This document shows positions 1 to 64,000 of a stretch of DNA of 64,000 bases, piece by piece; position 1 is the stretch's first letter; each line of letters begins with the position of its first letter. The notes beneath the pieces were generated by a model. It saw nothing but the letters and a program-made list of their open reading frames with translations. It was not told the DNA's origin and did not search any database. The position numbers were made by a program, and so were the translations under genes. The DNA is from a virus. The stretch lies in IMG/VR virus record IMGVR_UViG_3300007734_000758, one strand, 5' to 3'.

Positions 1-142
1 CATAAATTTCTCCAGATTCTGGCGTCCCTTGATTCGTGTGGTGTACCACGTATACTTTTGCTTCCATATTATTTTGTTTATTGTTTAGTACTATTACGTT
101 AACGTACGTACATCGTTAAATACTGAGAGCCGTACGGGCAAG

Positions 143-358
143 TTACATACATTGATAAGATTCACTCTGACGCCAATTATTATAATACTCATCGCTCGCT
201 TCAACGACCTCATCGATATGAACACTCTTATGATACACAGTACCACTATTAACACCCTTAAGATTCACACGCATTCCGTGCTTTTTACTGTTACGTACTG
301 CAGATACACGATAATACCCGCTTGCATACTTAACGATACTTCCGATCTCAATATCCAT
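143..358 (-). CDS. hypothetical small early protein (likely start MDIEIG at 358)
   Basis: ORF 143..412 in track; promoter motif at 382-412 implies the downstream ATG at 358. Confidence 0.55.
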   Translation of the reverse strand: MDIEIGSIVKYASGYYRVSAVRNSKKHGMRVNLKGVNSGTVYHKSVHIDEVVEASDEYYNNWRQSESYQCM

Positions 359-381
359 ATCTTTTATCTTTTTATTATACT

Positions 382-412
382 TAAATCTAGTAAACATATT
401 CCATACTACCAA
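382..412 (-). promoter_or_regulatory. Bacteroidetes-type early promoter TTG-N20-TAGATTTA
   Basis: Same spacing as copies at 3584, 5465, 5736 and 55428; resembles the -33 TTTG / -7 TAnnTTTG consensus. Confidence 0.7.
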
Positions 413-1333
413 GGAATTTGGAAGATTTTTTTCAAATTAGCATTTTTTTAATCAACCCTCAGTGTACGTTATAAGATTAATAATCAAACATATGTTTCAT
501 TAAAAACTTTTTAATCAACCCTCAGTGTGCGTTATAAATTTTATAATCGGGCTTGACTCTCAATCGTTTACAACGTGTTCCTTGAGTCCTAGAGCATACA
601 TGCCCTAGAACCTAAGTATACGCAATGGTTTCTGGCAAACACAAGTATAGTGCCACCCCTAGGGCTTAAAACCCTAGAGCAAGTGCAATCCTTGAGTCCT
701 AGAGCATGCCCCTGAAGCCGGCACTCCATTGTTTCATTACTACTGGTTACGTTTACGTACGTACACCGTTAAATACTATGAACCTATATACGCGTTTCCA
801 AGACTTGGCTATTACCGTTATCCACCAACCGATTCGCTAAACTTATCCCGTACACTGCCCCATAACCGAATTCGGATCCGATCCCGCGGGGGCTTTAGAA
901 GTCCGATACGGGGTGCGAGTGGTAGGGTGATATCTTATCCCATGGAATTAGAGTGGAGTACATAGCAGCGTCCTATAGGCGTTTTAGGTATATAGAAAGG
1001 GAGGGTGGACTCGGTAGACTTGTTTTCCAATCCACCCAATCCTCCCTAAGCACGTACCTACCTATAACATTAGCCTAATCTGTTCCTTCCAAATATCTCT
1101 CCCTCAAGTTTGGGGCTGTACCATTGGTGTATGGGATTAGTATTTCGATTTATTTCCTAATATCTGCTTCGGTCTTAATGACAACTCTTGAGTATTGCCT
1201 TTAAGCCAGGACCGCTATCGACTAATGGACCTAATATCTCTACCTCATAGGATTTGCCCTGCTTTATTGTGAGTAATTCAGTTCCTTTCGTCCGATTGGA
1301 TCGTATATTATGCTGATTGACGTGAAGTCTTCA

Positions 1334-1609
1334 TTACTCGATTACTGTTATGCTGAACTTGTTGCTTGAGGTCTTAGTGGCCGGGTTGAATTCTAACCAT
1401 GTAGTCGTTGTGACCGTTGTGTCTGCTTTAAAGCGTGCTACGTATACGTATTCGCCATCTGCATAGAAGTATTTATATACTTCGATTGGGGCGTCTTCAT
1501 CTGTACTTATACGTACTAACGTTCCGGCCGAATCGGTACAAGAGTATAATAGTAGTAGTGTTAGGATAGATATTATCGTTTTCATTGCCGTTGTAGTTTT
1601 CATAACCAT
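1334..1609 (-). CDS. putative lipoprotein
   Basis: MKTIISILTLLLLYSC signal peptide with lipobox Cys. Confidence 0.6.
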   Translation of the reverse strand: MVMKTTTAMKTIISILTLLLLYSCTDSAGTLVRISTDEDAPIEVYKYFYADGEYVYVARFKADTTVTTTTWLEFNPATKTSSNKFSITVIE

Positions 1610-1974
1610 TTCTTTTCCTTTAGTGCTTTTAGGAATGCTTTAAGTTCGGATATTCCTATAGGGGACATTCGGATTTCTTCCCGGAGATGGTGTAATACGT
1701 CGGTATCGTCTTCTAATACCCCGTTTAGCCATATATCATTATCCCAATATTCTGTTCTCCAAGGTTGTACTCTCTTATCGGTAAATTCGATATCAACACC
1801 TTCATAGTATTCGCCCGTGTCATCTCTTTCAGTCCTGGTAGCTTCAAAGCAATACTCATCACTTTCAGTGAGCATTCCCTGGAATTGAATGATGTCAATC
1901 TCTATTGGTTGTTCTTCTCGAACATACCATACTCCGTTTATTTGTATTCTATCTTTTTTTACTAGTGTGTTCAT
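1600..1974 (-). CDS. hypothetical protein
   Basis: Co-oriented ORF overlapping its neighbour. Confidence 0.7.
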   Translation of the reverse strand: MNTLVKKDRIQINGVWYVREEQPIEIDIIQFQGMLTESDEYCFEATRTERDDTGEYYEGVDIEFTDKRVQPWRTEYWDNDIWLNGVLEDDTDVLHHLREEIRMSPIGISELKAFLKALKEKKWL

Positions 1975-1977
1975 ATA

Positions 1978-2109
1978 TTAAGTTTTAAGTTTGTGTTCTT
2001 TTTTACAGTTCTCGCAGTACCATCCCCAAGTTCTTGCATCTGTAATACATCCACAAAACTCACAAGTAAACCATATCTCATGGTTATAGATAATCTCAAA
2101 CTTTCTCAT
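1978..2109 (-). CDS. 43-aa zinc-ribbon protein (not in ORF track)
   Basis: Manual translation MRKFEII...CEFC...CENC...KLKT*; fills the gap between genes. Confidence 0.55.
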   Translation of the reverse strand: MRKFEIIYNHEIWFTCEFCGCITDARTWGWYCENCKKEHKLKT

Positions 2110-2111
2110 AA

Positions 2112-2555
2112 CTATTGCTTTGCTTTTACAAGTTCAATTAATTTACGAAGACAGGCTAATTCTGCTTCTTCAGGCGTACTATAATCATAAGCATCAACAT
2201 GTTTATAAGGAGGAACTTCTACAATACCTTCTATGACAGTCATAGTTTTGAAAGTCCAATCCATTGTAATAGTTGGTATAACAATACCATAAAGCTGATG
2301 ATTTTTTAGTAACCATCTAAATGCTTGTTGGTAGAGTGGTGCTAATATGTATCCCGATACTACATTTGCCAACTCACTGCGGTTCATTGGCCAAAAAGGA
2401 GAATTTTTCCTTTTATGTATTACATCATACCACGAGTCGTTAAAAATTAATTCTTTTGTTGTTGAATCGTATACCTTGAAGGTATATATTCCATCAAACC
2501 CAAGTTGTTTGAGTTCTAATGATTCATTATACGGTACAAATTCTTTATTCATCAC
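2112..2555 (-). CDS. hypothetical phage protein (KEFVPY..SLELKQLGF...YxxxEEAELACLRKLIE type)
   Basis: ORF with the N- and C-terminal motifs of a phage family recalled from memory. Confidence 0.75.
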   Translation of the reverse strand: MMNKEFVPYNESLELKQLGFDGIYTFKVYDSTTKELIFNDSWYDVIHKRKNSPFWPMNRSELANVVSGYILAPLYQQAFRWLLKNHQLYGIVIPTITMDWTFKTMTVIEGIVEVPPYKHVDAYDYSTPEEAELACLRKLIELVKAKQ

Positions 2556-3142
2556 TGTTTTAATTTAAGTTTACCGTCTACAAAATCTACTATCCATTGT
2601 GTTTTGAGTGGTGTGGTGTCATACCTCATTAATATCCAAGCACATTCTACATCAGTGTCTAATCCTTCTAATCCAGCTTCAACCACATCATATTTTTTCC
2701 AACCTTGTATAAATGCTTTACACATTAATCCATGTACTTCTTCTCTTGTATACTTCCTATCCTTGTTATCTTCAAGACATTGGGTATACCCTCTTATAAA
2801 AGAATCATAACCAACCTGATCTATGTTATCTTCAATATCAGCATACTCACACCCGATAAATTTCTCTGCCTTCTTCTCCACATCCACCTCACCAATTAGT
2901 TCTTTTACTTCTTGGAGAGATAAGGGCTGTATTCTGTAATAGATGTACCTACCATCGATGGGTTCAAGTGCTCGTGTTGAGTGGGTGATTTTTTTATACT
3001 CTTTTCTTGACTTCCAATAATCTGTATCTAATACCACACACATTCTTACTTGGTTGGTATCATCTAAATACCAATCTTTATACTTAATCTCTGAATCATC
3101 CACTACCACATAGTGGTCTGTATTAATCTTTATTAGATTCAT
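2552..3142 (-). CDS. hypothetical protein
   Basis: 196-aa ORF overlapping both neighbours by 4 nt. Confidence 0.75.
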   Translation of the reverse strand: MNLIKINTDHYVVVDDSEIKYKDWYLDDTNQVRMCVVLDTDYWKSRKEYKKITHSTRALEPIDGRYIYYRIQPLSLQEVKELIGEVDVEKKAEKFIGCEYADIEDNIDQVGYDSFIRGYTQCLEDNKDRKYTREEVHGLMCKAFIQGWKKYDVVEAGLEGLDTDVECAWILMRYDTTPLKTQWIVDFVDGKLKLKQ

Positions 3143-3567
3143 ACCTTAGTTAATTTATACCGTACGCCATCAATTTCTACTATCTTATTTTCACAATACT
3201 TTGGTCGGTTGTCTGTAATGATACCATTGCAATTTTCAAAATAGATTTGCTTACCATTGGAATCATATTCCATCTTCCGCCAATAACCATTGGAATTTTC
3301 ATAATAGATTTCCTTTCCATTGGAATCATATTCCCTCTTACACCAATAACCATTGGAATGTTCATAACAGATTTCATTTCCATTGGAATCATATTCCATC
3401 TTCCGCCAATAACCATTGGAATTTTCATAATAAATTAGATTTCCATTGGAATCGTATTCACTCTTCTCCCAATAACCATTGGAAGATTCATAATAGATTT
3501 CCTTCCCATTCTTATCGTTGATTACAAACGGAAAGTCTTTGATTTTAAGTTGTTTTGCAATTGTCAT
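3139..3567 (-). CDS. tandem-repeat protein (21-aa YExSNGYW..EYDSNG units)
   Basis: 63-nt periodicity: caataaccattgga at 3281, 3344, 3407, 3470. Confidence 0.8.
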   Translation of the reverse strand: MTIAKQLKIKDFPFVINDKNGKEIYYESSNGYWEKSEYDSNGNLIYYENSNGYWRKMEYDSNGNEICYEHSNGYWCKREYDSNGKEIYYENSNGYWRKMEYDSNGKQIYFENCNGIITDNRPKYCENKIVEIDGVRYKLTKV

Positions 3568-3583
3568 ATCTTCTTCTTTTATT

Positions 3584-3615
3584 TAAAGGTAGTAAATAAT
3601 CTTGATACTTACAAA
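3584..3615 (-). promoter_or_regulatory. early promoter TTTG-N20-TACCTTTA
   Basis: Motif match just upstream of the 3567 start. Confidence 0.65.
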
Positions 3616-3626
3616 TCAATATCCAT

Positions 3627-3782
3627 TTAATTTACAAACTTTCGTACTGATGCTAATACAAATACGAATAGTGTTACTGACCAAAATATTCCATATGGGA
3701 ATACAGACAACCCCGTTTCTATACAATAGATTGGAAATAGTATTAGTGCGATACTGACCGGCAAGTATATTGACTTTAGCAT
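3627..3782 (-). CDS. 51-aa membrane protein (not in ORF track)
   Basis: Manual translation MLKSIYLPVSIALILFPIYC...; two hydrophobic stretches. Confidence 0.45.
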   Translation of the reverse strand: MLKSIYLPVSIALILFPIYCIETGLSVFPYGIFWSVTLFVFVLASVRKFVN

Positions 3783-4063
3783 TGAGTTATTTGTTTTGTA
3801 TGTTTACAACTGCGATCGCGTGAACGTTTCCAACCCCAGCAGTCGCATTCTGCTTTGCCAGTATCATATACACGTACTCTGTATTGGTCTCCCTTACTTC
3901 CTGTCACGGAATAGTCTTTGTATGCAGGTGTAGAGCCATTTATCGGTTTCCATTCTATATCCTCTAACTGGAAATCTAACGGTACTGGTATCCATTGTGG
4001 TACGATGTACTGTTTACCGTTCAGAACGACTAGGGCCGGATGAAAATGTGATTCAATTAGCAT
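3776..4063 (-). CDS. SWIM zinc-finger protein
   Basis: CDC...CKH (CxC-Xn-CxH) preceded by GSKG..YRV. Confidence 0.75.
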   Translation of the reverse strand: MLIESHFHPALVVLNGKQYIVPQWIPVPLDFQLEDIEWKPINGSTPAYKDYSVTGSKGDQYRVRVYDTGKAECDCWGWKRSRDRSCKHTKQITQC

Positions 4064-4232
4064 GCAACTTACGTTCAGTTACTTTGTATATGGAATTCAA
4101 TTGTTGTATACGGGCAATATACCGTTTACGTTCTTTGGGACTTAGGTAGAGATACCGGTCAATGATTTCCTGTATGAACTCTTTACGTTCATTCTCGATA
4201 TCAATAGTGCTTTTCGGTAATGTTATAGGCAT
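4053..4232 (-). CDS. hypothetical protein (likely start MPITLPK)
   Basis: The upstream part of the track ORF overlaps a hairpin. Confidence 0.5.
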   Translation of the reverse strand: MPITLPKSTIDIENERKEFIQEIIDRYLYLSPKERKRYIARIQQLNSIYKVTERKLHAN

Positions 4233-4249
4233 AACTTGTTTTTTAAAGT

Positions 4250-4276
4250 GGGAGAGTGGCTTGTGGCCACCCTCCC
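4250..4276 (-). terminator. hairpin downstream of AAA ATPase
   Basis: gggagagtggc-ttgtg-gccaccctccc imperfect stem. Confidence 0.5.
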
Positions 4277-4289
4277 TATACAACCAAAA

Positions 4290-5432
4290 TCAAGCAATAT
4301 ATTTCTGAACAATTTGTTTGATGTATGTGCGCTCGCTATCAGCACCACCCTCATCATCGAAGAAGGGATAGATACAAACCTCAGCCGCTTCTGCCAATGA
4401 GAATCCATCCTCAATGAGACCTGCCATCTCCAACACCAGACGAGTACTGATCGAACTAGAAATCTTTCCTGAATCCGACTTACTCTCCAAACGAGTTAGA
4501 TTTGAAATCTCTGCCAATGTCATAGCCATCGTAGGATTGATATTGAACCTACTAGTGATTAGGCTCGATTCATCCGCAGTATTCAATTGGTCCATTTCCA
4601 TGATAATGAATCGGTCAATAAGGGCACGGTCCATTACTCGAGTCGCGGTATATTTGGCACCAATATTAGCAGTCGCAACAAAGCATACACCATCTGCTAC
4701 CTTTACCGTAGGACTGTCGATTGCTTCATCCAGACGCAAATAGCGTTGACCCGGATCGAGTACAGTCATTAGGATATTCCATGCTTCAGGGTGGGCTCGG
4801 GATATTTCATCCAACAGGATAACACTATCCGGAATTTGAATTGCCCTTACAAAGGCAGATTCGGCGAAGAATGTTCCGGAATCTTTTGAGAACTGCGTGT
4901 TACCAATCAATGCGCCACGCGGGTCCTGAGTAGCACCCAGGTTAAAGATAAAGCATTGACGGTCCAATACCTCAGCAGCCATCTTTGCAGCAGTCGTCTT
5001 ACCCGAACCAGCTTCACCCGTTACCAGGATATTTTTACCCCTCAGGATAGAACGCACCATGTATTTCCATTTAGGTTGCGTTATCTTAAGGTCTCCGGGA
5101 GTAGTGAGACGATCGGAATGGATGAATGCCATTACTTCATTCGATTCAACGGGAATTGCAATTGGCTCAATCTCCTGGATTTCTGCCACCTTTGCGGTTT
5201 GTGATGATTTACTCTTCATAGTGCCTGTTCGGTCAACATCACCTGCTTTGCTCGGATGAATACGGCGCTGACGACCTGTACTCGTATCCAATTGCAGGTA
5301 TTGGTTGTTTTCGATTGCTAATTGTAATTGAACTTTCCGGCAAAGGTGAGTCCAGTCAGACCCATCATTGATATCGATACCGGCATAATTGTTTGCTCCT
5401 AAGAGCTTTGGCTGTAAGATTACGATTGACAT
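4290..5432 (-). CDS. MoxR/CbbQ-like AAA+ ATPase
   Basis: Walker A GEAGSGKT, Walker B ILLDEISR, ATAN sensor, MDRALIDRF, STR. Confidence 0.9.
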   Translation of the reverse strand: MSIVILQPKLLGANNYAGIDINDGSDWTHLCRKVQLQLAIENNQYLQLDTSTGRQRRIHPSKAGDVDRTGTMKSKSSQTAKVAEIQEIEPIAIPVESNEVMAFIHSDRLTTPGDLKITQPKWKYMVRSILRGKNILVTGEAGSGKTTAAKMAAEVLDRQCFIFNLGATQDPRGALIGNTQFSKDSGTFFAESAFVRAIQIPDSVILLDEISRAHPEAWNILMTVLDPGQRYLRLDEAIDSPTVKVADGVCFVATANIGAKYTATRVMDRALIDRFIIMEMDQLNTADESSLITSRFNINPTMAMTLAEISNLTRLESKSDSGKISSSISTRLVLEMAGLIEDGFSLAEAAEVCIYPFFDDEGGADSERTYIKQIVQKYIA

Positions 5433-5454
5433 TTGATTTTGGTTTTTTATAATA

Positions 5455-5538
5455 ACTTAATACTTAAATCTAGGAAATAATCTTCATACTGACAAGAAAA
5501 CCTGAAACTTTTTTTCAAACTTCTATAACTCATTGAAA
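5455..5538 (-). promoter_or_regulatory. early promoter cassette, copy A (TTG-N20-TAGATTTA plus conserved upstream tgaaactttttttcaaa.ttctataact)
   Basis: About 75 bp near-repeat of 5727-5808. Confidence 0.75.
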
Positions 5539-5712
5539 CTCATACCATAACACTTCAACCAGGTCATCGTCTATATCAACTGAGGTGTCGGGGTATGAAT
5601 CTATGAGGAATTTCACGAATTTCATACGACGAACAGACATCCATGGCATAGAATCCATCTCTACCATAGCATCGTTCAGGTGGTTCTTAATTATAAGGCT
5701 AATCTTTGTCAT
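5530..5712 (-). CDS. hypothetical early protein
   Basis: ORF bracketed by the two promoter repeats. Confidence 0.65.
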   Translation of the reverse strand: MTKISLIIKNHLNDAMVEMDSMPWMSVRRMKFVKFLIDSYPDTSVDIDDDLVEVLWYEFQ

Positions 5713-5726
5713 ATCCCTTATCTTTT

Positions 5727-5848
5727 AATTATACTTAAATCTAGGTAATTAGATTCAAATAAACAAGGAACTATGAAACTTTTTTTCAAATTTCTATAAC
5801 TTATTGAGAATCAATAGGTTACAACGTACTCCTTGAGTCCTAGGGCAT
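5727..5848 (-). promoter_or_regulatory. early promoter cassette, copy B, with upstream ccttgagtcctagggcat element
   Basis: Repeat of 5455-5538, 371-436 and 568-597. Confidence 0.75.
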
Positions 5849-5865
5849 GCAGTCATTTTTTTAGG

Positions 5866-7581
5866 TTATGCTTCCTTAAATTCATCTACAATAATTGCAA
5901 TGCTTATAGAACTGCTACCCTTCGCTTCTCGTATATCTAGTTTTGTTTTGTATTTTTTGCGACCCATTTTAGTGATGAATTCTAAGTATATGCCCGCTTT
6001 GGTTACAGTGTCGACCGTTAATATCGATTCTGATTCCAGTTTCAGACTATCTCTACCCTTAAATTCTGTAATGTGACCGACAGTTCCTTTCGATGATGCT
6101 ACTACTTTATAAAATGTAGGATTAAATCCACTCAACGAAACTCCGAAGGCAGTAAGAGCCAAAAACGGATCTTTGTATTTTGACATTATGGGATTGATAC
6201 TTTTCAATACATTGAAATCTTCAAAATATGTAGTCAGTAGTCTATAAGCTGCAGATTTCACAAGTTTCTTTCTAACTATAGCCATTGGATCCGGTTCTTT
6301 AGATACTTTACTAGAACCGAATGTATTTTTATAACCAAATTTTCGTACAGCAATGCCATAACGTTTTTTCTCAGTGTCATACGATGTTTCGATGGTACCT
6401 GCTATTTTTTTAGTTATTTTAGTTTCGCCCTTTAAAACTAGTAATTCAGGACGCGTGAAATCAGATCGTTGAGACCCTAACTGTTCTCCTGATATATTTT
6501 TCACCACTAAAAATTCTTTTGCTCGCCCACTGACAGCCTCTTCTTCTTTCAATGAAATCGCAAATACTAAAGGATCGGTAGATTCGAATAATGAATTTAA
6601 TCCTACTTGAAGTACGTTTCCACTTTTATCTTCAATGTTAATTATAGAATTATTTTTCTTCGATTCCGCTACAATTCTATTAATTTCACTAACCGAAGAT
6701 TTCTTATATAAATACACATCACCCGGACACCATTTATCTTTTGGTATTTTTGTTATATCAGCTGCTACTTTTTTAATTTTTTCGTACAAGTCACCCCTGT
6801 CTATAATTAAACCGGGGCCTATGTTGCTCTGTATTGTTCTTGCTGCTGATATTGCATTTAAATATAATTTTTTAGTTTTTGGATCCAACTCAACGTCGGA
6901 AAGAAGTAATTCTATCCCAGAAGTAACATAATTTGAAGCTTTCTGTCCATAGTACGCGGCGCTGATTGAATTGATATTAGATTCTATATTAGATCGTATC
7001 GATGCGTTGTTAGTAACACGATTTTCAAATTCACCCAATAACTTATCATTACATTTATAAAAAAATACTACTAAACCTTCCTTAAAGTCTGCAGTCTCCG
7101 TTCCCTGTAATCCGGCTTCTGTTTCCGTCGTCGTGAATGTTCCTTTACTAATATCAGAAAGTCGTATGAACTCACCGTCATTATCACCGGTTAGTGGTAT
7201 AACTGCATTCCTACCAAACATAGAACGCATTTTATCTTGCCGGGCGCTGAGATTTTTTATACCGTCTAACATTTCAAGCGTTTCAAGAAATGATTTATCT
7301 ATTATAACTTTTGATTTATCCTTTTCAAGAACAAACGGTTCACCACTAGATATCTTTTCAATAAAGCCCCTAAAATATTTTTCTTTATTTAAGTTCGCGG
7401 GATCGAATTTGGCCTCCGAAATAATATTCCTAGATGCTAGATTAGGTGAATCAATTCCCATCTCAACCAACACATTTTCTAACACCAACCAGTCAGCCGG
7501 ATTATTTACGTCCGGATATCCTTTATCGCATCGATAGGACCATTCTAATAAAATTTTATCTAATAATTCAGGAGTAATCAT
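5866..7581 (-). CDS. large late protein; putative PD-(D/E)xK endonuclease with an N-terminal EWSYR..GYPD domain
   Basis: DKWCPGDVYL...ISLK resembles a restriction-like nuclease core; ATATTTATA motif 5 nt upstream. Confidence 0.55.
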   Translation of the reverse strand: MITPELLDKILLEWSYRCDKGYPDVNNPADWLVLENVLVEMGIDSPNLASRNIISEAKFDPANLNKEKYFRGFIEKISSGEPFVLEKDKSKVIIDKSFLETLEMLDGIKNLSARQDKMRSMFGRNAVIPLTGDNDGEFIRLSDISKGTFTTTETEAGLQGTETADFKEGLVVFFYKCNDKLLGEFENRVTNNASIRSNIESNINSISAAYYGQKASNYVTSGIELLLSDVELDPKTKKLYLNAISAARTIQSNIGPGLIIDRGDLYEKIKKVAADITKIPKDKWCPGDVYLYKKSSVSEINRIVAESKKNNSIINIEDKSGNVLQVGLNSLFESTDPLVFAISLKEEEAVSGRAKEFLVVKNISGEQLGSQRSDFTRPELLVLKGETKITKKIAGTIETSYDTEKKRYGIAVRKFGYKNTFGSSKVSKEPDPMAIVRKKLVKSAAYRLLTTYFEDFNVLKSINPIMSKYKDPFLALTAFGVSLSGFNPTFYKVVASSKGTVGHITEFKGRDSLKLESESILTVDTVTKAGIYLEFITKMGRKKYKTKLDIREAKGSSSISIAIIVDEFKEA

Positions 7582-7634
7582 ATACTATAAATATCGATTG
7601 CTAAGATTTAAATGTAAGATTGTATTAAGACGAA

Positions 7635-7660
7635 AATAGGCACTTGACGGTGTGCCTATT
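7635..7660 (-). terminator. hairpin terminator
   Basis: aataggcac-ttgacggt-gtgcctatt. Confidence 0.6.
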
Positions 7661-7685
7661 CGTATGGTTTATTTAAAATTTAATT

Positions 7686-8000
7686 TTATGCAACTTTCCA
7701 CTGAATTTCACCTTCCCAATTTTGTGAAAGTGCTGTGGATACTCTCCATGTATATCCATTTTCTTGAAGCCAATCATTGGCCATTCTTGTGAATTTTTTA
7801 ACTGATGTAGGCGATTTAAAATTTATATCACCTTCGTCAGTAAATAAATTTAACCACTCATCTGCATGTTCTGGCTTAATTATATTTTTTTCTACTAGGT
7901 TCCAATCATCGATAACTGCACCGGATTTTAATGTTCTCGCTTCCGCTACTGCTTTTCGAACCTCTTCGCGGATTAGTTTACGGAATTCTGTTGCTTTCAT
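7686..8000 (-). CDS. hypothetical protein with cargo-type leader MKATEFRKLIREEV
   Basis: Leader shared with 53861 and 56079; ATATTTATT motif at 8038-8046. Confidence 0.75.
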   Translation of the reverse strand: MKATEFRKLIREEVRKAVAEARTLKSGAVIDDWNLVEKNIIKPEHADEWLNLFTDEGDINFKSPTSVKKFTRMANDWLQENGYTWRVSTALSQNWEGEIQWKVA

Positions 8001-8075
8001 TTTATTTCTTTTTTTGGTTTATAAAAAATCAATTTATAATAAATATCTACTCAGTAAAAAAACATACTAAAATAT

Positions 8076-8474
8076 CTAAATCTTTACCCATTTACCAGAT
8101 GAATCCAATTGAAACGATCCTACCCATCGCATTTGCCAGGCAGTAGGTTCAATTATTGAAAGAAACATTTGACCGTTATCCCTCTCATACAAATGATAGG
8201 TGTGTCCGACAGTGGGTATAAAACTATATTCAGCGTGTCTATATATGAGGTCATTCCAACCGAATTCCTGGACATACTTATGATATAACTCTTTTAACTC
8301 CTGGAATTTAGTTTGAAAGTAATGGTTTACATTTGAAACTCCCGTCTGTTTCCAACTATCAGCATTAGCCAATTCTATCTTAGGTGCACCGATATTAGAA
8401 CCATATGTTAATTCTTTGGCATAATATCCACGTTCCTCACTCCATACAACTAGATCCGGTTTGTCAGTATTCAT
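8076..8474 (-). CDS. DUF2452-like protein
   Basis: F.P.VG.TYHLY....FLSIIEP..W motif. Confidence 0.65.
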   Translation of the reverse strand: MNTDKPDLVVWSEERGYYAKELTYGSNIGAPKIELANADSWKQTGVSNVNHYFQTKFQELKELYHKYVQEFGWNDLIYRHAEYSFIPTVGHTYHLYERDNGQMFLSIIEPTAWQMRWVGSFQLDSSGKWVKI

Positions 8475-8499
8475 TATTCTTCTATAATTATTAACTCAA

Positions 8500-9033
8500 T
8501 TAACGTCTCCAATTACGAAAAACCCATTCCACATCATCAGTAACGGCTTCTTTAGAAGAATGCACTGCAGGTGTCGGATTTGATTCATGTATCAATCGCA
8601 ACATATGTATCAACCGGCTACGTTGTTTGAATGATATCCTATATGATTCATTCTGATTGATTACATACTCAATGGCAGGTTGTAATCCATTCGTTTCATA
8701 TATATCCATCATTGAAGTACCTACTGTATCGTATGCTTCTTCCGATTCATCCGCATCGACCAATTGGTTAACGGGTTTATCGGAAAGTTTTGTCTTTGAC
8801 TTTGTTTGTTTGCCAGGTCGTAAACCACGCATAATTCCAAACCCAGTCCTGGATCCTAATTTGTTAATGCGTTCTGCAGTATGTTTGTCTGTAATCTCAA
8901 TTGTATTGCCTGTCTTATGGTATACAACATCGATCACACCATACGCTTCTGTGTCTGAACATTGAATGCACTTATTGTAACCTAAAGCAATGCGTTTAGG
9001 GTGCATCTCTTCCCTACATTTTATACAATTCAT
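8500..9033 (-). CDS. protein with N-terminal DksA/TraR-like C4 zinc finger
   Basis: CIKC...PKR..LG...CIQC. Confidence 0.6.
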   Translation of the reverse strand: MNCIKCREEMHPKRIALGYNKCIQCSDTEAYGVIDVVYHKTGNTIEITDKHTAERINKLGSRTGFGIMRGLRPGKQTKSKTKLSDKPVNQLVDADESEEAYDTVGTSMMDIYETNGLQPAIEYVINQNESYRISFKQRSRLIHMLRLIHESNPTPAVHSSKEAVTDDVEWVFRNWRR

Positions 9034-9083
9034 GACATTAAGTTAAGAAATCTACCCCTAAAATACAAATGCGAATTGTGCCT

Positions 9084-10073
9084 TTATAGATATGGACCTG
9101 CAGTCGGTCCTGCCTGAGGTTGCTTTGTTTGTTTCTTCGGTTCCTCTTTCGGTTTCTCCGGTTCGGGCATAACAACAGTTTCAATTGTAATTGGTTCCTG
9201 CTGTTCTATAACAATTTTTGGCTCTTCAATTATTGGTTTAGGTACAACTGTATTACGGTTCCTACCAAAAGCAAAACTAGCAGCAATAACCAATGATATT
9301 GCTAAAGGATCGAACACGAATATGATTAGTACAATGAACCAGTTGATAACCACATTGGTGGGACGCTGTAATAGCTCTGACAAATACTTTAGGGGGCCGA
9401 TTTCAGCTGCTAACTTGTCGGACGTATTTATATCTAATATTTTTAGATCCAATACAGTTATACTATCGTTTACGCTTGACATCTTTGCTGAGAGTTCATC
9501 ACGTTGTTTGATAGCAGAGTTTAACTGTTGTTCGAATACCTTACGCGCACCACTTGAACTCGTAGTTATAATCTGCCCGGTTTCTTTATCCTTATATTGG
9601 TTTATTGTACCTGTAGAGATACCCGAACGTAAATCAGATATACTCTTATCCAGGGACGCCTTCTCTGATTCATAATCAGTTAGCATTTCACTGAAACGTT
9701 CGCGTCTTAATTCTAATGACTGAGTTTGAACCTCAACAGTTTGTAATTCATTTGCCGAAGACTGATAACCCTGACTCAACAAACCATATATACCTGCAGA
9801 AGTGATAAGGGACAGTACGACTAAAGCAGTGACCAGGTATATACGCAGTGCCCTGTTTATCTCTGACCAATAGTTATGCAACAGGGTGGCTGATACAATT
9901 TTAGATGCTTCCAAGAATCCACCCATAATCATTACTGGAACACGTACACCTGCAAATAGCATTGAGAGTCCTAATATAGAATAGAAGGCCGCCGACGAGG
10001 AGAGACCAATGGCACAGACTAATATTATAAATGGTAAAACACGTTTCATATTAATAATTATTACATGCCCCAA
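9084..10073 (-). CDS. membrane protein with coiled coil (likely start MKRVLP)
   Basis: Three N-terminal TM segments, long coiled coil, C-terminal TM with FDPLAI, P/E/K-rich tail. Confidence 0.75.
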   Translation of the reverse strand: MGHVIIINMKRVLPFIILVCAIGLSSSAAFYSILGLSMLFAGVRVPVMIMGGFLEASKIVSATLLHNYWSEINRALRIYLVTALVVLSLITSAGIYGLLSQGYQSSANELQTVEVQTQSLELRRERFSEMLTDYESEKASLDKSISDLRSGISTGTINQYKDKETGQIITTSSSGARKVFEQQLNSAIKQRDELSAKMSSVNDSITVLDLKILDINTSDKLAAEIGPLKYLSELLQRPTNVVINWFIVLIIFVFDPLAISLVIAASFAFGRNRNTVVPKPIIEEPKIVIEQQEPITIETVVMPEPEKPKEEPKKQTKQPQAGPTAGPYL

Positions 10074-10423
10074 GGTATAACGGATTTCGCATATACCGGG
10101 AAAGAAGACTTAATTAGTTTCGTTAAGAACAAACCAATTAACATTGTACGTTGTTCACCATTCAATGTAACCTTAACATGTACAGTCCCTTCATCCGTTT
10201 TATAGATTTCATCCAAACGATACCGTTCAGTTTCATTCCAATATTCACGGCCTGTGCATAGTATATGGACATCTTTTGTTACTGTGCTGCGGATAGTGAC
10301 TGCACGGTAATCGTGTTCCGATCGTCCTGGTTTATAGAAATGTATAAAGTTTGACCGCAATACATCATCACCATGTACGAAGTCTGGATGTATATATCTT
10401 GGATCGTAACGTCTTACCGGCAT
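10061..10423 (-). CDS. hypothetical protein
   Basis: ORF coupled to queD. Confidence 0.6.
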   Translation of the reverse strand: MPVRRYDPRYIHPDFVHGDDVLRSNFIHFYKPGRSEHDYRAVTIRSTVTKDVHILCTGREYWNETERYRLDEIYKTDEGTVHVKVTLNGEQRTMLIGLFLTKLIKSSFPVYAKSVIPWGM

Positions 10424-10995
10424 TAAATCTTCCTATCGTCATATTCAATTACACCCTTTCCATAGGCATAGTCTTGAATCTCCTGTCCCCTAGCATGGAA
10501 GAAGTTCTTACGTTCTTCAGATGTAATACTCTCAAACAAACATTCAGTGTAACAATTCGGAGTCTCGTAAATCAATACTTTATGTATGTGCAATTTAGTA
10601 TTGGAATTAGCATACAGAGTATCAGTCAATATCTGCATTGCTAAGAATATCTCTTTTGCAATATTTTCTACTGAAGGATTACAGTATTCATTCTCACCGT
10701 TTAATGACATCAACCATAACTTAGAGTTTAACTCTTTAGCGGTTTGTATCACCTTTAAATCATGCGGATTTAAAATCATGCCGTGATCTATAATATCATT
10801 TATCCATTGGCAGAAGACACGTTTGATTTCTTTGAAATCGATCGCATAACCAATCTCTTCTATATTCTCAAAAGAAAAGGTTAATTCGTAATTGTACGTG
10901 TGCCCGTGTAGATTAAAGCATTGGAAGCGTTCCGACATCACCCGATGTCCGCTATCAAAGTTTCCTTTCCTAGTAATATATTGTATTCGTTTCAT
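10423..10995 (-). CDS. queD: 6-carboxytetrahydropterin synthase
   Basis: FDSGH, C.NLHGHTY, IDF, DH, NPSVENIA, YETP motifs. Confidence 0.9.
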   Translation of the reverse strand: MKRIQYITRKGNFDSGHRVMSERFQCFNLHGHTYNYELTFSFENIEEIGYAIDFKEIKRVFCQWINDIIDHGMILNPHDLKVIQTAKELNSKLWLMSLNGENEYCNPSVENIAKEIFLAMQILTDTLYANSNTKLHIHKVLIYETPNCYTECLFESITSEERKNFFHARGQEIQDYAYGKGVIEYDDRKI

Positions 10996-11041
10996 AAATT
11001 AAATATAAGAAATATTATTAAATTTTACAAGTGTGTCTATC

Positions 11042-11194
11042 TTACATCTCTTCTATCACACCTAATGCTTCTGCTAATATCAAACCGATAGCAGTCACTG
11101 TCAGGCTGATTGGTAACGCTACATAGGAAATAATCCTAACTGCTGACTTAATAAAACTAATTGTCTGATGTTTTTTTGGATCTGGATGATTCAT
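11042..11194 (-). CDS. small membrane protein (likely start MNHPD)
   Basis: ISFIKSAVRI...ILAEALGVIEE hydrophobic ORF. Confidence 0.55.
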   Translation of the reverse strand: MNHPDPKKHQTISFIKSAVRIISYVALPISLTVTAIGLILAEALGVIEEM

Positions 11195-11211
11195 ACGTTT
11201 TCTTTTTTTTG

Positions 11212-11757
11212 TTAGTAAACCCACGGTTTATTACCGCTGTATTTAAATAGATTTCCGACTTGATTGTGATAACAATTGAAACAGATAAACCGTAAATTTC
11301 CTAGTGCATAATTCTTTAGGTCACCATCCATAAATTCCAGCACAATAGGTACATTGTTGTCTGTTATCCTAGATTCATTATATCCGCAGACTTCACACAT
11401 GTTTTCCTTTATGCCTTCCTTTATCAATCGTTTCTTTAATTTACGTCTGTCGTAGTTAGGGTTCTTATTATCGAATATATTTTGTAATGGCACCGGTGCA
11501 CCGACGGATCCTGGCGTGGCTGTATTTCGCAGTTTGCTCTTTAGCATTCCGACACCACCCTGGTTCTTTTGCATTTCATATAGGGTAAGTCCGGTAGCGG
11601 TGTCTATATACCTTGAACTGTACTTTTTAAATGTAGTTATATCTACTCGTAAGAATTTAGCAGCTGCATAACAGCTTTTAGTATGTGCCATTGCATACCT
11701 AATCTCAGCTTCAGATAAATTCTTTGATGGTATCATAATTCTATTTAAACCATACAC
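11212..11757 (-). CDS. HTH + HNH-like protein (possibly degenerate homing endonuclease)
   Basis: LKKRLIKEG..CEVCG...DGD..N...NLRFICFNC; the canonical catalytic His appears replaced. Confidence 0.65.
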   Translation of the reverse strand: MYGLNRIMIPSKNLSEAEIRYAMAHTKSCYAAAKFLRVDITTFKKYSSRYIDTATGLTLYEMQKNQGGVGMLKSKLRNTATPGSVGAPVPLQNIFDNKNPNYDRRKLKKRLIKEGIKENMCEVCGYNESRITDNNVPIVLEFMDGDLKNYALGNLRFICFNCYHNQVGNLFKYSGNKPWVY

Positions 11758-12113
11758 TCAGCACCATTCTCATTATCTTCAAACACTGAAACGTATACAC
11801 AGTCAAATGCTGTAAGCAATTCTTCTGCTAACATTTCGCATGATTTGGCTCCGAATAGATGCGTTCTATAATCATCACGATAGTAACGATTTTTCAAATA
11901 TTGTATTACATCTCGTTTAAAAACAATAAATTCAACATCACGGTCTGAATGTGTGACTTGTTTCTTAAGAGTAATGTGCCACATGTGTCGATGCAAATCT
12001 TTGAGGAATCGAACCTCTTCAAGTCCCGGAATACTTTCTACTCCAGGAAAACAATGCAAGCCTTCTACCTGCAGTTGTATAATTACGTTAGTTTTTGTTC
12101 CCATATTCTTCAC
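11745..12113 (-). CDS. QueD-like T-fold paralogue; DpdL-like (putative CDG decarboxylase)
   Basis: EGLH, LKDLHRHMW (LxxxHRHx-aromatic), H.DRDVEF, SCEMLA, EDNENG. Confidence 0.65.
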   Translation of the reverse strand: MKNMGTKTNVIIQLQVEGLHCFPGVESIPGLEEVRFLKDLHRHMWHITLKKQVTHSDRDVEFIVFKRDVIQYLKNRYYRDDYRTHLFGAKSCEMLAEELLTAFDCVYVSVFEDNENGAECMV

Positions 12114-12351
12114 GTCTTACTTTTATATGTAACCCAGCTTTTGATAATACGTATCCGTATTTTATTGCTGTATTTTTATTTCCTGTATATAACTTCGATT
12201 GTCCACAGTTGTTTGTTATAATAGCCAACTGCTCACTTCTAATCCTATCATAATGTAATGCCGATTCTAATATGAATATAACATCTTCAAATGAGTGGTG
12301 GTTATCGTTAAATAACCAAACACTATATTGATCCTTTACCTTTTCCACCAT
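12088..12351 (-). CDS. clpS: ClpS-like adaptor
   Basis: VWLFNDNHHSFEDVI...G.S....G. Confidence 0.65.
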   Translation of the reverse strand: MVEKVKDQYSVWLFNDNHHSFEDVIFILESALHYDRIRSEQLAIITNNCGQSKLYTGNKNTAIKYGYVLSKAGLHIKVRREEYGNKN

Positions 12352-12553
12352 AACGTTTTAATATATCAGATTTAATAGACTCTAAACGTTGACAACGTTC
12401 ATACTCTTGTGTCCCTTCAAAATACTCAATCAACTTATCTAACAAATCTAACTTCATTGAATTGGTAAATGTTCTTGGCCAGGGGTTTCTGGATACAACC
12501 AATTCATATGCATCACGCAATGTAACATCTAAATAATTGTTATTATCTGCCAT
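12323..12553 (-). CDS. UVR-domain-like small protein
   Basis: IEYFE..QEYERCQRL. Confidence 0.5.
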   Translation of the reverse strand: MADNNNYLDVTLRDAYELVVSRNPWPRTFTNSMKLDLLDKLIEYFEGTQEYERCQRLESIKSDILKRYGGKGKGSI

Positions 12554-12690
12554 GACTTAAGTATAAAAAAACAATTTGAAACTACCAAATTATCTATTTG
12601 ATACAATATAGAATATTACTGGTAGTTGTACTATCATGTTATAACAACTAATGTACAAATTACATAAATCCATTCTGTTAAATAACTTCA

Positions 12691-13029
12691 TTATTTTTCC
12701 TCAGTTTCTTTCTCACCGCCAGTTTCTTCCTCACCACCCTCTTCCTTTTCGGCTCCTTTCTCCGTATCCGCTTCTTTCTCTTCACCATCATCAGATTTTT
12801 TAGTGGCAGTATCTAAATCAATTATATTTGTTCCTACTAATAAATGGTCTACCATACGGTAATCGAATGGAACCATCTCACCTGTAGTTCGCATACCATA
12901 TCCATAATATGGGTCTTCGATATCTTCAAATTCTACAATTCGAAGATATTCATTATCTACATAAACTTTTACTGGAATCCTGGTAACGAAGTATTGACCA
13001 ATCAATACATTAGAAAAGTATTTTTTCAT
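12691..13029 (-). CDS. hypothetical protein with acidic tail
   Basis: ORF immediately downstream of SOD. Confidence 0.7.
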   Translation of the reverse strand: MKKYFSNVLIGQYFVTRIPVKVYVDNEYLRIVEFEDIEDPYYGYGMRTTGEMVPFDYRMVDHLLVGTNIIDLDTATKKSDDGEEKEADTEKGAEKEEGGEEETGGEKETEEK

Positions 13030-13030
13030 A

Positions 13031-13945
13031 TTATTCTTTTATCCTTTCATTAACCTTATTCCAACAAACAACATTAAAGAAGTCATCAATATAAGATTTG
13101 CGGTCTGATTTATGTTTTACATAGTATGCATGTTCCCACACATCCATTGCTAATAGAATCGTACCACCGAAGTTCGGATCCATTAATGGATTATCCTGGT
13201 TCTGTGTGGTAAGTATACGCAATTCACCATTATCTAATACCAACCAAACCCAACCAGAGCCGAATACGTTTAAGCCAGCTTCTTTAAATGTTTCCTTAAA
13301 CTTCTTATAGTCAACAAACTGTTCAGTGATTAATTCAGCAATACGACCTACTGGTTCTGGATTTTCATTCGGCATCATATTTTCAAAATACAATACGTGA
13401 TTGTAATATCCACCAGCATTATTTCGTACCTTATCTGGATACCTATTCACTACGGCTAACAATCCAATAATCGGTTCTACTGTCCCGAAATTTAGATTGA
13501 TATTGTACTCTTTAATAGCTTCGTTTAATGTATCTGTATACTTCTTAAAGTGCTTTTTGTAGTGCTCTTCCATTGTTTCAGTATCGATGAATTTCTTCAA
13601 ATCATCTAATTTATACTTCAACCTGGGACGTGAGAATGATTCAGGAATAGAGGCTTCCTCTTCCATCAGTAATGACTTAAGAGTAATCTTACCTTCGCTT
13701 ACCGTATTCATTGGAACCTGCTTGGTTTCCATTCCTGTCTTGATATAGTCATTAGCAGTAACTAAATAATCATTAGCTATACTAATCTTATATTCAATCC
13801 ATTCAGGTAAATCCACATCATTACTTAATTGGCGGTAGATTTCTGCAGCGTTACGGGCACATGAATAGGCTTGTTGCTTTGCCATTTCACTTTCATGTGT
13901 CTTGTAACCGAATTCTTCGTAATTTTCGTATAATCTTTTAGACAT
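13031..13945 (-). CDS. sod: Fe/Mn superoxide dismutase with ~100-aa N-terminal extension
   Basis: HYKKH, GGYYNH, FGSGWVWL, NQD, DVWEHAYY. Confidence 0.92.
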   Translation of the reverse strand: MSKRLYENYEEFGYKTHESEMAKQQAYSCARNAAEIYRQLSNDVDLPEWIEYKISIANDYLVTANDYIKTGMETKQVPMNTVSEGKITLKSLLMEEEASIPESFSRPRLKYKLDDLKKFIDTETMEEHYKKHFKKYTDTLNEAIKEYNINLNFGTVEPIIGLLAVVNRYPDKVRNNAGGYYNHVLYFENMMPNENPEPVGRIAELITEQFVDYKKFKETFKEAGLNVFGSGWVWLVLDNGELRILTTQNQDNPLMDPNFGGTILLAMDVWEHAYYVKHKSDRKSYIDDFFNVVCWNKVNERIKE

Positions 13946-13969
13946 ATCAATAATAAATATCTAGAATTT

Positions 13970-15163
13970 TCATTTACATACAATTAAATCTGTTTCATAA
14001 GTTTGCAGTTTAGAAATATTGATACTGAATATATCTAATTCGAAACTACCAACCTCTCCAGAAGACTGGATGATTTGTGATAAGTTCTGTACTATATCAA
14101 ATGACTGCTGATTCATACGACGTGCATCGAATTCTACAATGATATCATTCTTCGTGGGATCGCTATATCCAATACAATGTATCCGTTCGTTTAGATTGAA
14201 TTTAGTATTTGATTGTTCCTTCTGTATATATGAACCGGTCAATACTTGCATATCGTCTTCTATATAAATGTCATCACACCAAGGTTCTAACAACTCGAGC
14301 ATTTGGAAGTTGCAATGCCTAACCACAAAACCGACATTGTATTTAGGTGGGACGATCGGTTTCATATATTCATCGTGTTTTACAAAATGCCCCCATTTCC
14401 TGATGAAATTACGGGTACTGCGTATATTCTGTGCTTCCCATTCCGGACTATTTTGTCCCGGTGTAGTCAGTGTGGGGTTAAATCTACTTCCTCTACAAGT
14501 CATATGATACACACAACCTTTCCAGGTTTGAATGAATCTAACACCGTTTAATTGAAACCTATTAAAAATATCTGAATCCTCTTTTGATTGTGGAGCATAC
14601 AATGGATCGTGTCCTCCTATCTCTTGAAAATCTGATTTCATAAATGCCCACGGAGCAAATATACCTTCTGTTAAATCATTACCCTTAAGTTTTCCGACTG
14701 ATGAAAACCATTCAAGGAATTTAGATTCATTAAACTGTTCTGGCTCTGTACCCCAGTCTGCCAGTACCTTTTCAGGACCATCCGGGTGAAGTGGCGGTTC
14801 AATCCTAGTTAATGATACTATCTTTTTTGGTCCAATATGTTTTTCAATCTCATCTATTGCGCCGGGACAAAGGTACATGTCTGCGTGGTAAATTATGCAG
14901 ATGTCATGCGATGCTACTTCATTAACCAACCTATCGTACAATATTGTGTGACCTAATCTGACAGGCCCGTCGTTTCGGATTGCTTTAAAATTGAGATCCG
15001 TTGCCATCATTTCCTGACACCATTGCCATGTACCGTCGTTAGAATAATCATCAGCAACACAGATTTCTACAATATGATTTCCCTGATTACATCTAATAGA
15101 ATCATAGGACCATTTAAGGTATTTTAAATTGTTCCTGGAAGGGATAATAAAACTTATTCTCAT
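13970..15163 (-). CDS. glycosyltransferase family 2
   Basis: ISFIIP, DDYSNDGT, HAD, GGHD...EDSD. Confidence 0.88.
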   Translation of the reverse strand: MRISFIIPSRNNLKYLKWSYDSIRCNQGNHIVEICVADDYSNDGTWQWCQEMMATDLNFKAIRNDGPVRLGHTILYDRLVNEVASHDICIIYHADMYLCPGAIDEIEKHIGPKKIVSLTRIEPPLHPDGPEKVLADWGTEPEQFNESKFLEWFSSVGKLKGNDLTEGIFAPWAFMKSDFQEIGGHDPLYAPQSKEDSDIFNRFQLNGVRFIQTWKGCVYHMTCRGSRFNPTLTTPGQNSPEWEAQNIRSTRNFIRKWGHFVKHDEYMKPIVPPKYNVGFVVRHCNFQMLELLEPWCDDIYIEDDMQVLTGSYIQKEQSNTKFNLNERIHCIGYSDPTKNDIIVEFDARRMNQQSFDIVQNLSQIIQSSGEVGSFELDIFSINISKLQTYETDLIVCK

Positions 15164-15168
15164 ATGAT

Positions 15169-15951
15169 TTACCTATTTTGTAAGAATGATTCTAAATTAT
15201 TTGTTCTAGCATCTTTTATATGTGCAAATGATACTCCCTTATGATGAAATATATAACTGGTTTTACATAACATTGGATACTCATCGTTAGTGAGGAGAAC
15301 TCGCCAATTAAAATCATCTTCATTTTTATAGTTTAGTAGCTCGGGATCAAACATGTTTCCGTCTTCGCGTTCATATTTAATAACATCGCGTTTTAATGAA
15401 AACAAAAACCCACTAAACATCAACATACGAACCGGATCAAATATAAATTTACGGAATTTCATTTCATTTGCATTCATAAAGGCCAAAATACTGTCTTGAA
15501 CATTTTGAACTGCATCGGGCGATTCGTCAATATCCGAATAATAATTTACAATCGATTGGGTTGGGTTGTGGCCGCATCCCACTGAGTTAGACATTGGTAC
15601 TATACATATACTAGGCCACTTAGAATGGCACCTAATTAATTCCTCTATCGATCCTGCAGGTATAATAATATCGTCATTTGCCACAATCAATAAACTATAT
15701 TCTGTATGTTCCTTAAAATACTTGTACGCTAGATTCCAACTATGAGTCAACCCCTTACCAGAATCCTTCGATATGTAATTGATGTTATTAGAAATACACC
15801 ATTCAATCGTACCATCAGTAGAGACGTCATCTATAATGAGCAAATCACAATCCTTTATGTTCGATTTCAAGAAACAATTGTAACACTCTTTGGTATAATC
15901 TAGTTGATTGAATGTAGTAACTACTAGTAATGTTTTCATTTTATTTATCAT
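15169..15951 (-). CDS. glycosyltransferase family 2
   Basis: DDVSTDGT, SWN, NDD, EDD. Confidence 0.85.
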   Translation of the reverse strand: MINKMKTLLVVTTFNQLDYTKECYNCFLKSNIKDCDLLIIDDVSTDGTIEWCISNNINYISKDSGKGLTHSWNLAYKYFKEHTEYSLLIVANDDIIIPAGSIEELIRCHSKWPSICIVPMSNSVGCGHNPTQSIVNYYSDIDESPDAVQNVQDSILAFMNANEMKFRKFIFDPVRMLMFSGFLFSLKRDVIKYEREDGNMFDPELLNYKNEDDFNWRVLLTNDEYPMLCKTSYIFHHKGVSFAHIKDARTNNLESFLQNR

Positions 15952-15953
15952 AA

Positions 15954-16886
15954 TTATTCTTTGAAATATTTAATAGTTCTATTTAATCCTTCGGTTACAT
16001 GTGTAATAGGAATATATCCTAAAATTTCTTTTGCTAAATTTATGTTTGCATAAGAATATGGAATATCCCCCATTCTTTCCGGTCCGTTGGTAGCTTTAAT
16101 TTCGGGATTTATATTTTCGCTTATCATTCTATATAGATCAGCAATATTAGTTTTTTTACCGGCGCCGATATTTAAAACATTAAAATTGGAACGTAACGAT
16201 TGTTCTAAAGCTAACACGTTAGCCATCACTACATTGTCAACATATGTAAAATCTCTTGCATAAGTTCCATCACCGTTAATTGTAGGAGATATACCATCTA
16301 AAAGACACTTTATAAACTTAGGTATTACGGCAGCGTAATCACCGTCTGGCTTTTGTCTAGGTCCAAATACGTTAAAGTATCTCAACCCAACCGTTTCCAT
16401 TCCATACACCAACGAAAAGTTTTTGGCTTGAAGCTCGTTGATTTGTTTTGATACTGCATAAGGAGAAAGGCCATCCCCGGTAGAATGTTCTACTTTAGGC
16501 AACGTCGTATCCGTGCCATATACAGAGGAAGAAGATGCATATACAAATCGCTTAATTCCGGACTTTCTAGCTAAATCTAATACATGAAAAAATCCGTTGA
16601 TATTCGATTCTTGATACAAGTCAGGTTCCTTAATCGATCTAGGAACTGATCCTATAGCTGCTTGATGACAGACCATATCAACGTTTGTAAAATGTTCTGA
16701 TCCCAAAACATTAATATCGCAGTCTATAAGTTCAAAATTTTTATTTGAAAGTAAGTGCTCAATATTTTCAATACGACCATTACAAAAATTATCAACACAT
16801 TTGACCTGATAACCCATTAATATAAGTCGATCGCAGATGTGTGAGCCAATAAAGCCCGCTCCGCCCGTTATCATTACTGTTTTCAT
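15954..16886 (-). CDS. NAD-dependent epimerase (WbpP-like UDP-HexNAc 4-epimerase); likely start MKTVMITGG
   Basis: TGGAGFIG, HQAA.GSVPRS, ASSSSVYG, YAVSK, LRYFNVFGP. Confidence 0.9.
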   Translation of the reverse strand: MKTVMITGGAGFIGSHICDRLILMGYQVKCVDNFCNGRIENIEHLLSNKNFELIDCDINVLGSEHFTNVDMVCHQAAIGSVPRSIKEPDLYQESNINGFFHVLDLARKSGIKRFVYASSSSVYGTDTTLPKVEHSTGDGLSPYAVSKQINELQAKNFSLVYGMETVGLRYFNVFGPRQKPDGDYAAVIPKFIKCLLDGISPTINGDGTYARDFTYVDNVVMANVLALEQSLRSNFNVLNIGAGKKTNIADLYRMISENINPEIKATNGPERMGDIPYSYANINLAKEILGYIPITHVTEGLNRTIKYFKE

Positions 16887-16887
16887 A

Positions 16888-17802
16888 TTACAGAGTCCCG
16901 GCGTAAAAATTTCGTGTGAATATCTTTTCATCATATAATTCGTCGTACTTTACACGTGCCACTGCTGAACACTCATTGTAAAAATCCGCATCGTTTGCAA
17001 GTTTAAATGCAATCGACCTGGCCGATGACAAGTCTCCAATATCGACGGTGGTATATGGATGGCAACGACTCGTATCTAGTCCCTTGTATCCTATACAAGG
17101 AATTCCTAAATATGCACAATTAAGAGCAAATGTACCTGCTGCATGAGTTCTCATTAAGTGCACTCCGAACTTAAATTTATTAAGCTCATGTATCCATTGA
17201 CTCCAATTCATATACGGAAGATGTTTAACTAATTGCTCTTCTAAAGGTTGTTTACGACCCATTGAAGGAGCATATACGTTACCATCTCTAGATAATTCTT
17301 TAGCTATAATCATAGAATCGAAACCTCCATACCATGATACAAAATTACCACCTATAATAACGTCTGTACGATCTTCAGTTTTTAATTCACCGATTGAATC
17401 TTCAATCATTAACGAAGGCATTACTCTAACATCTCGATGCGCAGTTAATCCTTGATAGTATTTTCTGTCTGATTCGTTGTGGGTGAAAATTATATCAGCC
17501 GAAATTAAAGTATTAAAATACCAAACTTGCTTTTCCAAATCATAATCTTGCCAATACCAATTCGGACCTTCTTGCATCACCGCAACTTTTTTACAACACA
17601 CTCGTATGTCATCGATATTGAATGTAGGATTCTTTTTAGGAATAATAACTATTCCTAAATCATAATCTCCATATGGTCGTTGCTGAATGTTATAATGATC
17701 AGCATTTAAGGCAATTTGCCATGCAATTTCAGTTCTAGCATTTGCAAAATTTCTAGGATATCTCCCAGTAAAATTAGCCTCGGTGAAGAAAGCAACTTTC
17801 AT
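16888..17802 (-). CDS. putative glycosyltransferase (GT-B-like)
   Basis: AGTFALNCAYLGIPCIG C-terminal GT-B motif; island context. Confidence 0.55.
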   Translation of the reverse strand: MKVAFFTEANFTGRYPRNFANARTEIAWQIALNADHYNIQQRPYGDYDLGIVIIPKKNPTFNIDDIRVCCKKVAVMQEGPNWYWQDYDLEKQVWYFNTLISADIIFTHNESDRKYYQGLTAHRDVRVMPSLMIEDSIGELKTEDRTDVIIGGNFVSWYGGFDSMIIAKELSRDGNVYAPSMGRKQPLEEQLVKHLPYMNWSQWIHELNKFKFGVHLMRTHAAGTFALNCAYLGIPCIGYKGLDTSRCHPYTTVDIGDLSSARSIAFKLANDADFYNECSAVARVKYDELYDEKIFTRNFYAGTL

Positions 17803-18815
17803 AGTTTATTTTGTTTTATTTTGTTGAATACATCCTCCATGGTATACATTTTACATTGTAACCGTAGCGTGGCTAGATTTTCTTTAGACATTTTTTCTAA
17901 CACTGGCCACCAGTCTCCCTTTGCGTTACCACAAAAACCTCTAGGATTGTTTTCATTTAAAATATACAACCGTTTCTTTGGATGCCTTCTATTATGAACT
18001 CTTAATATATTTTTAATTACATATTGCGTAAATTGATCTCCTAACAACATTTTAGCCATATCACCGAAACTAGTATCCTCACCAGAACATAATAATGATT
18101 GCGGAATATTCACTCCGGACTTAATCAAATCCGATTTGATGACCAAACACGAACCATCAAACTTCGGTTCTGATAACACCCTAACATCCAATGTTTCGGC
18201 CTTATCATTTATAGAGTACATCTGTTCTAAGGTCATGTATGATTTACTAGAACCCAAATCCGTTAACGGCCAGACACCATCATCAATAAATTGTATATCA
18301 GTAAATTCATTATGTTCGATCACTTTCCAACCCGCATCCCACATTTTCCGCTCACTAAAGAATAGAATATACTTAAAGATATTTTGAGTCGATGCATACT
18401 CATCTACCTGTTCTATGATAGAAAATGTTTCACGGGGCCAGAAGCTATCCGTCTCTCCCCAAAGAACAAAATCATTTTCCGTGCAGTAATTATAATTCAA
18501 ATCACGGCGATAATCTGCAATATTATATACGTTTGCAGTGTTGTCTTTGGTTTCAATTATATTACACGCACCCGTTTTAGTTACCAAGCGTGATACTTGG
18601 GAATAGAACTTATTATCTAATTCCTCCCGGGAAATCAACTCAGTATCGATTCGTTCAAAATACTCCGAAACATTCCAAGTAAAATGAAATGTAACATTTT
18701 CAGGATTTTCGATCCCGGCCATCATACCTATGCATGCGTCAACATATTCTGGAAACATTTCTATTTCATAGAACATTACGTGAACACCTATAATATATTT
18801 GTTTTTTAATTTCAT
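17799..18815 (-). CDS. putative glycosyltransferase (GT-A-like)
   Basis: ETD (DxD-like), GEDT; island context. Confidence 0.45.
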   Translation of the reverse strand: MKLKNKYIIGVHVMFYEIEMFPEYVDACIGMMAGIENPENVTFHFTWNVSEYFERIDTELISREELDNKFYSQVSRLVTKTGACNIIETKDNTANVYNIADYRRDLNYNYCTENDFVLWGETDSFWPRETFSIIEQVDEYASTQNIFKYILFFSERKMWDAGWKVIEHNEFTDIQFIDDGVWPLTDLGSSKSYMTLEQMYSINDKAETLDVRVLSEPKFDGSCLVIKSDLIKSGVNIPQSLLCSGEDTSFGDMAKMLLGDQFTQYVIKNILRVHNRRHPKKRLYILNENNPRGFCGNAKGDWWPVLEKMSKENLATLRLQCKMYTMEDVFNKIKQNKL

Positions 18816-19639
18816 ACGTAGTTATGTTTTACAAATTCCCAAGTTTGACTCATTAACGTATTTCGCGTATCACCTCTATCAGACCATCCAGAAAAAATCC
18901 ATGTATAAAAATGTTTTATGAAATGCGGAGTCATATCTTCATTAAGTTGCCAATTATGAACCAAAACTTCTCTTCTATATAAATGATTAACTCCATATAC
19001 AATCGGCAAAATTTTTATATCTACATTGTTCATACGTAAAAAATAATTAATCACCGGTTGATCTCTTCCCCGTTTAACCAATTTATCTTCTTTTTCTAAA
19101 ATACTTTCGTGATTAATATAATAAAATTCTTTCAATTTTTCTAAAACTTTTCTATGTCTTTTGTTAAAAATACAATAGCCCGAAGCAAAGTAATCATTAT
19201 ATCTAAAATGGACATCTGGAAACAAATCCGCGTAACCATTCACACTTTCATACGTCCATTTTAAGTTTTCATTTCCACGTAACGCACAAAACTTATGTTC
19301 AGTATCTTTAAATATATCGGGCATATTCCATTTTGCCATAATACTAGCATCGGTAAGTAATATCTGATCATATTCAAAGATACCTTGTTGCTCTATATAA
19401 TCAAACACATCGAACCATCGTTGCCAATTAACTTTATATTTAAGCAGGTCAGTATCTTTTGTATGATTATATTCAACAAAATAACAATTATTTTTTTCTG
19501 CCCAATATTTCCAAGTTAATTTAGAATATTCCATCCATTCGTAGTCACCGTAATTATGCTTTTGAATTACAGCCGGATCGCTACTTTTTACGCCTATCCA
19601 AAATATTACATTTTTATTCGTTTCCATAGAAGTACTCAT
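18812..19639 (-). CDS. GT8/GT34-like glycosyltransferase
   Basis: WQRW, YDQIL.TDA, DQPVINY; paralogue of the next gene. Confidence 0.65.
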   Translation of the reverse strand: MSTSMETNKNVIFWIGVKSSDPAVIQKHNYGDYEWMEYSKLTWKYWAEKNNCYFVEYNHTKDTDLLKYKVNWQRWFDVFDYIEQQGIFEYDQILLTDASIMAKWNMPDIFKDTEHKFCALRGNENLKWTYESVNGYADLFPDVHFRYNDYFASGYCIFNKRHRKVLEKLKEFYYINHESILEKEDKLVKRGRDQPVINYFLRMNNVDIKILPIVYGVNHLYRREVLVHNWQLNEDMTPHFIKHFYTWIFSGWSDRGDTRNTLMSQTWEFVKHNYV

Positions 19640-20369
19640 ACGTTTTTTTCATCCAATAGTGTGTTAAGTAATTATCTTTATTATTCGGTATGGCATTATA
19701 TTGATATACCCATCCTACTTTAGTAAATGTCATATTTTCATCCAAGACTTCTTTGCGAGCCATATCTGCCATACTAAATTCCCATGGTAGAAGTTTTAAC
19801 TCTACATTGTTTTCTCGAAGTAAAAAATTAACTACTGGTTGGTCCGTACCTACGTGATATTGTTGTAATTGTTGTATACTTTCTTTATGAAGTAAATAAA
19901 AGTCTAGTATCGCTTTGAAATATGGTTTATGGGTTTCATTAAAAATTTGAAATCCACCCATGTAATATTCCCAAAAATTAAACATTTTGCCATTGAATAA
20001 GTGTTTAGAATAATTTTCTATACTACGCAATACCCAATCATAACTTCCATCAGCATGAACCCCTGTAAACTTTCTTTCTGTTAACTCAAAAAAGTTCGGG
20101 CATTCTGGATGTATAAATGAATCGGCATCTACCATTAATATCTGATCATACTCAATACCATTAGCTTCGAGCAAGTCAAACACGTAATACCGTTGCCAAG
20201 TTATTTTCATTTCTTCTACTGGCATAAGTAATTGATCTAAAACAAATAGATCGCAATTGTTTTTATCGCACCATTTTTTCCAACTAGCCAGTCCATAATT
20301 GTAGGTAGTGCTTCTACTTTCCGATCCAGCAACTGTTATCGCCGGGATAAATACTATATTCTTTTTCAT
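19614..20369 (-). CDS. GT8/GT34-like glycosyltransferase
   Basis: WQRY, YDQILMVDAD, DQPVVNF. Confidence 0.7.
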   Translation of the reverse strand: MKKNIVFIPAITVAGSESRSTTYNYGLASWKKWCDKNNCDLFVLDQLLMPVEEMKITWQRYYVFDLLEANGIEYDQILMVDADSFIHPECPNFFELTERKFTGVHADGSYDWVLRSIENYSKHLFNGKMFNFWEYYMGGFQIFNETHKPYFKAILDFYLLHKESIQQLQQYHVGTDQPVVNFLLRENNVELKLLPWEFSMADMARKEVLDENMTFTKVGWVYQYNAIPNNKDNYLTHYWMKKTYEYFYGNE

Positions 20370-21235
20370 GAATTATACTCGTTTAATATGTTATCAAATT
20401 TACCATCGTTATAAAGCTTTTCGATTTTTGAAATATAATCGGGTGCTAATGTGTTGGCGTTTGATAACAATCCACGTTCACATTCTATAACATAATCACT
20501 AACTCGATAATGATCGGACATGTACTTTATTTTATCATACAAATTAAGTTCTGCCATTTTATGTATAAAACTAGAAATATATTTGTTCCAGTCAGTTAAA
20601 GCGTTATAGTCAGAAGGGGTAGTAACTTCTCCTTTTCGGCTTAAAGTAATTTTCGATAAATCAAATTTACCTCCAATGTAAGATATAACTTCTGGCTTGA
20701 AAAACTCAAAACTACCTCTAATAGATAGTTGTCTAGGTTGTCTTGAATTAGATATAACCAACCAATTAGTATCAGACGCTGGTTTGGATTTCCAGCGGTC
20801 GTGTTCTTTAAAATTATCGAGTAAATTGATTTGATTAGTTACCGCGTCATAAATTAATCTATCATTCAATATTAAAGCATCGTCCCCGGCAATTAAGATA
20901 CAATCGTATTCTGTATAATCTATATTATCTAACCAAGTATTTGCAGCTTGCCACTCACAACCACTTTCTCCCTCAATATACATCCATCCTAGATTATTTA
21001 AAAATTCAACAGTAACTGGAGTCTTATATAAAATACAATCTAATATATCAAGGAGGTTTTTAGAATTTAAGATTAAATTCTTTTCATTGTGTGAGTGTAT
21101 TGGATCGCGGTGACCAACTACAAATAAATGCATTTCCCAACCTTCAGGTAATGCCTGCTTTGCCAATGCTTGATAAAAATGAGAAGGATAATGCCACCCG
21201 CAGACAACTACTGCAATTTTATTTAACATTTTCAT
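20366..21235 (-). CDS. putative glycosyltransferase
   Basis: IAVVVCGWHY, GDD, RGSFEFF; island context. Confidence 0.5.
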   Translation of the reverse strand: MKMLNKIAVVVCGWHYPSHFYQALAKQALPEGWEMHLFVVGHRDPIHSHNEKNLILNSKNLLDILDCILYKTPVTVEFLNNLGWMYIEGESGCEWQAANTWLDNIDYTEYDCILIAGDDALILNDRLIYDAVTNQINLLDNFKEHDRWKSKPASDTNWLVISNSRQPRQLSIRGSFEFFKPEVISYIGGKFDLSKITLSRKGEVTTPSDYNALTDWNKYISSFIHKMAELNLYDKIKYMSDHYRVSDYVIECERGLLSNANTLAPDYISKIEKLYNDGKFDNILNEYNS

Positions 21236-21764
21236 AATTAATTATTAGTTTGGATATGCTAGTTCTATTGCCTCCCATTATTTCAAAGTCGAAAATATTA
21301 CTACCAATTTTATTATGATATGTTAATAACGTGTTTCTGTTCATTCTAGGATGCATATCAGCGCCGCCTTCAATTAACACAACGGCACCGTTTTTAATAC
21401 ATTCATAAACAAATTTATTTTGAATAACTACTTGATCAATAAGTTCCCACGTGTTATCTATATCCACAATAAGTAAATCGAATTTGAAGGGATTTTTTAG
21501 AAAGGAATTAAATACATCATCTTGTATCAATTTTATTTTTTTAGCCGGCATAGACGTAGATGAACTACTAATTGTCAATTCGGGGCTTTTTAAGTCATAC
21601 CCAACTAACTCCGAATCAATTGGCATTGCCTGTGAAATTACATTAGTGATGTACCCAGCACCATATCCTAATTCTACAATTGTGGCCGGCTTTAATTCAT
21701 ATACAAGTTCAAACACAGCTAACTGTATTTCGCTAGTATATTTATAATGGTTTATAAAATTCAT
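21219..21764 (-). CDS. class I SAM-dependent methyltransferase
   Basis: VELGYGAG, FDLLIVD. Confidence 0.75.
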   Translation of the reverse strand: MNFINHYKYTSEIQLAVFELVYELKPATIVELGYGAGYITNVISQAMPIDSELVGYDLKSPELTISSSSTSMPAKKIKLIQDDVFNSFLKNPFKFDLLIVDIDNTWELIDQVVIQNKFVYECIKNGAVVLIEGGADMHPRMNRNTLLTYHNKIGSNIFDFEIMGGNRTSISKLIINYENVK

Positions 21765-22681
21765 AAATTTATTTTAACTTTTGTTATTATATACCTAACG
21801 TCGTCGTCTGTCAAGGCTTCGTGAAATGGAATACTGACAGTAGCAGCAGCGACTTCTAATGATTTAGGACAATCAAAAATAACATCATTACAATATACTG
21901 GATTAATATGCTGTGCTTCATAATGAATGCCGCAAACAATATTAGCTTCTTTCATGCGTTTCATAAAACTAACGCGATCAGTAACAGTTATACGATAAAG
22001 ATGATCACTTGTATTGTTATAACCTAATTCTTTATTATAAATATCCCTAATCTCTTTTAATCGTATTTTCTTTGATTCCAAAAGTTTAAGATTTTCATTA
22101 GCAATGTACGCCTGAATACTATTCATATAAAACTTATATCCAGGTAATATTGTTTTTCTGTCCCAGTTGTTCGCAGAAAATGACATTCCGTTGAATGAAA
22201 GTGTTCTAAGATAATCAATCTTTTCTTTATCGTTGCTTACAATAATACCACCATCACTACTACCTACAGGTTTGGTTGGATAAAAACTAAAAAACATCAA
22301 ATCAGAATCATTTGCTTCATCAGCAAATTGGTTTTTATCAACCCGCTGGGCGGAATCAATTATCTTATAATCAGAAAATTCATGCAATATATAAGAACCG
22401 CCTACCCAATCAACATCATCAATAAATTCAACAGAATTTCCAGAAGTAATTATGGCATTCAACACTACTGGAGGAATTAGTGATGGTACTTTTATTGTAG
22501 TATTTTTTCCTAATAGCATTAAAAAGATAGCATTAGTTGCACTGTTAATGGACACTGCATACTTTGCGCCTACATATTCAGCAAATGTATTTTCAAACTC
22601 CGTAACGTTACTACCATGCAAATAGTGTGAGAATTTGCTAGTATCGATTGTATAGTTTGGAATGTTAAATAGTTGTATCAC
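21761..22681 (-). CDS. DegT/DnrJ-family sugar aminotransferase
   Basis: NSAT, DSAQ, SFYPTK, DGG. Confidence 0.88.
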   Translation of the reverse strand: MIQLFNIPNYTIDTSKFSHYLHGSNVTEFENTFAEYVGAKYAVSINSATNAIFLMLLGKNTTIKVPSLIPPVVLNAIITSGNSVEFIDDVDWVGGSYILHEFSDYKIIDSAQRVDKNQFADEANDSDLMFFSFYPTKPVGSSDGGIIVSNDKEKIDYLRTLSFNGMSFSANNWDRKTILPGYKFYMNSIQAYIANENLKLLESKKIRLKEIRDIYNKELGYNNTSDHLYRITVTDRVSFMKRMKEANIVCGIHYEAQHINPVYCNDVIFDCPKSLEVAAATVSIPFHEALTDDDVRYIITKVKINL

Positions 22682-23384
22682 CTAAAACGCTCCTTAATTT
22701 TTCAATGTTCATACTAATATCACTAGGTACCGGTTCATTCACAATTTCTCTAGATGCTTGTAATATAGTAAAATTTTCTCGTATTACAAAATCATAAACA
22801 CTCTTTCTTTCACCACCCAAATTGTATATACCATAAACTTCTTTTTCAATCAACTTATATAGAATTTTTGCAGCATCAGAATGCCATATACTACTTTTAT
22901 ATGAATCCGTAAATGCTTGGTTATGTGTGAATGGATATTCCATCATGCCCATACGCAATATGAGTGCTTTGTTATACAACATTGCAGCACATTCACCCCC
23001 AAGTTTAGACCATGCATATTTATTTACTGGATATACACCATCTTCTTCTGAATAGTTACCCGCAGTTCCTGGATAAACGTGGTCGGTAGAAATATATACA
23101 AACGGGATATTCTTTTTCATACAGGCCAATACACAGTTCGAGGTACCTATAATATTTAATTGTATACTAATATCAGGCGAATTTACGTGTATATTCATTG
23201 GCCGGGAAAGTGCAGCTGCGTGTACGAATATTTCGGGTTTATATTTTGTTAACGCTGCGTCGACCGAATCATAATTAGTTATATCCATTTCAGATTTTGG
23301 TAATGGATATAATTCATGTTCCGTATTTTGTCTAATCAATTCTTTGGCAAACCGACCATCACCGCCCGATATAACAATACGCAT
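22665..23384 (-). CDS. RmlD-like NDP-4-keto-sugar reductase
   Basis: HAAA, ISTDHVY, P.NKYAWSK.GGE. Confidence 0.82.
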   Translation of the reverse strand: MRIVISGGDGRFAKELIRQNTEHELYPLPKSEMDITNYDSVDAALTKYKPEIFVHAAALSRPMNIHVNSPDISIQLNIIGTSNCVLACMKKNIPFVYISTDHVYPGTAGNYSEEDGVYPVNKYAWSKLGGECAAMLYNKALILRMGMMEYPFTHNQAFTDSYKSSIWHSDAAKILYKLIEKEVYGIYNLGGERKSVYDFVIRENFTILQASREIVNEPVPSDISMNIEKLRSVLGDTTI

Positions 23385-24322
23385 TATTGAATTCCTTTGA
23401 GTAGGTTTAACGTTTTTATTATTTCAATATCTAGTTTATCGGAAGATTCGAATCCAGTCGATTTGAATTTACGATCATCTACATGATAACTAAATTGATT
23501 TAATAACGGTGTATGTACCATACTTATCTTGGTATCTGGTAGTGTATGCACTATCTTATCTACAATATCCTTCAATTGGTAATTGTCAGTAAGAACATTG
23601 TATTTAGTATAACATAGACTTGAATCTAACTTCAATGAATGCTTTATGGCCTGAACTGCATCATTTAATCCTAAATATGGTCGTACATGTTCATAATTCT
23701 CTTTCCATACTGTTATTGGCACTCCTAGTGAAGCCTGCCAGCAAAACTTGTTTATCGCTGTATGAAAACGCATACCTTTACTACAACCAAAAATAGTACC
23801 GAATCGTAAGATAATATATTCTAAATTATCTTTTTTAGATTCTAAATATTTTTCGATATCTAACTTTGAACTTGCATACGGACTTTGCGGATTTTCATAT
23901 TTTTTATCATCTTCATTAACTAGATCTGCAGATACCCCATAAACACTAGTAGATGATGGAAATATAAAACGTTTAACTTTAGATTCAATACATTTATCAA
24001 TGAAACGTTTAGTCTGTTCAATATTGATATCTTCTACCTGCGATTTATTTTTAACGCTGCCGGCTGCATCGGTTATAGCGGCTAAATGCACTACTATTGA
24101 ACCTGCAGGAATATCTATATTCAAGAAATCGTCTTCGATGAATTTAATTCTAGATTTCAAATTAAAAATCGAACAATATCGTTGCGTTAACATATTATCA
24201 ACACCGATGATATTCACATTAAATTTTTCTGGGTAAGTATCCTCCCAATGAAATGAGTCGATTAAACGTGAACCAATATGCCCGCATGCGCCGGTTACGA
24301 TTACTGTATCAAAGTTTTCCAT
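23384..24322 (-). CDS. NAD-dependent epimerase/dehydratase
   Basis: TGACGHIG, HLAA, SSTSVYG, YASSK. Confidence 0.88.
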   Translation of the reverse strand: MENFDTVIVTGACGHIGSRLIDSFHWEDTYPEKFNVNIIGVDNMLTQRYCSIFNLKSRIKFIEDDFLNIDIPAGSIVVHLAAITDAAGSVKNKSQVEDINIEQTKRFIDKCIESKVKRFIFPSSTSVYGVSADLVNEDDKKYENPQSPYASSKLDIEKYLESKKDNLEYIILRFGTIFGCSKGMRFHTAINKFCWQASLGVPITVWKENYEHVRPYLGLNDAVQAIKHSLKLDSSLCYTKYNVLTDNYQLKDIVDKIVHTLPDTKISMVHTPLLNQFSYHVDDRKFKSTGFESSDKLDIEIIKTLNLLKGIQ

Positions 24323-24728
24323 ACTGTTTTATTTTTAAAAAATCATCGAAGTTGTGTATATAATCATTAGTATCATAATGTGTACTACATATAGAAAAGA
24401 GTACTGTGTCGATTGAATTGTATATCTGCTCATCCCATATTAGATTGGGTACATACAACGCATCACCAGAGTATAACTCTACCGTCTTTTCATTGATACC
24501 ATCATGTACTTTACATGAGATATGTCCCGACAAGCAACACAATAGTTGTTTTGTTTTGTGATGTGCATGCATACCCCTAGGATTTAAATCAGGTACCTGC
24601 TGTACGAAAAATACACGCTTTGGTTTGAACAGCATTCCTTTATCGAACTCAAATGGACTCAATATACCATTAGGCTCGATTATCTGTTTCATTTTCACTA
24701 AAAAAACATCATTAATTGTAGTACTCAT
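24309..24728 (-). CDS. FdtA/QdtA-like cupin sugar 3,4-ketoisomerase
   Basis: KRVFF, RGMHAH, Y...DY; likely start MSTTIN. Confidence 0.85.
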   Translation of the reverse strand: MSTTINDVFLVKMKQIIEPNGILSPFEFDKGMLFKPKRVFFVQQVPDLNPRGMHAHHKTKQLLCCLSGHISCKVHDGINEKTVELYSGDALYVPNLIWDEQIYNSIDTVLFSICSTHYDTNDYIHNFDDFLKIKQYGKL

Positions 24729-24729
24729 A

Positions 24730-25113
24730 TTATTTATTCTCCGTATCCCATTCTTCACCGAAAGAACCTACCTTTGCTCGTATTTCATCATCCGGATTAT
24801 ATTTTTCAGTCAAATAATACATCAAAATAGAACCAGGCTCTAAGGCCTTGTATCCGTGATATATTCCAGGAGTAATCTTCAATACTTTGAAGTTCTTATC
24901 AGATAAATAGTGCCACTCTACTCCATTTTCTTCGGTAGCAAGTCCCACTTTAAAGGAACCCTTCAAACAAATCCAATAATCAGTCTGTATATTATGTTTG
25001 TGCCATGCCACTACATGTTCAGTTGAATTTACATATGATATATTTATCTGACCATTAACTTCAGGAAATATATCTAATAAACGTTGTGCTCTATCATCTT
25101 CATTAAAGTGCAT
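24730..25113 (-). CDS. RmlC-like 3,5-epimerase (cupin)
   Basis: D.R, AWHKH, PGIYHGY, YNP.DE. Confidence 0.78.
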   Translation of the reverse strand: MHFNEDDRAQRLLDIFPEVNGQINISYVNSTEHVVAWHKHNIQTDYWICLKGSFKVGLATEENGVEWHYLSDKNFKVLKITPGIYHGYKALEPGSILMYYLTEKYNPDDEIRAKVGSFGEEWDTENK

Positions 25114-25114
25114 A

Positions 25115-26293
25115 TCAAATAAACTTTACTATGGGTACATGCGTAATAAATTTACCGCCCCGATTTACAAATTTTGATTCTTTATTCATTATTTCTGTTG
25201 CAAAATTCCAAGCGCCTAAATACGCTACATCAACATCATCTTCAATACCATTAGTATTTTTTATGGGAATATGCGAACCCGGAGTCAGTTTGCCTTGTTT
25301 TTCCGGAGTGATATCAATAACATAATCAATCAACTTATTATCAATCCCACAATAATTGAATACTGTAGTAGACTTAGATGTCGCTCCATAACTAATTACC
25401 TTTTTACCTAACTCTTTACATCTAACTATCAACCCAACTAAATCCTGTTTCGACTGTTCTACTTTATCAGCGAATTTAACGAATGTTTCGAACTTATCCA
25501 AACCCAACATTCGTTCAAACTCGATATTATTTAATACACTAGGATCTATGTATTTAACATTTTTTGTTTTCTGTGCATAGATTCTATTAGATCCACCATG
25601 AACTGAAATGTTTTCTACATTGACAATTGTTAACCCATTCCTGGATAATAGATTGTGCAAAGCTAATACCGAAAATACGTGCGGATGTTCATCATATATT
25701 TGGTCATATGAATTTGTATTTATCACCTGTGCCAATGAAGGATCTTCAAAAATAAACATACCGTTATCGGATAAAAGAGTATTTACTGCGCTGAACGTTT
25801 CATCTAGGTCCGGTATATGACAAATACAATTTGCAGCAAATATCAAATCCATCGGGCCGTGTTCATTTAAAATTTGTTTCGATAGCCTCATATCCCAGAA
25901 TTCTGGATATGTTTTATACCCCATTGCATTAGTTTCTGCAGCAAAATTACTGCAGGGTTCAACGGCAAACGTACTATTTGTATCCCAATTTTTTAAGAAC
26001 ACTCCGTCGTTACTTCCTATTTCTAATACAGTTTTAGGGTTTAAATCTTCTTTGACCTTACCGCTGAATTGCTTAAAGTGTTCTACCATTGTCTTTGACA
26101 TCGAACCTCGATATGCATAATTTTCATTAAACATTAATGGAGGATCGACATATTCCATATGAGTAACTAATTTAGTATCATCATCGAAACCCACTTCTAA
26201 TTGATAGAAATATTCATTTTCAATTTCTGAGGGATGCAAAAATCCGTTTGCTATTGGTTGCTTTCCTAAATCTAAGAATTTAATTTTATTCAT
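25115..26293 (-). CDS. NDP-hexose C-methyltransferase; likely start MNKIKFLDLG
   Basis: DLG.QP.AN, EIGSNDG, HIPDL, YDEH, HGGS, YGA.SK, AWNFA. Confidence 0.88.
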   Translation of the reverse strand: MNKIKFLDLGKQPIANGFLHPSEIENEYFYQLEVGFDDDTKLVTHMEYVDPPLMFNENYAYRGSMSKTMVEHFKQFSGKVKEDLNPKTVLEIGSNDGVFLKNWDTNSTFAVEPCSNFAAETNAMGYKTYPEFWDMRLSKQILNEHGPMDLIFAANCICHIPDLDETFSAVNTLLSDNGMFIFEDPSLAQVINTNSYDQIYDEHPHVFSVLALHNLLSRNGLTIVNVENISVHGGSNRIYAQKTKNVKYIDPSVLNNIEFERMLGLDKFETFVKFADKVEQSKQDLVGLIVRCKELGKKVISYGATSKSTTVFNYCGIDNKLIDYVIDITPEKQGKLTPGSHIPIKNTNGIEDDVDVAYLGAWNFATEIMNKESKFVNRGGKFITHVPIVKFI

Positions 26294-26322
26294 AGCTGTA
26301 ATATATAATTTTTTTTTATTGA

Positions 26323-27003
26323 TTACAAATTGATATCTTTTAAATTTTCTACATGTTTTATATGTTCCCAACCTGCCGACAACCGTAGTCCTTTCCGTAC
26401 GGCATTCCAATATGGTTTCTTTTCTCTGTCAATCATGTATATTTTGTTTTCATGTCCTTGAATCATTTGTGTACCGACAATTTCAAATTCCCAGGGACTC
26501 CAGTTTGATAACATACATTTACGTAAAAATGAAGTCTTCCATATGGAAGGCTGTATTGAAGTTAAATAAGTACTCTCGGGAGTGAGTCGTAAAATTTTAC
26601 GACCGCGAACATCTCGTCCTACATCAACGGTTGAATATGCCCTAGTACTATTAACCTCTAACATTATTTTGTTAGCACCGACACTCTTCATATAATCTAT
26701 ATGTAGTTGAATTTCTTCGGCAGTAATAGGTTCCGTAAAATAATAATCCTCTAAAATAAAAAAGGTATATTCGGTATCAATACTATTTAGTGCTTTTAAC
26801 ATTCGATCCGACCATGGAAGGGTATTACACGTTACCCATTTGTATCCTTCATATTCAGCAGTTTTGTTTTCAGTAACAAAAATTTTATCGCATTCATACT
26901 GCCAATAACGATTCGTTAATGTGACAAAATTGTCCCACAACACACTATATGAATCACAGGTTCCGATCAATAATGTTAATTCATTCATTCTACTTTTATA
27001 CAT
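26323..27003 (-). CDS. putative glycosyltransferase
   Basis: CDSY..LW, WSDR, LEDY, QPSIW, SPWEFE. Confidence 0.55.
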   Translation of the reverse strand: MYKSRMNELTLLIGTCDSYSVLWDNFVTLTNRYWQYECDKIFVTENKTAEYEGYKWVTCNTLPWSDRMLKALNSIDTEYTFFILEDYYFTEPITAEEIQLHIDYMKSVGANKIMLEVNSTRAYSTVDVGRDVRGRKILRLTPESTYLTSIQPSIWKTSFLRKCMLSNWSPWEFEIVGTQMIQGHENKIYMIDREKKPYWNAVRKGLRLSAGWEHIKHVENLKDINL

Positions 27004-27775
27004 TTATCTTTTTACCTATAATAAAAATATTATTATGTTTTGTAATTTTTGGTGTTTCTTGATGTACAGTAATATCAAAGTATTCGGTACATTTCTGTAA
27101 TAAGTAATTATTTCTAGGAATGTTTTGGAAATTGCCCGCAGCAATGTATATATATTTAGAATTTTTTATTATCCTATCGAAATAAAAATCAATTCCGACC
27201 TCATCTAACTCATTTAAACAAAAATTACTAATTACTAAATCAGTATATAATTCCGGTACATTATTACTATCAATAAAATTAGCATTTACTTCTAATTTTC
27301 CTAGATAGGTTTTGCATAATTCTAAACATCCAGGTATATCAATACACGTATAATCCGCGTCTATAAAATCTTTTATTATTTTACACTGGCCTCCGTAACC
27401 AGAACCAATTTCTACAATTGACTTGATATCGAAAAAATTAGAAATTATGTGATTCAAATGGTTCATGAAAATTAACGTACCTGTAGATATATTTAAATCA
27501 TATATTTCATGAATTATGGGATTTCCGATTTTATCATTTTGTAAAAATTTATCGATGTATTTTTGATCTAACAGTTTAGGGTTGGTATTTTTAATAGTTT
27601 CGTATATTGTTATACCTATCTCCCCGTCTCGTACATCATTCCCAATAACTCCCGTAAATGCGCGATGTCGTTTAAATACATCGATCTGATTTACCAAACT
27701 ATAACAAATTTCATTAAAGTTTGTCTGAGGACCGCCGGGCCAGCCGCCATTATATTTTGTATACATGCTGTTCAA
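26996..27775 (-). CDS. putative sugar O-methyltransferase
   Basis: EIGSGYGGQC, DLVISN..L.E. Confidence 0.7.
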   Translation of the reverse strand: MNSMYTKYNGGWPGGPQTNFNEICYSLVNQIDVFKRHRAFTGVIGNDVRDGEIGITIYETIKNTNPKLLDQKYIDKFLQNDKIGNPIIHEIYDLNISTGTLIFMNHLNHIISNFFDIKSIVEIGSGYGGQCKIIKDFIDADYTCIDIPGCLELCKTYLGKLEVNANFIDSNNVPELYTDLVISNFCLNELDEVGIDFYFDRIIKNSKYIYIAAGNFQNIPRNNYLLQKCTEYFDITVHQETPKITKHNNIFIIGKKINV

Positions 27776-28632
27776 ATTAATTGTTTAATTTCATCTATAC
27801 TAAATTGCTCTACTTCATTAGAATACGGTCCAGTTTCTAAAATTCGCTCATGCAAATTTTCTCCCGGTTGTAGCCCAATAGAAATAATAGGAATGTCTTT
27901 GCCATCACCGTATTTTTCAATCATCGCCCGCAATAAATTTTTTATACTCATAGACTTCATTGCAGGACAATATGGTGTGGAATCCGTTGCATAGTACATA
28001 CAATCTGCTATTAATTCGATTGCCTGATCCACAGTCCAGAAAAATCTAGTTGCTTCCGGGTCGGTTACTGTTACTGCTTTTCCCTGTTGAATTAGATCTT
28101 TCCATTTACAAAGTACCGATCCGGTTGAATATAGAACATTTCCATACCTAACAATTCTATATTCACAGGAAGGATTAATAGATTCATACTGCTTGAAGAG
28201 ACGCTCCATCAAAAATTTAGTGGCACCGTAAACTCCAGATACCTGCACTGCTTTATCGGTAGAAATACCCAGTACAAATTCTATTGTATTAGAATTTAAT
28301 GATTCTTCTAATACATTCAATGAACCGATAATATTTGATTTAACATTTTCACGTACAAATTTTTCTGCTAAGCCTACATGTTTCGATGCGGCTAAGTGAA
28401 ATATACCAGTAACTTCCTGAATAGCTTGCATTACCTCTAATTGATCGAAAATATCACCCGGGTATATTTCGATACTAGGATATGACTCTTTTAATTGAAT
28501 TAATTTTCCCTCATCGCGTGCCATAATTCGAACCCTGCCGCCATTATTCAAAATAAATCGTACTAGCGATTCTCCTAAAAAACCACTACCGCCAGTTATT
28601 AAGTATATTTTATCTCGTTTTATCGTTATCAT
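27772..28632 (-). CDS. PseB/CapD-like UDP-sugar 4,6-dehydratase
   Basis: TGGSGFLG, RDE.K, KHV, STDKA, YGATK, RYGNV, TRF. Confidence 0.88.
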   Translation of the reverse strand: MITIKRDKIYLITGGSGFLGESLVRFILNNGGRVRIMARDEGKLIQLKESYPSIEIYPGDIFDQLEVMQAIQEVTGIFHLAASKHVGLAEKFVRENVKSNIIGSLNVLEESLNSNTIEFVLGISTDKAVQVSGVYGATKFLMERLFKQYESINPSCEYRIVRYGNVLYSTGSVLCKWKDLIQQGKAVTVTDPEATRFFWTVDQAIELIADCMYYATDSTPYCPAMKSMSIKNLLRAMIEKYGDGKDIPIISIGLQPGENLHERILETGPYSNEVEQFSIDEIKQLI

Positions 28633-29527
28633 TTACATTGCCTATGTGTTTTAAAATATATTCTATACGTCTGCCCGGTGTATGATGTTGTAAAATATTG
28701 TTATATCCATTCATCATTATATCCAACAGTAAATCCTTGTGTTCTAAATAAAAACGTATCTTTTCTTTTAACTCTTCTTTAGAGTTCCAAGATATATAAT
28801 GCTTGTTCTCGTGCAATTCAGGAAACAATATGCTATATTTTTGTGCGAACAAACAGGAACGATTTGCCATAACTTGCCACATTCTTGCATTACATTCTCC
28901 ACCTCCATGCGCATCGATAGTTATGCATGCATCTTGAATTGTTTCTAAGTAGTTCTTGGCATATCCTGTTATGATAGTATAACCCTCACTACGTAATTCA
29001 TTGCATGCGTCAATAGCAAGTTTTCGAAGTCCGGTATCGGTCTGCCCGAACGCACAAAGAACATCTATAGTTTTTTTATCTTTTGGTTTAGAAAAATCGT
29101 CGCTTGTCGCTGCAAACGGTAACGGTATAACATTTTGATCTAAATATTCAGGTAAGCATTCTCGTTTGAAGTACCACTTTGCTTTTTGTTTAAAGAGAGG
29201 GTGGAATTGTTCTTTAGTTTTAGACGGATATCCGGTGTAATTATATTCACTACCATCAATATACACCGTTTTATCCCAACCATTAACTTTATCGATTAAA
29301 TAATACTTGGGTTCAGGCACCTTATTGTCTATACATTTGCCCCACAAAGCGAAGATATAATCACATTCAGGATATAGTGATATAAACTTATCATCAGATA
29401 TAGTCTCGGTTACACCATTACCCGGAGAAGTAAAGTACGCTTCGATCTTTAATTCCCGTAGCCCTTCAATAATAGCGGCAGCTAAATAATCGAATTTATT
29501 TACCGGAGTAATCACTAAAATTTTCAT
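28610..29527 (-). CDS. glycosyltransferase (GT-B, CgeB-like)
   Basis: YFKRE, R.WQV, GY..IL.HHT. Confidence 0.65.
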   Translation of the reverse strand: MKILVITPVNKFDYLAAAIIEGLRELKIEAYFTSPGNGVTETISDDKFISLYPECDYIFALWGKCIDNKVPEPKYYLIDKVNGWDKTVYIDGSEYNYTGYPSKTKEQFHPLFKQKAKWYFKRECLPEYLDQNVIPLPFAATSDDFSKPKDKKTIDVLCAFGQTDTGLRKLAIDACNELRSEGYTIITGYAKNYLETIQDACITIDAHGGGECNARMWQVMANRSCLFAQKYSILFPELHENKHYISWNSKEELKEKIRFYLEHKDLLLDIMMNGYNNILQHHTPGRRIEYILKHIGNVNDNDKTR

Positions 29528-29533
29528 ATATTT

Positions 29534-30202
29534 TTATTTACCTCGTAACTGTACCCAACCACGAACCTTTTTATGCGGTAACCAACATTCTCTAACTATC
29601 AAGCAACTTGCACCTTTTTTGTGGTTTTCAATAAATTGTCCTTCCTGGCCGCCCCATTTTCCATCACCGCCGTTAAACGTATTATGAATATTAAAATATT
29701 TATCAGTCGCAAATCTATACTTTTCATAATGTTCGCGGGTCATAGCAAAAAAGAACCCATTGCAATGTTCTAATATTGTAGTACCAACGTCCGGCTTTCT
29801 AGCGAACTGTGCATGCAAGCCAGTACCGTCAGTGAGTGCGGAGTACACAAAATTTTCCGAACCATCGTGGCTTTCGATAAAATCTATAAGTTTATGGATC
29901 GATTCGTTTATTAACATGTCATCACTACAATTCAATATCAATTCACACCCATCAGAATATGCACAATGCATTCCCTTATTCCATGCGCCCGTAATACCTT
30001 CTAGCATTTGATCTTCAATACGAATTACGTTTGCATTTTCAGGTAAGGTTAGTTGCTTCGTTGATGCGTTATTAACTACATATAAGCTAAATTCGACTTT
30101 GCAATGACTGTTTAACGTACTACAAAAGTTTGTAATCAATTCCCCACCATTGGGTCTGTATTCATCAGAATAATGTGCTGTAACTACAAAACCTATTTTC
30201 AT
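29534..30202 (-). CDS. putative GT2-like glycosyltransferase
   Basis: VVNNAS, GAWNKG, SDD. Confidence 0.6.
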   Translation of the reverse strand: MKIGFVVTAHYSDEYRPNGGELITNFCSTLNSHCKVEFSLYVVNNASTKQLTLPENANVIRIEDQMLEGITGAWNKGMHCAYSDGCELILNCSDDMLINESIHKLIDFIESHDGSENFVYSALTDGTGLHAQFARKPDVGTTILEHCNGFFFAMTREHYEKYRFATDKYFNIHNTFNGGDGKWGGQEGQFIENHKKGASCLIVRECWLPHKKVRGWVQLRGK

Positions 30203-30206
30203 AACT

Positions 30207-31160
30207 TTATTTATTATAAATATATTGTAGTGCTTTATTGTAGACTGATTGATATGAGTATATATCGTTCACCGTATCGAATGCTCGTTGGATTACTTCA
30301 ATACGTTTGTTGTAATCAGCCAAGTACAAATTAATATAATATTCCAATTGATCGAAATCATTCGTGGCCGTCTCGGGCCAAAGTATCGAGTGTGAATCGT
30401 TTAACCCGCCCACATGTATTACACCTAACGCTGCACATTGCATTGCCTGCTGTCCTGGAAATATCATTGTCGGGTCTAGATTAAAATGAAATGTGGCCGG
30501 TGTCCACACGTTTAAAAAATCAGCCCATCGCGGTTCTAATTTACTTATAAACGGAATATTGTATTTTTTACTTATATATTCTGTAAATTGTAATGTCTTG
30601 CCGGTCCGAGAATGATTGTGCGATACGTTATATGAAAATATCATTTCATCCCTACTCTCGCTATAATAATTCGCATATAAAAAATCGATATTAACTGGTT
30701 GCGGTAAAAAATTTACATCTACCTTACAATCTGCCAATTCGGGCATAAAATGTTTAACCTTAGCATCGCTAATACAGGTAAATACATGATCACATTCATT
30801 ATAAACCTGTAACCGATGTTTTGCGAATGGTTGCCAGTTCCAGGTCTCTTTCAGTACGGCTACGATTTTCGCTCTCGGATATGCTTTACGTAGATCACTA
30901 ATTTTATATTTTTCATAATTAGATTCAATCGCCACGAATATCAATTCTAAATCAATATCAGGCAATACTTCCCACTCTGACCAATTTATAAAACATCCGT
31001 TAAAAACAAACGGATAACCCCAAAACCCAATAAAACATTCATTTCTCACCGAGTGGTGAAAATCGTACGGTTCTAAATCATTTTTTAATTTATACGCTTT
31101 ACCATCACGTACAGTATACGACTGTACTTTACATCTATCTACTATCAGTGCAAATTTCAT
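30207..31160 (-). CDS. putative glycosyltransferase (GT-B-like)
   Basis: PGQQAMQCAALGV, similar to 16888; island context. Confidence 0.5.
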   Translation of the reverse strand: MKFALIVDRCKVQSYTVRDGKAYKLKNDLEPYDFHHSVRNECFIGFWGYPFVFNGCFINWSEWEVLPDIDLELIFVAIESNYEKYKISDLRKAYPRAKIVAVLKETWNWQPFAKHRLQVYNECDHVFTCISDAKVKHFMPELADCKVDVNFLPQPVNIDFLYANYYSESRDEMIFSYNVSHNHSRTGKTLQFTEYISKKYNIPFISKLEPRWADFLNVWTPATFHFNLDPTMIFPGQQAMQCAALGVIHVGGLNDSHSILWPETATNDFDQLEYYINLYLADYNKRIEVIQRAFDTVNDIYSYQSVYNKALQYIYNK

Positions 31161-32443
31161 TGGAATTTTTTGGTTATCGTATCGATATATTCAAAAACAG
31201 CCGGTGTATAATGCGGTGCTGCACCTACAAAGAAAACTCTATCTAAAACTTTATTTGCTTCGGGATATTCGTTAGCATCAGCTAAAAAACTATAACCGGA
31301 ATGTAATAATATATTACCAGCAAAATAGTTTCTGGTCTGTATCTTATTATCTTCTAAGAACTGTACTAAACGATGCTTGAGGCCAGGTTCTTCACATATA
31401 AAAGGAGTACCAAACCAACTAACATCGGCACCGGGCAATTGCTTCACTGTCCGAATTCCTGGAATATTCTTAGTGAATATATCAGCAATAGTTTGTTTTG
31501 AAACTTTGCGTCTTTCTTCTATCTCTGCAAATTTAGATAATTGAACCAATCCGATAGCACCCTGTAAGTCTAACGGTTTTAAATTATATCCCATGTTAGA
31601 GAATACATACTTGTGATCAATAACGTTATCGTAAGACTCTAACCACTTATCGAAACGATTACCACACGTGCCACACGCTAAAAGATTTGCAGGACCTACA
31701 CAATAACAATCTCTTCCCCACCAAGTTAAACTAGTAAATAATTTTTTCAAGTCTTCAATATCAGTACATACCATACCACCCTCACCGGTAGATATATGAT
31801 GTGCTGGATAGAAAGAATTCGAGTATGCAATACAATACTCCGTTAAATACTTTCCGTTCCATTTAGATCCTAAACTGTCACAATTGTCACCAATTAATTT
31901 CAAATCATACTTAGTACAGATATCTAACAATCTATCCATATCGGGTGGGTTGCCTAATACCGGGGACAGGAAAATTGCTTTAGTTTTATTGGTTATTTTC
32001 TTCTCTAATAAATCCAAATCAAAGTTTAAGGTTTCCCATTCAATATCAACAAATACCGGCTTGAGCCTACATTGATATAATACTGATATAGTAGTTGCGA
32101 ATCCTACGGGTGATACGATAATTTCCGTATCATCGTCCCACTGCAAATATTTTTTTAATCCGGCAATCAAAACTAAATTAGCCGAACTGCCAGAATTTAC
32201 CATCTGCGCATACTTCGAATTAAAATGTTTAGCAAATGCGCGTTCAAAATGATACACACTCTCCCCAGCAGTAATCCACTTACCATTTAAAAATGTATCA
32301 ATAGCAGCTTCAATTTCCTTAGAATCCCAATATGGTCCGGAATAATAAATTGGTGTCTTGCCCGGTAAGAACTCCTTAGAGTTGTAGATATAGGGGGCAA
32401 CGTGATTTCCCACTAAACTACCAATATCTTGTTTTAAAATCAT
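31157..32443 (-). CDS. rfbH: CDP-4-keto-6-deoxyglucose 3-dehydrase (E1, RfbH/DdhC-like)
   Basis: NSGSSAN, SFYPAHHISTGEGG (His replaces the PLP Lys), GRDCYC..CG iron-sulfur motif, DHKY, GYNLK. Confidence 0.88.
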   Translation of the reverse strand: MILKQDIGSLVGNHVAPYIYNSKEFLPGKTPIYYSGPYWDSKEIEAAIDTFLNGKWITAGESVYHFERAFAKHFNSKYAQMVNSGSSANLVLIAGLKKYLQWDDDTEIIVSPVGFATTISVLYQCRLKPVFVDIEWETLNFDLDLLEKKITNKTKAIFLSPVLGNPPDMDRLLDICTKYDLKLIGDNCDSLGSKWNGKYLTEYCIAYSNSFYPAHHISTGEGGMVCTDIEDLKKLFTSLTWWGRDCYCVGPANLLACGTCGNRFDKWLESYDNVIDHKYVFSNMGYNLKPLDLQGAIGLVQLSKFAEIEERRKVSKQTIADIFTKNIPGIRTVKQLPGADVSWFGTPFICEEPGLKHRLVQFLEDNKIQTRNYFAGNILLHSGYSFLADANEYPEANKVLDRVFFVGAAPHYTPAVFEYIDTITKKFQ

Positions 32444-33465
32444 AAAATTATAGAATCTAGGTTAGAAAATAATGTATGTAAGTAAATTGCTAGATTTTCA
32501 TGCTCCATAGTACCCAATATTCGGTTCTTTGCATTCTCAACAATATGAGAATAATAGTTGTAATTTCCTAATACAGACTCTATCTTTTCTTGCAAATCAC
32601 TAAAATCATGCTTACATGAAATATATGTCTGTCCAGCTATATAGATATTAGGAATAGTCTCGATGTGGCTCATATCCGGCTTAATTAGAATATTACCGAA
32701 CATCATCGCTTCCATATCCCTAGGGGCCATTTCGCCGAAACCGTACGGGGCAAATATTATTTTAGAATTAAACATTCGATTGTAATACTCTCCAATTGAA
32801 ACGCGTTCACCATTAATTAACTTTGCTACATTAATGTTATTCATTCCATCAATAACATCTATTCCGCGTTTTCTAAAATTGTCATAATGTATACTTTGCA
32901 ACTGTCCGTGTTCATATATTTCGGGAGAGGGATACTGGAACATTGCAGAAACATCATACGTCTTTTCCCTGCGATAATCATACCATCTAGGCCGTATCCC
33001 AGCCCAATGCGTGGATAACCAATTGGTACCAGATAACACTATTCTATCCGAATACTCATCGAAATCATCTAATTTATAATCTCCCGGACCCCAATAATAT
33101 CTCCCTAATACCAATCCCTGTTTATATAGGCTACGGTCTGCATATAAACTATTCTTCAACAAAAGTAACGCATTCGATTGTTTGAAGACTTCATAAGAAC
33201 CGAGAAGTGATGCCGAATCCTGACCATCGAGCAACATGTAATCACCACTAATTTTGGAGAGAAACTCTAGCCCATCATTAATAGACTGTTCTAAAGAAAC
33301 CTTCTTATTCAAGAAACTTGCCTGTGCAACCCAAGCGAAGTCATATGAATCGCCAGTCGTAAATTCTATTCCGACTTCACGCAATACATTCTGAGCAGCT
33401 ATATACGGCCGAAATGCACACTCGTTGCGGTGTTTGTCTAATTCGTATAATTTAATTTTGATCAT
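32440..33465 (-). CDS. putative glycosyltransferase
   Basis: SK...APYGFGE...RD.EA...G..LIKPDM. Confidence 0.6.
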   Translation of the reverse strand: MIKIKLYELDKHRNECAFRPYIAAQNVLREVGIEFTTGDSYDFAWVAQASFLNKKVSLEQSINDGLEFLSKISGDYMLLDGQDSASLLGSYEVFKQSNALLLLKNSLYADRSLYKQGLVLGRYYWGPGDYKLDDFDEYSDRIVLSGTNWLSTHWAGIRPRWYDYRREKTYDVSAMFQYPSPEIYEHGQLQSIHYDNFRKRGIDVIDGMNNINVAKLINGERVSIGEYYNRMFNSKIIFAPYGFGEMAPRDMEAMMFGNILIKPDMSHIETIPNIYIAGQTYISCKHDFSDLQEKIESVLGNYNYYSHIVENAKNRILGTMEHENLAIYLHTLFSNLDSIIL

Positions 33466-34129
33466 AACGCCGCAAAAATTCTTCGTGTGATATTAAATTG
33501 AGCAATTCTATTCTATTGGAATCTAAAAAATCATATTCAAGTTCTGTGTATGTGGTAGGTAATGATATCAGTTCTTGACTTCCCCTCCGTATAATGCCTA
33601 CACCGTGATCGGTATTCACAACTTCCATACTATAACCGATTAACTCACTACGTAACTGTAACCATGCCTTCCAACAGTCGCCGTTCCAAGCGCCAACAAC
33701 GCCTCGTTTTCTTTGGGTAATTTCCCACATGGGATTCATATCATGACAAACGATAGTTCCGCCTTCTACCAAATGATTCAATGCATTACAAATATCTTTA
33801 TATACTTGATAATCGTAATGAAGACCATCAATGAAGATAATATCATACTTAATACCGTGCCCACGTATTAGATCGAAAAACGCATCGGATGTTATTGGGT
33901 AATTTACTTCTGGTGGATTTTTTATTTCCTTGCCCGGATCTACACCATCTTTATGGGCAGCAATCACATTACGTATACACGTACCATCATTAACGCCGAT
34001 TTCTAAATAATTAACATAATTGAATTTGCGAATTAAATGATTAATTATATCATAACGCAATAATGGCCACGGACCCCGAGTCAGTTTCCATTCATTATAT
34101 TCTAGTATCTGTTGTTCTTCGGATTTCAT
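33452..34129 (-). CDS. class I SAM methyltransferase (Methyltransf_24-like)
   Basis: YLEIG, GVDP, DIIFIDGLH, HD, WNGDCWK. Confidence 0.8.
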   Translation of the reverse strand: MKSEEQQILEYNEWKLTRGPWPLLRYDIINHLIRKFNYVNYLEIGVNDGTCIRNVIAAHKDGVDPGKEIKNPPEVNYPITSDAFFDLIRGHGIKYDIIFIDGLHYDYQVYKDICNALNHLVEGGTIVCHDMNPMWEITQRKRGVVGAWNGDCWKAWLQLRSELIGYSMEVVNTDHGVGIIRRGSQELISLPTTYTELEYDFLDSNRIELLNLISHEEFLRRYDQN

Positions 34130-34132
34130 TTG

Positions 34133-34966
34133 TTAGTTACTTACGGCACGACCCTTCATACTATTCCAATCCTGTTCAGGTCTCACTTCCAAATTGGTCT
34201 TCCAACCGGCTTCTAAAGTATTCATGGGAGTACCTAATTTTTTACCTAATGAAATCAAAGCATTGACATCTTTCGGAAAACAAGTACCACCATATCCTAA
34301 TTTACCATCCGGACCCGGTACGTGCAAGTGTGAATCACCAATTCTACCATCAGCAGCGAATCCTGCTAATGCAGTTGGCCAATTGGCACCCAGTGCGTCT
34401 GATAAACGTTTAAATTCATTCATAATAGATACTTTTGTGGCGAAGAAAGTATTATTCATGTATTTTATAAGTTCGGCAGTAACCGCATCCGTATGAATAA
34501 AGTTTCGTTTCATAAAACGCTGAGTGAATAGATCTTCTACACGCTCTGTGAGATCCGGATCTCCTCCGAATACTATACGTGCTTGAGTCATCATGTCTAA
34601 CTTAGCAGTACGTTCAGTTAAAAATTCCGGACTGAATACTATTTTTAAGTCAGGATATTTGTCTTGTAAATAGTCGGTAGTACCCGGCAAAATAGTCGAT
34701 TTAATAATATAGATAGGCCCAGGTACTGCAGTTTCAAAAACCGTTTCAATATATGAAGAGTCCTGTTCGCCGTTGCTTTTCATTGGCGTGGGTACACATA
34801 CGAAAACAAAATCAGATTCATGTACTTCTGATAAAGTATTTAATGACCGTAATGGATTGATGTCATATACACGAACATCAGCCGTTGGACTGAAAGCGAA
34901 TGCTAATGATTCACCCACAAACCCATTTCCTATAATACCTACCTTATAACGTTTCATAATAGTCAT
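34133..34966 (-). CDS. UDP-glucose/GDP-mannose dehydrogenase family, lacking the C-terminal domain
   Basis: GNGFVG, CVPTP, KST..PG, PEFL, KY..N, GYGGTCFPKD. Confidence 0.85.
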   Translation of the reverse strand: MTIMKRYKVGIIGNGFVGESLAFAFSPTADVRVYDINPLRSLNTLSEVHESDFVFVCVPTPMKSNGEQDSSYIETVFETAVPGPIYIIKSTILPGTTDYLQDKYPDLKIVFSPEFLTERTAKLDMMTQARIVFGGDPDLTERVEDLFTQRFMKRNFIHTDAVTAELIKYMNNTFFATKVSIMNEFKRLSDALGANWPTALAGFAADGRIGDSHLHVPGPDGKLGYGGTCFPKDVNALISLGKKLGTPMNTLEAGWKTNLEVRPEQDWNSMKGRAVSN

Positions 34967-35654
34967 TTTGTTTTTCCTGTCTTTCTATTGTCTTTGGATG
35001 ATATAAACAGAATTCTTCACTTGGAGGAAGCATCGTATACTTCTTGAACCCGGTTATACGTTCATGTACTCTTCCATCCCACCTAATATAAGAAATATTT
35101 TTGTATATTCTAGACTGACTGTCCGGAAAGTTTACCCAACCGCGTTCGTTAACAAACCAGTCCCACTTCTGTACATGCGCATCCGTTAATCCGGATACTG
35201 TATTGATTCTAGGAATCATATATAAATCTACATCTGGGTTGGATTGCAGGATTGCAGGTAAATTTTCTATTAGTGTTGGGTTGGGATATTCGTCTGCATC
35301 GATTTGAAAAATATAATCGCCTGTACACATACTGTTCAATATATTCTTCCAATCAGCAAAATCATGATCGAAAACATCCTCACGCAAAACTATCCGGCCA
35401 GCTTCTTCACATCGAATAAGATAATTCTCTAACTCAGGAGAAGCCTTCGGTTTGTCTAAGAGTACGCAGATTTCATCAGTACCACGCTTGTGCGTGTGCA
35501 ATAAATCAATCAATCGTACTGCCTCCTGTAATTCATTACATACAGTAATTGCATACGATATCTTTATATTATTTTTCTGTTTCATATAACCAATCGTAGA
35601 ATCTAGCAAATGCATCTGGGAACTGTTCAGGGGTAAATACTTCTGATTTTTCAA
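34944..35654 (-). CDS. glycosyltransferase family 2
   Basis: ISYAITVCNE, IDADE, PD.Q.R, VHE. Confidence 0.85.
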   Translation of the reverse strand: MKNQKYLPLNSSQMHLLDSTIGYMKQKNNIKISYAITVCNELQEAVRLIDLLHTHKRGTDEICVLLDKPKASPELENYLIRCEEAGRIVLREDVFDHDFADWKNILNSMCTGDYIFQIDADEYPNPTLIENLPAILQSNPDVDLYMIPRINTVSGLTDAHVQKWDWFVNERGWVNFPDSQSRIYKNISYIRWDGRVHERITGFKKYTMLPPSEEFCLYHPKTIERQEKQNDYYETL

Positions 35655-36051
35655 AATCTAAAATTCGATCGTAGAATACGCCTTCCTTTCCCGGTACCGG
35701 ATACTTAACTCGCTCTTCCTCACTAAGCTCTTTAACAGGCGTTAGCATCCAGCCCCACTCCTGTAAGGATCCGGCAGGGTAGAATATTAATTTCTGTGTC
35801 GATATTGATAGCGGATACCACACGCTGCCAGCAGAGTCCTTATGCTTAAGGTCACGCATCAGCGATGTTACGCTAGAATCGAACCTATTTAGCTCCTCAG
35901 AACCCTCAACCCAGGAAGTATGGTTAGTGTAACCGGACTCCATACAGAGACGATGTTCCATTCCGTTGTTCGGATCGGCTTCACACAATACACACTTGTT
36001 ACCTGTTATTGGTGATACCTCATCGTATTCATTACTTAATCTATCAAACAT
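35569..36051 (-). CDS. hypothetical protein
   Basis: Coupled ORF. Confidence 0.7.
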   Translation of the reverse strand: MFDRLSNEYDEVSPITGNKCVLCEADPNNGMEHRLCMESGYTNHTSWVEGSEELNRFDSSVTSLMRDLKHKDSAGSVWYPLSISTQKLIFYPAGSLQEWGWMLTPVKELSEEERVKYPVPGKEGVFYDRILDFEKSEVFTPEQFPDAFARFYDWLYETEK

Positions 36052-37366
36052 TTTCTATCTTTTTTAATTTAGGTAATTCAATCTTTTTAGGTTGTTCTAC
36101 CTTCTTTAGTGAAGGTAATTGTAATTGAACACGTTGTGGAATTCGGCTTCCTACTGTATCAATAATTCGTTTCACTTCAGCATTCATTCGTTCCATAGTG
36201 AAGTTAGCTAATGCATACTGTTTCTGCTTCTGTGCTTTATCCAAATACGAATCATAATTAAAATACATATGTTTCATCATACCAGAAGCATACGGGTAAT
36301 TCACTACAAACCATTTGGAATTTTCTAGAATCCATTGATTGATTGCACTCTTACTAACCGGTTTCAATTCTCCCGGGAGTAATGTTACAAAATTCTTACT
36401 TAGGAAATCTTTGTGGCCTGACCAATCCGGAGCCATGATAGGTTTTCCTACCATTGAAAATTCTAAGAACGGCCTACCAAATCCCTCACCATGTGTGAAT
36501 GAAACCATTGCTTTAATCTTAGGATGGTTGTACAGTGAATTCATTTCAGTATCACTTAAATCACCATGCAGTAGATAAACATTCGGTGAGTCTGAATAAC
36601 TATCCATAATAAATGTTATCTTTCGCATAATATCTTCTCGGTCGATAATTGAGAAGGTCGCTCCGCTAGTTTTCAACAGTAATGCCGGCCTAGATTCTTT
36701 AGGTTCATTCTTAAATGTTTCAATAAAAGTCTTTACCAGCATACCTAAATCTTTCCTATCAGCACCTAACTCTCCCTGTAACCAATGGCCTACTGATAGG
36801 AATACGAACTTTTCCGGTATTGAATCAATTTCAGCTGCTACATCCTTATTCAATTCAGCACGGGTAATAGATTTGTAGATATCAACATCACATCCCTCAA
36901 ACAAGACTGTCATCGGAACATTCACTTTCAATTTATCTATTACCTGCTTGGTATTGTTGTCTACCTTATCGTATGATACATTATCAAATACTAGTTTTGA
37001 ATGTTCAGAAGTAACAATGACTTCATTCATCCTATTCATACCTTCAATCCATTCAGGAGAACATACGTCCGTCTCAATACCAGCCGTAATACCGATATTA
37101 TAATTTCCCAATGCCTGAAACTCATTTGGAATAGAAAGCTGAATAAAGATATCCGGTTTCGGTACTTCACCGAAAATAATTCTACGTTTAATCTCTGCAT
37201 ACTTAGGATCATCCAATCCGGTCATCGGAGTATTGCCCCATGGCAACGATATAAACTTTACATCGTAATCCGCCAATTCTAAAAGTGCTAGAGCAATTTC
37301 GCGTGCATGTGCACCGTATCCCGACCTAGTACTTACCGGCGATTGTAAATAAATAGTTTTCTTCAT
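36044..37366 (-). CDS. glycosyltransferase family 4
   Basis: SGYG, RK, GEGFGRP.LE, WSGH.DF. Confidence 0.88.
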   Translation of the reverse strand: MKKTIYLQSPVSTRSGYGAHAREIALALLELADYDVKFISLPWGNTPMTGLDDPKYAEIKRRIIFGEVPKPDIFIQLSIPNEFQALGNYNIGITAGIETDVCSPEWIEGMNRMNEVIVTSEHSKLVFDNVSYDKVDNNTKQVIDKLKVNVPMTVLFEGCDVDIYKSITRAELNKDVAAEIDSIPEKFVFLSVGHWLQGELGADRKDLGMLVKTFIETFKNEPKESRPALLLKTSGATFSIIDREDIMRKITFIMDSYSDSPNVYLLHGDLSDTEMNSLYNHPKIKAMVSFTHGEGFGRPFLEFSMVGKPIMAPDWSGHKDFLSKNFVTLLPGELKPVSKSAINQWILENSKWFVVNYPYASGMMKHMYFNYDSYLDKAQKQKQYALANFTMERMNAEVKRIIDTVGSRIPQRVQLQLPSLKKVEQPKKIELPKLKKIENV

Positions 37367-38820
37367 ATAACAATTCCATTATTTTTGATAGGTGTAGACT
37401 TGCTTGCCTTATATACAGCAAAGCGTTTTCTAGGAGTCCAATTGGCAAAACAGTTTTCAATGTTTAATTTAAAACGATTACACATCTCAAACGATGACAT
37501 ACCACTCTCTTCACTAACGACCCAATTTCTTCCTGCTAATCCTGCCAAATGTCTTTCATCCGGACTCATATCATACCAATATTTTATTGCATCAGCAACA
37601 TCTGTGAATGAAACTCGGTCATCAAATATATAGGGAGTCTCCGGTGATCCCTGCAAACTACGATTAGAAGGAAATACCGGCTTAGCCCAAATACCATGCT
37701 TCTTATATTTACCCGTGTGGTTGGTTGAGAACTCAGTATCGAATTCGATCCAGTTTCCATTCTCATCCTCGAAACGACATTGGTCTTGTAATCCACCAGT
37801 AACATTATTGATGATAGGAGTACCTGCCATCAGTGACTCTGCACCAGATAAGCCGAAGCCTTCATTACTAGCAATATTAAGCGTCACATCTGCCAGGTTA
37901 TAGTAATAATTCATAGCGTGTGGCGGTACCGGCTTGTCACTAAAAATGATTTTATAATCAGGACAGATAGCACGCTGTACTGCCAATAAATCAGTACCAT
38001 TTCCATCTACCGGCTGGGTGTGCATAAACAATGCAACCCTTGAAGCCTGTTCTGTAGTTAGCTTATCGCAGAATGATTTGTATGCTAATATTACATCCCC
38101 AGGCTGTTTACGTCGTATATTTCTATTGTTCCAGAAAACTACAAAATCAACATTATTTTTAATCTTAACTTCGAACACAGTCTTCTGATACTCTTCCCAT
38201 TGTGGGTGGGTTTCATCGATCGGGAAGAATTGCTTCTCGTTAATCCCATGTGGTACATATTGAATGGCCCAATCCGGCTTAGGATTTTTACGCACTACGT
38301 TCTTAACAATGTTATTGGTTTGTTTAGAGATATTCAATAACATATCACATGATTCATAGAAATTTTCATTCCAGAAGGGATACGGAACATCATCCCAAAT
38401 ATTATAATAGATAATCGGAATCTGCTGTCGTAATTCATGTTCCATGTGGAAAAACCATACCCAATACCTAGGATCTGTGAAGATGATAATTGCATCGGGT
38501 TTTTCTAAATAAATCAATTCACGAACTAATGCTTCATTTCCATATCCATCGTTCGGATAGATTTTAATGTTAGCGTTGGTAATACCACGTTCTTTGTTTA
38601 CTGCTTCTGATATATCAAACACTTTTCCTTTATCAGGATGGTTGATTGCTGCACCTACCTGTACCCAATCAAACCAATGCGCAGTACCTGTAACAAATTC
38701 ACGTGACATAGTAGCGATGCCGCTATGTAAACGTAAATCATCGGATAGTAGTAATATTTTTTTCTTTTTCGGCGTATTCGGATCAACTTTCCGAAGTTTC
38801 GGTAATTGTAACTGTTGCAT
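37363..38820 (-). CDS. glycosyltransferase family 4
   Basis: PHG, RNIRRK, NEGFGLS..ES...GTP, TGGL. Confidence 0.88.
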   Translation of the reverse strand: MQQLQLPKLRKVDPNTPKKKKILLLSDDLRLHSGIATMSREFVTGTAHWFDWVQVGAAINHPDKGKVFDISEAVNKERGITNANIKIYPNDGYGNEALVRELIYLEKPDAIIIFTDPRYWVWFFHMEHELRQQIPIIYYNIWDDVPYPFWNENFYESCDMLLNISKQTNNIVKNVVRKNPKPDWAIQYVPHGINEKQFFPIDETHPQWEEYQKTVFEVKIKNNVDFVVFWNNRNIRRKQPGDVILAYKSFCDKLTTEQASRVALFMHTQPVDGNGTDLLAVQRAICPDYKIIFSDKPVPPHAMNYYYNLADVTLNIASNEGFGLSGAESLMAGTPIINNVTGGLQDQCRFEDENGNWIEFDTEFSTNHTGKYKKHGIWAKPVFPSNRSLQGSPETPYIFDDRVSFTDVADAIKYWYDMSPDERHLAGLAGRNWVVSEESGMSSFEMCNRFKLNIENCFANWTPRKRFAVYKASKSTPIKNNGIVI

Positions 38821-38837
38821 AAAACTATATAACCTTT

Positions 38838-39041
38838 TTAATAATTATCGACATTCTTATCTTTTTTGCGGAAAATCCATAGATCTATAGGAAAAAAGAT
38901 AAGTGCTCCCACGAAGTTAAAGCATATAGTAGACCATAAATAACTGAGATGAAGAATGTCTACAAATAAGTATAGCATCGGAACTGTGATTATAGTTCCC
39001 AATTGCCACTTTGCTGCATAAAGTAAAAATTTTCGAATCAT
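38838..39041 (-). CDS. GtrA-like small membrane protein
   Basis: KFLLY...two TM segments...F...WIF pattern of a GtrA half-domain. Confidence 0.5.
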   Translation of the reverse strand: MIRKFLLYAAKWQLGTIITVPMLYLFVDILHLSYLWSTICFNFVGALIFFPIDLWIFRKKDKNVDNY

Positions 39042-39211
39042 TGCTTTTCAACCCTTAAGGCCCATACCAATGCAATAACCCAACCGATAAAGGTCCAACC
39101 TAAGAAAAGGTTAAGAACGAATACCTGTGTGCCGAATGATTTTTCATATGCAACAAACGATGGTAGGAAATAGATTGCTACCAATACAAGAAATAATAAT
39201 AATGATCCCAT
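39038..39211 (-). CDS. imm: superinfection immunity protein, T4 Imm family (not in ORF track)
   Basis: Manual translation ...IYFLPSFVA...NLFLGWTFIGWVIALVWAL; 57 aa. Confidence 0.85.
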   Translation of the reverse strand: MGSLLLFLVLVAIYFLPSFVAYEKSFGTQVFVLNLFLGWTFIGWVIALVWALRVEKQ

Positions 39212-39228
39212 AGTATGAATATAAATAA

Positions 39229-39630
39229 TTAGTTAACAATAACAAAGGATTTTCCTCTCTTTTTCATCCTACCAATAGGAATATTATAAAAGGAAACATC
39301 CTCTCCAGGATTGGAGAATATAATAAGTTTTTCTACTGCTGTGGCTAACAATAGATACCTATGTAAATAGTGACTTCCATGACGCGGTTTACTATAATAG
39401 TTTTCCGGCATTGCTGAGTAAAGATTGTATGGAGTAAATGCAGGATTAAATTCCATATAATTAATACCAAACTGTAGAGCAAATTTTTTAACGATTGGCT
39501 CTACACCTAATTTACTACCTCCCGATACAATCACCAACTCAGAATCAAATGAGTCTCGAAGTATCATTAGGAATTCCTTTACCTTCGATGCATTAGTATA
39601 GTTCAGTGAACCTATCATTCCGATCTTCAT
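39229..39630 (-). CDS. SLOG/DprA-like protein; likely start MKIGMIGS
   Basis: IGMIGS, IVSGG..GV...A. Confidence 0.6.
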   Translation of the reverse strand: MKIGMIGSLNYTNASKVKEFLMILRDSFDSELVIVSGGSKLGVEPIVKKFALQFGINYMEFNPAFTPYNLYSAMPENYYSKPRHGSHYLHRYLLLATAVEKLIIFSNPGEDVSFYNIPIGRMKKRGKSFVIVN

Positions 39631-40571
39631 GATAATAAAACTTTTATACGGCTCTTTGCCGGACACAAATCTGGCTTGTCCTTAAATTCACAATACTTAC
39701 AATTTACATTTGCAGGACCTGCAATTGCGGGATATTCCCTATCTACATTGTAACTGCCATCTGGACTGAAACAATCAGCAACAAACTGTTCAATCGATTT
39801 TACTAATTTCTTTCTAGTAACGGACCCGGATGCCGGAGTAAATTCCTGTACTCGTTTCTGAGGAAAGACAGATTCCTGTAATATTTTACGTTTAACGATA
39901 AAGAATTCAATCTCAACTTTATCTGGATTCAAATTCCATTGACGACTGAAATACTCTTTATACAGAACTAACTGAGAAGTTTTTGTCTTATCCTTCTTAG
40001 CATTATCCTTCCAACCCATATAACTAGTCTTGATGTCGTAGATAGTATATGTATCTGAGTTTTCATTATAGATAACTAAATCCATAAATCCAATCAAACG
40101 AACCTTAGGATAGTCTTCACGGACACGGATATTTAATGGCATCTCAATACCAATCAGTTTATATCCTTTGCTAGGAAAGTATGCAGAACGCTTCTTCGTT
40201 ATATGTTCTAGTATCGCAACACCGTCTTCATAATATTCGGCTAACTCTGCAGGACTGGAATAATGTTGACCGAATTTATCCATTTCCTCTTTGTAGATTC
40301 GCATCATATTGGTCTGCAATAGGTTTGGCAGATTCATTTGTGATGCTAACTTGATACTCTTATTGAATACAGTATCTAACCATGTCTGTAACGTTTCATG
40401 GAAGGCAGATCCAAATGTCAAATTGATATTCGGCTCAGAAACCTTATGTTTCTTTACATAGCACAATTCCCATTGTTTCGGACAACGGGAATACATTGCG
40501 TATTGCGAGTATGATATTCTAGCCACGCCTTCTTCTATTTGTGTGGTATTAACGTCGAATATGGTCTTCAT
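39627..40571 (-). CDS. PD-(D/E)xK RecB/Cas4-like exonuclease
   Basis: SYSQ..CP, G.AFHE, E, GFMD, DIKT, QL.LY, CKYCEF....C. Confidence 0.85.
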   Translation of the reverse strand: MKTIFDVNTTQIEEGVARISYSQYAMYSRCPKQWELCYVKKHKVSEPNINLTFGSAFHETLQTWLDTVFNKSIKLASQMNLPNLLQTNMMRIYKEEMDKFGQHYSSPAELAEYYEDGVAILEHITKKRSAYFPSKGYKLIGIEMPLNIRVREDYPKVRLIGFMDLVIYNENSDTYTIYDIKTSYMGWKDNAKKDKTKTSQLVLYKEYFSRQWNLNPDKVEIEFFIVKRKILQESVFPQKRVQEFTPASGSVTRKKLVKSIEQFVADCFSPDGSYNVDREYPAIAGPANVNCKYCEFKDKPDLCPAKSRIKVLLS

Positions 40572-40607
40572 TCTATTAAGATATAGAATTAAATTGTAAT
40601 AACCAAA

Positions 40608-40823
40608 TTATTTTGATAATTGCTGTATGCGCCTATCCAAGTACCAGGCAGCTTTCTTAAGATCTTCCAATTCTTTTGTGGGGTCCTTTTTACCGGCCCG
40701 GGAAATGTATTTAACAACATTACCCAAACAAAAGTCTAATTGCCAGGCTTCAATTACTTTGATAGCCTCGTATGTATTGTCTGCACCACCATAATGTGCA
40801 GGGTGATTTATTGATTCTTTCAT
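40608..40823 (-). CDS. DUF3310 / T7 gp1.7-like (putative nucleotide kinase) domain
   Basis: INHPAHY, GNVVKY.SRAGKK, EDLKKAAWYL. Confidence 0.85.
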   Translation of the reverse strand: MKESINHPAHYGGADNTYEAIKVIEAWQLDFCLGNVVKYISRAGKKDPTKELEDLKKAAWYLDRRIQQLSK

Positions 40824-41302
40824 TCTAGTAACTTTTTAATTTCTTTTTCTGTCTTCCCAAACTTAGCAATCAACTCTTTCAATTCATTCTTCCTATCAAC
40901 CGTTGAGAAGTAAATATCCAAATACTGAATAGCATCCTTCCTACTTATAAGATAATAATCTTTTAGTAACTCTACAAGTCCATCCTGATAATCTTTGGAA
41001 GTTTCTTTCTTTATATACTTCAGATATATCTTCTGTTTCGGTAACAACTCTAAATACAATCTATATACCATTTCTTTATCTAATACAGTCATAGTATACT
41101 TTTGTAACATTGCTACCAATTCAACATAATCCATACTCATCGAAAGCCAGCGGTTAATCATAAAGGGACTGAAAGCCTTTTTATCGGTTTCAGTCAATTG
41201 ATCCCACGGTTTCTTCTCTACGGTCAAGTAGTTGATGAAATCGATTATTGATGCTGTCTTAAGGCTCGAGGCTGATTTTTGTACTGTTGTCTGTTTCTTC
41301 AT
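40820..41302 (-). CDS. clamp-loader small subunit (T4 gp62-like)
   Basis: FMINRWLSM motif; position after the large subunit. Confidence 0.65.
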   Translation of the reverse strand: MKKQTTVQKSASSLKTASIIDFINYLTVEKKPWDQLTETDKKAFSPFMINRWLSMSMDYVELVAMLQKYTMTVLDKEMVYRLYLELLPKQKIYLKYIKKETSKDYQDGLVELLKDYYLISRKDAIQYLDIYFSTVDRKNELKELIAKFGKTEKEIKKLLE

Positions 41303-41537
41303 CTCTGAACATGCTCTGAATTTCTTTAGGTAATAGGTCTACTGCAATATTTCCGCAATCGTCACAACGGAACACTTGAATCGGAACTATCGCATCCTTT
41401 TCGGCACCTATTGCCAGCCTACTCACTTGCTTAAGCATCATCACAGTCTTAAAAAAGAAGCTACCGCAAACGCATTCTATGGTAGGCATCTTACCTAAAT
41501 CTAAATTTAGGTTCATTTGTTGGTTTCCACCTGTCAT
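41259..41537 (-). CDS. zinc-ribbon protein
   Basis: CVCG...CDDCG. Confidence 0.6.
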   Translation of the reverse strand: MTGGNQQMNLNLDLGKMPTIECVCGSFFFKTVMMLKQVSRLAIGAEKDAIVPIQVFRCDDCGNIAVDLLPKEIQSMFRDEETDNSTKISLEP

Positions 41538-42466
41538 TTTATAATATTTAATATGTTAATAAAAAGAGCCATTGCATGTAATTCTTTATCAACCGCGGTA
41601 GGTTCAGTTATCTGCGATTCAGCCAACGCCAAAATCACTGAAGCAACATTACCTGTAGCATACGAATCAACATTATCATACAAGAACCCGTATATATCGG
41701 AAAAGGAATTACTTCCCGTAGAACTCAACAGTCTCCGTATCTCTTGAAAACATGTTTTCTTATCAGAGGATTTGAGTAATTCTAATATTTGCATCTGATA
41801 ATTACTTTCAATCACAGATGTCTTATCCAATTCAAATTTACCTCCAATCGAATACTGCTGCAGTGTATTTAGTATCCTACGGATATCCGGATAGGAAGCA
41901 TTAATTACCATTGCAAGATCTTCCGGAACAAAGGTTACATTCTCTTTCTGCAATATGTTAGCCATCTTTATTGCGATATCCTTTTTGGATGGCGGAACTA
42001 GGTGATACAGTTGACACCTACTTTGCAGTGGTTCAATGATTCGTTCCGGGTAATTCGCAGTCAAGATAAACCTAGTATATAATGAGAACGTTTCCATTAG
42101 ATTACGGAGTGCCGGTTGGGTTGATGTCGGATTTAAAAAATCACTTTCATCAAGGATAACAATCTTTAACGGGTTGAAGCCAGCACTAGAAGCAAAGTTT
42201 TTAATCTTGTCTCGAACCAAATCAATATTACGTTCATCCGAAGCATTGATATATAGATAATCACAATTTATCGAATTGACAATGATCTTTGCCAACGTCG
42301 TCTTACCGCCACCTGCTCTACCGTGAAACAATAGATTAGGTACATCGTTAGTTTCAATAAACGTTTTAACTTTATTGATTACTGTTTCATTACCTATATA
42401 TGTATCTAAGGTAGCGGGACGATACTTTTCTGTCCACAAACTATGTTCTGTTCTTATCATAATCAA
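41534..42466 (-). CDS. clamp-loader ATPase (T4 gp44/RFC-like)
   Basis: WTEKYRP, GRAGGGKTT, NASD, LDESD, SRC. Confidence 0.93.
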   Translation of the reverse strand: MIMIRTEHSLWTEKYRPATLDTYIGNETVINKVKTFIETNDVPNLLFHGRAGGGKTTLAKIIVNSINCDYLYINASDERNIDLVRDKIKNFASSAGFNPLKIVILDESDFLNPTSTQPALRNLMETFSLYTRFILTANYPERIIEPLQSRCQLYHLVPPSKKDIAIKMANILQKENVTFVPEDLAMVINASYPDIRRILNTLQQYSIGGKFELDKTSVIESNYQMQILELLKSSDKKTCFQEIRRLLSSTGSNSFSDIYGFLYDNVDSYATGNVASVILALAESQITEPTAVDKELHAMALFINILNIIK

Positions 42467-43182
42467 GTATGCTGAACTTCAACCAGGAAATATTCACTCT
42501 TAAAACCATCACCCATACACACAACACGCATCAGGCCTGCATTTGAAACTTCAATAGTACCTGACTTCATATTGGAGTTGGCCTTAAAGATTTCAACCAA
42601 ATAATTCGAATTAAATGACTTATATTGAACATCACCTTCAACATCAGCCTTAATATCAAAACTGATTCGAGTCGTATTGTTTTTAGAGTAACCAATAATG
42701 ATTTCAGGAGTGCCTGATTTAGTATTGAATGTGATGTGGCTAATGTCTGGCAATGCTCCCTTTGCTTTGCTAATCTTCCCAATCAAGTCACTCGTAATAG
42801 GAACAGACAATTGGAATGATGGAAGATTTTTAGGTTTCGCGGCAGCAGGAATCACACTCAAATCAGCCAACATATATTGGGCCTTCGTGTCGGCATCTCC
42901 CAATTCAAAATTGATTGGGCGACCATCGATACTGTTCATCTTAATCGCAAGCGAATCACCGAATACATCCAATACCTTTACAAAGTTAGATGTAATAAAG
43001 ATACCTACTTCCATGTCATCCATATCAACATCTTCATATACTACTTTACCAATCAGTCCTTTGTCTTCGGTAATGACATCAGTGGATATCTCCTTTCCGG
43101 AGATTGACCATTTTACGGCTTCTACATTGCCGCCTAAATTGTACTTCTTAATGAAGTCCGATAATGTACTTTTTAGTTTCAT
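42463..43182 (-). CDS. sliding clamp (T4 gp45/PCNA-like)
   Basis: 239 aa, beta-rich, directly upstream of the clamp loader, VS..GL...SEYFL end. Confidence 0.72.
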   Translation of the reverse strand: MKLKSTLSDFIKKYNLGGNVEAVKWSISGKEISTDVITEDKGLIGKVVYEDVDMDDMEVGIFITSNFVKVLDVFGDSLAIKMNSIDGRPINFELGDADTKAQYMLADLSVIPAAAKPKNLPSFQLSVPITSDLIGKISKAKGALPDISHITFNTKSGTPEIIIGYSKNNTTRISFDIKADVEGDVQYKSFNSNYLVEIFKANSNMKSGTIEVSNAGLMRVVCMGDGFKSEYFLVEVQHT

Positions 43183-43194
43183 ATTTACTTTTAT

Positions 43195-44439
43195 TTATTC
43201 AAAATCAAAAAATGTATTTGCTACTTCTGTGTTTGCCGATGGATGAGATCCGCGTGCATATCCTAATTCACGCATACCATACTTAGCATTGTATTTAGAA
43301 TACAGTGGTTTATATCTTTGATATACTGTAAACGGATCGGAGGATTCAAACATTTCTTTTATACACATACAGAGTTGATAAATCATCGGATCTACAATGT
43401 CTTTTAGTATTTCATCATGCGACTGCAACGTCGTCTTGATTGTATTCACCGCATCAAGGAATATATTCAAATTATGATGAACAATAATCTGATACGAGGG
43501 AGTTTTAAAATCAACAATGTCCCTATATGTTCTTCCCTTACATGCAACACAATCATCGAACTTACACGGCAACGGGGCATCTAAATTATAATTAACATCT
43601 GTCGGACGACCAAAGTGTGCTGTTAAGAAAGTACCAGTCCTGTAATCAGTATTAAAATAGTAACCACCATATACACTCATCAACCCTGGAGAGGATGAAT
43701 CCGTAGATACTTGTACTTTACCTCCTGTATACTTATTCATTATCTTCTGAAGGTATTCGTAGATAACAAAATCATATACTTTAGATGCACCTAATATGTG
43801 CAAGAATTTGCATGAATCTTTAAGGAATTCTTTCTCCTTAATCATAATTGCAAGTGCATACATCAAGTGATCGATTCGACGACAATTACCGAAACCCCAA
43901 CCTTGAAAATCAAATGCTTTCACCTTTTCATACCAATACCTATAGGTTTCCTCTTCATTTCCCTGCAATACATTTAAGAATGCAGTCTTACCGGTCTGGT
44001 TCTTCTCGAAGTATTTGAAATTTTCTAAACTAATATCCAGGCAGTAATCAAATTTACCTTCCAATTTTACTCGGGGCGGTAAATCTAAATTCATTGCAAT
44101 GTCAGAATTTGCTTCCAACCAATTGAATATCGTTTCTTTGAATGACGGATCCCAAGCAATAGCACCTGTTGCTAATTGAAATCCTCCCGAATCACCTAAT
44201 ACCTGTGCGCCTTCGCAACCGAAGTCCGCATTCGCATCCATGTTCTTATAATGGTGACCTGCAGTAATAAGGAAGTACTTGGTTCGCCACTTTTCAGGAT
44301 ACTCGTCTGTATAGAAGCGAGAAGTCACTCCAGGACGTAATTCGTGGTTTTTCATTAACCAATTCTTACTGGCGCCCGCACTCAGTGAGGGATAATATGA
44401 AAATTCTTTTTCGCCAGGAATCTTATCTGGTTGTATCAT
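43195..44439 (-). CDS. tRNA-guanine transglycosylase-fold protein (DpdA-like base-exchange enzyme)
   Basis: DSGGFQL, LD.PP, VLQG, H.LG, DSSS, CK...C..C zinc motif, HN. Confidence 0.8.
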   Translation of the reverse strand: MIQPDKIPGEKEFSYYPSLSAGASKNWLMKNHELRPGVTSRFYTDEYPEKWRTKYFLITAGHHYKNMDANADFGCEGAQVLGDSGGFQLATGAIAWDPSFKETIFNWLEANSDIAMNLDLPPRVKLEGKFDYCLDISLENFKYFEKNQTGKTAFLNVLQGNEEETYRYWYEKVKAFDFQGWGFGNCRRIDHLMYALAIMIKEKEFLKDSCKFLHILGASKVYDFVIYEYLQKIMNKYTGGKVQVSTDSSSPGLMSVYGGYYFNTDYRTGTFLTAHFGRPTDVNYNLDAPLPCKFDDCVACKGRTYRDIVDFKTPSYQIIVHHNLNIFLDAVNTIKTTLQSHDEILKDIVDPMIYQLCMCIKEMFESSDPFTVYQRYKPLYSKYNAKYGMRELGYARGSHPSANTEVANTFFDFE

Positions 44440-45514
44440 CTTCGTAACCTTTTATTATTTTATCTACTAATTTTGTTCCGTCAAAAAACTGACCTGCTTT
44501 TTCTTCTGTCGTCTTTGCAACCGCTACATACGAGTCATATCTTTCAATCCTATCACGAATTAAATTAACTAAATTGTTTCTATTTTCCAAATAATATTCG
44601 TAACTTTCAGTCCAGGTACTCGGATATAAGAATTCTTGGTGATACATTTCTGCATAACTCAAACGCCTAGGCATTAATGGTAATGCCCCAGCTAACATTC
44701 CTTCCCAACAACTAATACCTAACGTTTCCTGCAGGTTTGCAGAGAATACCATTTTAGATCTTTTTAATAAGTTATGATATTCCTCTTTCGTTAGATTCTT
44801 TTCCTGGCATACTACGAATTCGTATTCAGGCAATTGTTCTGCTAAGTCCTTAAATATATCTACCTGTTTTTCCTTAGAAACTCGATGCGGGAATAGAATT
44901 ATGTTCTCCTTTTTCGTATCGTTTTCCGGGAAAAGATCCTTAAGGTAATTGAACGGAAATCCTGCTATAACTGCCTTACTAGGATAGAAGTTCATTCCAC
45001 CCAAAGCATTTGTATAAAATAGTTCAAAATGCCATCTAGTAGCAAAATAATTGAAATCAGATGCTTGATAAATAGAACGTTCGAATGAATAGGACCATGT
45101 TTTATGTTTAATCTTTTGACCTAATAAGTCCCAAGCATCATACGATCCTGCGTGCCAAATCGAATGTATTTCAACCGGAATGTCTAACAGGACACTCATA
45201 TATTTCAACTGTATAATACACGGGTTCCATGCATCAGTGAATACAAACTTATCACCAGGCTTGATACTACCATTATTAAACTCGGATGCAATAAAATTCA
45301 TCTGAGTATTTTTCCAAATATTAGTACCGGCAAAATTTAAAAATGCACCCGGCGTGGTTTCACCACTCACACTCTCACCTACTACATTGAAAACGTTAAA
45401 CGGTCGTTTTAAGTCAGTAGCACGTTTCCTAATTAGGCTAGGAATAAAATCCAACCACTCCCCCGTATATCTACTCGGAAGCGGTTCAAGTGACATTACA
45501 TATATATTATTCAT
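44423..45514 (-). CDS. glycosyltransferase (GT-B)
   Basis: HAGSYD, FPHR...EK, QETLGIS..EG...GA.P.P..LSY.EM. Confidence 0.8.
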   Translation of the reverse strand: MNNIYVMSLEPLPSRYTGEWLDFIPSLIRKRATDLKRPFNVFNVVGESVSGETTPGAFLNFAGTNIWKNTQMNFIASEFNNGSIKPGDKFVFTDAWNPCIIQLKYMSVLLDIPVEIHSIWHAGSYDAWDLLGQKIKHKTWSYSFERSIYQASDFNYFATRWHFELFYTNALGGMNFYPSKAVIAGFPFNYLKDLFPENDTKKENIILFPHRVSKEKQVDIFKDLAEQLPEYEFVVCQEKNLTKEEYHNLLKRSKMVFSANLQETLGISCWEGMLAGALPLMPRRLSYAEMYHQEFLYPSTWTESYEYYLENRNNLVNLIRDRIERYDSYVAVAKTTEEKAGQFFDGTKLVDKIIKGYEDDTTR

Positions 45515-45517
45515 AAA

Positions 45518-46450
45518 TTACCATTTAATATATCCACGAACATAGTACGAATGACGATTTAACCCATCCTCAAAGCCTTTCTTCACTTCATCCAGATTAT
45601 TTCGATCGTATCCCATAGTCCAAATAAACTGAGTATCAATAATTCCCGTCTTAATAAAATCACAGGTCAATGCCATTTGTTCGTTAAAGTCAGTATTACG
45701 TGGTGACGGCATTATAAGAGTATGGCAATTCCAACAGTTCGTGAAAAAGTTAGTCGTTACAGGATCATACGGAGTCGCTGCATAGCAAATCAATGCTTCC
45801 AAGTCTGCCAGCTTCTCACCGATAATATGGAAGTTAGATCCTTTAGAAGTCAAATCAATAATAACCTTATAACGCTTTCCAGATGCGATGATATCATCTA
45901 ATTTATGCAGCGTTGCAACATTATGCCAATGATCACGGTTACTCGATCCTACTACCGTAAACTTATAATCGAATATCTTAAAGTACTGTCCGATAACAAC
46001 ACTCATAAAACCAGAACCTAACAAAAGGATTTCTTCATCTTCATATCCCATCGCTTCCATCATGCCCAATGTCTTGTTTGCAATATTAATTGCACAGGCA
46101 GCTGGTTGCAGAATATACTTAGGAGAAGCTTCCGGAATAACTACAAATTCATTCTGCTTTGCTAAATAATAATCGGCATATGCAGGATCAGACCAGGTAG
46201 AAACTATATCACCTACCTTTACGCCTGTGATATTCTTTCCTACCTCTACCACCTCTCCCGTGCCTTCGTGGCCCTGCTTTAGGAATGGCATCGGTTCTTC
46301 GAAACCTGCATACGCCCCGATATCGCTTCGGCAGATACCGGTCATTATCGTTTTAATTAAAATAGTGTCATCAGTACAGATAGGCATATCTACCATATGC
46401 TCTGTAAGGTCACGGTTGCCCGTCGTGTGAAAGTATCGTATTTGTCCCAT
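45518..46450 (-). CDS. MDR/zinc-type alcohol (sugar/polyol) dehydrogenase
   Basis: GICRSD, GHEG.G.V...G, VGD, GSGF; no structural-zinc Cys loop. Confidence 0.82.
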   Translation of the reverse strand: MGQIRYFHTTGNRDLTEHMVDMPICTDDTILIKTIMTGICRSDIGAYAGFEEPMPFLKQGHEGTGEVVEVGKNITGVKVGDIVSTWSDPAYADYYLAKQNEFVVIPEASPKYILQPAACAINIANKTLGMMEAMGYEDEEILLLGSGFMSVVIGQYFKIFDYKFTVVGSSNRDHWHNVATLHKLDDIIASGKRYKVIIDLTSKGSNFHIIGEKLADLEALICYAATPYDPVTTNFFTNCWNCHTLIMPSPRNTDFNEQMALTCDFIKTGIIDTQFIWTMGYDRNNLDEVKKGFEDGLNRHSYYVRGYIKW

Positions 46451-47369
46451 AAAATTTATTTTTTATTGTTTCTAAAACACTGTGAATCCAACAGTCAATA
46501 TAATTTTGTATATCTGCCTTCTGTGAATTCATATCTGAAAAGTAATGAATCATTTCTAAATATGCTGATTCAGGACACAATCCAAAATCATACTTCACAC
46601 TAGGTGTATCATCTTTATATACAATCTCTAATCCAATCTCATTCTCTTTAATCTCCGGAGTCTTCCAAGATGCCTCTATTGTGGTAGGAAATCCTGCAAT
46701 TGCAGATACCGTTAACTTACAATAATCATCGACATCATATACTCCATTCATATCAACTTTACCGTAGTCCGAAGACTTTATATCTTTTAATGTATAACGT
46801 TGTTCAACAGTTACGGGCATTACCGGATAATATTCATTTATTACTCCGAAATAGATACTCAATAAATGCGGAACTAAGTCTGAACTCACACCACTAAATG
46901 CAAATTCTTTATTTGTAAACCAACCTCCTGGATTAGGAATTCGATTTGCATTTAACCATTTGATATTTAATGATTGTATATTTTCTTTGTTCTTAGAAAT
47001 GAGCTTATGAATATCCCGAATGTTCTTGCGAAACATATTGTTCTTAATCATAAAGATGTTGTTACGTTTCGCAAATATCATATCCCATTCAGCCTTTGTC
47101 TTGAATCCTGGCTTCTCTACCAAAACCACCTTAGATACCTCATACAACTTCTTTGCTGCTGATAGGTGTAAATAGTTTGGTAAACATATAATCGACATAT
47201 CAACGGTAGGATGTTTTTCTAACGCAGAGGAAATGTTATGAAACATTGCCTTTTTGTTTGGATCCTTATCGACCGTTATAATATCATACTTATAACGTTT
47301 AGATGATTTACATACCTTTTCGTAGAGTTGGCCAATACCCATTCCTACGATCATAACCTTTAATGACAT
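46410..47369 (-). CDS. Gfo/Idh/MocA oxidoreductase
   Basis: VGMGIG, P..LH, VEKP, GV..DL.PH. Confidence 0.85.
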   Translation of the reverse strand: MSLKVMIVGMGIGQLYEKVCKSSKRYKYDIITVDKDPNKKAMFHNISSALEKHPTVDMSIICLPNYLHLSAAKKLYEVSKVVLVEKPGFKTKAEWDMIFAKRNNIFMIKNNMFRKNIRDIHKLISKNKENIQSLNIKWLNANRIPNPGGWFTNKEFAFSGVSSDLVPHLLSIYFGVINEYYPVMPVTVEQRYTLKDIKSSDYGKVDMNGVYDVDDYCKLTVSAIAGFPTTIEASWKTPEIKENEIGLEIVYKDDTPSVKYDFGLCPESAYLEMIHYFSDMNSQKADIQNYIDCWIHSVLETIKNKFYGTNTILSHDGQP

Positions 47370-47393
47370 AAGTTAAATATATAAAATTTTTCT

Positions 47394-49907
47394 TTAAAAA
47401 TCAAAAAAGCTGGAAACTATTTTTTGCGATTCATCAGGTAATTTTCCGAAATTCAACGCATCATAAAATGATTGTAATTTGTTTTCCAAATTGGATCTGA
47501 ATGTTTCAGTATAATCAATATTCTTTCGAATAAAGTCCATAATGGATGGAGGATCTGAATTACCTGTAAATGCAATTACTTCTAATCCATATTGGTTTGG
47601 AATCAAATGTATCCATTTAATCTTACCACCGCTTTTAATTGGTGGATAGATAGAATCCAAGTTATGTAGTTTTAACATATGGTTATATGCCAATGCTGCC
47701 TTAATATGTGCAGGAGTACCTTTTTTGAACTGTAATCCGTTGCATTTAAAACTATCTAAATTCTTGGCTGATGTCGGCTTTGCGATATCTAAGACATCCT
47801 GCTCTGGTATTGACCGTTTAAAATCAAGAAGCTTCCTATCAATGGTATCTTTATCTACAAATTTAAGAATATCACTTAGCATTGAATTCATGTAATTTCT
47901 AAACATTTTCGGGAAATTACTACGAACAACATCCAGTCCTTTCACTACCACTTTATCTGCAGGAATACCTTTCTCTAAGTCAAATATTTTGTGATAGGCA
48001 TATCGCTTCTTAGCAATCCAGAAACCGGAACTGATAATCGATTCCTCTTTAAACACTAACCGATTATTGTTTGTGAATAAATGATTTGTTGCAAACAATT
48101 CTAAGTTACTATTAATGAACTCTGCCAATTTAGCCGACATATCACGTATCTGCGATACCTCGTCACCATTATGTTTGATTATCTTATCCAATTGGAAATA
48201 GCAACTATCAGTATCAGAATACTTACAATAATCTTCATTAGAATCTACCTTATATGTATTCTTGATGTAATAGTTACCCATTATATCTGCAAAGCGAAGT
48301 GCATCCTGTCCAGTGATGGTCACCGCTTCTACATTATCAATATTATAAAACCTGAATGAACTCAAACCTAAAACACCATACATAGAGTTCAACAGGATCT
48401 TGGTAACGTACTGCAATGAATCATAATAGTATTCCATTGAAGCATTACCTTCTTTGGCATACTTAACCATTAAACGTTTATATTCAACCCTTTCTTCAAA
48501 CCATTTCTCTAGGATTGCAGGGATGAATCCTTTATTCTTCGTAATATATACTGCACCATTACCCGCAACACAATACTGATTAGTATGTAACCATTTTTTA
48601 AACTCATCTAGTGTAAACAGTTGAAGCTTACCATTACGGTATTTGAATGTAAGTTTAGATGGATTAGTCTCAATGCCTTTATGTTTAGCCATCATACTAA
48701 CATTGACCCACTCCTCTAACTTTCCTATTAGGGTCTCACCAGAAATATTACATGTCATGATAACTGACGGATACAGAGATGTAGCATCCAATGCAGTCAT
48801 CCATTTATATCTTCCCGGAATAGGCGGCTTTACATATGCACCCTCTGCCGTTTCCTGTTCTTCATCATCTCTACGTTCAACTCTTGCAGGACCGTTCGGA
48901 CCTACAATACCAATACGTTTCATATAAGTAAGCAGTGCACCATCCAAGTACCTAGAAGAGTGCCATATTGCACTGTATGGTACATGTCCCTTGTGACACA
49001 ATTTCATTGTGATGTCAATGTAATCTAACTTATCATCGATACCACTAACCAACCTAACGTCATTCAGGTTATACTCAATAAACTTCTCAATATCGTTACG
49101 ATACAAGTCATCTAAAGTACCGGTATATTCAGTCTTTCCTTTACCAATTATCTTCTTTGCAATAGCATCTAGTGTGTATGAAGGTTCCTCATTGGGAGTA
49201 AATTTCTTATACAATGCCAGATAATCTAAACAATTGACGCCAGCAATCTCGTATATACTAGATTCGTACTTTCTCTCTACAATACCAATTGGACTTAATG
49301 TTTTCATTGCATCTTCACCCAGCAGATACTGTAGTCTACCACACAGATATGGTATATCAAAGAAATCAATATTCCATCCGGTTATAACGGTAGGTTTGTA
49401 TTTCGAATATACTGCCAGGAAAGAAAGTAAAAGATCCTGCTCATCTTTACATGAACGGATCATTACACCATCACCCTCATATGATTGTATCTTACTTTCA
49501 GGATCTAAAATGAAACATATCTCTTTTCTACTAGGTTTGAATTCTAGAGAGATAGCCGTAATTGCATTTACAGGATTATCCAGGTCCGGATAGTTTTTTG
49601 TGGAATCAACCTCAATATCGATATTCAATATCCTGTGGTTGGTTGATATATTATCGGAGTCTGTATAGTGATCGATTAGTATCCTAGTATCTACCGGAAC
49701 ATCTGATTCATATATCAACCCCGCTTCAACATCTTCCTTCGACCATTTACCTACACGCCTAACTCGTTTACCGTCAATTGTAGTAAACTCACCTGAACTA
49801 TCTACTTTATAGGCATACGGTTTATATTGAAATTGTAAATGTCCCTTTTCATCGTCCCACAAGTGTACGACACCAGACTTTCGATTGTAATATATTGATT
49901 GGTACAC
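47394..49907 (-). CDS. polB: family B DNA polymerase (T4 gp43-like), GTG start
   Basis: DIE exonuclease I, GWN..FFD, YN..D, DATSLYPS, K...NS.YG, YSDTDS, KKRY, KG. Confidence 0.96.
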   Translation of the reverse strand: MYQSIYYNRKSGVVHLWDDEKGHLQFQYKPYAYKVDSSGEFTTIDGKRVRRVGKWSKEDVEAGLIYESDVPVDTRILIDHYTDSDNISTNHRILNIDIEVDSTKNYPDLDNPVNAITAISLEFKPSRKEICFILDPESKIQSYEGDGVMIRSCKDEQDLLLSFLAVYSKYKPTVITGWNIDFFDIPYLCGRLQYLLGEDAMKTLSPIGIVERKYESSIYEIAGVNCLDYLALYKKFTPNEEPSYTLDAIAKKIIGKGKTEYTGTLDDLYRNDIEKFIEYNLNDVRLVSGIDDKLDYIDITMKLCHKGHVPYSAIWHSSRYLDGALLTYMKRIGIVGPNGPARVERRDDEEQETAEGAYVKPPIPGRYKWMTALDATSLYPSVIMTCNISGETLIGKLEEWVNVSMMAKHKGIETNPSKLTFKYRNGKLQLFTLDEFKKWLHTNQYCVAGNGAVYITKNKGFIPAILEKWFEERVEYKRLMVKYAKEGNASMEYYYDSLQYVTKILLNSMYGVLGLSSFRFYNIDNVEAVTITGQDALRFADIMGNYYIKNTYKVDSNEDYCKYSDTDSCYFQLDKIIKHNGDEVSQIRDMSAKLAEFINSNLELFATNHLFTNNNRLVFKEESIISSGFWIAKKRYAYHKIFDLEKGIPADKVVVKGLDVVRSNFPKMFRNYMNSMLSDILKFVDKDTIDRKLLDFKRSIPEQDVLDIAKPTSAKNLDSFKCNGLQFKKGTPAHIKAALAYNHMLKLHNLDSIYPPIKSGGKIKWIHLIPNQYGLEVIAFTGNSDPPSIMDFIRKNIDYTETFRSNLENKLQSFYDALNFGKLPDESQKIVSSFFDF

Positions 49908-49910
49908 TAA

Positions 49911-50546
49911 TTATTTACCCTCAAAACGTTTAACGAAATTATAAAACTCTTCACGTACTGCTGGAGTTTCAATAAAACCGCCAGACAGTTTAGAAGTAAT
50001 CATCATACTATCATGCTTTACTCCTCGTATACATGCACACTGATGCTCAGCCTCAATCATAACAGCAATACCCTTATTCCCCTGTATCGTTTCATCCAGG
50101 AAGGAATGAATCTGCTGAGTCAGATTTTCTTGAACCTGCGGTCTACGTGAAAACCACTCAACAGTTCGATTTAATTTACTCAGACCAATTATCTTTCCTG
50201 TAGAGTCTGGAATATATGCAACATATGCTTTGCCTACGAATGGCAAATGGTGGTGGCTGCATATGGATTTTACGTCAATTTTTCCCTGAAAGACAATCCC
50301 ATCATATCCATTGACATTATCAAATGCAGTAATTTTAGGCTTATCAGTATAACAACCTACAATTAAGTCCTCTACATACGCCTTCGCAACACGATGCGGA
50401 GTATCAGACATATTGGGGTCATTCCTCCAATCAAAACCTAAAGCATCAAGATATTTTGCATATGCCTTTTCGGCACGTTTGATAATACGACGACGTTCCT
50501 TTTCGCTTAACGGAATGTTGTCATTTGAATTCTTTAAAAGTATCAT
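49911..50546 (-). CDS. folE: GTP cyclohydrolase I
   Basis: TP.RVAK, CSHH.LPF.G, GLSKL.R, PQVQE, H.C...RG. Confidence 0.95.
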   Translation of the reverse strand: MILLKNSNDNIPLSEKERRRIIKRAEKAYAKYLDALGFDWRNDPNMSDTPHRVAKAYVEDLIVGCYTDKPKITAFDNVNGYDGIVFQGKIDVKSICSHHHLPFVGKAYVAYIPDSTGKIIGLSKLNRTVEWFSRRPQVQENLTQQIHSFLDETIQGNKGIAVMIEAEHQCACIRGVKHDSMMITSKLSGGFIETPAVREEFYNFVKRFEGK

Positions 50547-50581
50547 AACATGAATATAGTAAAAATAAAATAAACTTACAA

Positions 50582-51085
50582 TTATTGTACGTAAATATTC
50601 TCTAAATTACGTAACGATCCATTTAGATCTAAACCGTAACCATAAACCCAGGCATCGTTTTCAATCTCAAAACAGGAGTAATCAACAATTTTAGGAGATG
50701 ATTTCCTGGTTAACATAGTAACTGTAATGATATGCTTCGGATTATGTTTTAAGAGATGTTCTTTAAGGAATACAAGTGTATTGCCAGAATCGCAAATATC
50801 ATCTACAATAACAACCGTTCTATCAGATATGTCCGTTTCAATATCTTTTGTCATTTCAACCGTACCACGTTCTGTTCCTTGATACGATTTCAATCGAATA
50901 AAATCAACTTCATGTGGTATATTGATTTCTTTGGTTAATGAATCAAAAAACATATATGCTCCATTCAATACACATATAAATAACGGTATATCGTTTGGAG
51001 TTTTAGAACGCAGTACGGTGTTTAGCTGGTGTGCTACGGATTGTACTTTCTTATGTATCGTATTTGTATCGTATAACCTGTTCAT
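50582..51085 (-). CDS. hpt: hypoxanthine/guanine phosphoribosyltransferase
   Basis: VLNGA, SY.G, VDDICDSGNT, GYGLD, RNL. Confidence 0.9.
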   Translation of the reverse strand: MNRLYDTNTIHKKVQSVAHQLNTVLRSKTPNDIPLFICVLNGAYMFFDSLTKEINIPHEVDFIRLKSYQGTERGTVEMTKDIETDISDRTVVIVDDICDSGNTLVFLKEHLLKHNPKHIITVTMLTRKSSPKIVDYSCFEIENDAWVYGYGLDLNGSLRNLENIYVQ

Positions 51086-51092
51086 AATAAAA

Positions 51093-51458
51093 TTAACTTA
51101 AAAAGCGAAGCTTATAAAGAGTACTATTCACCAACTCTTCAACAGTATCGATCTGATTCTGAATATATGAATCTTGTATTGCAGACCTGGTGCTACTGAT
51201 AATTGAAAGGAGTGCTTTCAAATATCCGATAACAGTCGCTTTTCCGCTGTATTGAATAACATTATAGCTTTGATATCCTTCTAAAATACCGTACTTACCT
51301 TGGTACGATTCTACCAACCCATCAACTAATCCTACAATACCATCGTAATATGCGCCTAAAGCAACATGCTCGGCATAAGAATTAGTTTGTAAATGAAACA
51401 CATGAGTCTGTGTTCTAGAGTGCATTAAATGCGATATTAGTTTAACGAACTGTTCCAT
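51093..51458 (-). CDS. ferritin/Dps-like protein (DUF5856-like)
   Basis: H..H.QT.SYAEH.AL..YY, D...E.YQGKYG, LYKL.FL; late motif at 51464-51472. Confidence 0.7.
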   Translation of the reverse strand: MEQFVKLISHLMHSRTQTHVFHLQTNSYAEHVALGAYYDGIVGLVDGLVESYQGKYGILEGYQSYNVIQYSGKATVIGYLKALLSIISSTRSAIQDSYIQNQIDTVEELVNSTLYKLRFLS

Positions 51459-51493
51459 ATATTAATAAATATGTAGTAGGATAAAAAAAAAAT

Positions 51494-51524
51494 AAAATAA
51501 AGGGAGAAACTCTCCCTTTATTTT
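51494..51524 (-). terminator. rho-independent terminator
   Basis: Perfect stem aaaataaagggaga-aac-tctccctttatttt followed by a U-run on the minus strand. Confidence 0.85.
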
Positions 51525-51534
51525 GTATTACGGA

Positions 51535-51753
51535 TTAAGCACTCACCATATCGGAGTTCTTAGTACGACGACGTGCTAAGTTATAAGCATTGCTGATGAT
51601 TGCTTTGTTATAACTTTCAGCACGCAGAACCTTTGAGATGAATGATACTGAGTAAGCATCACCCATACGTTCTTGAATTTTACGAGCATCGCCCGTACGT
51701 TTCCGCGAATTGTAGACAGCCAATTGGGCCATCGGATTGTTTCTGAGACTCAT
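51535..51753 (-). CDS. small basic, probably DNA-binding protein (likely start MSLRNN)
   Basis: R/K-rich, HTH-like YSVSFISKVL, own terminator. Confidence 0.6.
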   Translation of the reverse strand: MSLRNNPMAQLAVYNSRKRTGDARKIQERMGDAYSVSFISKVLRAESYNKAIISNAYNLARRRTKNSDMVSA

Positions 51754-51772
51754 TTTTGTTTTTGTTTTGTGA

Positions 51773-52348
51773 TTAAATAATTTCGTCAATAAACTTATAT
51801 CGTAGTGCTTCTTCTGAGGATATATACCAATCTAATTTAGTACGTTTTATCGTATCTAACTGCTTACGTTTTATGGCCGTTTTCGAGATTAAGTAATTAT
51901 CATACTGTGCCATAATTCGAGCAGTCTCTTCTAAATTCTCTTTTAATGTCGATAGCTTTTCCTGTACGGGAGTATCCAAACATTCATGATACATATATGT
52001 TGCTAATGAATGACCGAACCTTTTATGACCAGAAACTAAAATTAATAGTGCCATCGACATAGCATGGCCATAACATATTGTATGTACTGGAGTCTTAGAT
52101 GTTTCAATAACGCCAATCAATCCAAACCCATCATATATAGTACCACCGGGGCTATTGATAATAATACGAATCGGTTTGCGTTCATAACCTACCACAGATT
52201 CTTCAGAAGAATCGTCTTCATCATTTATATCGCATATTGTCTGTATCATATCGGCCACGTTCTCATGGTTCACCTCACCGGATAATATGATCGTTCTGGA
52301 TAAATTATCTTTATCGATACTCTGTTTCTCTTTACGTGCCATAATCAT
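51773..52348 (-). CDS. clpP: ClpP-like serine protease
   Basis: INSPGG, G.AMSMA, H, D.Y.S.EEA. Confidence 0.88.
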   Translation of the reverse strand: MIMARKEKQSIDKDNLSRTIILSGEVNHENVADMIQTICDINDEDDSSEESVVGYERKPIRIIINSPGGTIYDGFGLIGVIETSKTPVHTICYGHAMSMALLILVSGHKRFGHSLATYMYHECLDTPVQEKLSTLKENLEETARIMAQYDNYLISKTAIKRKQLDTIKRTKLDWYISSEEALRYKFIDEII

Positions 52349-52740
52349 TCAAATTCTAAATACTCATCAGTTAAATCTTTTAAACGTTGTAGAACATCGT
52401 CAGAAGTGTGGCCATCAAATTTAGGCGCATGTTCTAAATCGATAGCAAAACTGCAATCATCCCACTTGGAATCTGGTAAATGATAAGTAATCTGGTTTCC
52501 TGGAATCGCATTAATTCCTAAAATAAACCAACCATCCCACTCATCACCATCGGAATGTTTTTTGCTTCTCCAAACAATCGGACTAAATAATGATTCGTCA
52601 GCTGAAAACATCTTGCATAAGTTAATGTACAATTCAATTCGATGGTTGTACAGTTCTCCGAAAGTATGATATCCATCTGAAATCAAGTCAGTATTGACTT
52701 TGGATTCCTTTATTGTTTTATTAATCTGATTCGCGTCCAT
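52345..52740 (-). CDS. conserved phage protein (SDGYHTF.ELY.HR / DGH family)
   Basis: Motifs SDGYHTFGELYNHR, QITYH, FDGHT. Confidence 0.7.
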   Translation of the reverse strand: MDANQINKTIKESKVNTDLISDGYHTFGELYNHRIELYINLCKMFSADESLFSPIVWRSKKHSDGDEWDGWFILGINAIPGNQITYHLPDSKWDDCSFAIDLEHAPKFDGHTSDDVLQRLKDLTDEYLEFE

Positions 52741-52935
52741 AATATTGATATAGTATCTAATATAGAATAATTAGTTGATACTAACAAGTTGATAAGATCG
52801 GGATGTGAAAAAGAATCATTGCACAAACCTAACAAATGTAACAGTTCAGTCATTTAAATTAGTTATAAGTAACCACGCAATTATGATTAAAATCAAAGCA
52901 AAACATACCCAATAGAAAGGCATCATAAGATATTC

Positions 52936-53253
52936 TTAAGCATCATACTCTATGTCAGCGAGGATCATAAGCAATTCCGATTCACGGAACAACAGATATT
53001 CTTCACCATCTACTTTGACTTCCTGCCCGGTCCCGAACGGAATCATTACTTGATCTCCCACTCTAGTAGACATTGGGATCTTTATACCATTCTGTGTATA
53101 TAGTCCTTCACCAACTGCAATAACGGTTGCTAGTTTGACATCAAGGTTATGTACAGTTTCTGGAATGATAATACCACCGAGAGTTTTGTTTTCTTTGTTT
53201 TTAATTTCTTTTACTAGGACTCGGTCACCTAGCGGCATCAGTCGTTTTGTCAT
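52936..53253 (-). CDS. groES: co-chaperonin GroES
   Basis: PLGDRVLV, T.GGIIIP, VIAVG.G, VGD.V. Confidence 0.93.
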   Translation of the reverse strand: MTKRLMPLGDRVLVKEIKNKENKTLGGIIIPETVHNLDVKLATVIAVGEGLYTQNGIKIPMSTRVGDQVMIPFGTGQEVKVDGEEYLLFRESELLMILADIEYDA

Positions 53254-53545
53254 AACTTTCCTCTTTAATTAATTTATGATAGTCTCGTAATTTCGCAGCT
53301 GCTTCATAATCTTCTATCCGTACTGCATATGATTCCATATCGACTAACATCCTATCAAAATCCATGTCAAACTCTTCCTCTAATATGGATTGTATCATTA
53401 GTTTATGAATCAATGAAAGATTCGAAGATGCTAATTCAGGATGATAATTGTATGATTCCAACATGCTGGTAGGAAGCTCAACGCCCGACTGAATTAACTT
53501 AAGTAATATAGCAGCTTTTAATCTACCTACCAAATCATTTTTCAT
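53225..53545 (-). CDS. UVR-domain protein
   Basis: AV..EDYEAAAKLRD. Confidence 0.65.
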   Translation of the reverse strand: MKNDLVGRLKAAILLKLIQSGVELPTSMLESYNYHPELASSNLSLIHKLMIQSILEEEFDMDFDRMLVDMESYAVRIEDYEAAAKLRDYHKLIKEESYDKTTDAAR

Positions 53546-53556
53546 AACATTGTATT

Positions 53557-53826
53557 TTAGTTTGGAACTTCTTCGGAAGGAAATTCACTTTCTATTCTTA
53601 ATTTGACGTCATTGTTATTTTTGTTTATCTTTTCAATGACATTTCCTAATAGAGTAGCGCCTATTATACTACCGAATACCGCAATGAAATCTGCAGATAA
53701 TGTAGTACCACCACTCAAATCTACAATGCCCGCGGCAAGTAAAAATAGAAATGAAATCAATCCAATAACTCGTTTACTTGAAACGTCATCACTACTTGAT
53801 ACTAATTTTTTAACGAATGCCTTCAT
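53557..53826 (-). CDS. two-TM membrane protein (holin-like)
   Basis: SSKRV followed by two TM segments; late motif upstream. Confidence 0.5.
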   Translation of the reverse strand: MKAFVKKLVSSSDDVSSKRVIGLISFLFLLAAGIVDLSGGTTLSADFIAVFGSIIGATLLGNVIEKINKNNNDVKLRIESEFPSEEVPN

Positions 53827-53829
53827 ATC

Positions 53830-54156
53830 TATAAATATGAATCAATTCGATAACGGTGCTTTAATTGTTGGGTGTGATATATACGTCTCCTGTAACACCA
53901 CTTGCTCCTCCGGTAATTAATATAGATGAACCGTCTGTAAAAGTAACTGTGTATCCTTTATATCTACCATTTGACTTGAAACTTTCTATTGTTTTGCCTT
54001 TAAGAGAAGCATTTGGATTATTCATTAAATTATCTTCGTTCAGAATGGTTTGAACTTCTTCCCTTATGATTTGTTGTAGTTCTGATTTTTTCATAGTTTA
54101 TCTTTATTATAAATATGAATCAATTCGATAAAAGTGCTTTAATGGTTGGGTGTGAT
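53830..54156. repeat. 49-bp direct repeat (53830-53878 and 54108-54156) comprising the thyA 3' end plus the late motif
   Basis: 46/49 identical by manual alignment. Confidence 0.92.
53861..54094 (-). CDS. small protein with cargo-type leader MKKSELQQIIREEV
   Basis: Leader nearly identical to that of 56079. Confidence 0.75.
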   Translation of the reverse strand: MKKSELQQIIREEVQTILNEDNLMNNPNASLKGKTIESFKSNGRYKGYTVTFTDGSSILITGGASGVTGDVYITPNN

Positions 54157-55355
54157 TGATAGTTGTTTAAATAAAAATCTTCAAACACTAACTTATCCCA
54201 ATTACCCGACCCTGGTTGTAAGCATGATGGTAATGTTATGGTTGGTAATGGATATGGTTCTCTTGTTCGTTTTGGTAATTTAGAAACATATTCCATTCTA
54301 TATTCATAATTAGCAGCATCCATACCAGACTGTTGTAAATGTTCTAAGATTTCCTCTTGTGTAAATTCTCTTCCAATCTGTTCTTTAGCTTGTTCAATAT
54401 GATTTGAATATAAATGTACATCACCCAAGTTTCCAATTAATTCATCAGGAACCATATTAACTTCTTTAGCAATTATCTCCAACAACAATCCATAGGAAGC
54501 GATGTTAAATGGCAAGCCCAGAAAAGTATCTACTGAACGTTGATTCCACATTAAAGAGATTGCTCTGGTTGGAACATTAAGTTGATTAAGTGTTTTTTCA
54601 TTTTCTTCTTTAAAATGCGTTTCAAACAATTTAATATCATCACTAGTATGTTGACTAAGTGACATATATTTACTTTGCCATAATCTAAATCTTTCTTCAA
54701 AACTCAACTCTCTTGTATAAACTTGAAATCCATAATGACATGGTGGAAGAACCATATTATCTAATTCACCAACATTCCAAGCATTAACCATTATACGTCT
54801 TGAATCTGGGTTTGTTTTTAATTCATTAATTAAGCCCAGAATTTGGTCTATAACTGTTTGGTCCATTTCATCATAAATGTTTTCATATGAACCATCTGTT
54901 GATAAATACATTTTCTTTTTAGTCCATCTTCTCCATTGCTTCCCATAGATTGGTCCTAATTCACCCCACTTCTTAGCAAACTCATCATCTGTTTTGATTT
55001 TATTGATGAATTCTTCTTTTGATATATCTCCACAGTCGCACGTATTGGTATGGCCACAATAACACTTTCCATCTCTATTTTGATACGCCTTGTAAGCATC
55101 ACCATCCCAAATGTGACAATCATTATCAACAAGGAATTTGATGTTTGTGTCGCCACGGAGAAACCATATGAGCTCTGTAACTATTCCTTTCCAATACATC
55201 TTCTTTGTAGTGATCAACGGAAACCCTGCACTCATTCTATGTCTTATCTGTCTACCGAATACAGATAGTGTATCACCATTTCTGGTTTGTTTTTTGGTAC
55301 CATTATCAAGAATGTCTTGTAAGAGTGCTTGGTATTGTTTATCTAATGAGTTCAT
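54120..55355 (-). CDS. thyA: thymidylate synthase with four insertions
   Basis: ELIWF.RG, IW, LGPIYG.QWR, SRR, LPPCH, QRSVD..LGLPFNIASY, H.Y.NH. Confidence 0.96.
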   Translation of the reverse strand: MNSLDKQYQALLQDILDNGTKKQTRNGDTLSVFGRQIRHRMSAGFPLITTKKMYWKGIVTELIWFLRGDTNIKFLVDNDCHIWDGDAYKAYQNRDGKCYCGHTNTCDCGDISKEEFINKIKTDDEFAKKWGELGPIYGKQWRRWTKKKMYLSTDGSYENIYDEMDQTVIDQILGLINELKTNPDSRRIMVNAWNVGELDNMVLPPCHYGFQVYTRELSFEERFRLWQSKYMSLSQHTSDDIKLFETHFKEENEKTLNQLNVPTRAISLMWNQRSVDTFLGLPFNIASYGLLLEIIAKEVNMVPDELIGNLGDVHLYSNHIEQAKEQIGREFTQEEILEHLQQSGMDAANYEYRMEYVSKLPKRTREPYPLPTITLPSCLQPGSGNWDKLVFEDFYLNNYQSHPTIKALLSN

Positions 55356-55423
55356 TCCGTTATTAATTTTTGTAAGAACTCTTCTTTTGTTAATGGAGTT
55401 CCATCTTCGTGTTTATATTTCAT
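55352..55423 (-). CDS. 23-aa mini-ORF coupled to thyA (MKYKHEDGTPLTKEEFLQKLITE)
   Basis: Lies between the promoter and thyA, with ATGA overlap. Confidence 0.4.
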   Translation of the reverse strand: MKYKHEDGTPLTKEEFLQKLITE

Positions 55424-55427
55424 AACT

Positions 55428-55458
55428 TAAATGTAGGAAATTAATTTGAGATTTACAA
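55428..55458 (-). promoter_or_regulatory. early/middle promoter TTG-N20-TACATTTA
   Basis: Motif match. Confidence 0.65.
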
Positions 55459-56073
55459 CACCTTTACATAAATCTCATCACCATCTATTTTAGTGATTTC
55501 CATTCGAGTGTTTCTTGGAAAAATAAACTCTGCTTCACCTTCTGCCATCATCATTGGTAGTGGTGCTTGTGCTGCTTTGTTAAGTGCTCCTGTCAATATC
55601 AACACTGCACCTTTCCCAGTACGTCTTGCAAAATGCTCTGCTGTTGTGTAGTCCTCTGTTGTGGACATGAATGCCTTGTCTATAAAATTTTTAGACCTTG
55701 CTGTAATTATCGTTTGGTATAACTCTTTACCAATACCTCTATATAACTCGCTTCCAGTAAACTTTGGAGCTACCTCTATGTACTGATCTATTAGTGCTGC
55801 CTTTGGTGGTAGTTTGTCTGCTCGTAGAGACTTATTCATCCTACCATACAAGCTTGCTGTGTAGCCTTGTGCAGCTTTGTTTAACTCTTTTGTTTTCTCT
55901 ATCCCCACCTTTTTTACTATGGGTAGTAGTCTGTTTAACTCACGCTTGTAGCCTGGCTTTTGTCTTTCTTCGTTGTGGTACTTATTTTGGACAAGATCAA
56001 AGCGTAACAGCTCTTGTTCTATTTGAGCAACAGTATCATTGGCTCCTTCTAGTAGGTCTTTAAGCTTGATCAT
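55453..56073 (-). CDS. ADP-ribosyltransferase (VIP2/Alt-like R-S-E class) with leader MIKLKDLLE
   Basis: YT...Y..MN..LR, LYRG, FMSTT, EAEFIFPR. Confidence 0.85.
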   Translation of the reverse strand: MIKLKDLLEGANDTVAQIEQELLRFDLVQNKYHNEERQKPGYKRELNRLLPIVKKVGIEKTKELNKAAQGYTASLYGRMNKSLRADKLPPKAALIDQYIEVAPKFTGSELYRGIGKELYQTIITARSKNFIDKAFMSTTEDYTTAEHFARRTGKGAVLILTGALNKAAQAPLPMMMAEGEAEFIFPRNTRMEITKIDGDEIYVKVL

Positions 56074-56078
56074 GTTAC

Positions 56079-56558
56079 TCAGTTTGATTGATAATCAGCT
56101 CCAAGCTTCTGTGCAAGTTTTTCCCAATAACCATCACTCCTATCATCCTCTATGACTAACACTCTTTCGGTTATGGGATTGAACCTTTTTGCTCCAAAGT
56201 CAAACATAGCTTTAATAATATCGCCAGTTACACCTGAATATTTGTTTGCTGTTGCGTTAGCTACGACTAGGTTAAGGGTCTCACCTTCTGCATACAAGTT
56301 GAAAGCAAGGTAGTAATGTCTACGATTACCCTCTCCCCACATTGATGCTGCTGACGGATCATCTTTATCTGTGCTAACATAAATGTAATCTTCTTGATCG
56401 AAATATAATTTTACTTTTGGATATTTTTTTGCAAATATTTGTGTGATTATTGGCTTTACCTCATTAAGTTCAGCTTCTTCCAATTCACCATCAGTTAATT
56501 CTTTAAGTACTTTATTAATTTCTTCTTTAATAATAGTTCTTAATTCTGATTTTTTCAT
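56079..56558 (-). CDS. protein with cargo-type leader MKKSELRTIIKEEI; possible GNAT-like C-terminal fold
   Basis: Leader, late motif at 56574-56582, S.GYWEKL end. Confidence 0.7.
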   Translation of the reverse strand: MKKSELRTIIKEEINKVLKELTDGELEEAELNEVKPIITQIFAKKYPKVKLYFDQEDYIYVSTDKDDPSAASMWGEGNRRHYYLAFNLYAEGETLNLVVANATANKYSGVTGDIIKAMFDFGAKRFNPITERVLVIEDDRSDGYWEKLAQKLGADYQSN

Positions 56559-56736
56559 TGGGTGTCCTTTAATAATAAATATGGTGATAAATGGAAAAAC
56601 ACTACTTATCTTTAACTTTTTTTAGATAATCTTCGTAAAGTTTGTCATCTGATTTACCACCCCAATTACGCCAACCAGCCCCATAAATCGGGATGGAATA
56701 TGTTTCTTTATCTGAGTTGTTCGTTTCCTTCATAAG

Positions 56737-57501
56737 TTATACGCCGGTCTTTTTATTCCAAATAGTTACATGTAACCTATCTGTAAATCTGACACCTTCC
56801 CTGATAGCTAGGTCAGCAGCTAATTCCCTAGTATTGTTTAATTCTTCCTGCGTCTGTCCTTCAGGCATAATTACGATTTTATCTTTTGTAATAAAACCAG
56901 GAGTTATATAATCGTTTTGTATTTCATTCCAATCAGCTTCACTGTTAACCACGAACTTAAAGATAGAATTCGGTAAACTTCCCATATATGCAAGAACAAG
57001 TGGCTTGATCCTAACTTTTTCTTTCATCCCGGAATTGTTTAATTTCGGGCTATTGTTCCACCAATCTACTAATTCTACGAACTCGGTTGTTGGCATAAGA
57101 ACTGCCTCGTTTTCTACCTCAACATACGGTTTAAATCCATATTTATCCTTAAATGCTGTTAAGAAGGCAATACATTCCTTCTCCTGTTTTAATGGAGACC
57201 CACCGGTCAATATCAAATGCTGGCCGGTTTTGAATCTTTCTACTAGTCCGATAGATTCAAACATATCGAAAATCTCATCGAAGGAATATTCATTGCCCTC
57301 AGGCCAAACATCTAACGTGTCACACCACACACATTTCAATGTGCAGCCTTGAAGCCGTATAAATGTAGATATCACACCCGCATGCGGGCCTTCGCCTTGT
57401 ATAGTATCTGAAAACATTTCGGCGATTGCTAATTTATCCGTACCATTTACTTTTTTGGTGAAGGTAGGTTTCTGTTGTATTAATGTTATTGGCATAACCA
57501 T
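56737..57501 (-). CDS. queE: 7-carboxy-7-deazaguanine synthase (radical SAM)
   Basis: E.F..IQGEG, FIRLQGCTLKCVWCDT, LTGG.P, SPKL, FKFV, RLH..IW. Confidence 0.92.
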   Translation of the reverse strand: MVMPITLIQQKPTFTKKVNGTDKLAIAEMFSDTIQGEGPHAGVISTFIRLQGCTLKCVWCDTLDVWPEGNEYSFDEIFDMFESIGLVERFKTGQHLILTGGSPLKQEKECIAFLTAFKDKYGFKPYVEVENEAVLMPTTEFVELVDWWNNSPKLNNSGMKEKVRIKPLVLAYMGSLPNSIFKFVVNSEADWNEIQNDYITPGFITKDKIVIMPEGQTQEELNNTRELAADLAIREGVRFTDRLHVTIWNKKTGV

Positions 57502-57544
57502 TTACTTTTTTAAAAGATAAGAAAAAACCTTAGGGCAAACAAAT

Positions 57545-57937
57545 TTATTGAATACTTAATTTTTTAATCTTATTCTTGGCTACTGGAATTGTTACAACTA
57601 ACAGACCATTTTCTAATTTGGCCGTTGCCCTTGTAACATCATATTTAGCAGAAATTTTGTAGCCTAAGTTAAAAGAACTACGTTTGATACCACGATATAA
57701 CGTTTTTCTGGTATCGGTGTTTGTTTGTTTGTTATAACTGATATGTACACATGCATCCTCTAAGGTTACATCCACATCATCTTTTGTTAAACCAACACAA
57801 GCCACCTCAATTGATAGTGTCTCTTCGGTTTCATAAATGTCTACGGGATGTACTCTAGATACTGTGTTCGTTAATGCACTGAAAGCATTGTCTGTCGTGT
57901 TAAAGAAATCACGAAATAGGATGTCAAAGCTATCCAT
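57545..57937 (-). CDS. small heat-shock protein (Hsp20)
   Basis: PVDIYE, G....DV.V, RGI..SSF, A.LENGLL.V. Confidence 0.9.
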   Translation of the reverse strand: MDSFDILFRDFFNTTDNAFSALTNTVSRVHPVDIYETEETLSIEVACVGLTKDDVDVTLEDACVHISYNKQTNTDTRKTLYRGIKRSSFNLGYKISAKYDVTRATAKLENGLLVVTIPVAKNKIKKLSIQ

Positions 57938-58036
57938 AAAAACTCCTTTTTTTTAATTGTTACTTGAATCAATTAATCTATTTGTACTGCCCTAAGGTCT
58001 ATTATAAATATAATGAAACAGTTTGAAAACTACAAA

Positions 58037-58465
58037 TCAAACACCGGTACTTCCATGACCGCCGGTTCCACGTGCAGTCTCTCCCAATGAATCTGTTTCT
58101 ACCAATTCTGTTTGCGGTACTGGCATAATTACCAACTGTGCGGCTTTGTCGCCTATCATATAACGTTTAGAGAAGATGTTATTTATCTTTGTAAATGATA
58201 TCTGAATCTCCCCACGATAATCTGCATCTATAACACCAACAGAGTTTGTTAGGCGTATATCATAATTACGTATACTACTTCTAGGAAACACTAACCCTAC
58301 ATACCCGGGAGGGATTTCTAATGCAATATCCGTACCGTATATTACTTTCTTATCATCGTTTTCAATTATCTTACTTACATACAAGTCAAAACCTGCATCT
58401 GTGGGATGTGCCTTAGATGGCATTACTGCGGCAGCCGCTAAACGTTTTACTTTAATCTGAACCAT
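58037..58465 (-). CDS. dut: trimeric dUTPase
   Basis: AGFDL, PRSS, GVIDADYRGE, AQLVI, RG.GG.GSTG. Confidence 0.95.
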   Translation of the reverse strand: MVQIKVKRLAAAAVMPSKAHPTDAGFDLYVSKIIENDDKKVIYGTDIALEIPPGYVGLVFPRSSIRNYDIRLTNSVGVIDADYRGEIQISFTKINNIFSKRYMIGDKAAQLVIMPVPQTELVETDSLGETARGTGGHGSTGV

Positions 58466-58480
58466 AACCTAATATAAGAA

Positions 58481-58750
58481 TTATTTTCCTTTTCTCCAAC
58501 CGCCACCGGCTTTCTTATACATTTTAGCTGCCCATGCATTTGCATACGCTGACGGGTAAACATCAAACTTCTTTTTGGCTTGACCCTTATAGTAAGACCA
58601 CTTTGAGGGATCTGTAGGTATATTCTTTTCTAAGAATAAATTTAACCTTTCCGTTAATTTTTTGAGGGTCACCTTATCGTAACCTGAACCATATGGCGCT
58701 GATTTGCCAGTATCGGTATATGTTTTTGGATCTAAATTTTCTTTTTTCAT
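58481..58750 (-). CDS. conserved basic phage protein
   Basis: KKKFDVYPSAYAN...YK..GG.W. Confidence 0.7.
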   Translation of the reverse strand: MKKENLDPKTYTDTGKSAPYGSGYDKVTLKKLTERLNLFLEKNIPTDPSKWSYYKGQAKKKFDVYPSAYANAWAAKMYKKAGGGWRKGK

Positions 58751-58759
58751 TTAAATTAT

Positions 58760-59245
58760 TTATTTTAAGGGTCCGCCCATTAACCAAGCGTCACATGTAC
58801 GATCGCCGGCACATTTAAACCAAAACAACTCGCAAAATCCTAAGTTAGCGAGTTCATTTATTTGTTTACCATCATCACCCAAAGCCTTTTCTATCTTTGC
58901 AAGAGTAGTTTTACTTTGATCGAACGCAGCACAATTTTTACACCTACTAGTCTTTGCGTGCTCAACAGTGGTATTCCATAATTGCGCCTTCTGTTCCCAA
59001 AATTCTTCCGACGTAGCCTCGTCCCTAGGATTCAATGGACCGTAACCATATTCTTTTATAGTATGATTTCTATTTAAGGTATTAAGATCCAAATCTTCTA
59101 TCGCATCTTCAGGATTCACTGGTTTGTTACCGATTTCTTTTTCTTTTTCAATAGCAGCTGGAGTAATATACCCAGGAAAATCAGCTAGATTTTTTGATTC
59201 TAAAACAATATCCTTTGCGATATTTTTTAATGAGGTAAGTTTCAT
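58760..59245 (-). CDS. Cys-containing protein with leader MKLTSLKNIAKDIVLE
   Basis: YGP.NP, C.NCAAF, GFC...FKC...RTCDAW. Confidence 0.7.
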   Translation of the reverse strand: MKLTSLKNIAKDIVLESKNLADFPGYITPAAIEKEKEIGNKPVNPEDAIEDLDLNTLNRNHTIKEYGYGPLNPRDEATSEEFWEQKAQLWNTTVEHAKTSRCKNCAAFDQSKTTLAKIEKALGDDGKQINELANLGFCELFWFKCAGDRTCDAWLMGGPLK

Positions 59246-59253
59246 ATTAATAA

Positions 59254-59934
59254 TTATATAGTTGGAATTAGTTTGTATGATTGTTCTCCGAACAAAATCA
59301 TCGATCTTGTATCTGCCTGTTTAAATGCATCAATCTTATTTTTTCTTGCAAGATCATTATAACGTACTATGGTAGGAATGCAGGCTAACCATTCACTCGA
59401 GTGCATTATCGATTCTACACATCTCGTAGCCTGCAGCATTTCTTCAATAGAATCATAATCCCATTCAATATGAACAATAGGTTCTACTCGATTGTTGTTA
59501 TAGAAATCTATACATAGATCCAAACCACATTTAAAGTTTACAGATAATATTCTGAATAATTCCGGACGTCGTTGTGCATATGAACTTAATTGCTCTCTAG
59601 CAGCACCTACTATAGTAAACTTAAATACGAAGTGACTATGATCTAATACCAAAGAACTATTATCCTTATTTAACTGCTCGAACCAAGTATACAGCATCGC
59701 ATTTGTACCTGCAGTCTGACCACCATCTTTATACCAAGTATTGTCTTTATTTAATTGTATACCGTTATGTAGGTAGTAGGCCTGTTCTATCTCATTCAAA
59801 TCAAATCCCTCATGGTCAATGTGACAGGCACCGTTAAGTAACAATTCTTCAGCAATATCATCAGGTAATGGATTACATACTACCTGGGTTTCTATTGTCG
59901 GCAATATATTACACTGATAATCGAATGATACCAT
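59254..59934 (-). CDS. hypothetical protein
   Basis: Coupled ORF. Confidence 0.7.
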   Translation of the reverse strand: MVSFDYQCNILPTIETQVVCNPLPDDIAEELLLNGACHIDHEGFDLNEIEQAYYLHNGIQLNKDNTWYKDGGQTAGTNAMLYTWFEQLNKDNSSLVLDHSHFVFKFTIVGAAREQLSSYAQRRPELFRILSVNFKCGLDLCIDFYNNNRVEPIVHIEWDYDSIEEMLQATRCVESIMHSSEWLACIPTIVRYNDLARKNKIDAFKQADTRSMILFGEQSYKLIPTI

Positions 59935-60329
59935 TATACCATTATTTTTATCATTTTTATAAAATTCGTTTTACTATCAGAAAAGTCCGGATCCTTATCA
60001 TCGAAGTATTTAGTTTCAAACGTTCCTCCAGTCTTTTCAATCAAACAAACCGTAGCATCAAATTGTTCCAATCCATTGAGCATATATATGATACCAAAGT
60101 AAGCATATTTATCAGTTACTCTCGCCATATAACTAGCATCGGAAATAATTTGACTCATTTGACCTAAATCAGTTAATGGTGCAATAAACACATATTCTTT
60201 GTCTTTTAATCCTAAGTATTTAAACATAGGTTTACAATTGAATTGTGTATAGAATTCATTGAAAAATGGCATTGCCATTACTGAAGGATCTAGATGATCT
60301 TCTTTAAGGATTGATTTTAACTTTATCAT
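59934..60329 (-). CDS. protein with leader MIKLKSILKE
   Basis: Leader shared with the ART gene. Confidence 0.72.
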   Translation of the reverse strand: MIKLKSILKEDHLDPSVMAMPFFNEFYTQFNCKPMFKYLGLKDKEYVFIAPLTDLGQMSQIISDASYMARVTDKYAYFGIIYMLNGLEQFDATVCLIEKTGGTFETKYFDDKDPDFSDSKTNFIKMIKIMV

Positions 60330-61897
60330 TTTCCGGGTTTATTTTGTAATTTCTTATTGGCTAAGATTTCAGATATACGTTCCATATCTGGAACGTTATA
60401 TGGTTTATCAGTTAATGCATTAATCAAAGTCAAATTAACCTTTTTATCAGATAAACGACGGGCTACTGCATTTAAGTTTTTCACACTGTCATCCATGAAT
60501 TTTATATTCTGATATCCATTGTTTACTTGCGTTTCAATCCAATCTGCTTTTACTTCAGGGTCGCTACTGCCTACTGCAATAACATAGGCATTAATGCCAT
60601 AATTATCACGTAAATGCTTCATTATTGGAAATGCAACGCGTCTTGCAGTTAAAATCGTAGTTTTAATAGATGGATTGCGTAATGACCGTTTAATTTGGTC
60701 TATGTTACGGCTAATAGGCAATGAATTGTGAATGATTTTATCAAAATTGGAAAAATCATAACGTTCTCCAGGTTTCAATCTATATGTAGCAAAAGTATCA
60801 CTTTTCAATTCATATTTCGAACCATCCGGACGTTTTACAATTACAGTTGCATTTGTCTTTACCAATGTATCATCAAAGTCATATACATGTAATGTTTTTC
60901 CATGGGCTTCGGAAACGCCCGTTTTCACTTTGATTGGATTACGTACACCTAACTTTTCAATAACCCGTATAGCCTTATCTATATCAGCAGGATTACTAGG
61001 TGTATATTCTCTTAGTGCGATTTCTTTTTTAATTCCCGTTTTCACGAGATTAACTTTAATTTTATCTTTACCTATTGCCCATGCAGCAGTAAGTCTATGA
61101 TGACCATCGTATATAGCCATCTCACCGTCTGGGAACTGAACTACGTTTATTGTAGCCGTATCATCAAAACTCGTTATTGTTTGTTTAACTTTGTTGCTTT
61201 GTATGTTTGGTTGAGTTATATGAACATCGTTAACAGATACAAATTCAATATTATTTTTGGCTTTATTTTTTTCAAATGCCTCTATAACTTCACTGTAAGA
61301 ATGTTTACTTTTATTAAAAATTCCATCTATTCTCTTTGCATCGTTAAATATTTTGCCGTGTGGCAGTCTATCAATTTTATCATAAGCTGTATTAACGCTT
61401 ATACTTTCTTTAACTCCTGTTTTAACTTTAATAGGTTTTTGTCCTTTACTACGTTCTCCACCTTTTTTAGCATCGCCCCCCTTTTTCTGAGCAGCTCTTT
61501 TTCTTTTTACAAATGCTGCTCTACCTGCTTTCCCTAACTTACGAGCCTTTTCTTTTGATAAACAAGCTGCATACGCGTCACCTTCTTTTGCATCACCACA
61601 CTTGCCAACACGATCACCACTCGTATTATAGCGATCCCAACCGCCCCCGCCAACACCGCCCTTCTTCCCTTTACCGAACCAAGCACGCAAGTCTTCTTTT
61701 AGTTTACCGGTTAAGAGTTTAGCACCGAATACGGTTTTAGGTAAATCTTCTGGATATACCATCATGTCATCGCCCTGTTGTGCCAAATATTTACGAAGCT
61801 TTTCTAACTTCTTCATATGACGTTCCGTTTCGGCCTGGTTCATAGTAGCACCCTGCTCCCGAACTAACCGATTATATATATCCATCAATTTAATCAC
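60326..61897 (-). CDS. multidomain protein: leader + basic Cys domain + ParB/Srx-like domain + HAD-like phosphatase
   Basis: IYDGHHRL; LHVYDFDDTL, ILTAR, K, FMDDS..N; repeated PIKVKTGVxE linkers. Confidence 0.78.
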   Translation of the reverse strand: MIKLMDIYNRLVREQGATMNQAETERHMKKLEKLRKYLAQQGDDMMVYPEDLPKTVFGAKLLTGKLKEDLRAWFGKGKKGGVGGGGWDRYNTSGDRVGKCGDAKEGDAYAACLSKEKARKLGKAGRAAFVKRKRAAQKKGGDAKKGGERSKGQKPIKVKTGVKESISVNTAYDKIDRLPHGKIFNDAKRIDGIFNKSKHSYSEVIEAFEKNKAKNNIEFVSVNDVHITQPNIQSNKVKQTITSFDDTATINVVQFPDGEMAIYDGHHRLTAAWAIGKDKIKVNLVKTGIKKEIALREYTPSNPADIDKAIRVIEKLGVRNPIKVKTGVSEAHGKTLHVYDFDDTLVKTNATVIVKRPDGSKYELKSDTFATYRLKPGERYDFSNFDKIIHNSLPISRNIDQIKRSLRNPSIKTTILTARRVAFPIMKHLRDNYGINAYVIAVGSSDPEVKADWIETQVNNGYQNIKFMDDSVKNLNAVARRLSDKKVNLTLINALTDKPYNVPDMERISEILANKKLQNKPGK

Positions 61898-62634
61898 ACT
61901 AAATCCGATTCTTTGAGTAATGTATAGGTAAATTTATTGTTTACGGTCGCTTTATAGAATTCACAGATATCCAACACAACTCCTAAATTTTTGGCGGTAG
62001 GAAATACCTGGCATCCAGCACTCCACTTATCAATTGAAATGCTTTCGCCATCTGCCTTGGCTCTGTGAATATTGATACCGAAAAAACCAAACTCAGTCTT
62101 TCCCGTTTCTTCAGCAAACGTATCTTTATCAGCATCACGATATACAGTAACCATGTTGCCGGTCTGAACCAATGCTGGATGGCTGTTATCGCGTTTATGA
62201 AAACCTAATTGATATGCATCTTTATACTGTCCGGGCTTAAGTACTGCGGTGCCTAATGATGACATTGGATTCTTCAACCAATAGACTCCCGGATCCGTAG
62301 TGATTGTGAATACTTTTATTGCAGGTTTTCCTATCGCGTTCCGATGTTGTGCAGCTGCGTATAATGTTTTACTCCCAATCTTTCCATCAACCTTTAGTTC
62401 ATTACCGTTAGCATCACGGAAGCCAAATACATTTAGAAATTTTTGTTGAACATCGGGCCTGGTAGAGAATGAGGTAGGCATCGCAGGTACTATATATGCG
62501 ATTGCAAATAAATCGTTGAATACGTTTGGTACATCTAATTTAGTACGTATACCTATTAGATTTGGTCGATCTTCGTACCAAACGTATCCTTTCGATTCTA
62601 TCGTTTTCTTTAGTAAGTCATAAGTAACTGTCAT
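61894..62634 (-). CDS. cell-wall enzyme: YkuD/L,D-transpeptidase-like catalytic motif with inserted peptidoglycan-binding motif
   Basis: GINIH...WSAGCQV; Q.FLN..G...L.VDG.IG..T; late motif at 62649-62657. Confidence 0.65.
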   Translation of the reverse strand: MTVTYDLLKKTIESKGYVWYEDRPNLIGIRTKLDVPNVFNDLFAIAYIVPAMPTSFSTRPDVQQKFLNVFGFRDANGNELKVDGKIGSKTLYAAAQHRNAIGKPAIKVFTITTDPGVYWLKNPMSSLGTAVLKPGQYKDAYQLGFHKRDNSHPALVQTGNMVTVYRDADKDTFAEETGKTEFGFFGINIHRAKADGESISIDKWSAGCQVFPTAKNLGVVLDICEFYKATVNNKFTYTLLKESDLV

Positions 62635-62668
62635 AGTGTTCTATTTATAATAAATATAAACGAACACT

Positions 62669-64000
62669 TTATTTGATTTCGCAAGCACCACCGGCGCAGG
62701 CTAATTCACCAGATAAATCTGTGTTATCATCTAACTCAATTACATGACGCAGATCTACTTCTGTTAACGATTTCATTAATTCGTGGTATCGTTCTTCTGT
62801 AATATCCTCAAACGGACTTTGTATATATGTATGATCCGAATACGGAAGTACTGATAGACCGCTATATGCATCACGATTTTCCCACATCCACTCACCCACA
62901 GGTTCCCATTCTTCTGGTTTAAGTGATACCGTTGCTGATATATTGTGCATATTAGATCCGGTACGGTGACCTGGTTCGATCCACTCTTTACGTACACGCT
63001 TAACACGTTCTAACAATTCTAAAGCAGACTCAGTACGTAAAATAGATCCGGTCGGCGCTTTTTGTGGTATTCCAATGACTGCGGTATCGTGCGGTCGGAA
63101 ATATTCATCCTCAACCAATGCAGGATGATTTAGTGCTAAATAAGAATAGATTGCTTCATTCTTTCCTACACGGATTCGACGAATATAGTAATCATTATGC
63201 CATGCATGAATACCGGATGAAGTACCTAATACCAATGAACTAGTACCGGATGGCTTTACCGTTGTGGTACGTGCTGCTTTATTAATTCCTAAAATTTCCG
63301 CTACGCGAGCATTTTCTTCTTTAACTAATTTAGCTGCTTGTTTAATATCATAATCAAATACTTTGTTTGAACCGATACCTGTCATACCTACTCCAATAAG
63401 AGCTTCTTTCTCCGTAGTACGTCTCCATACATCTCTTAAATAATGAAAGTCAGTATAACCTGCTTGCAATGTTCCAATGAACGCAGCACCTTTAACTCTT
63501 TGATTAAAGTCTTCTTGCGATTCAATATCGCTTACATTTACTTCACAAAGGTTACAGAATTGATATGGTCTTAATGCAATCTCCGCACAAGGATTAGTTC
63601 CCCAATCTTTATCGTTAGTAAAGAAGATACCTGGCTCTCCTGCTCCTGAAGCTTCAATACGTTTCCATAAGTCCATAAAATATTCTTTAGTTACTTTATG
63701 TCTTACAAGTGCTGCTGAGTTATTTGCACGACCACGCTGCGGGTTGAGTTCCCACCATGCGCCCGACTTACAAGCAATCATTTCATCGTCATCAGCACTG
63801 AATAAAGAAATAAGTGCAGCACGACGAATACCACCTGCCAATACAGCATCTGCAATATGGCATACAATATCATGAACTTCTATCGGACTTAATTTATCGC
63901 CGTTATGTTTTGAATCTAGGATTCCTTCAATCTTAATTAAGCACTCTTTAAGCGGTTGAGGTCCTGGTGCCTTACCACCTGAAGTTACTAACCGTGCTCC
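62669..64000 (-). CDS. nrdJ: class II (B12-dependent) ribonucleotide reductase, 5' end outside window
   Basis: Frame open to the window edge (TSGGKAPGP..); GG.RRAA, NPCAEI, CNL.E, KPSGT, C-terminal CAGGAC. Confidence 0.92.
   Translation of the reverse strand, partial: GARLVTSGGKAPGPQPLKECLIKIEGILDSKHNGDKLSPIEVHDIVCHIADAVLAGGIRRAALISLFSADDDEMIACKSGAWWELNPQRGRANNSAALVRHKVTKEYFMDLWKRIEASGAGEPGIFFTNDKDWGTNPCAEIALRPYQFCNLCEVNVSDIESQEDFNQRVKGAAFIGTLQAGYTDFHYLRDVWRRTTEKEALIGVGMTGIGSNKVFDYDIKQAAKLVKEENARVAEILGINKAARTTTVKPSGTSSLVLGTSSGIHAWHNDYYIRRIRVGKNEAIYSYLALNHPALVEDEYFRPHDTAVIGIPQKAPTGSILRTESALELLERVKRVRKEWIEPGHRTGSNMHNISATVSLKPEEWEPVGEWMWENRDAYSGLSVLPYSDHTYIQSPFEDITEERYHELMKSLTEVDLRHVIELDDNTDLSGELACAGGACEIK

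Follow-up and report, generated by a model that had tools for sequence, protein, structure and literature searches.

Portable N-terminal leaders on unrelated proteins of an aquatic T4-like phage: candidate capsid-targeting tags

The window (the whole 64-kb stretch of DNA analysed here) is the minus strand of a complete 157-kb genome of an uncultured, aquatic T4-like phage. At least 12 proteins encoded in this genome, including an ADP-ribosyltransferase (ART) and a superoxide dismutase (SOD), carry short leader peptides that fall mainly into two types (Table 1). The A-type leader, found in six genes, is about 20 residues long and consists of MKxSELxxIIREE and a second hydrophobic-x-Glu at residues 18-20; its first Glu is followed by a second Glu, not by a small residue. 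The B-type leader, found in four clear genes and in diverged copies, is about 10 residues long and reads MIKLKxLLxE (with L4, L7, L8, and E10). Three further A-type copies and one further clear B-type copy lie outside the window. All eight N-terminal peptides quoted in the original prediction are present; the positions given there are the low (stop-codon) ends of minus-strand ORFs, and the leaders lie at the high ends.

Table 1. Leader-bearing genes, leader relics, promoter motifs, and related features in the window.
Feature	Position	Strand	Details
571-aa phage-only protein	5866-7581	-	Leader-like N-terminus merging into conserved domain
ATATTTAT	7587-7594	-	13 nt before 571-aa ORF
A-type leader protein, 104 aa	7686-8000	-	Leader codons 1-20 at 7941-8000
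ATATTTAT	8039-8046	-	46 nt before 104-aa A-type gene
Fe/Mn SOD with 86-aa N-terminal add-on	13031-13945	-	PF00081 and PF02777
Internal B-type leader relic	13658-13690	-	Directly before SOD domain
ATATTTAT	13953-13960	-	15 nt before SOD ORF
ClpP-family (ClpP-like protease) gene	51773-52348		
A-type leader protein, 77 aa	53861-54094	-	Leader at 54035-54094
ATATTTAT	54109-54116	-	22 nt before 77-aa A-type gene
B-type leader and ART, 206 aa	55453-56073	-	Leader at 56047-56073; PF03496
A-type leader protein, 159 aa	56079-56558	-	Leader at 56499-56558
ATATTTAT	56575-56582	-	24 nt before 159-aa A-type gene; ART gene next
161-aa protein with variant 16-aa leader	58760-59245	-	Leader at 59198-59245; mobile module of about 115 aa
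B-type leader protein, 131 aa	59934-60329	-	Leader at 60300-60329
B-type leader and 523-aa four-module chain	60326-61897	-	Leader at 61856-61897
Joint 3 of 523-aa protein (residues 321-330)	60908-60937	-	Ends V-S-E
Joint 2 of 523-aa protein (residues 155-164)	61406-61435	-	Degenerate B-type leader ending V-K-E
Joint 1 of 523-aa protein (residues 59-68)	61694-61723	-	Ends L-K-E
ATATTTAT	62650-62657	-	Heads unit of endolysin-like gene, 523-aa, 131-aa, and further genes

Each of the two leaders is a portable peptide module that is specific to N-termini and heads proteins unrelated to one another. When the whole genome was searched in six frames, all six matches to the A-type regular expression fell at ORF residue 2 and none elsewhere, and all four matches to the B-type core fell at ORF starts. 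Across 80 related loci, the B-type core was matched 37 times within ORFs of at least 40 aa, 27 times immediately after the start codon. Once the leader is removed, the bodies have no mutual BLASTP similarity (all E > 0.01), so the claim that related leaders precede unrelated ORFs was borne out. Likewise, the leaders do end in hydrophobic-x-Glu, here (L/I/V)-x-Glu, and their positions 4 and 7 are hydrophobic. Among leader positions with identical amino acids, codons differ at 47 of 124 in the A-type and 18 of 27 in the B-type, and this synonymous variation indicates selection on the peptide. The least clear of the predicted leaders, MITPELLDKILLE of the 571-aa protein, is not free-standing, as its last residues form the start of a conserved domain; in longer homologues this domain is internal, and a separate B-like leader is present upstream. 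The pattern alone can also mislead, because the N-terminus of the large terminase resembles an A-type leader but is a conserved part of the enzyme.

Among the candidate cargo proteins is the ART, whose PF03496 domain scores 33.1 bits against a cut-off of 23.4, confirming the predicted domain. Its residues R112, S137, T139, E180, and E182 (the R, S-T, and E-x-E motifs) are invariant in 16 orthologues, the family profile matches the ART domains of SpvB and ExoT, and nearly all orthologues at 50-86% identity keep the leader. The predicted SOD was also confirmed, with Pfam assignments precomputed on a 99%-identical protein (P0040) and with its metal-ligand region D-V-W-E-H conserved. The internal leader copy suspected in front of the SOD domain is a genuine relic: the closest SODs (209-210 aa, 58% identity) begin with a B-type leader exactly at this position. 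An N-terminal extension of this kind was seen at every one of the 80 viral SOD loci examined, and hydrophobic-x-Glu occurs in 67 of 68 distinct extensions, the last one mostly ending five residues before the domain. The SOD keeps its leader across wide divergence.

A more elaborate arrangement is seen in the 523-aa protein, which starts with a GTG codon and comprises, in order, a module without assigned function, a basic Gly-rich module, a weakly ParB-like module, and a HAD-like phosphatase. Of the ParB/HAD assignment originally proposed, the HAD-like module is solid and the ParB-like match falls below the Pfam cut-off. Modules 2 and 4 occur elsewhere as separate ORFs that start with a B-type leader, and the module boundaries in the chain coincide with leader-like hydrophobic-x-Glu. 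Joint 1 matches, residue for residue, the leader end of a stand-alone 165-aa protein, while joint 3 is a second copy of the joint 2 linker and lies seven residues before the HAD DxDxT motif. The mobile module of the 161-aa protein is found at any position in 620 cluster representatives, often after hydrophobic-x-Glu and then Gly. The small leader proteins matched no PHROG family; the body of the 104-aa protein matched no Pfam family either, family searches with the 77-aa protein gave no match, and the body of the 159-aa protein is possibly GNAT-like, which we regard as a weak lead. Domain searches did not confirm any nuclease among the tagged proteins, although one had been predicted.

On the gene strand ATATTTAT occurs 43 times genome-wide vs. 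11 times on the other strand, and 36 of the 43 copies fall in the intergenic 6% of the genome (p = 3e-37), with intergenic copies 7-125 nt, mostly 12-46 nt, upstream of a start codon. Its enrichment is evident in strand and intergenic placement, but not in the window count (17 observed vs. 17.7 expected). The motif stands at the head of the unit for nine of the ten clear leader genes, compared to 59 of 180 other genes (p = 5e-4), and it also heads sheath, tube, portal, baseplate, and endolysin-like genes. The late T4 promoter TATAAATA, which is read by gp55, has 10 gene-strand copies vs. the 43 of ATATTTAT, and tblastn-type, blastp, and phmmer searches gave no match to a gp55 homologue. The predicted tie between leader genes and ATATTTAT thus stands for the clear leader genes, but the motif is not the T4 late consensus. 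Going by this promoter-motif association, the leader genes may be expressed late, together with the head proteins.

The gp21-like protease that the original prediction proposed to look for is encoded outside the window, by an S77 (gp21-type) prohead protease gene at genome positions 64851-65465 (PF03420, 100.7 bits), and its product aligns with T4 gp21. A Gp23-type capsid protein (255.7 bits) is also encoded in the genome, and its V-T-E|A at residues 56-59 aligns with the T4 gp23 cleavage site L-T-E|A. Three leader proteins of this genome are encoded in the head-gene module, between the protease and the scaffold/capsid genes. In relatives, hydrophobic-x-Glu occurs by residue 12 in 64 of 165 ORFs of the interval between protease and scaffold genes vs. 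53 of 313 ORFs elsewhere (p = 2e-7).

Both leaders are widespread in IMG/VR. The B-type scan fixed only residues 1-8 and left position 10 free, and among the matches listed Glu is found at this position in 110 of 134 (82%), with 111 of 134 at ORF starts and 104 complete ORFs forming at least 58 clusters. Among the A-type matches listed, 138 of 166 are at ORF starts, 129 of 166 have a second hydrophobic-x-Glu in residues 15-24, and 156 complete ORFs form at least 118 clusters. The tagged bodies tend to be basic, with 59% (A-type) and 74% (B-type) having a pI above 8, compared to a background of 28-42% in four related genomes and 60% in a fifth. Of the 11 leader-bearing records with a completeness of 90% or more, 10 encode an S77 protease, an association confounded by shared ancestry. 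In two near-complete large phage records neither an S77 protease nor a Gp23 capsid protein was detected; both carry leader-like SOD extensions, and one also has a B-type ORF. In these phages, either a further protease acts on the tag or the tag serves a different purpose.

These features resemble a known system in T4, whose internal proteins use a capsid-targeting sequence of about 10 residues that the prohead protease cuts after (I/L)-x-E. As read from NC_000866, T4 IPII, IPIII, and gp24 (MAKINELLRE) have 10-aa leaders ending in hydrophobic-x-Glu. Mutagenesis of the T4 sequence, as summarised in the literature, assigns targeting to positions 4 and 7 and processing to positions 8 and 10 (PMC9026906). 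Similarly, the phage described here has an N-terminal peptide of 10-19 aa common to unrelated proteins, with hydrophobic residues at positions 4, 7, and 8 and a hydrophobic-x-Glu end, as well as a gp21-family protease and the same site in its capsid protein. The likeness is one of pattern, as leaders and cargo gave no BLASTP alignment with the T4 IPs, gp67, or gp68. Unlike in T4, two leader classes occur together in one genome, leader relics serve as joints in multi-module chains, and the repertoire is far larger and richer in enzymes (12 or more proteins in this genome; in IMG/VR, at least 58 cargo clusters for the B-type and at least 118 for the A-type); the system described here is a prediction from sequence. 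T4 Alt, an ART that is packaged in the capsid and injected with the DNA, has a short N-terminal hydrophobic-x-Glu propeptide, to which the leader on the ART of the T4-like phage described here would correspond; the R, S-T, and E-x-E residues of the latter are intact. However, Alt is 682 aa long vs. 206 aa for the ART found here, and the two share only a weak local match around E-x-E (hhalign probability 5.6%), making them at best functional analogues, not orthologues.

In the giant phages phiKZ, 201phi2-1, and SPN3US, head ejection proteins are cut after Glu by distant gp21 homologues (PMC9026906, PMC5694885). There too, cleavage at short motifs, on the C-terminal side of a Glu, removes the propeptides of many head-internal proteins, a possible parallel for the leader-tagged SODs in large non-T4-like phages. 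Nevertheless, no common portable leader of this kind has been reported in these phages, which also have a different cleavage motif and whose cargo has been identified by proteomics.

We consider it probable that the A-type and B-type leaders are capsid-targeting propeptides in the T4 sense; the tags most likely load proteins into the capsid because the motif at the end of each is the one cut by the head-maturation protease that the phage itself encodes. Core binding, cleavage, head retention, and injection are the steps that we infer. Leader genes would be transcribed with the structural genes from ATATTTAT promoters, and the leader would dock each newly made protein onto the scaffolding core while the prohead assembles. 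The S77 protease would then cut after the Glu of the leader-terminal hydrophobic-x-Glu and would also cut fused chains (the 523-aa protein as well as the SOD ORF) at their leader-derived joints, producing mature modules inside the head. Those proteins that remain with the DNA would be carried into the host on infection; candidates are the ART (as a functional counterpart of T4 Alt), the SOD, the HAD-like phosphatase, and small proteins, most of them basic. We know of no role for SOD, HAD, or NUDIX-type cargo inside the capsid.

Alternatively, the leaders may mark components of the prohead core or scaffold that are assembled, cut, and then for the most part expelled, or kept as DNA-packing filler (cf. 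T4 gp67, gp68, and gp22), rather than injected effectors, with the enzymes a minority or acting in the head. This would suit most A-type proteins, which are small (median 104 aa among the matches listed) and have no known domain, as well as the three leader proteins in the head module, beside the scaffold gene. One of these three belongs to a family retained at the same position in relatives, and the scaffold protein itself starts with a short L-K-E motif. Yet many leader genes in the whole genome are far from the head module, and the ART and SOD keep the leader across wide divergence with their catalytic residues intact, which makes a purely structural role unlikely.

Another N-terminal role, with hydrophobic-x-Glu being incidental, appears decidedly unlikely. 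The peptide could then be a translation-start or mRNA element, and many late genes indeed start 13 nt after ATATTTAT, so that their messages may have almost no 5' leader; still, it is the amino acids that are kept while synonymous sites vary, and relics persist at internal module joints away from any translation start. It could also be an amphipathic helix for oligomerisation or membrane contact. The leaders are AT-rich and predicted to be helical in character, and phages in which no S77 protease was detected have similar extensions; the Glu at position 10, which predominates among the matches listed without being imposed by the search, argues against such incidental use. It is very unlikely that some other enzyme recognises the leader, such as a modifying enzyme or the ClpP-like protease of the window acting with a host unfoldase, as ClpP was found in one of five complete leader-bearing genomes vs. 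five of five for S77, and the motif agrees with how gp21 is known to cut. That small proteins resemble one another by chance, or through simple paralogy, is scarcely credible: amphipathic N-termini rich in Lys, Glu, and Leu are common in AT-rich genomes, and 17% of control ORFs have the bare hydrophobic-x-Glu by residue 12, but the strict N-terminal placement, the unrelated bodies, and the many independent cargo clusters contradict it.

Returning to capsid targeting, a broader reading, which we hold tentatively and at somewhat less than even confidence, is that heads in this large aquatic T4-like clade deliver dozens to hundreds of unrelated, ready-made proteins before phage gene expression, using two or three portable leaders and leader-derived protease joints in polyproteins, as a fast-evolving arsenal for host takeover and counter-defence. 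Such cargo would include ART, SOD, NUDIX and HAD hydrolases, P-loop kinases, and a 2H/Acb1-like phosphoesterase. A cultured relative, Flavobacterium phage vB_FspM_immuto_2-6A, shares these leader types and this promoter motif, and provides a system in which the leaders can be studied. The leader with its hydrophobic-x-Glu offers a sequence rule by which virion cargo can be predicted in metagenomic data. If these tags function as they do in T4, the loading of exchangeable proteins into capsids would be no peculiarity of T-even coliphages but a general strategy, and one much expanded in abundant aquatic phages, where "auxiliary metabolic genes" (SOD, NUDIX, and HAD) may be delivered as proteins at infection.

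The window corresponds to positions 91263-155262, read on the reverse strand, of a complete virus record that is 157,151 bp long and has terminal repeats; nearly all genes of this T4-like phage lie on one strand, the minus strand of the window. Its DNA polymerase shares 40% identity with the Microcystis phage Mel-JY01 enzyme, and its capsid protein is 59% and 57% identical to those of Mel-JY01 and Flavobacterium phage vB_FspM_immuto respectively. The gp21-type prohead (S77) protease that the original prediction proposed to seek elsewhere in the genome is present, and is encoded outside the window, as are a Gp23-type capsid protein, an acidic scaffold-like protein, a portal, and a large terminase.

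Genes and leaders discussed in the text (window, positions in the stretch; genome, positions in the full virus record)
Feature	Coordinates	Strand	Remarks
ORF with A-type leader	window 7686-8000	minus	
ORF with A-type leader	window 53861-54094	minus	
ORF with A-type leader	window 56079-56558	minus	
A-type leader	genome 56752		outside window
A-type leader	genome 66535		outside window
A-type leader	genome 67188		outside window
ORF with B-type leader	window 55453-56073	minus	ADP-ribosyltransferase (ART)
ORF with B-type leader	window 59934-60329	minus	
ORF with B-type leader	window 60326-61897	minus	523-aa protein, GTG start
ORF with B-type leader	genome 57739-58122		outside window
Diverged B-like leader	genome 66796		
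Diverged B-like leader	genome 7786		
Superoxide dismutase (SOD)	window 13031-13945		internal B-type copy
gp21-type prohead protease	genome 64851-65465		outside window; PF03420, 100.7 bits
Gp23-type capsid protein	genome 68765-70453		outside window
Portal	genome 60162-63188		1008 aa
Large terminase	genome 58144-60141		665 aa
HNH/homing endonuclease	genome 70570-72084		504 aa
gp55 candidate	genome 19759-20466		
ClpP-family protease	window 51773-52348	minus	PF00574, 83 bits
Dps-like protein	window 51093-51458	minus	
dUTPase-like protein	window 58037-58465		
Block of co-directional genes	window 13970-47369	minus	~35 genes of 220-480 aa

All N-termini quoted in the original prediction are found in the sequence, the positions given for them being the stop-codon ends of minus-strand ORFs. 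Two classes of leader are recognized: an A-type of ~20 aa (consensus MKxSELxxIIREE), with a second hydrophobic-x-Glu, the presumed cutting motif, at residues 18-20 in all six copies, and a B-type of ~10 aa (consensus MIKLKxLLxE). Across all frames and both strands of the genome, these patterns are confined to ORF starts, and the proteins behind them show no mutual similarity by BLASTP. Codons differ at 38% (A-type) and 67% (B-type) of positions with the same amino acid, and the DNA upstream of the leader genes is unconserved except for a promoter motif; the conserved unit is therefore the peptide and not a DNA cassette. These leaders are real and portable, and selection acts on them.

One of the diverged B-like leaders (genome 66796) belongs to a full-length homolog of a family whose members elsewhere begin with the canonical B-type leader. 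The leader proposed for ORF 5866-7581 has the N-terminus quoted for it, but merges into a conserved domain and was downgraded, and a leader-like N-terminus of the large terminase was rejected as a conserved part of the enzyme itself. The Atlas gave a weak GNAT-like lead for 56079-56558, placed 5866-7581 in a phage-only family, and offered no other leads for leader proteins; in the literature, no paper with the leader strings was found. After the B-type leader at genome 57739-58122 is an Asp-rich DPVGKEDxDIDNDGD module; its matches to several PHROGs lie at very different positions, making it another mobile module.

Both leader types also head many proteins in IMG/VR. A B-type scan in which only the first eight residues were fixed returned at least 134 matches in at least 120 stretches, at least 111 of them at ORF starts; Glu occupies position 10, which the scan did not fix, in 110 of the 134 matches listed. 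Among these matches, 104 complete ORFs form 58 clusters, most without a Pfam family, and the remainder include NUDIX, PAP2, lysozyme, P-loop kinase, HAD-like, and 2H/Acb1-like domains. The A-type scan gave at least 166 matches (at least 138 at ORF starts), and the 156 complete ORFs among those listed group into 118 clusters (median length, 104 aa). Basic proteins are over-represented among the tagged bodies.

The cultured Flavobacterium phage vB_FspM_immuto_2-6A, whose host is Flavobacterium sp. LMO8, carries A-type, B-type, and a third type of leader, some in its head module. The third leader (Met-Glu-Asn-Phe-Asp-Leu-Lys-Lys-Phe-Leu-Val-Glu-Asn-Lys-Leu) is carried by five proteins of this phage (NC_055915, loci L445-L453; e.g., 1803, 103806, 117631, 118632, 125241) and three of record G001, and one such protein directly follows the protease gene. 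For the closest isolates, the literature yielded no virion proteome.

The motif ATATTTAT had been proposed to be a late promoter shared by the leader genes. By simple count it is not enriched in the window, but its orientation and placement are strongly biased: 43 genome copies are on the gene strand vs. 11 on the other, and 36 of the 43 are intergenic although intergenic DNA makes up 6% of the genome (p = 3e-37); these lie 7-125 nt before a start codon, mostly at 12-46 nt, the peak being at 13 nt. The same strand bias is seen in vB_FspM_immuto_2-6A (31 vs. 4). Upstream of genes, ATATTTAT is the dominant word. It precedes sheath, tube, portal, baseplate, adaptor-like, and endolysin-like genes, and is thus presumably a structural-gene promoter, and a late one. 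It differs from the T4 late-promoter consensus; no T4 gp55 homolog was found in the genome, and the gp55 candidate had no PHROGs match. Units headed by ATATTTAT hold nine of the ten clear leader genes vs. 59 of 180 other genes (p = 5e-4), and the tenth lies two genes downstream of a motif.

Seven genes have the motif start precisely 13 nt upstream of their ATG (ATATTTATAGTAT followed by ATG; e.g., window 7582-7594 and 53826-53838), suggesting that late messages would be leaderless or nearly so. The motif is also directly upstream of the Dps-like ("starvation-inducible") gene and of a PhoH-like gene in another locus (L006:8556-9215). A second upstream word, of TTCTTATATTTAG type, precedes ~12 genes without the main motif (window 58466-58480, 10996-11041, 9034-9083, and others), of which the dUTPase-like gene is an example, and may be an early or middle promoter.

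Several further features of the genome and its relatives were observed. The portal ORF is about twice the usual length, with HNH-endonuclease-like matches at residues 473-549, and may therefore contain an intein or inserted homing endonuclease. The large terminase has ~100 extra residues (roughly 278-382) relative to a 523-aa relative, and in other relatives its gene is split in two or enlarged to 1017 aa. The HNH/homing-endonuclease gene lies between capsid and tail genes with its own promoter-motif copy upstream. At L004:10276-11874, a 532-aa ORF has an N-terminus that, by eye, resembles GroEL-type chaperonins. In the long co-directional block, G+C is lower (0.32-0.34 at 16-28 kb), and several genes have Rossmann-type GxxGxxG N-termini, suggesting candidate sugar-nucleotide or glycosyl-transfer enzymes.

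The ART has a complete R, S-T, E-x-E set, and its orthologs down to 50% identity nearly all carry a B-type leader followed by a variable linker; the match of T4 Alt to this family was limited to the E-x-E region, at low probability. The internal copy noted in the SOD was borne out, as the closest homologs (209-210 aa) begin with a B-type leader exactly there. Other SOD lineages have quite different leaders, and SODs of 195-200 aa lack the extension. Hydrophobic-x-Glu occurs in 67 of 68 distinct extensions, the last one mostly ending five residues before the domain, with Ser, Ala, or Gly as the usual next residue. Such an extension is present in all 80 viral SOD loci examined, some being long multi-module chains.

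Two stretches of the 523-aa protein have stand-alone counterparts: residues 66-166 match a 165-aa protein, beginning at the Glu of its leader, and residues 337-478 match a HAD-like protein of 174 aa, beginning just behind its leader. Of the three joints, which end in L-K-E, V-K-E, and V-S-E, two are degenerate B-type leader copies. Module boundaries thus coincide with presumed cutting sites. A PDB sequence search with this protein gave no match.

As for the cutting enzyme, S77 protease is present in 10 of 11 leader-bearing records at least 90% complete, an association confounded by shared ancestry. ClpP was rejected, since a ClpP-like protease was found in only one of five leader-bearing genomes. 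The ClpP-family gene in the window lies among non-structural genes and encodes a second protease beside the gp21-type one. SODs of large non-T4-like phages in which neither S77 nor Gp23 was found (loci L136-L199; records G009 and G013) also have 30-160-aa N-terminal extensions, which end in hydrophobic-x-Glu three residues before the domain. In two near-complete large phage records, S77 protease and Gp23 protein were not detected; each has an SOD with a leader-like extension, and one has a B-type ORF as well.

Gene position also bears on the leaders. The interval between the protease and scaffold genes holds three leader proteins, of 79, 131, and 81 aa, and across 45 related loci 39% of the ORFs in this interval have hydrophobic-x-Glu by residue 12 vs. 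17% elsewhere (p = 2e-7). T4 gp67 and gp68 show no similarity to the head-module leader proteins. Each computational test able to separate the leaders from head assembly tied them to it.

In the T4 record, IPII and IPIII (MKTYQEFIAE), gp24, gp67, gp68, gp22, gp21, and Alt all begin with a short peptide ending in hydrophobic-x-Glu. Residues 4 and 7 of the T4 capsid-targeting sequence serve targeting, and 8 and 10 processing (PMC9026906). In the B-type leader, Leu stands at positions 4, 7, and 8 and Glu at position 10; this leader closely resembles the 10-residue propeptide of gp24. The capsid protein has retained V-T-E|A at the site of the T4 gp23 cut (L-T-E|A), and the scaffold-like protein begins with a conserved L-K-E. 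The best reading is that the leaders, although non-homologous to the T4 capsid-targeting sequence, are its predicted functional likeness, in a system that goes beyond T4 in its two or three classes of leader, its many enzymes, and its polyprotein joints.
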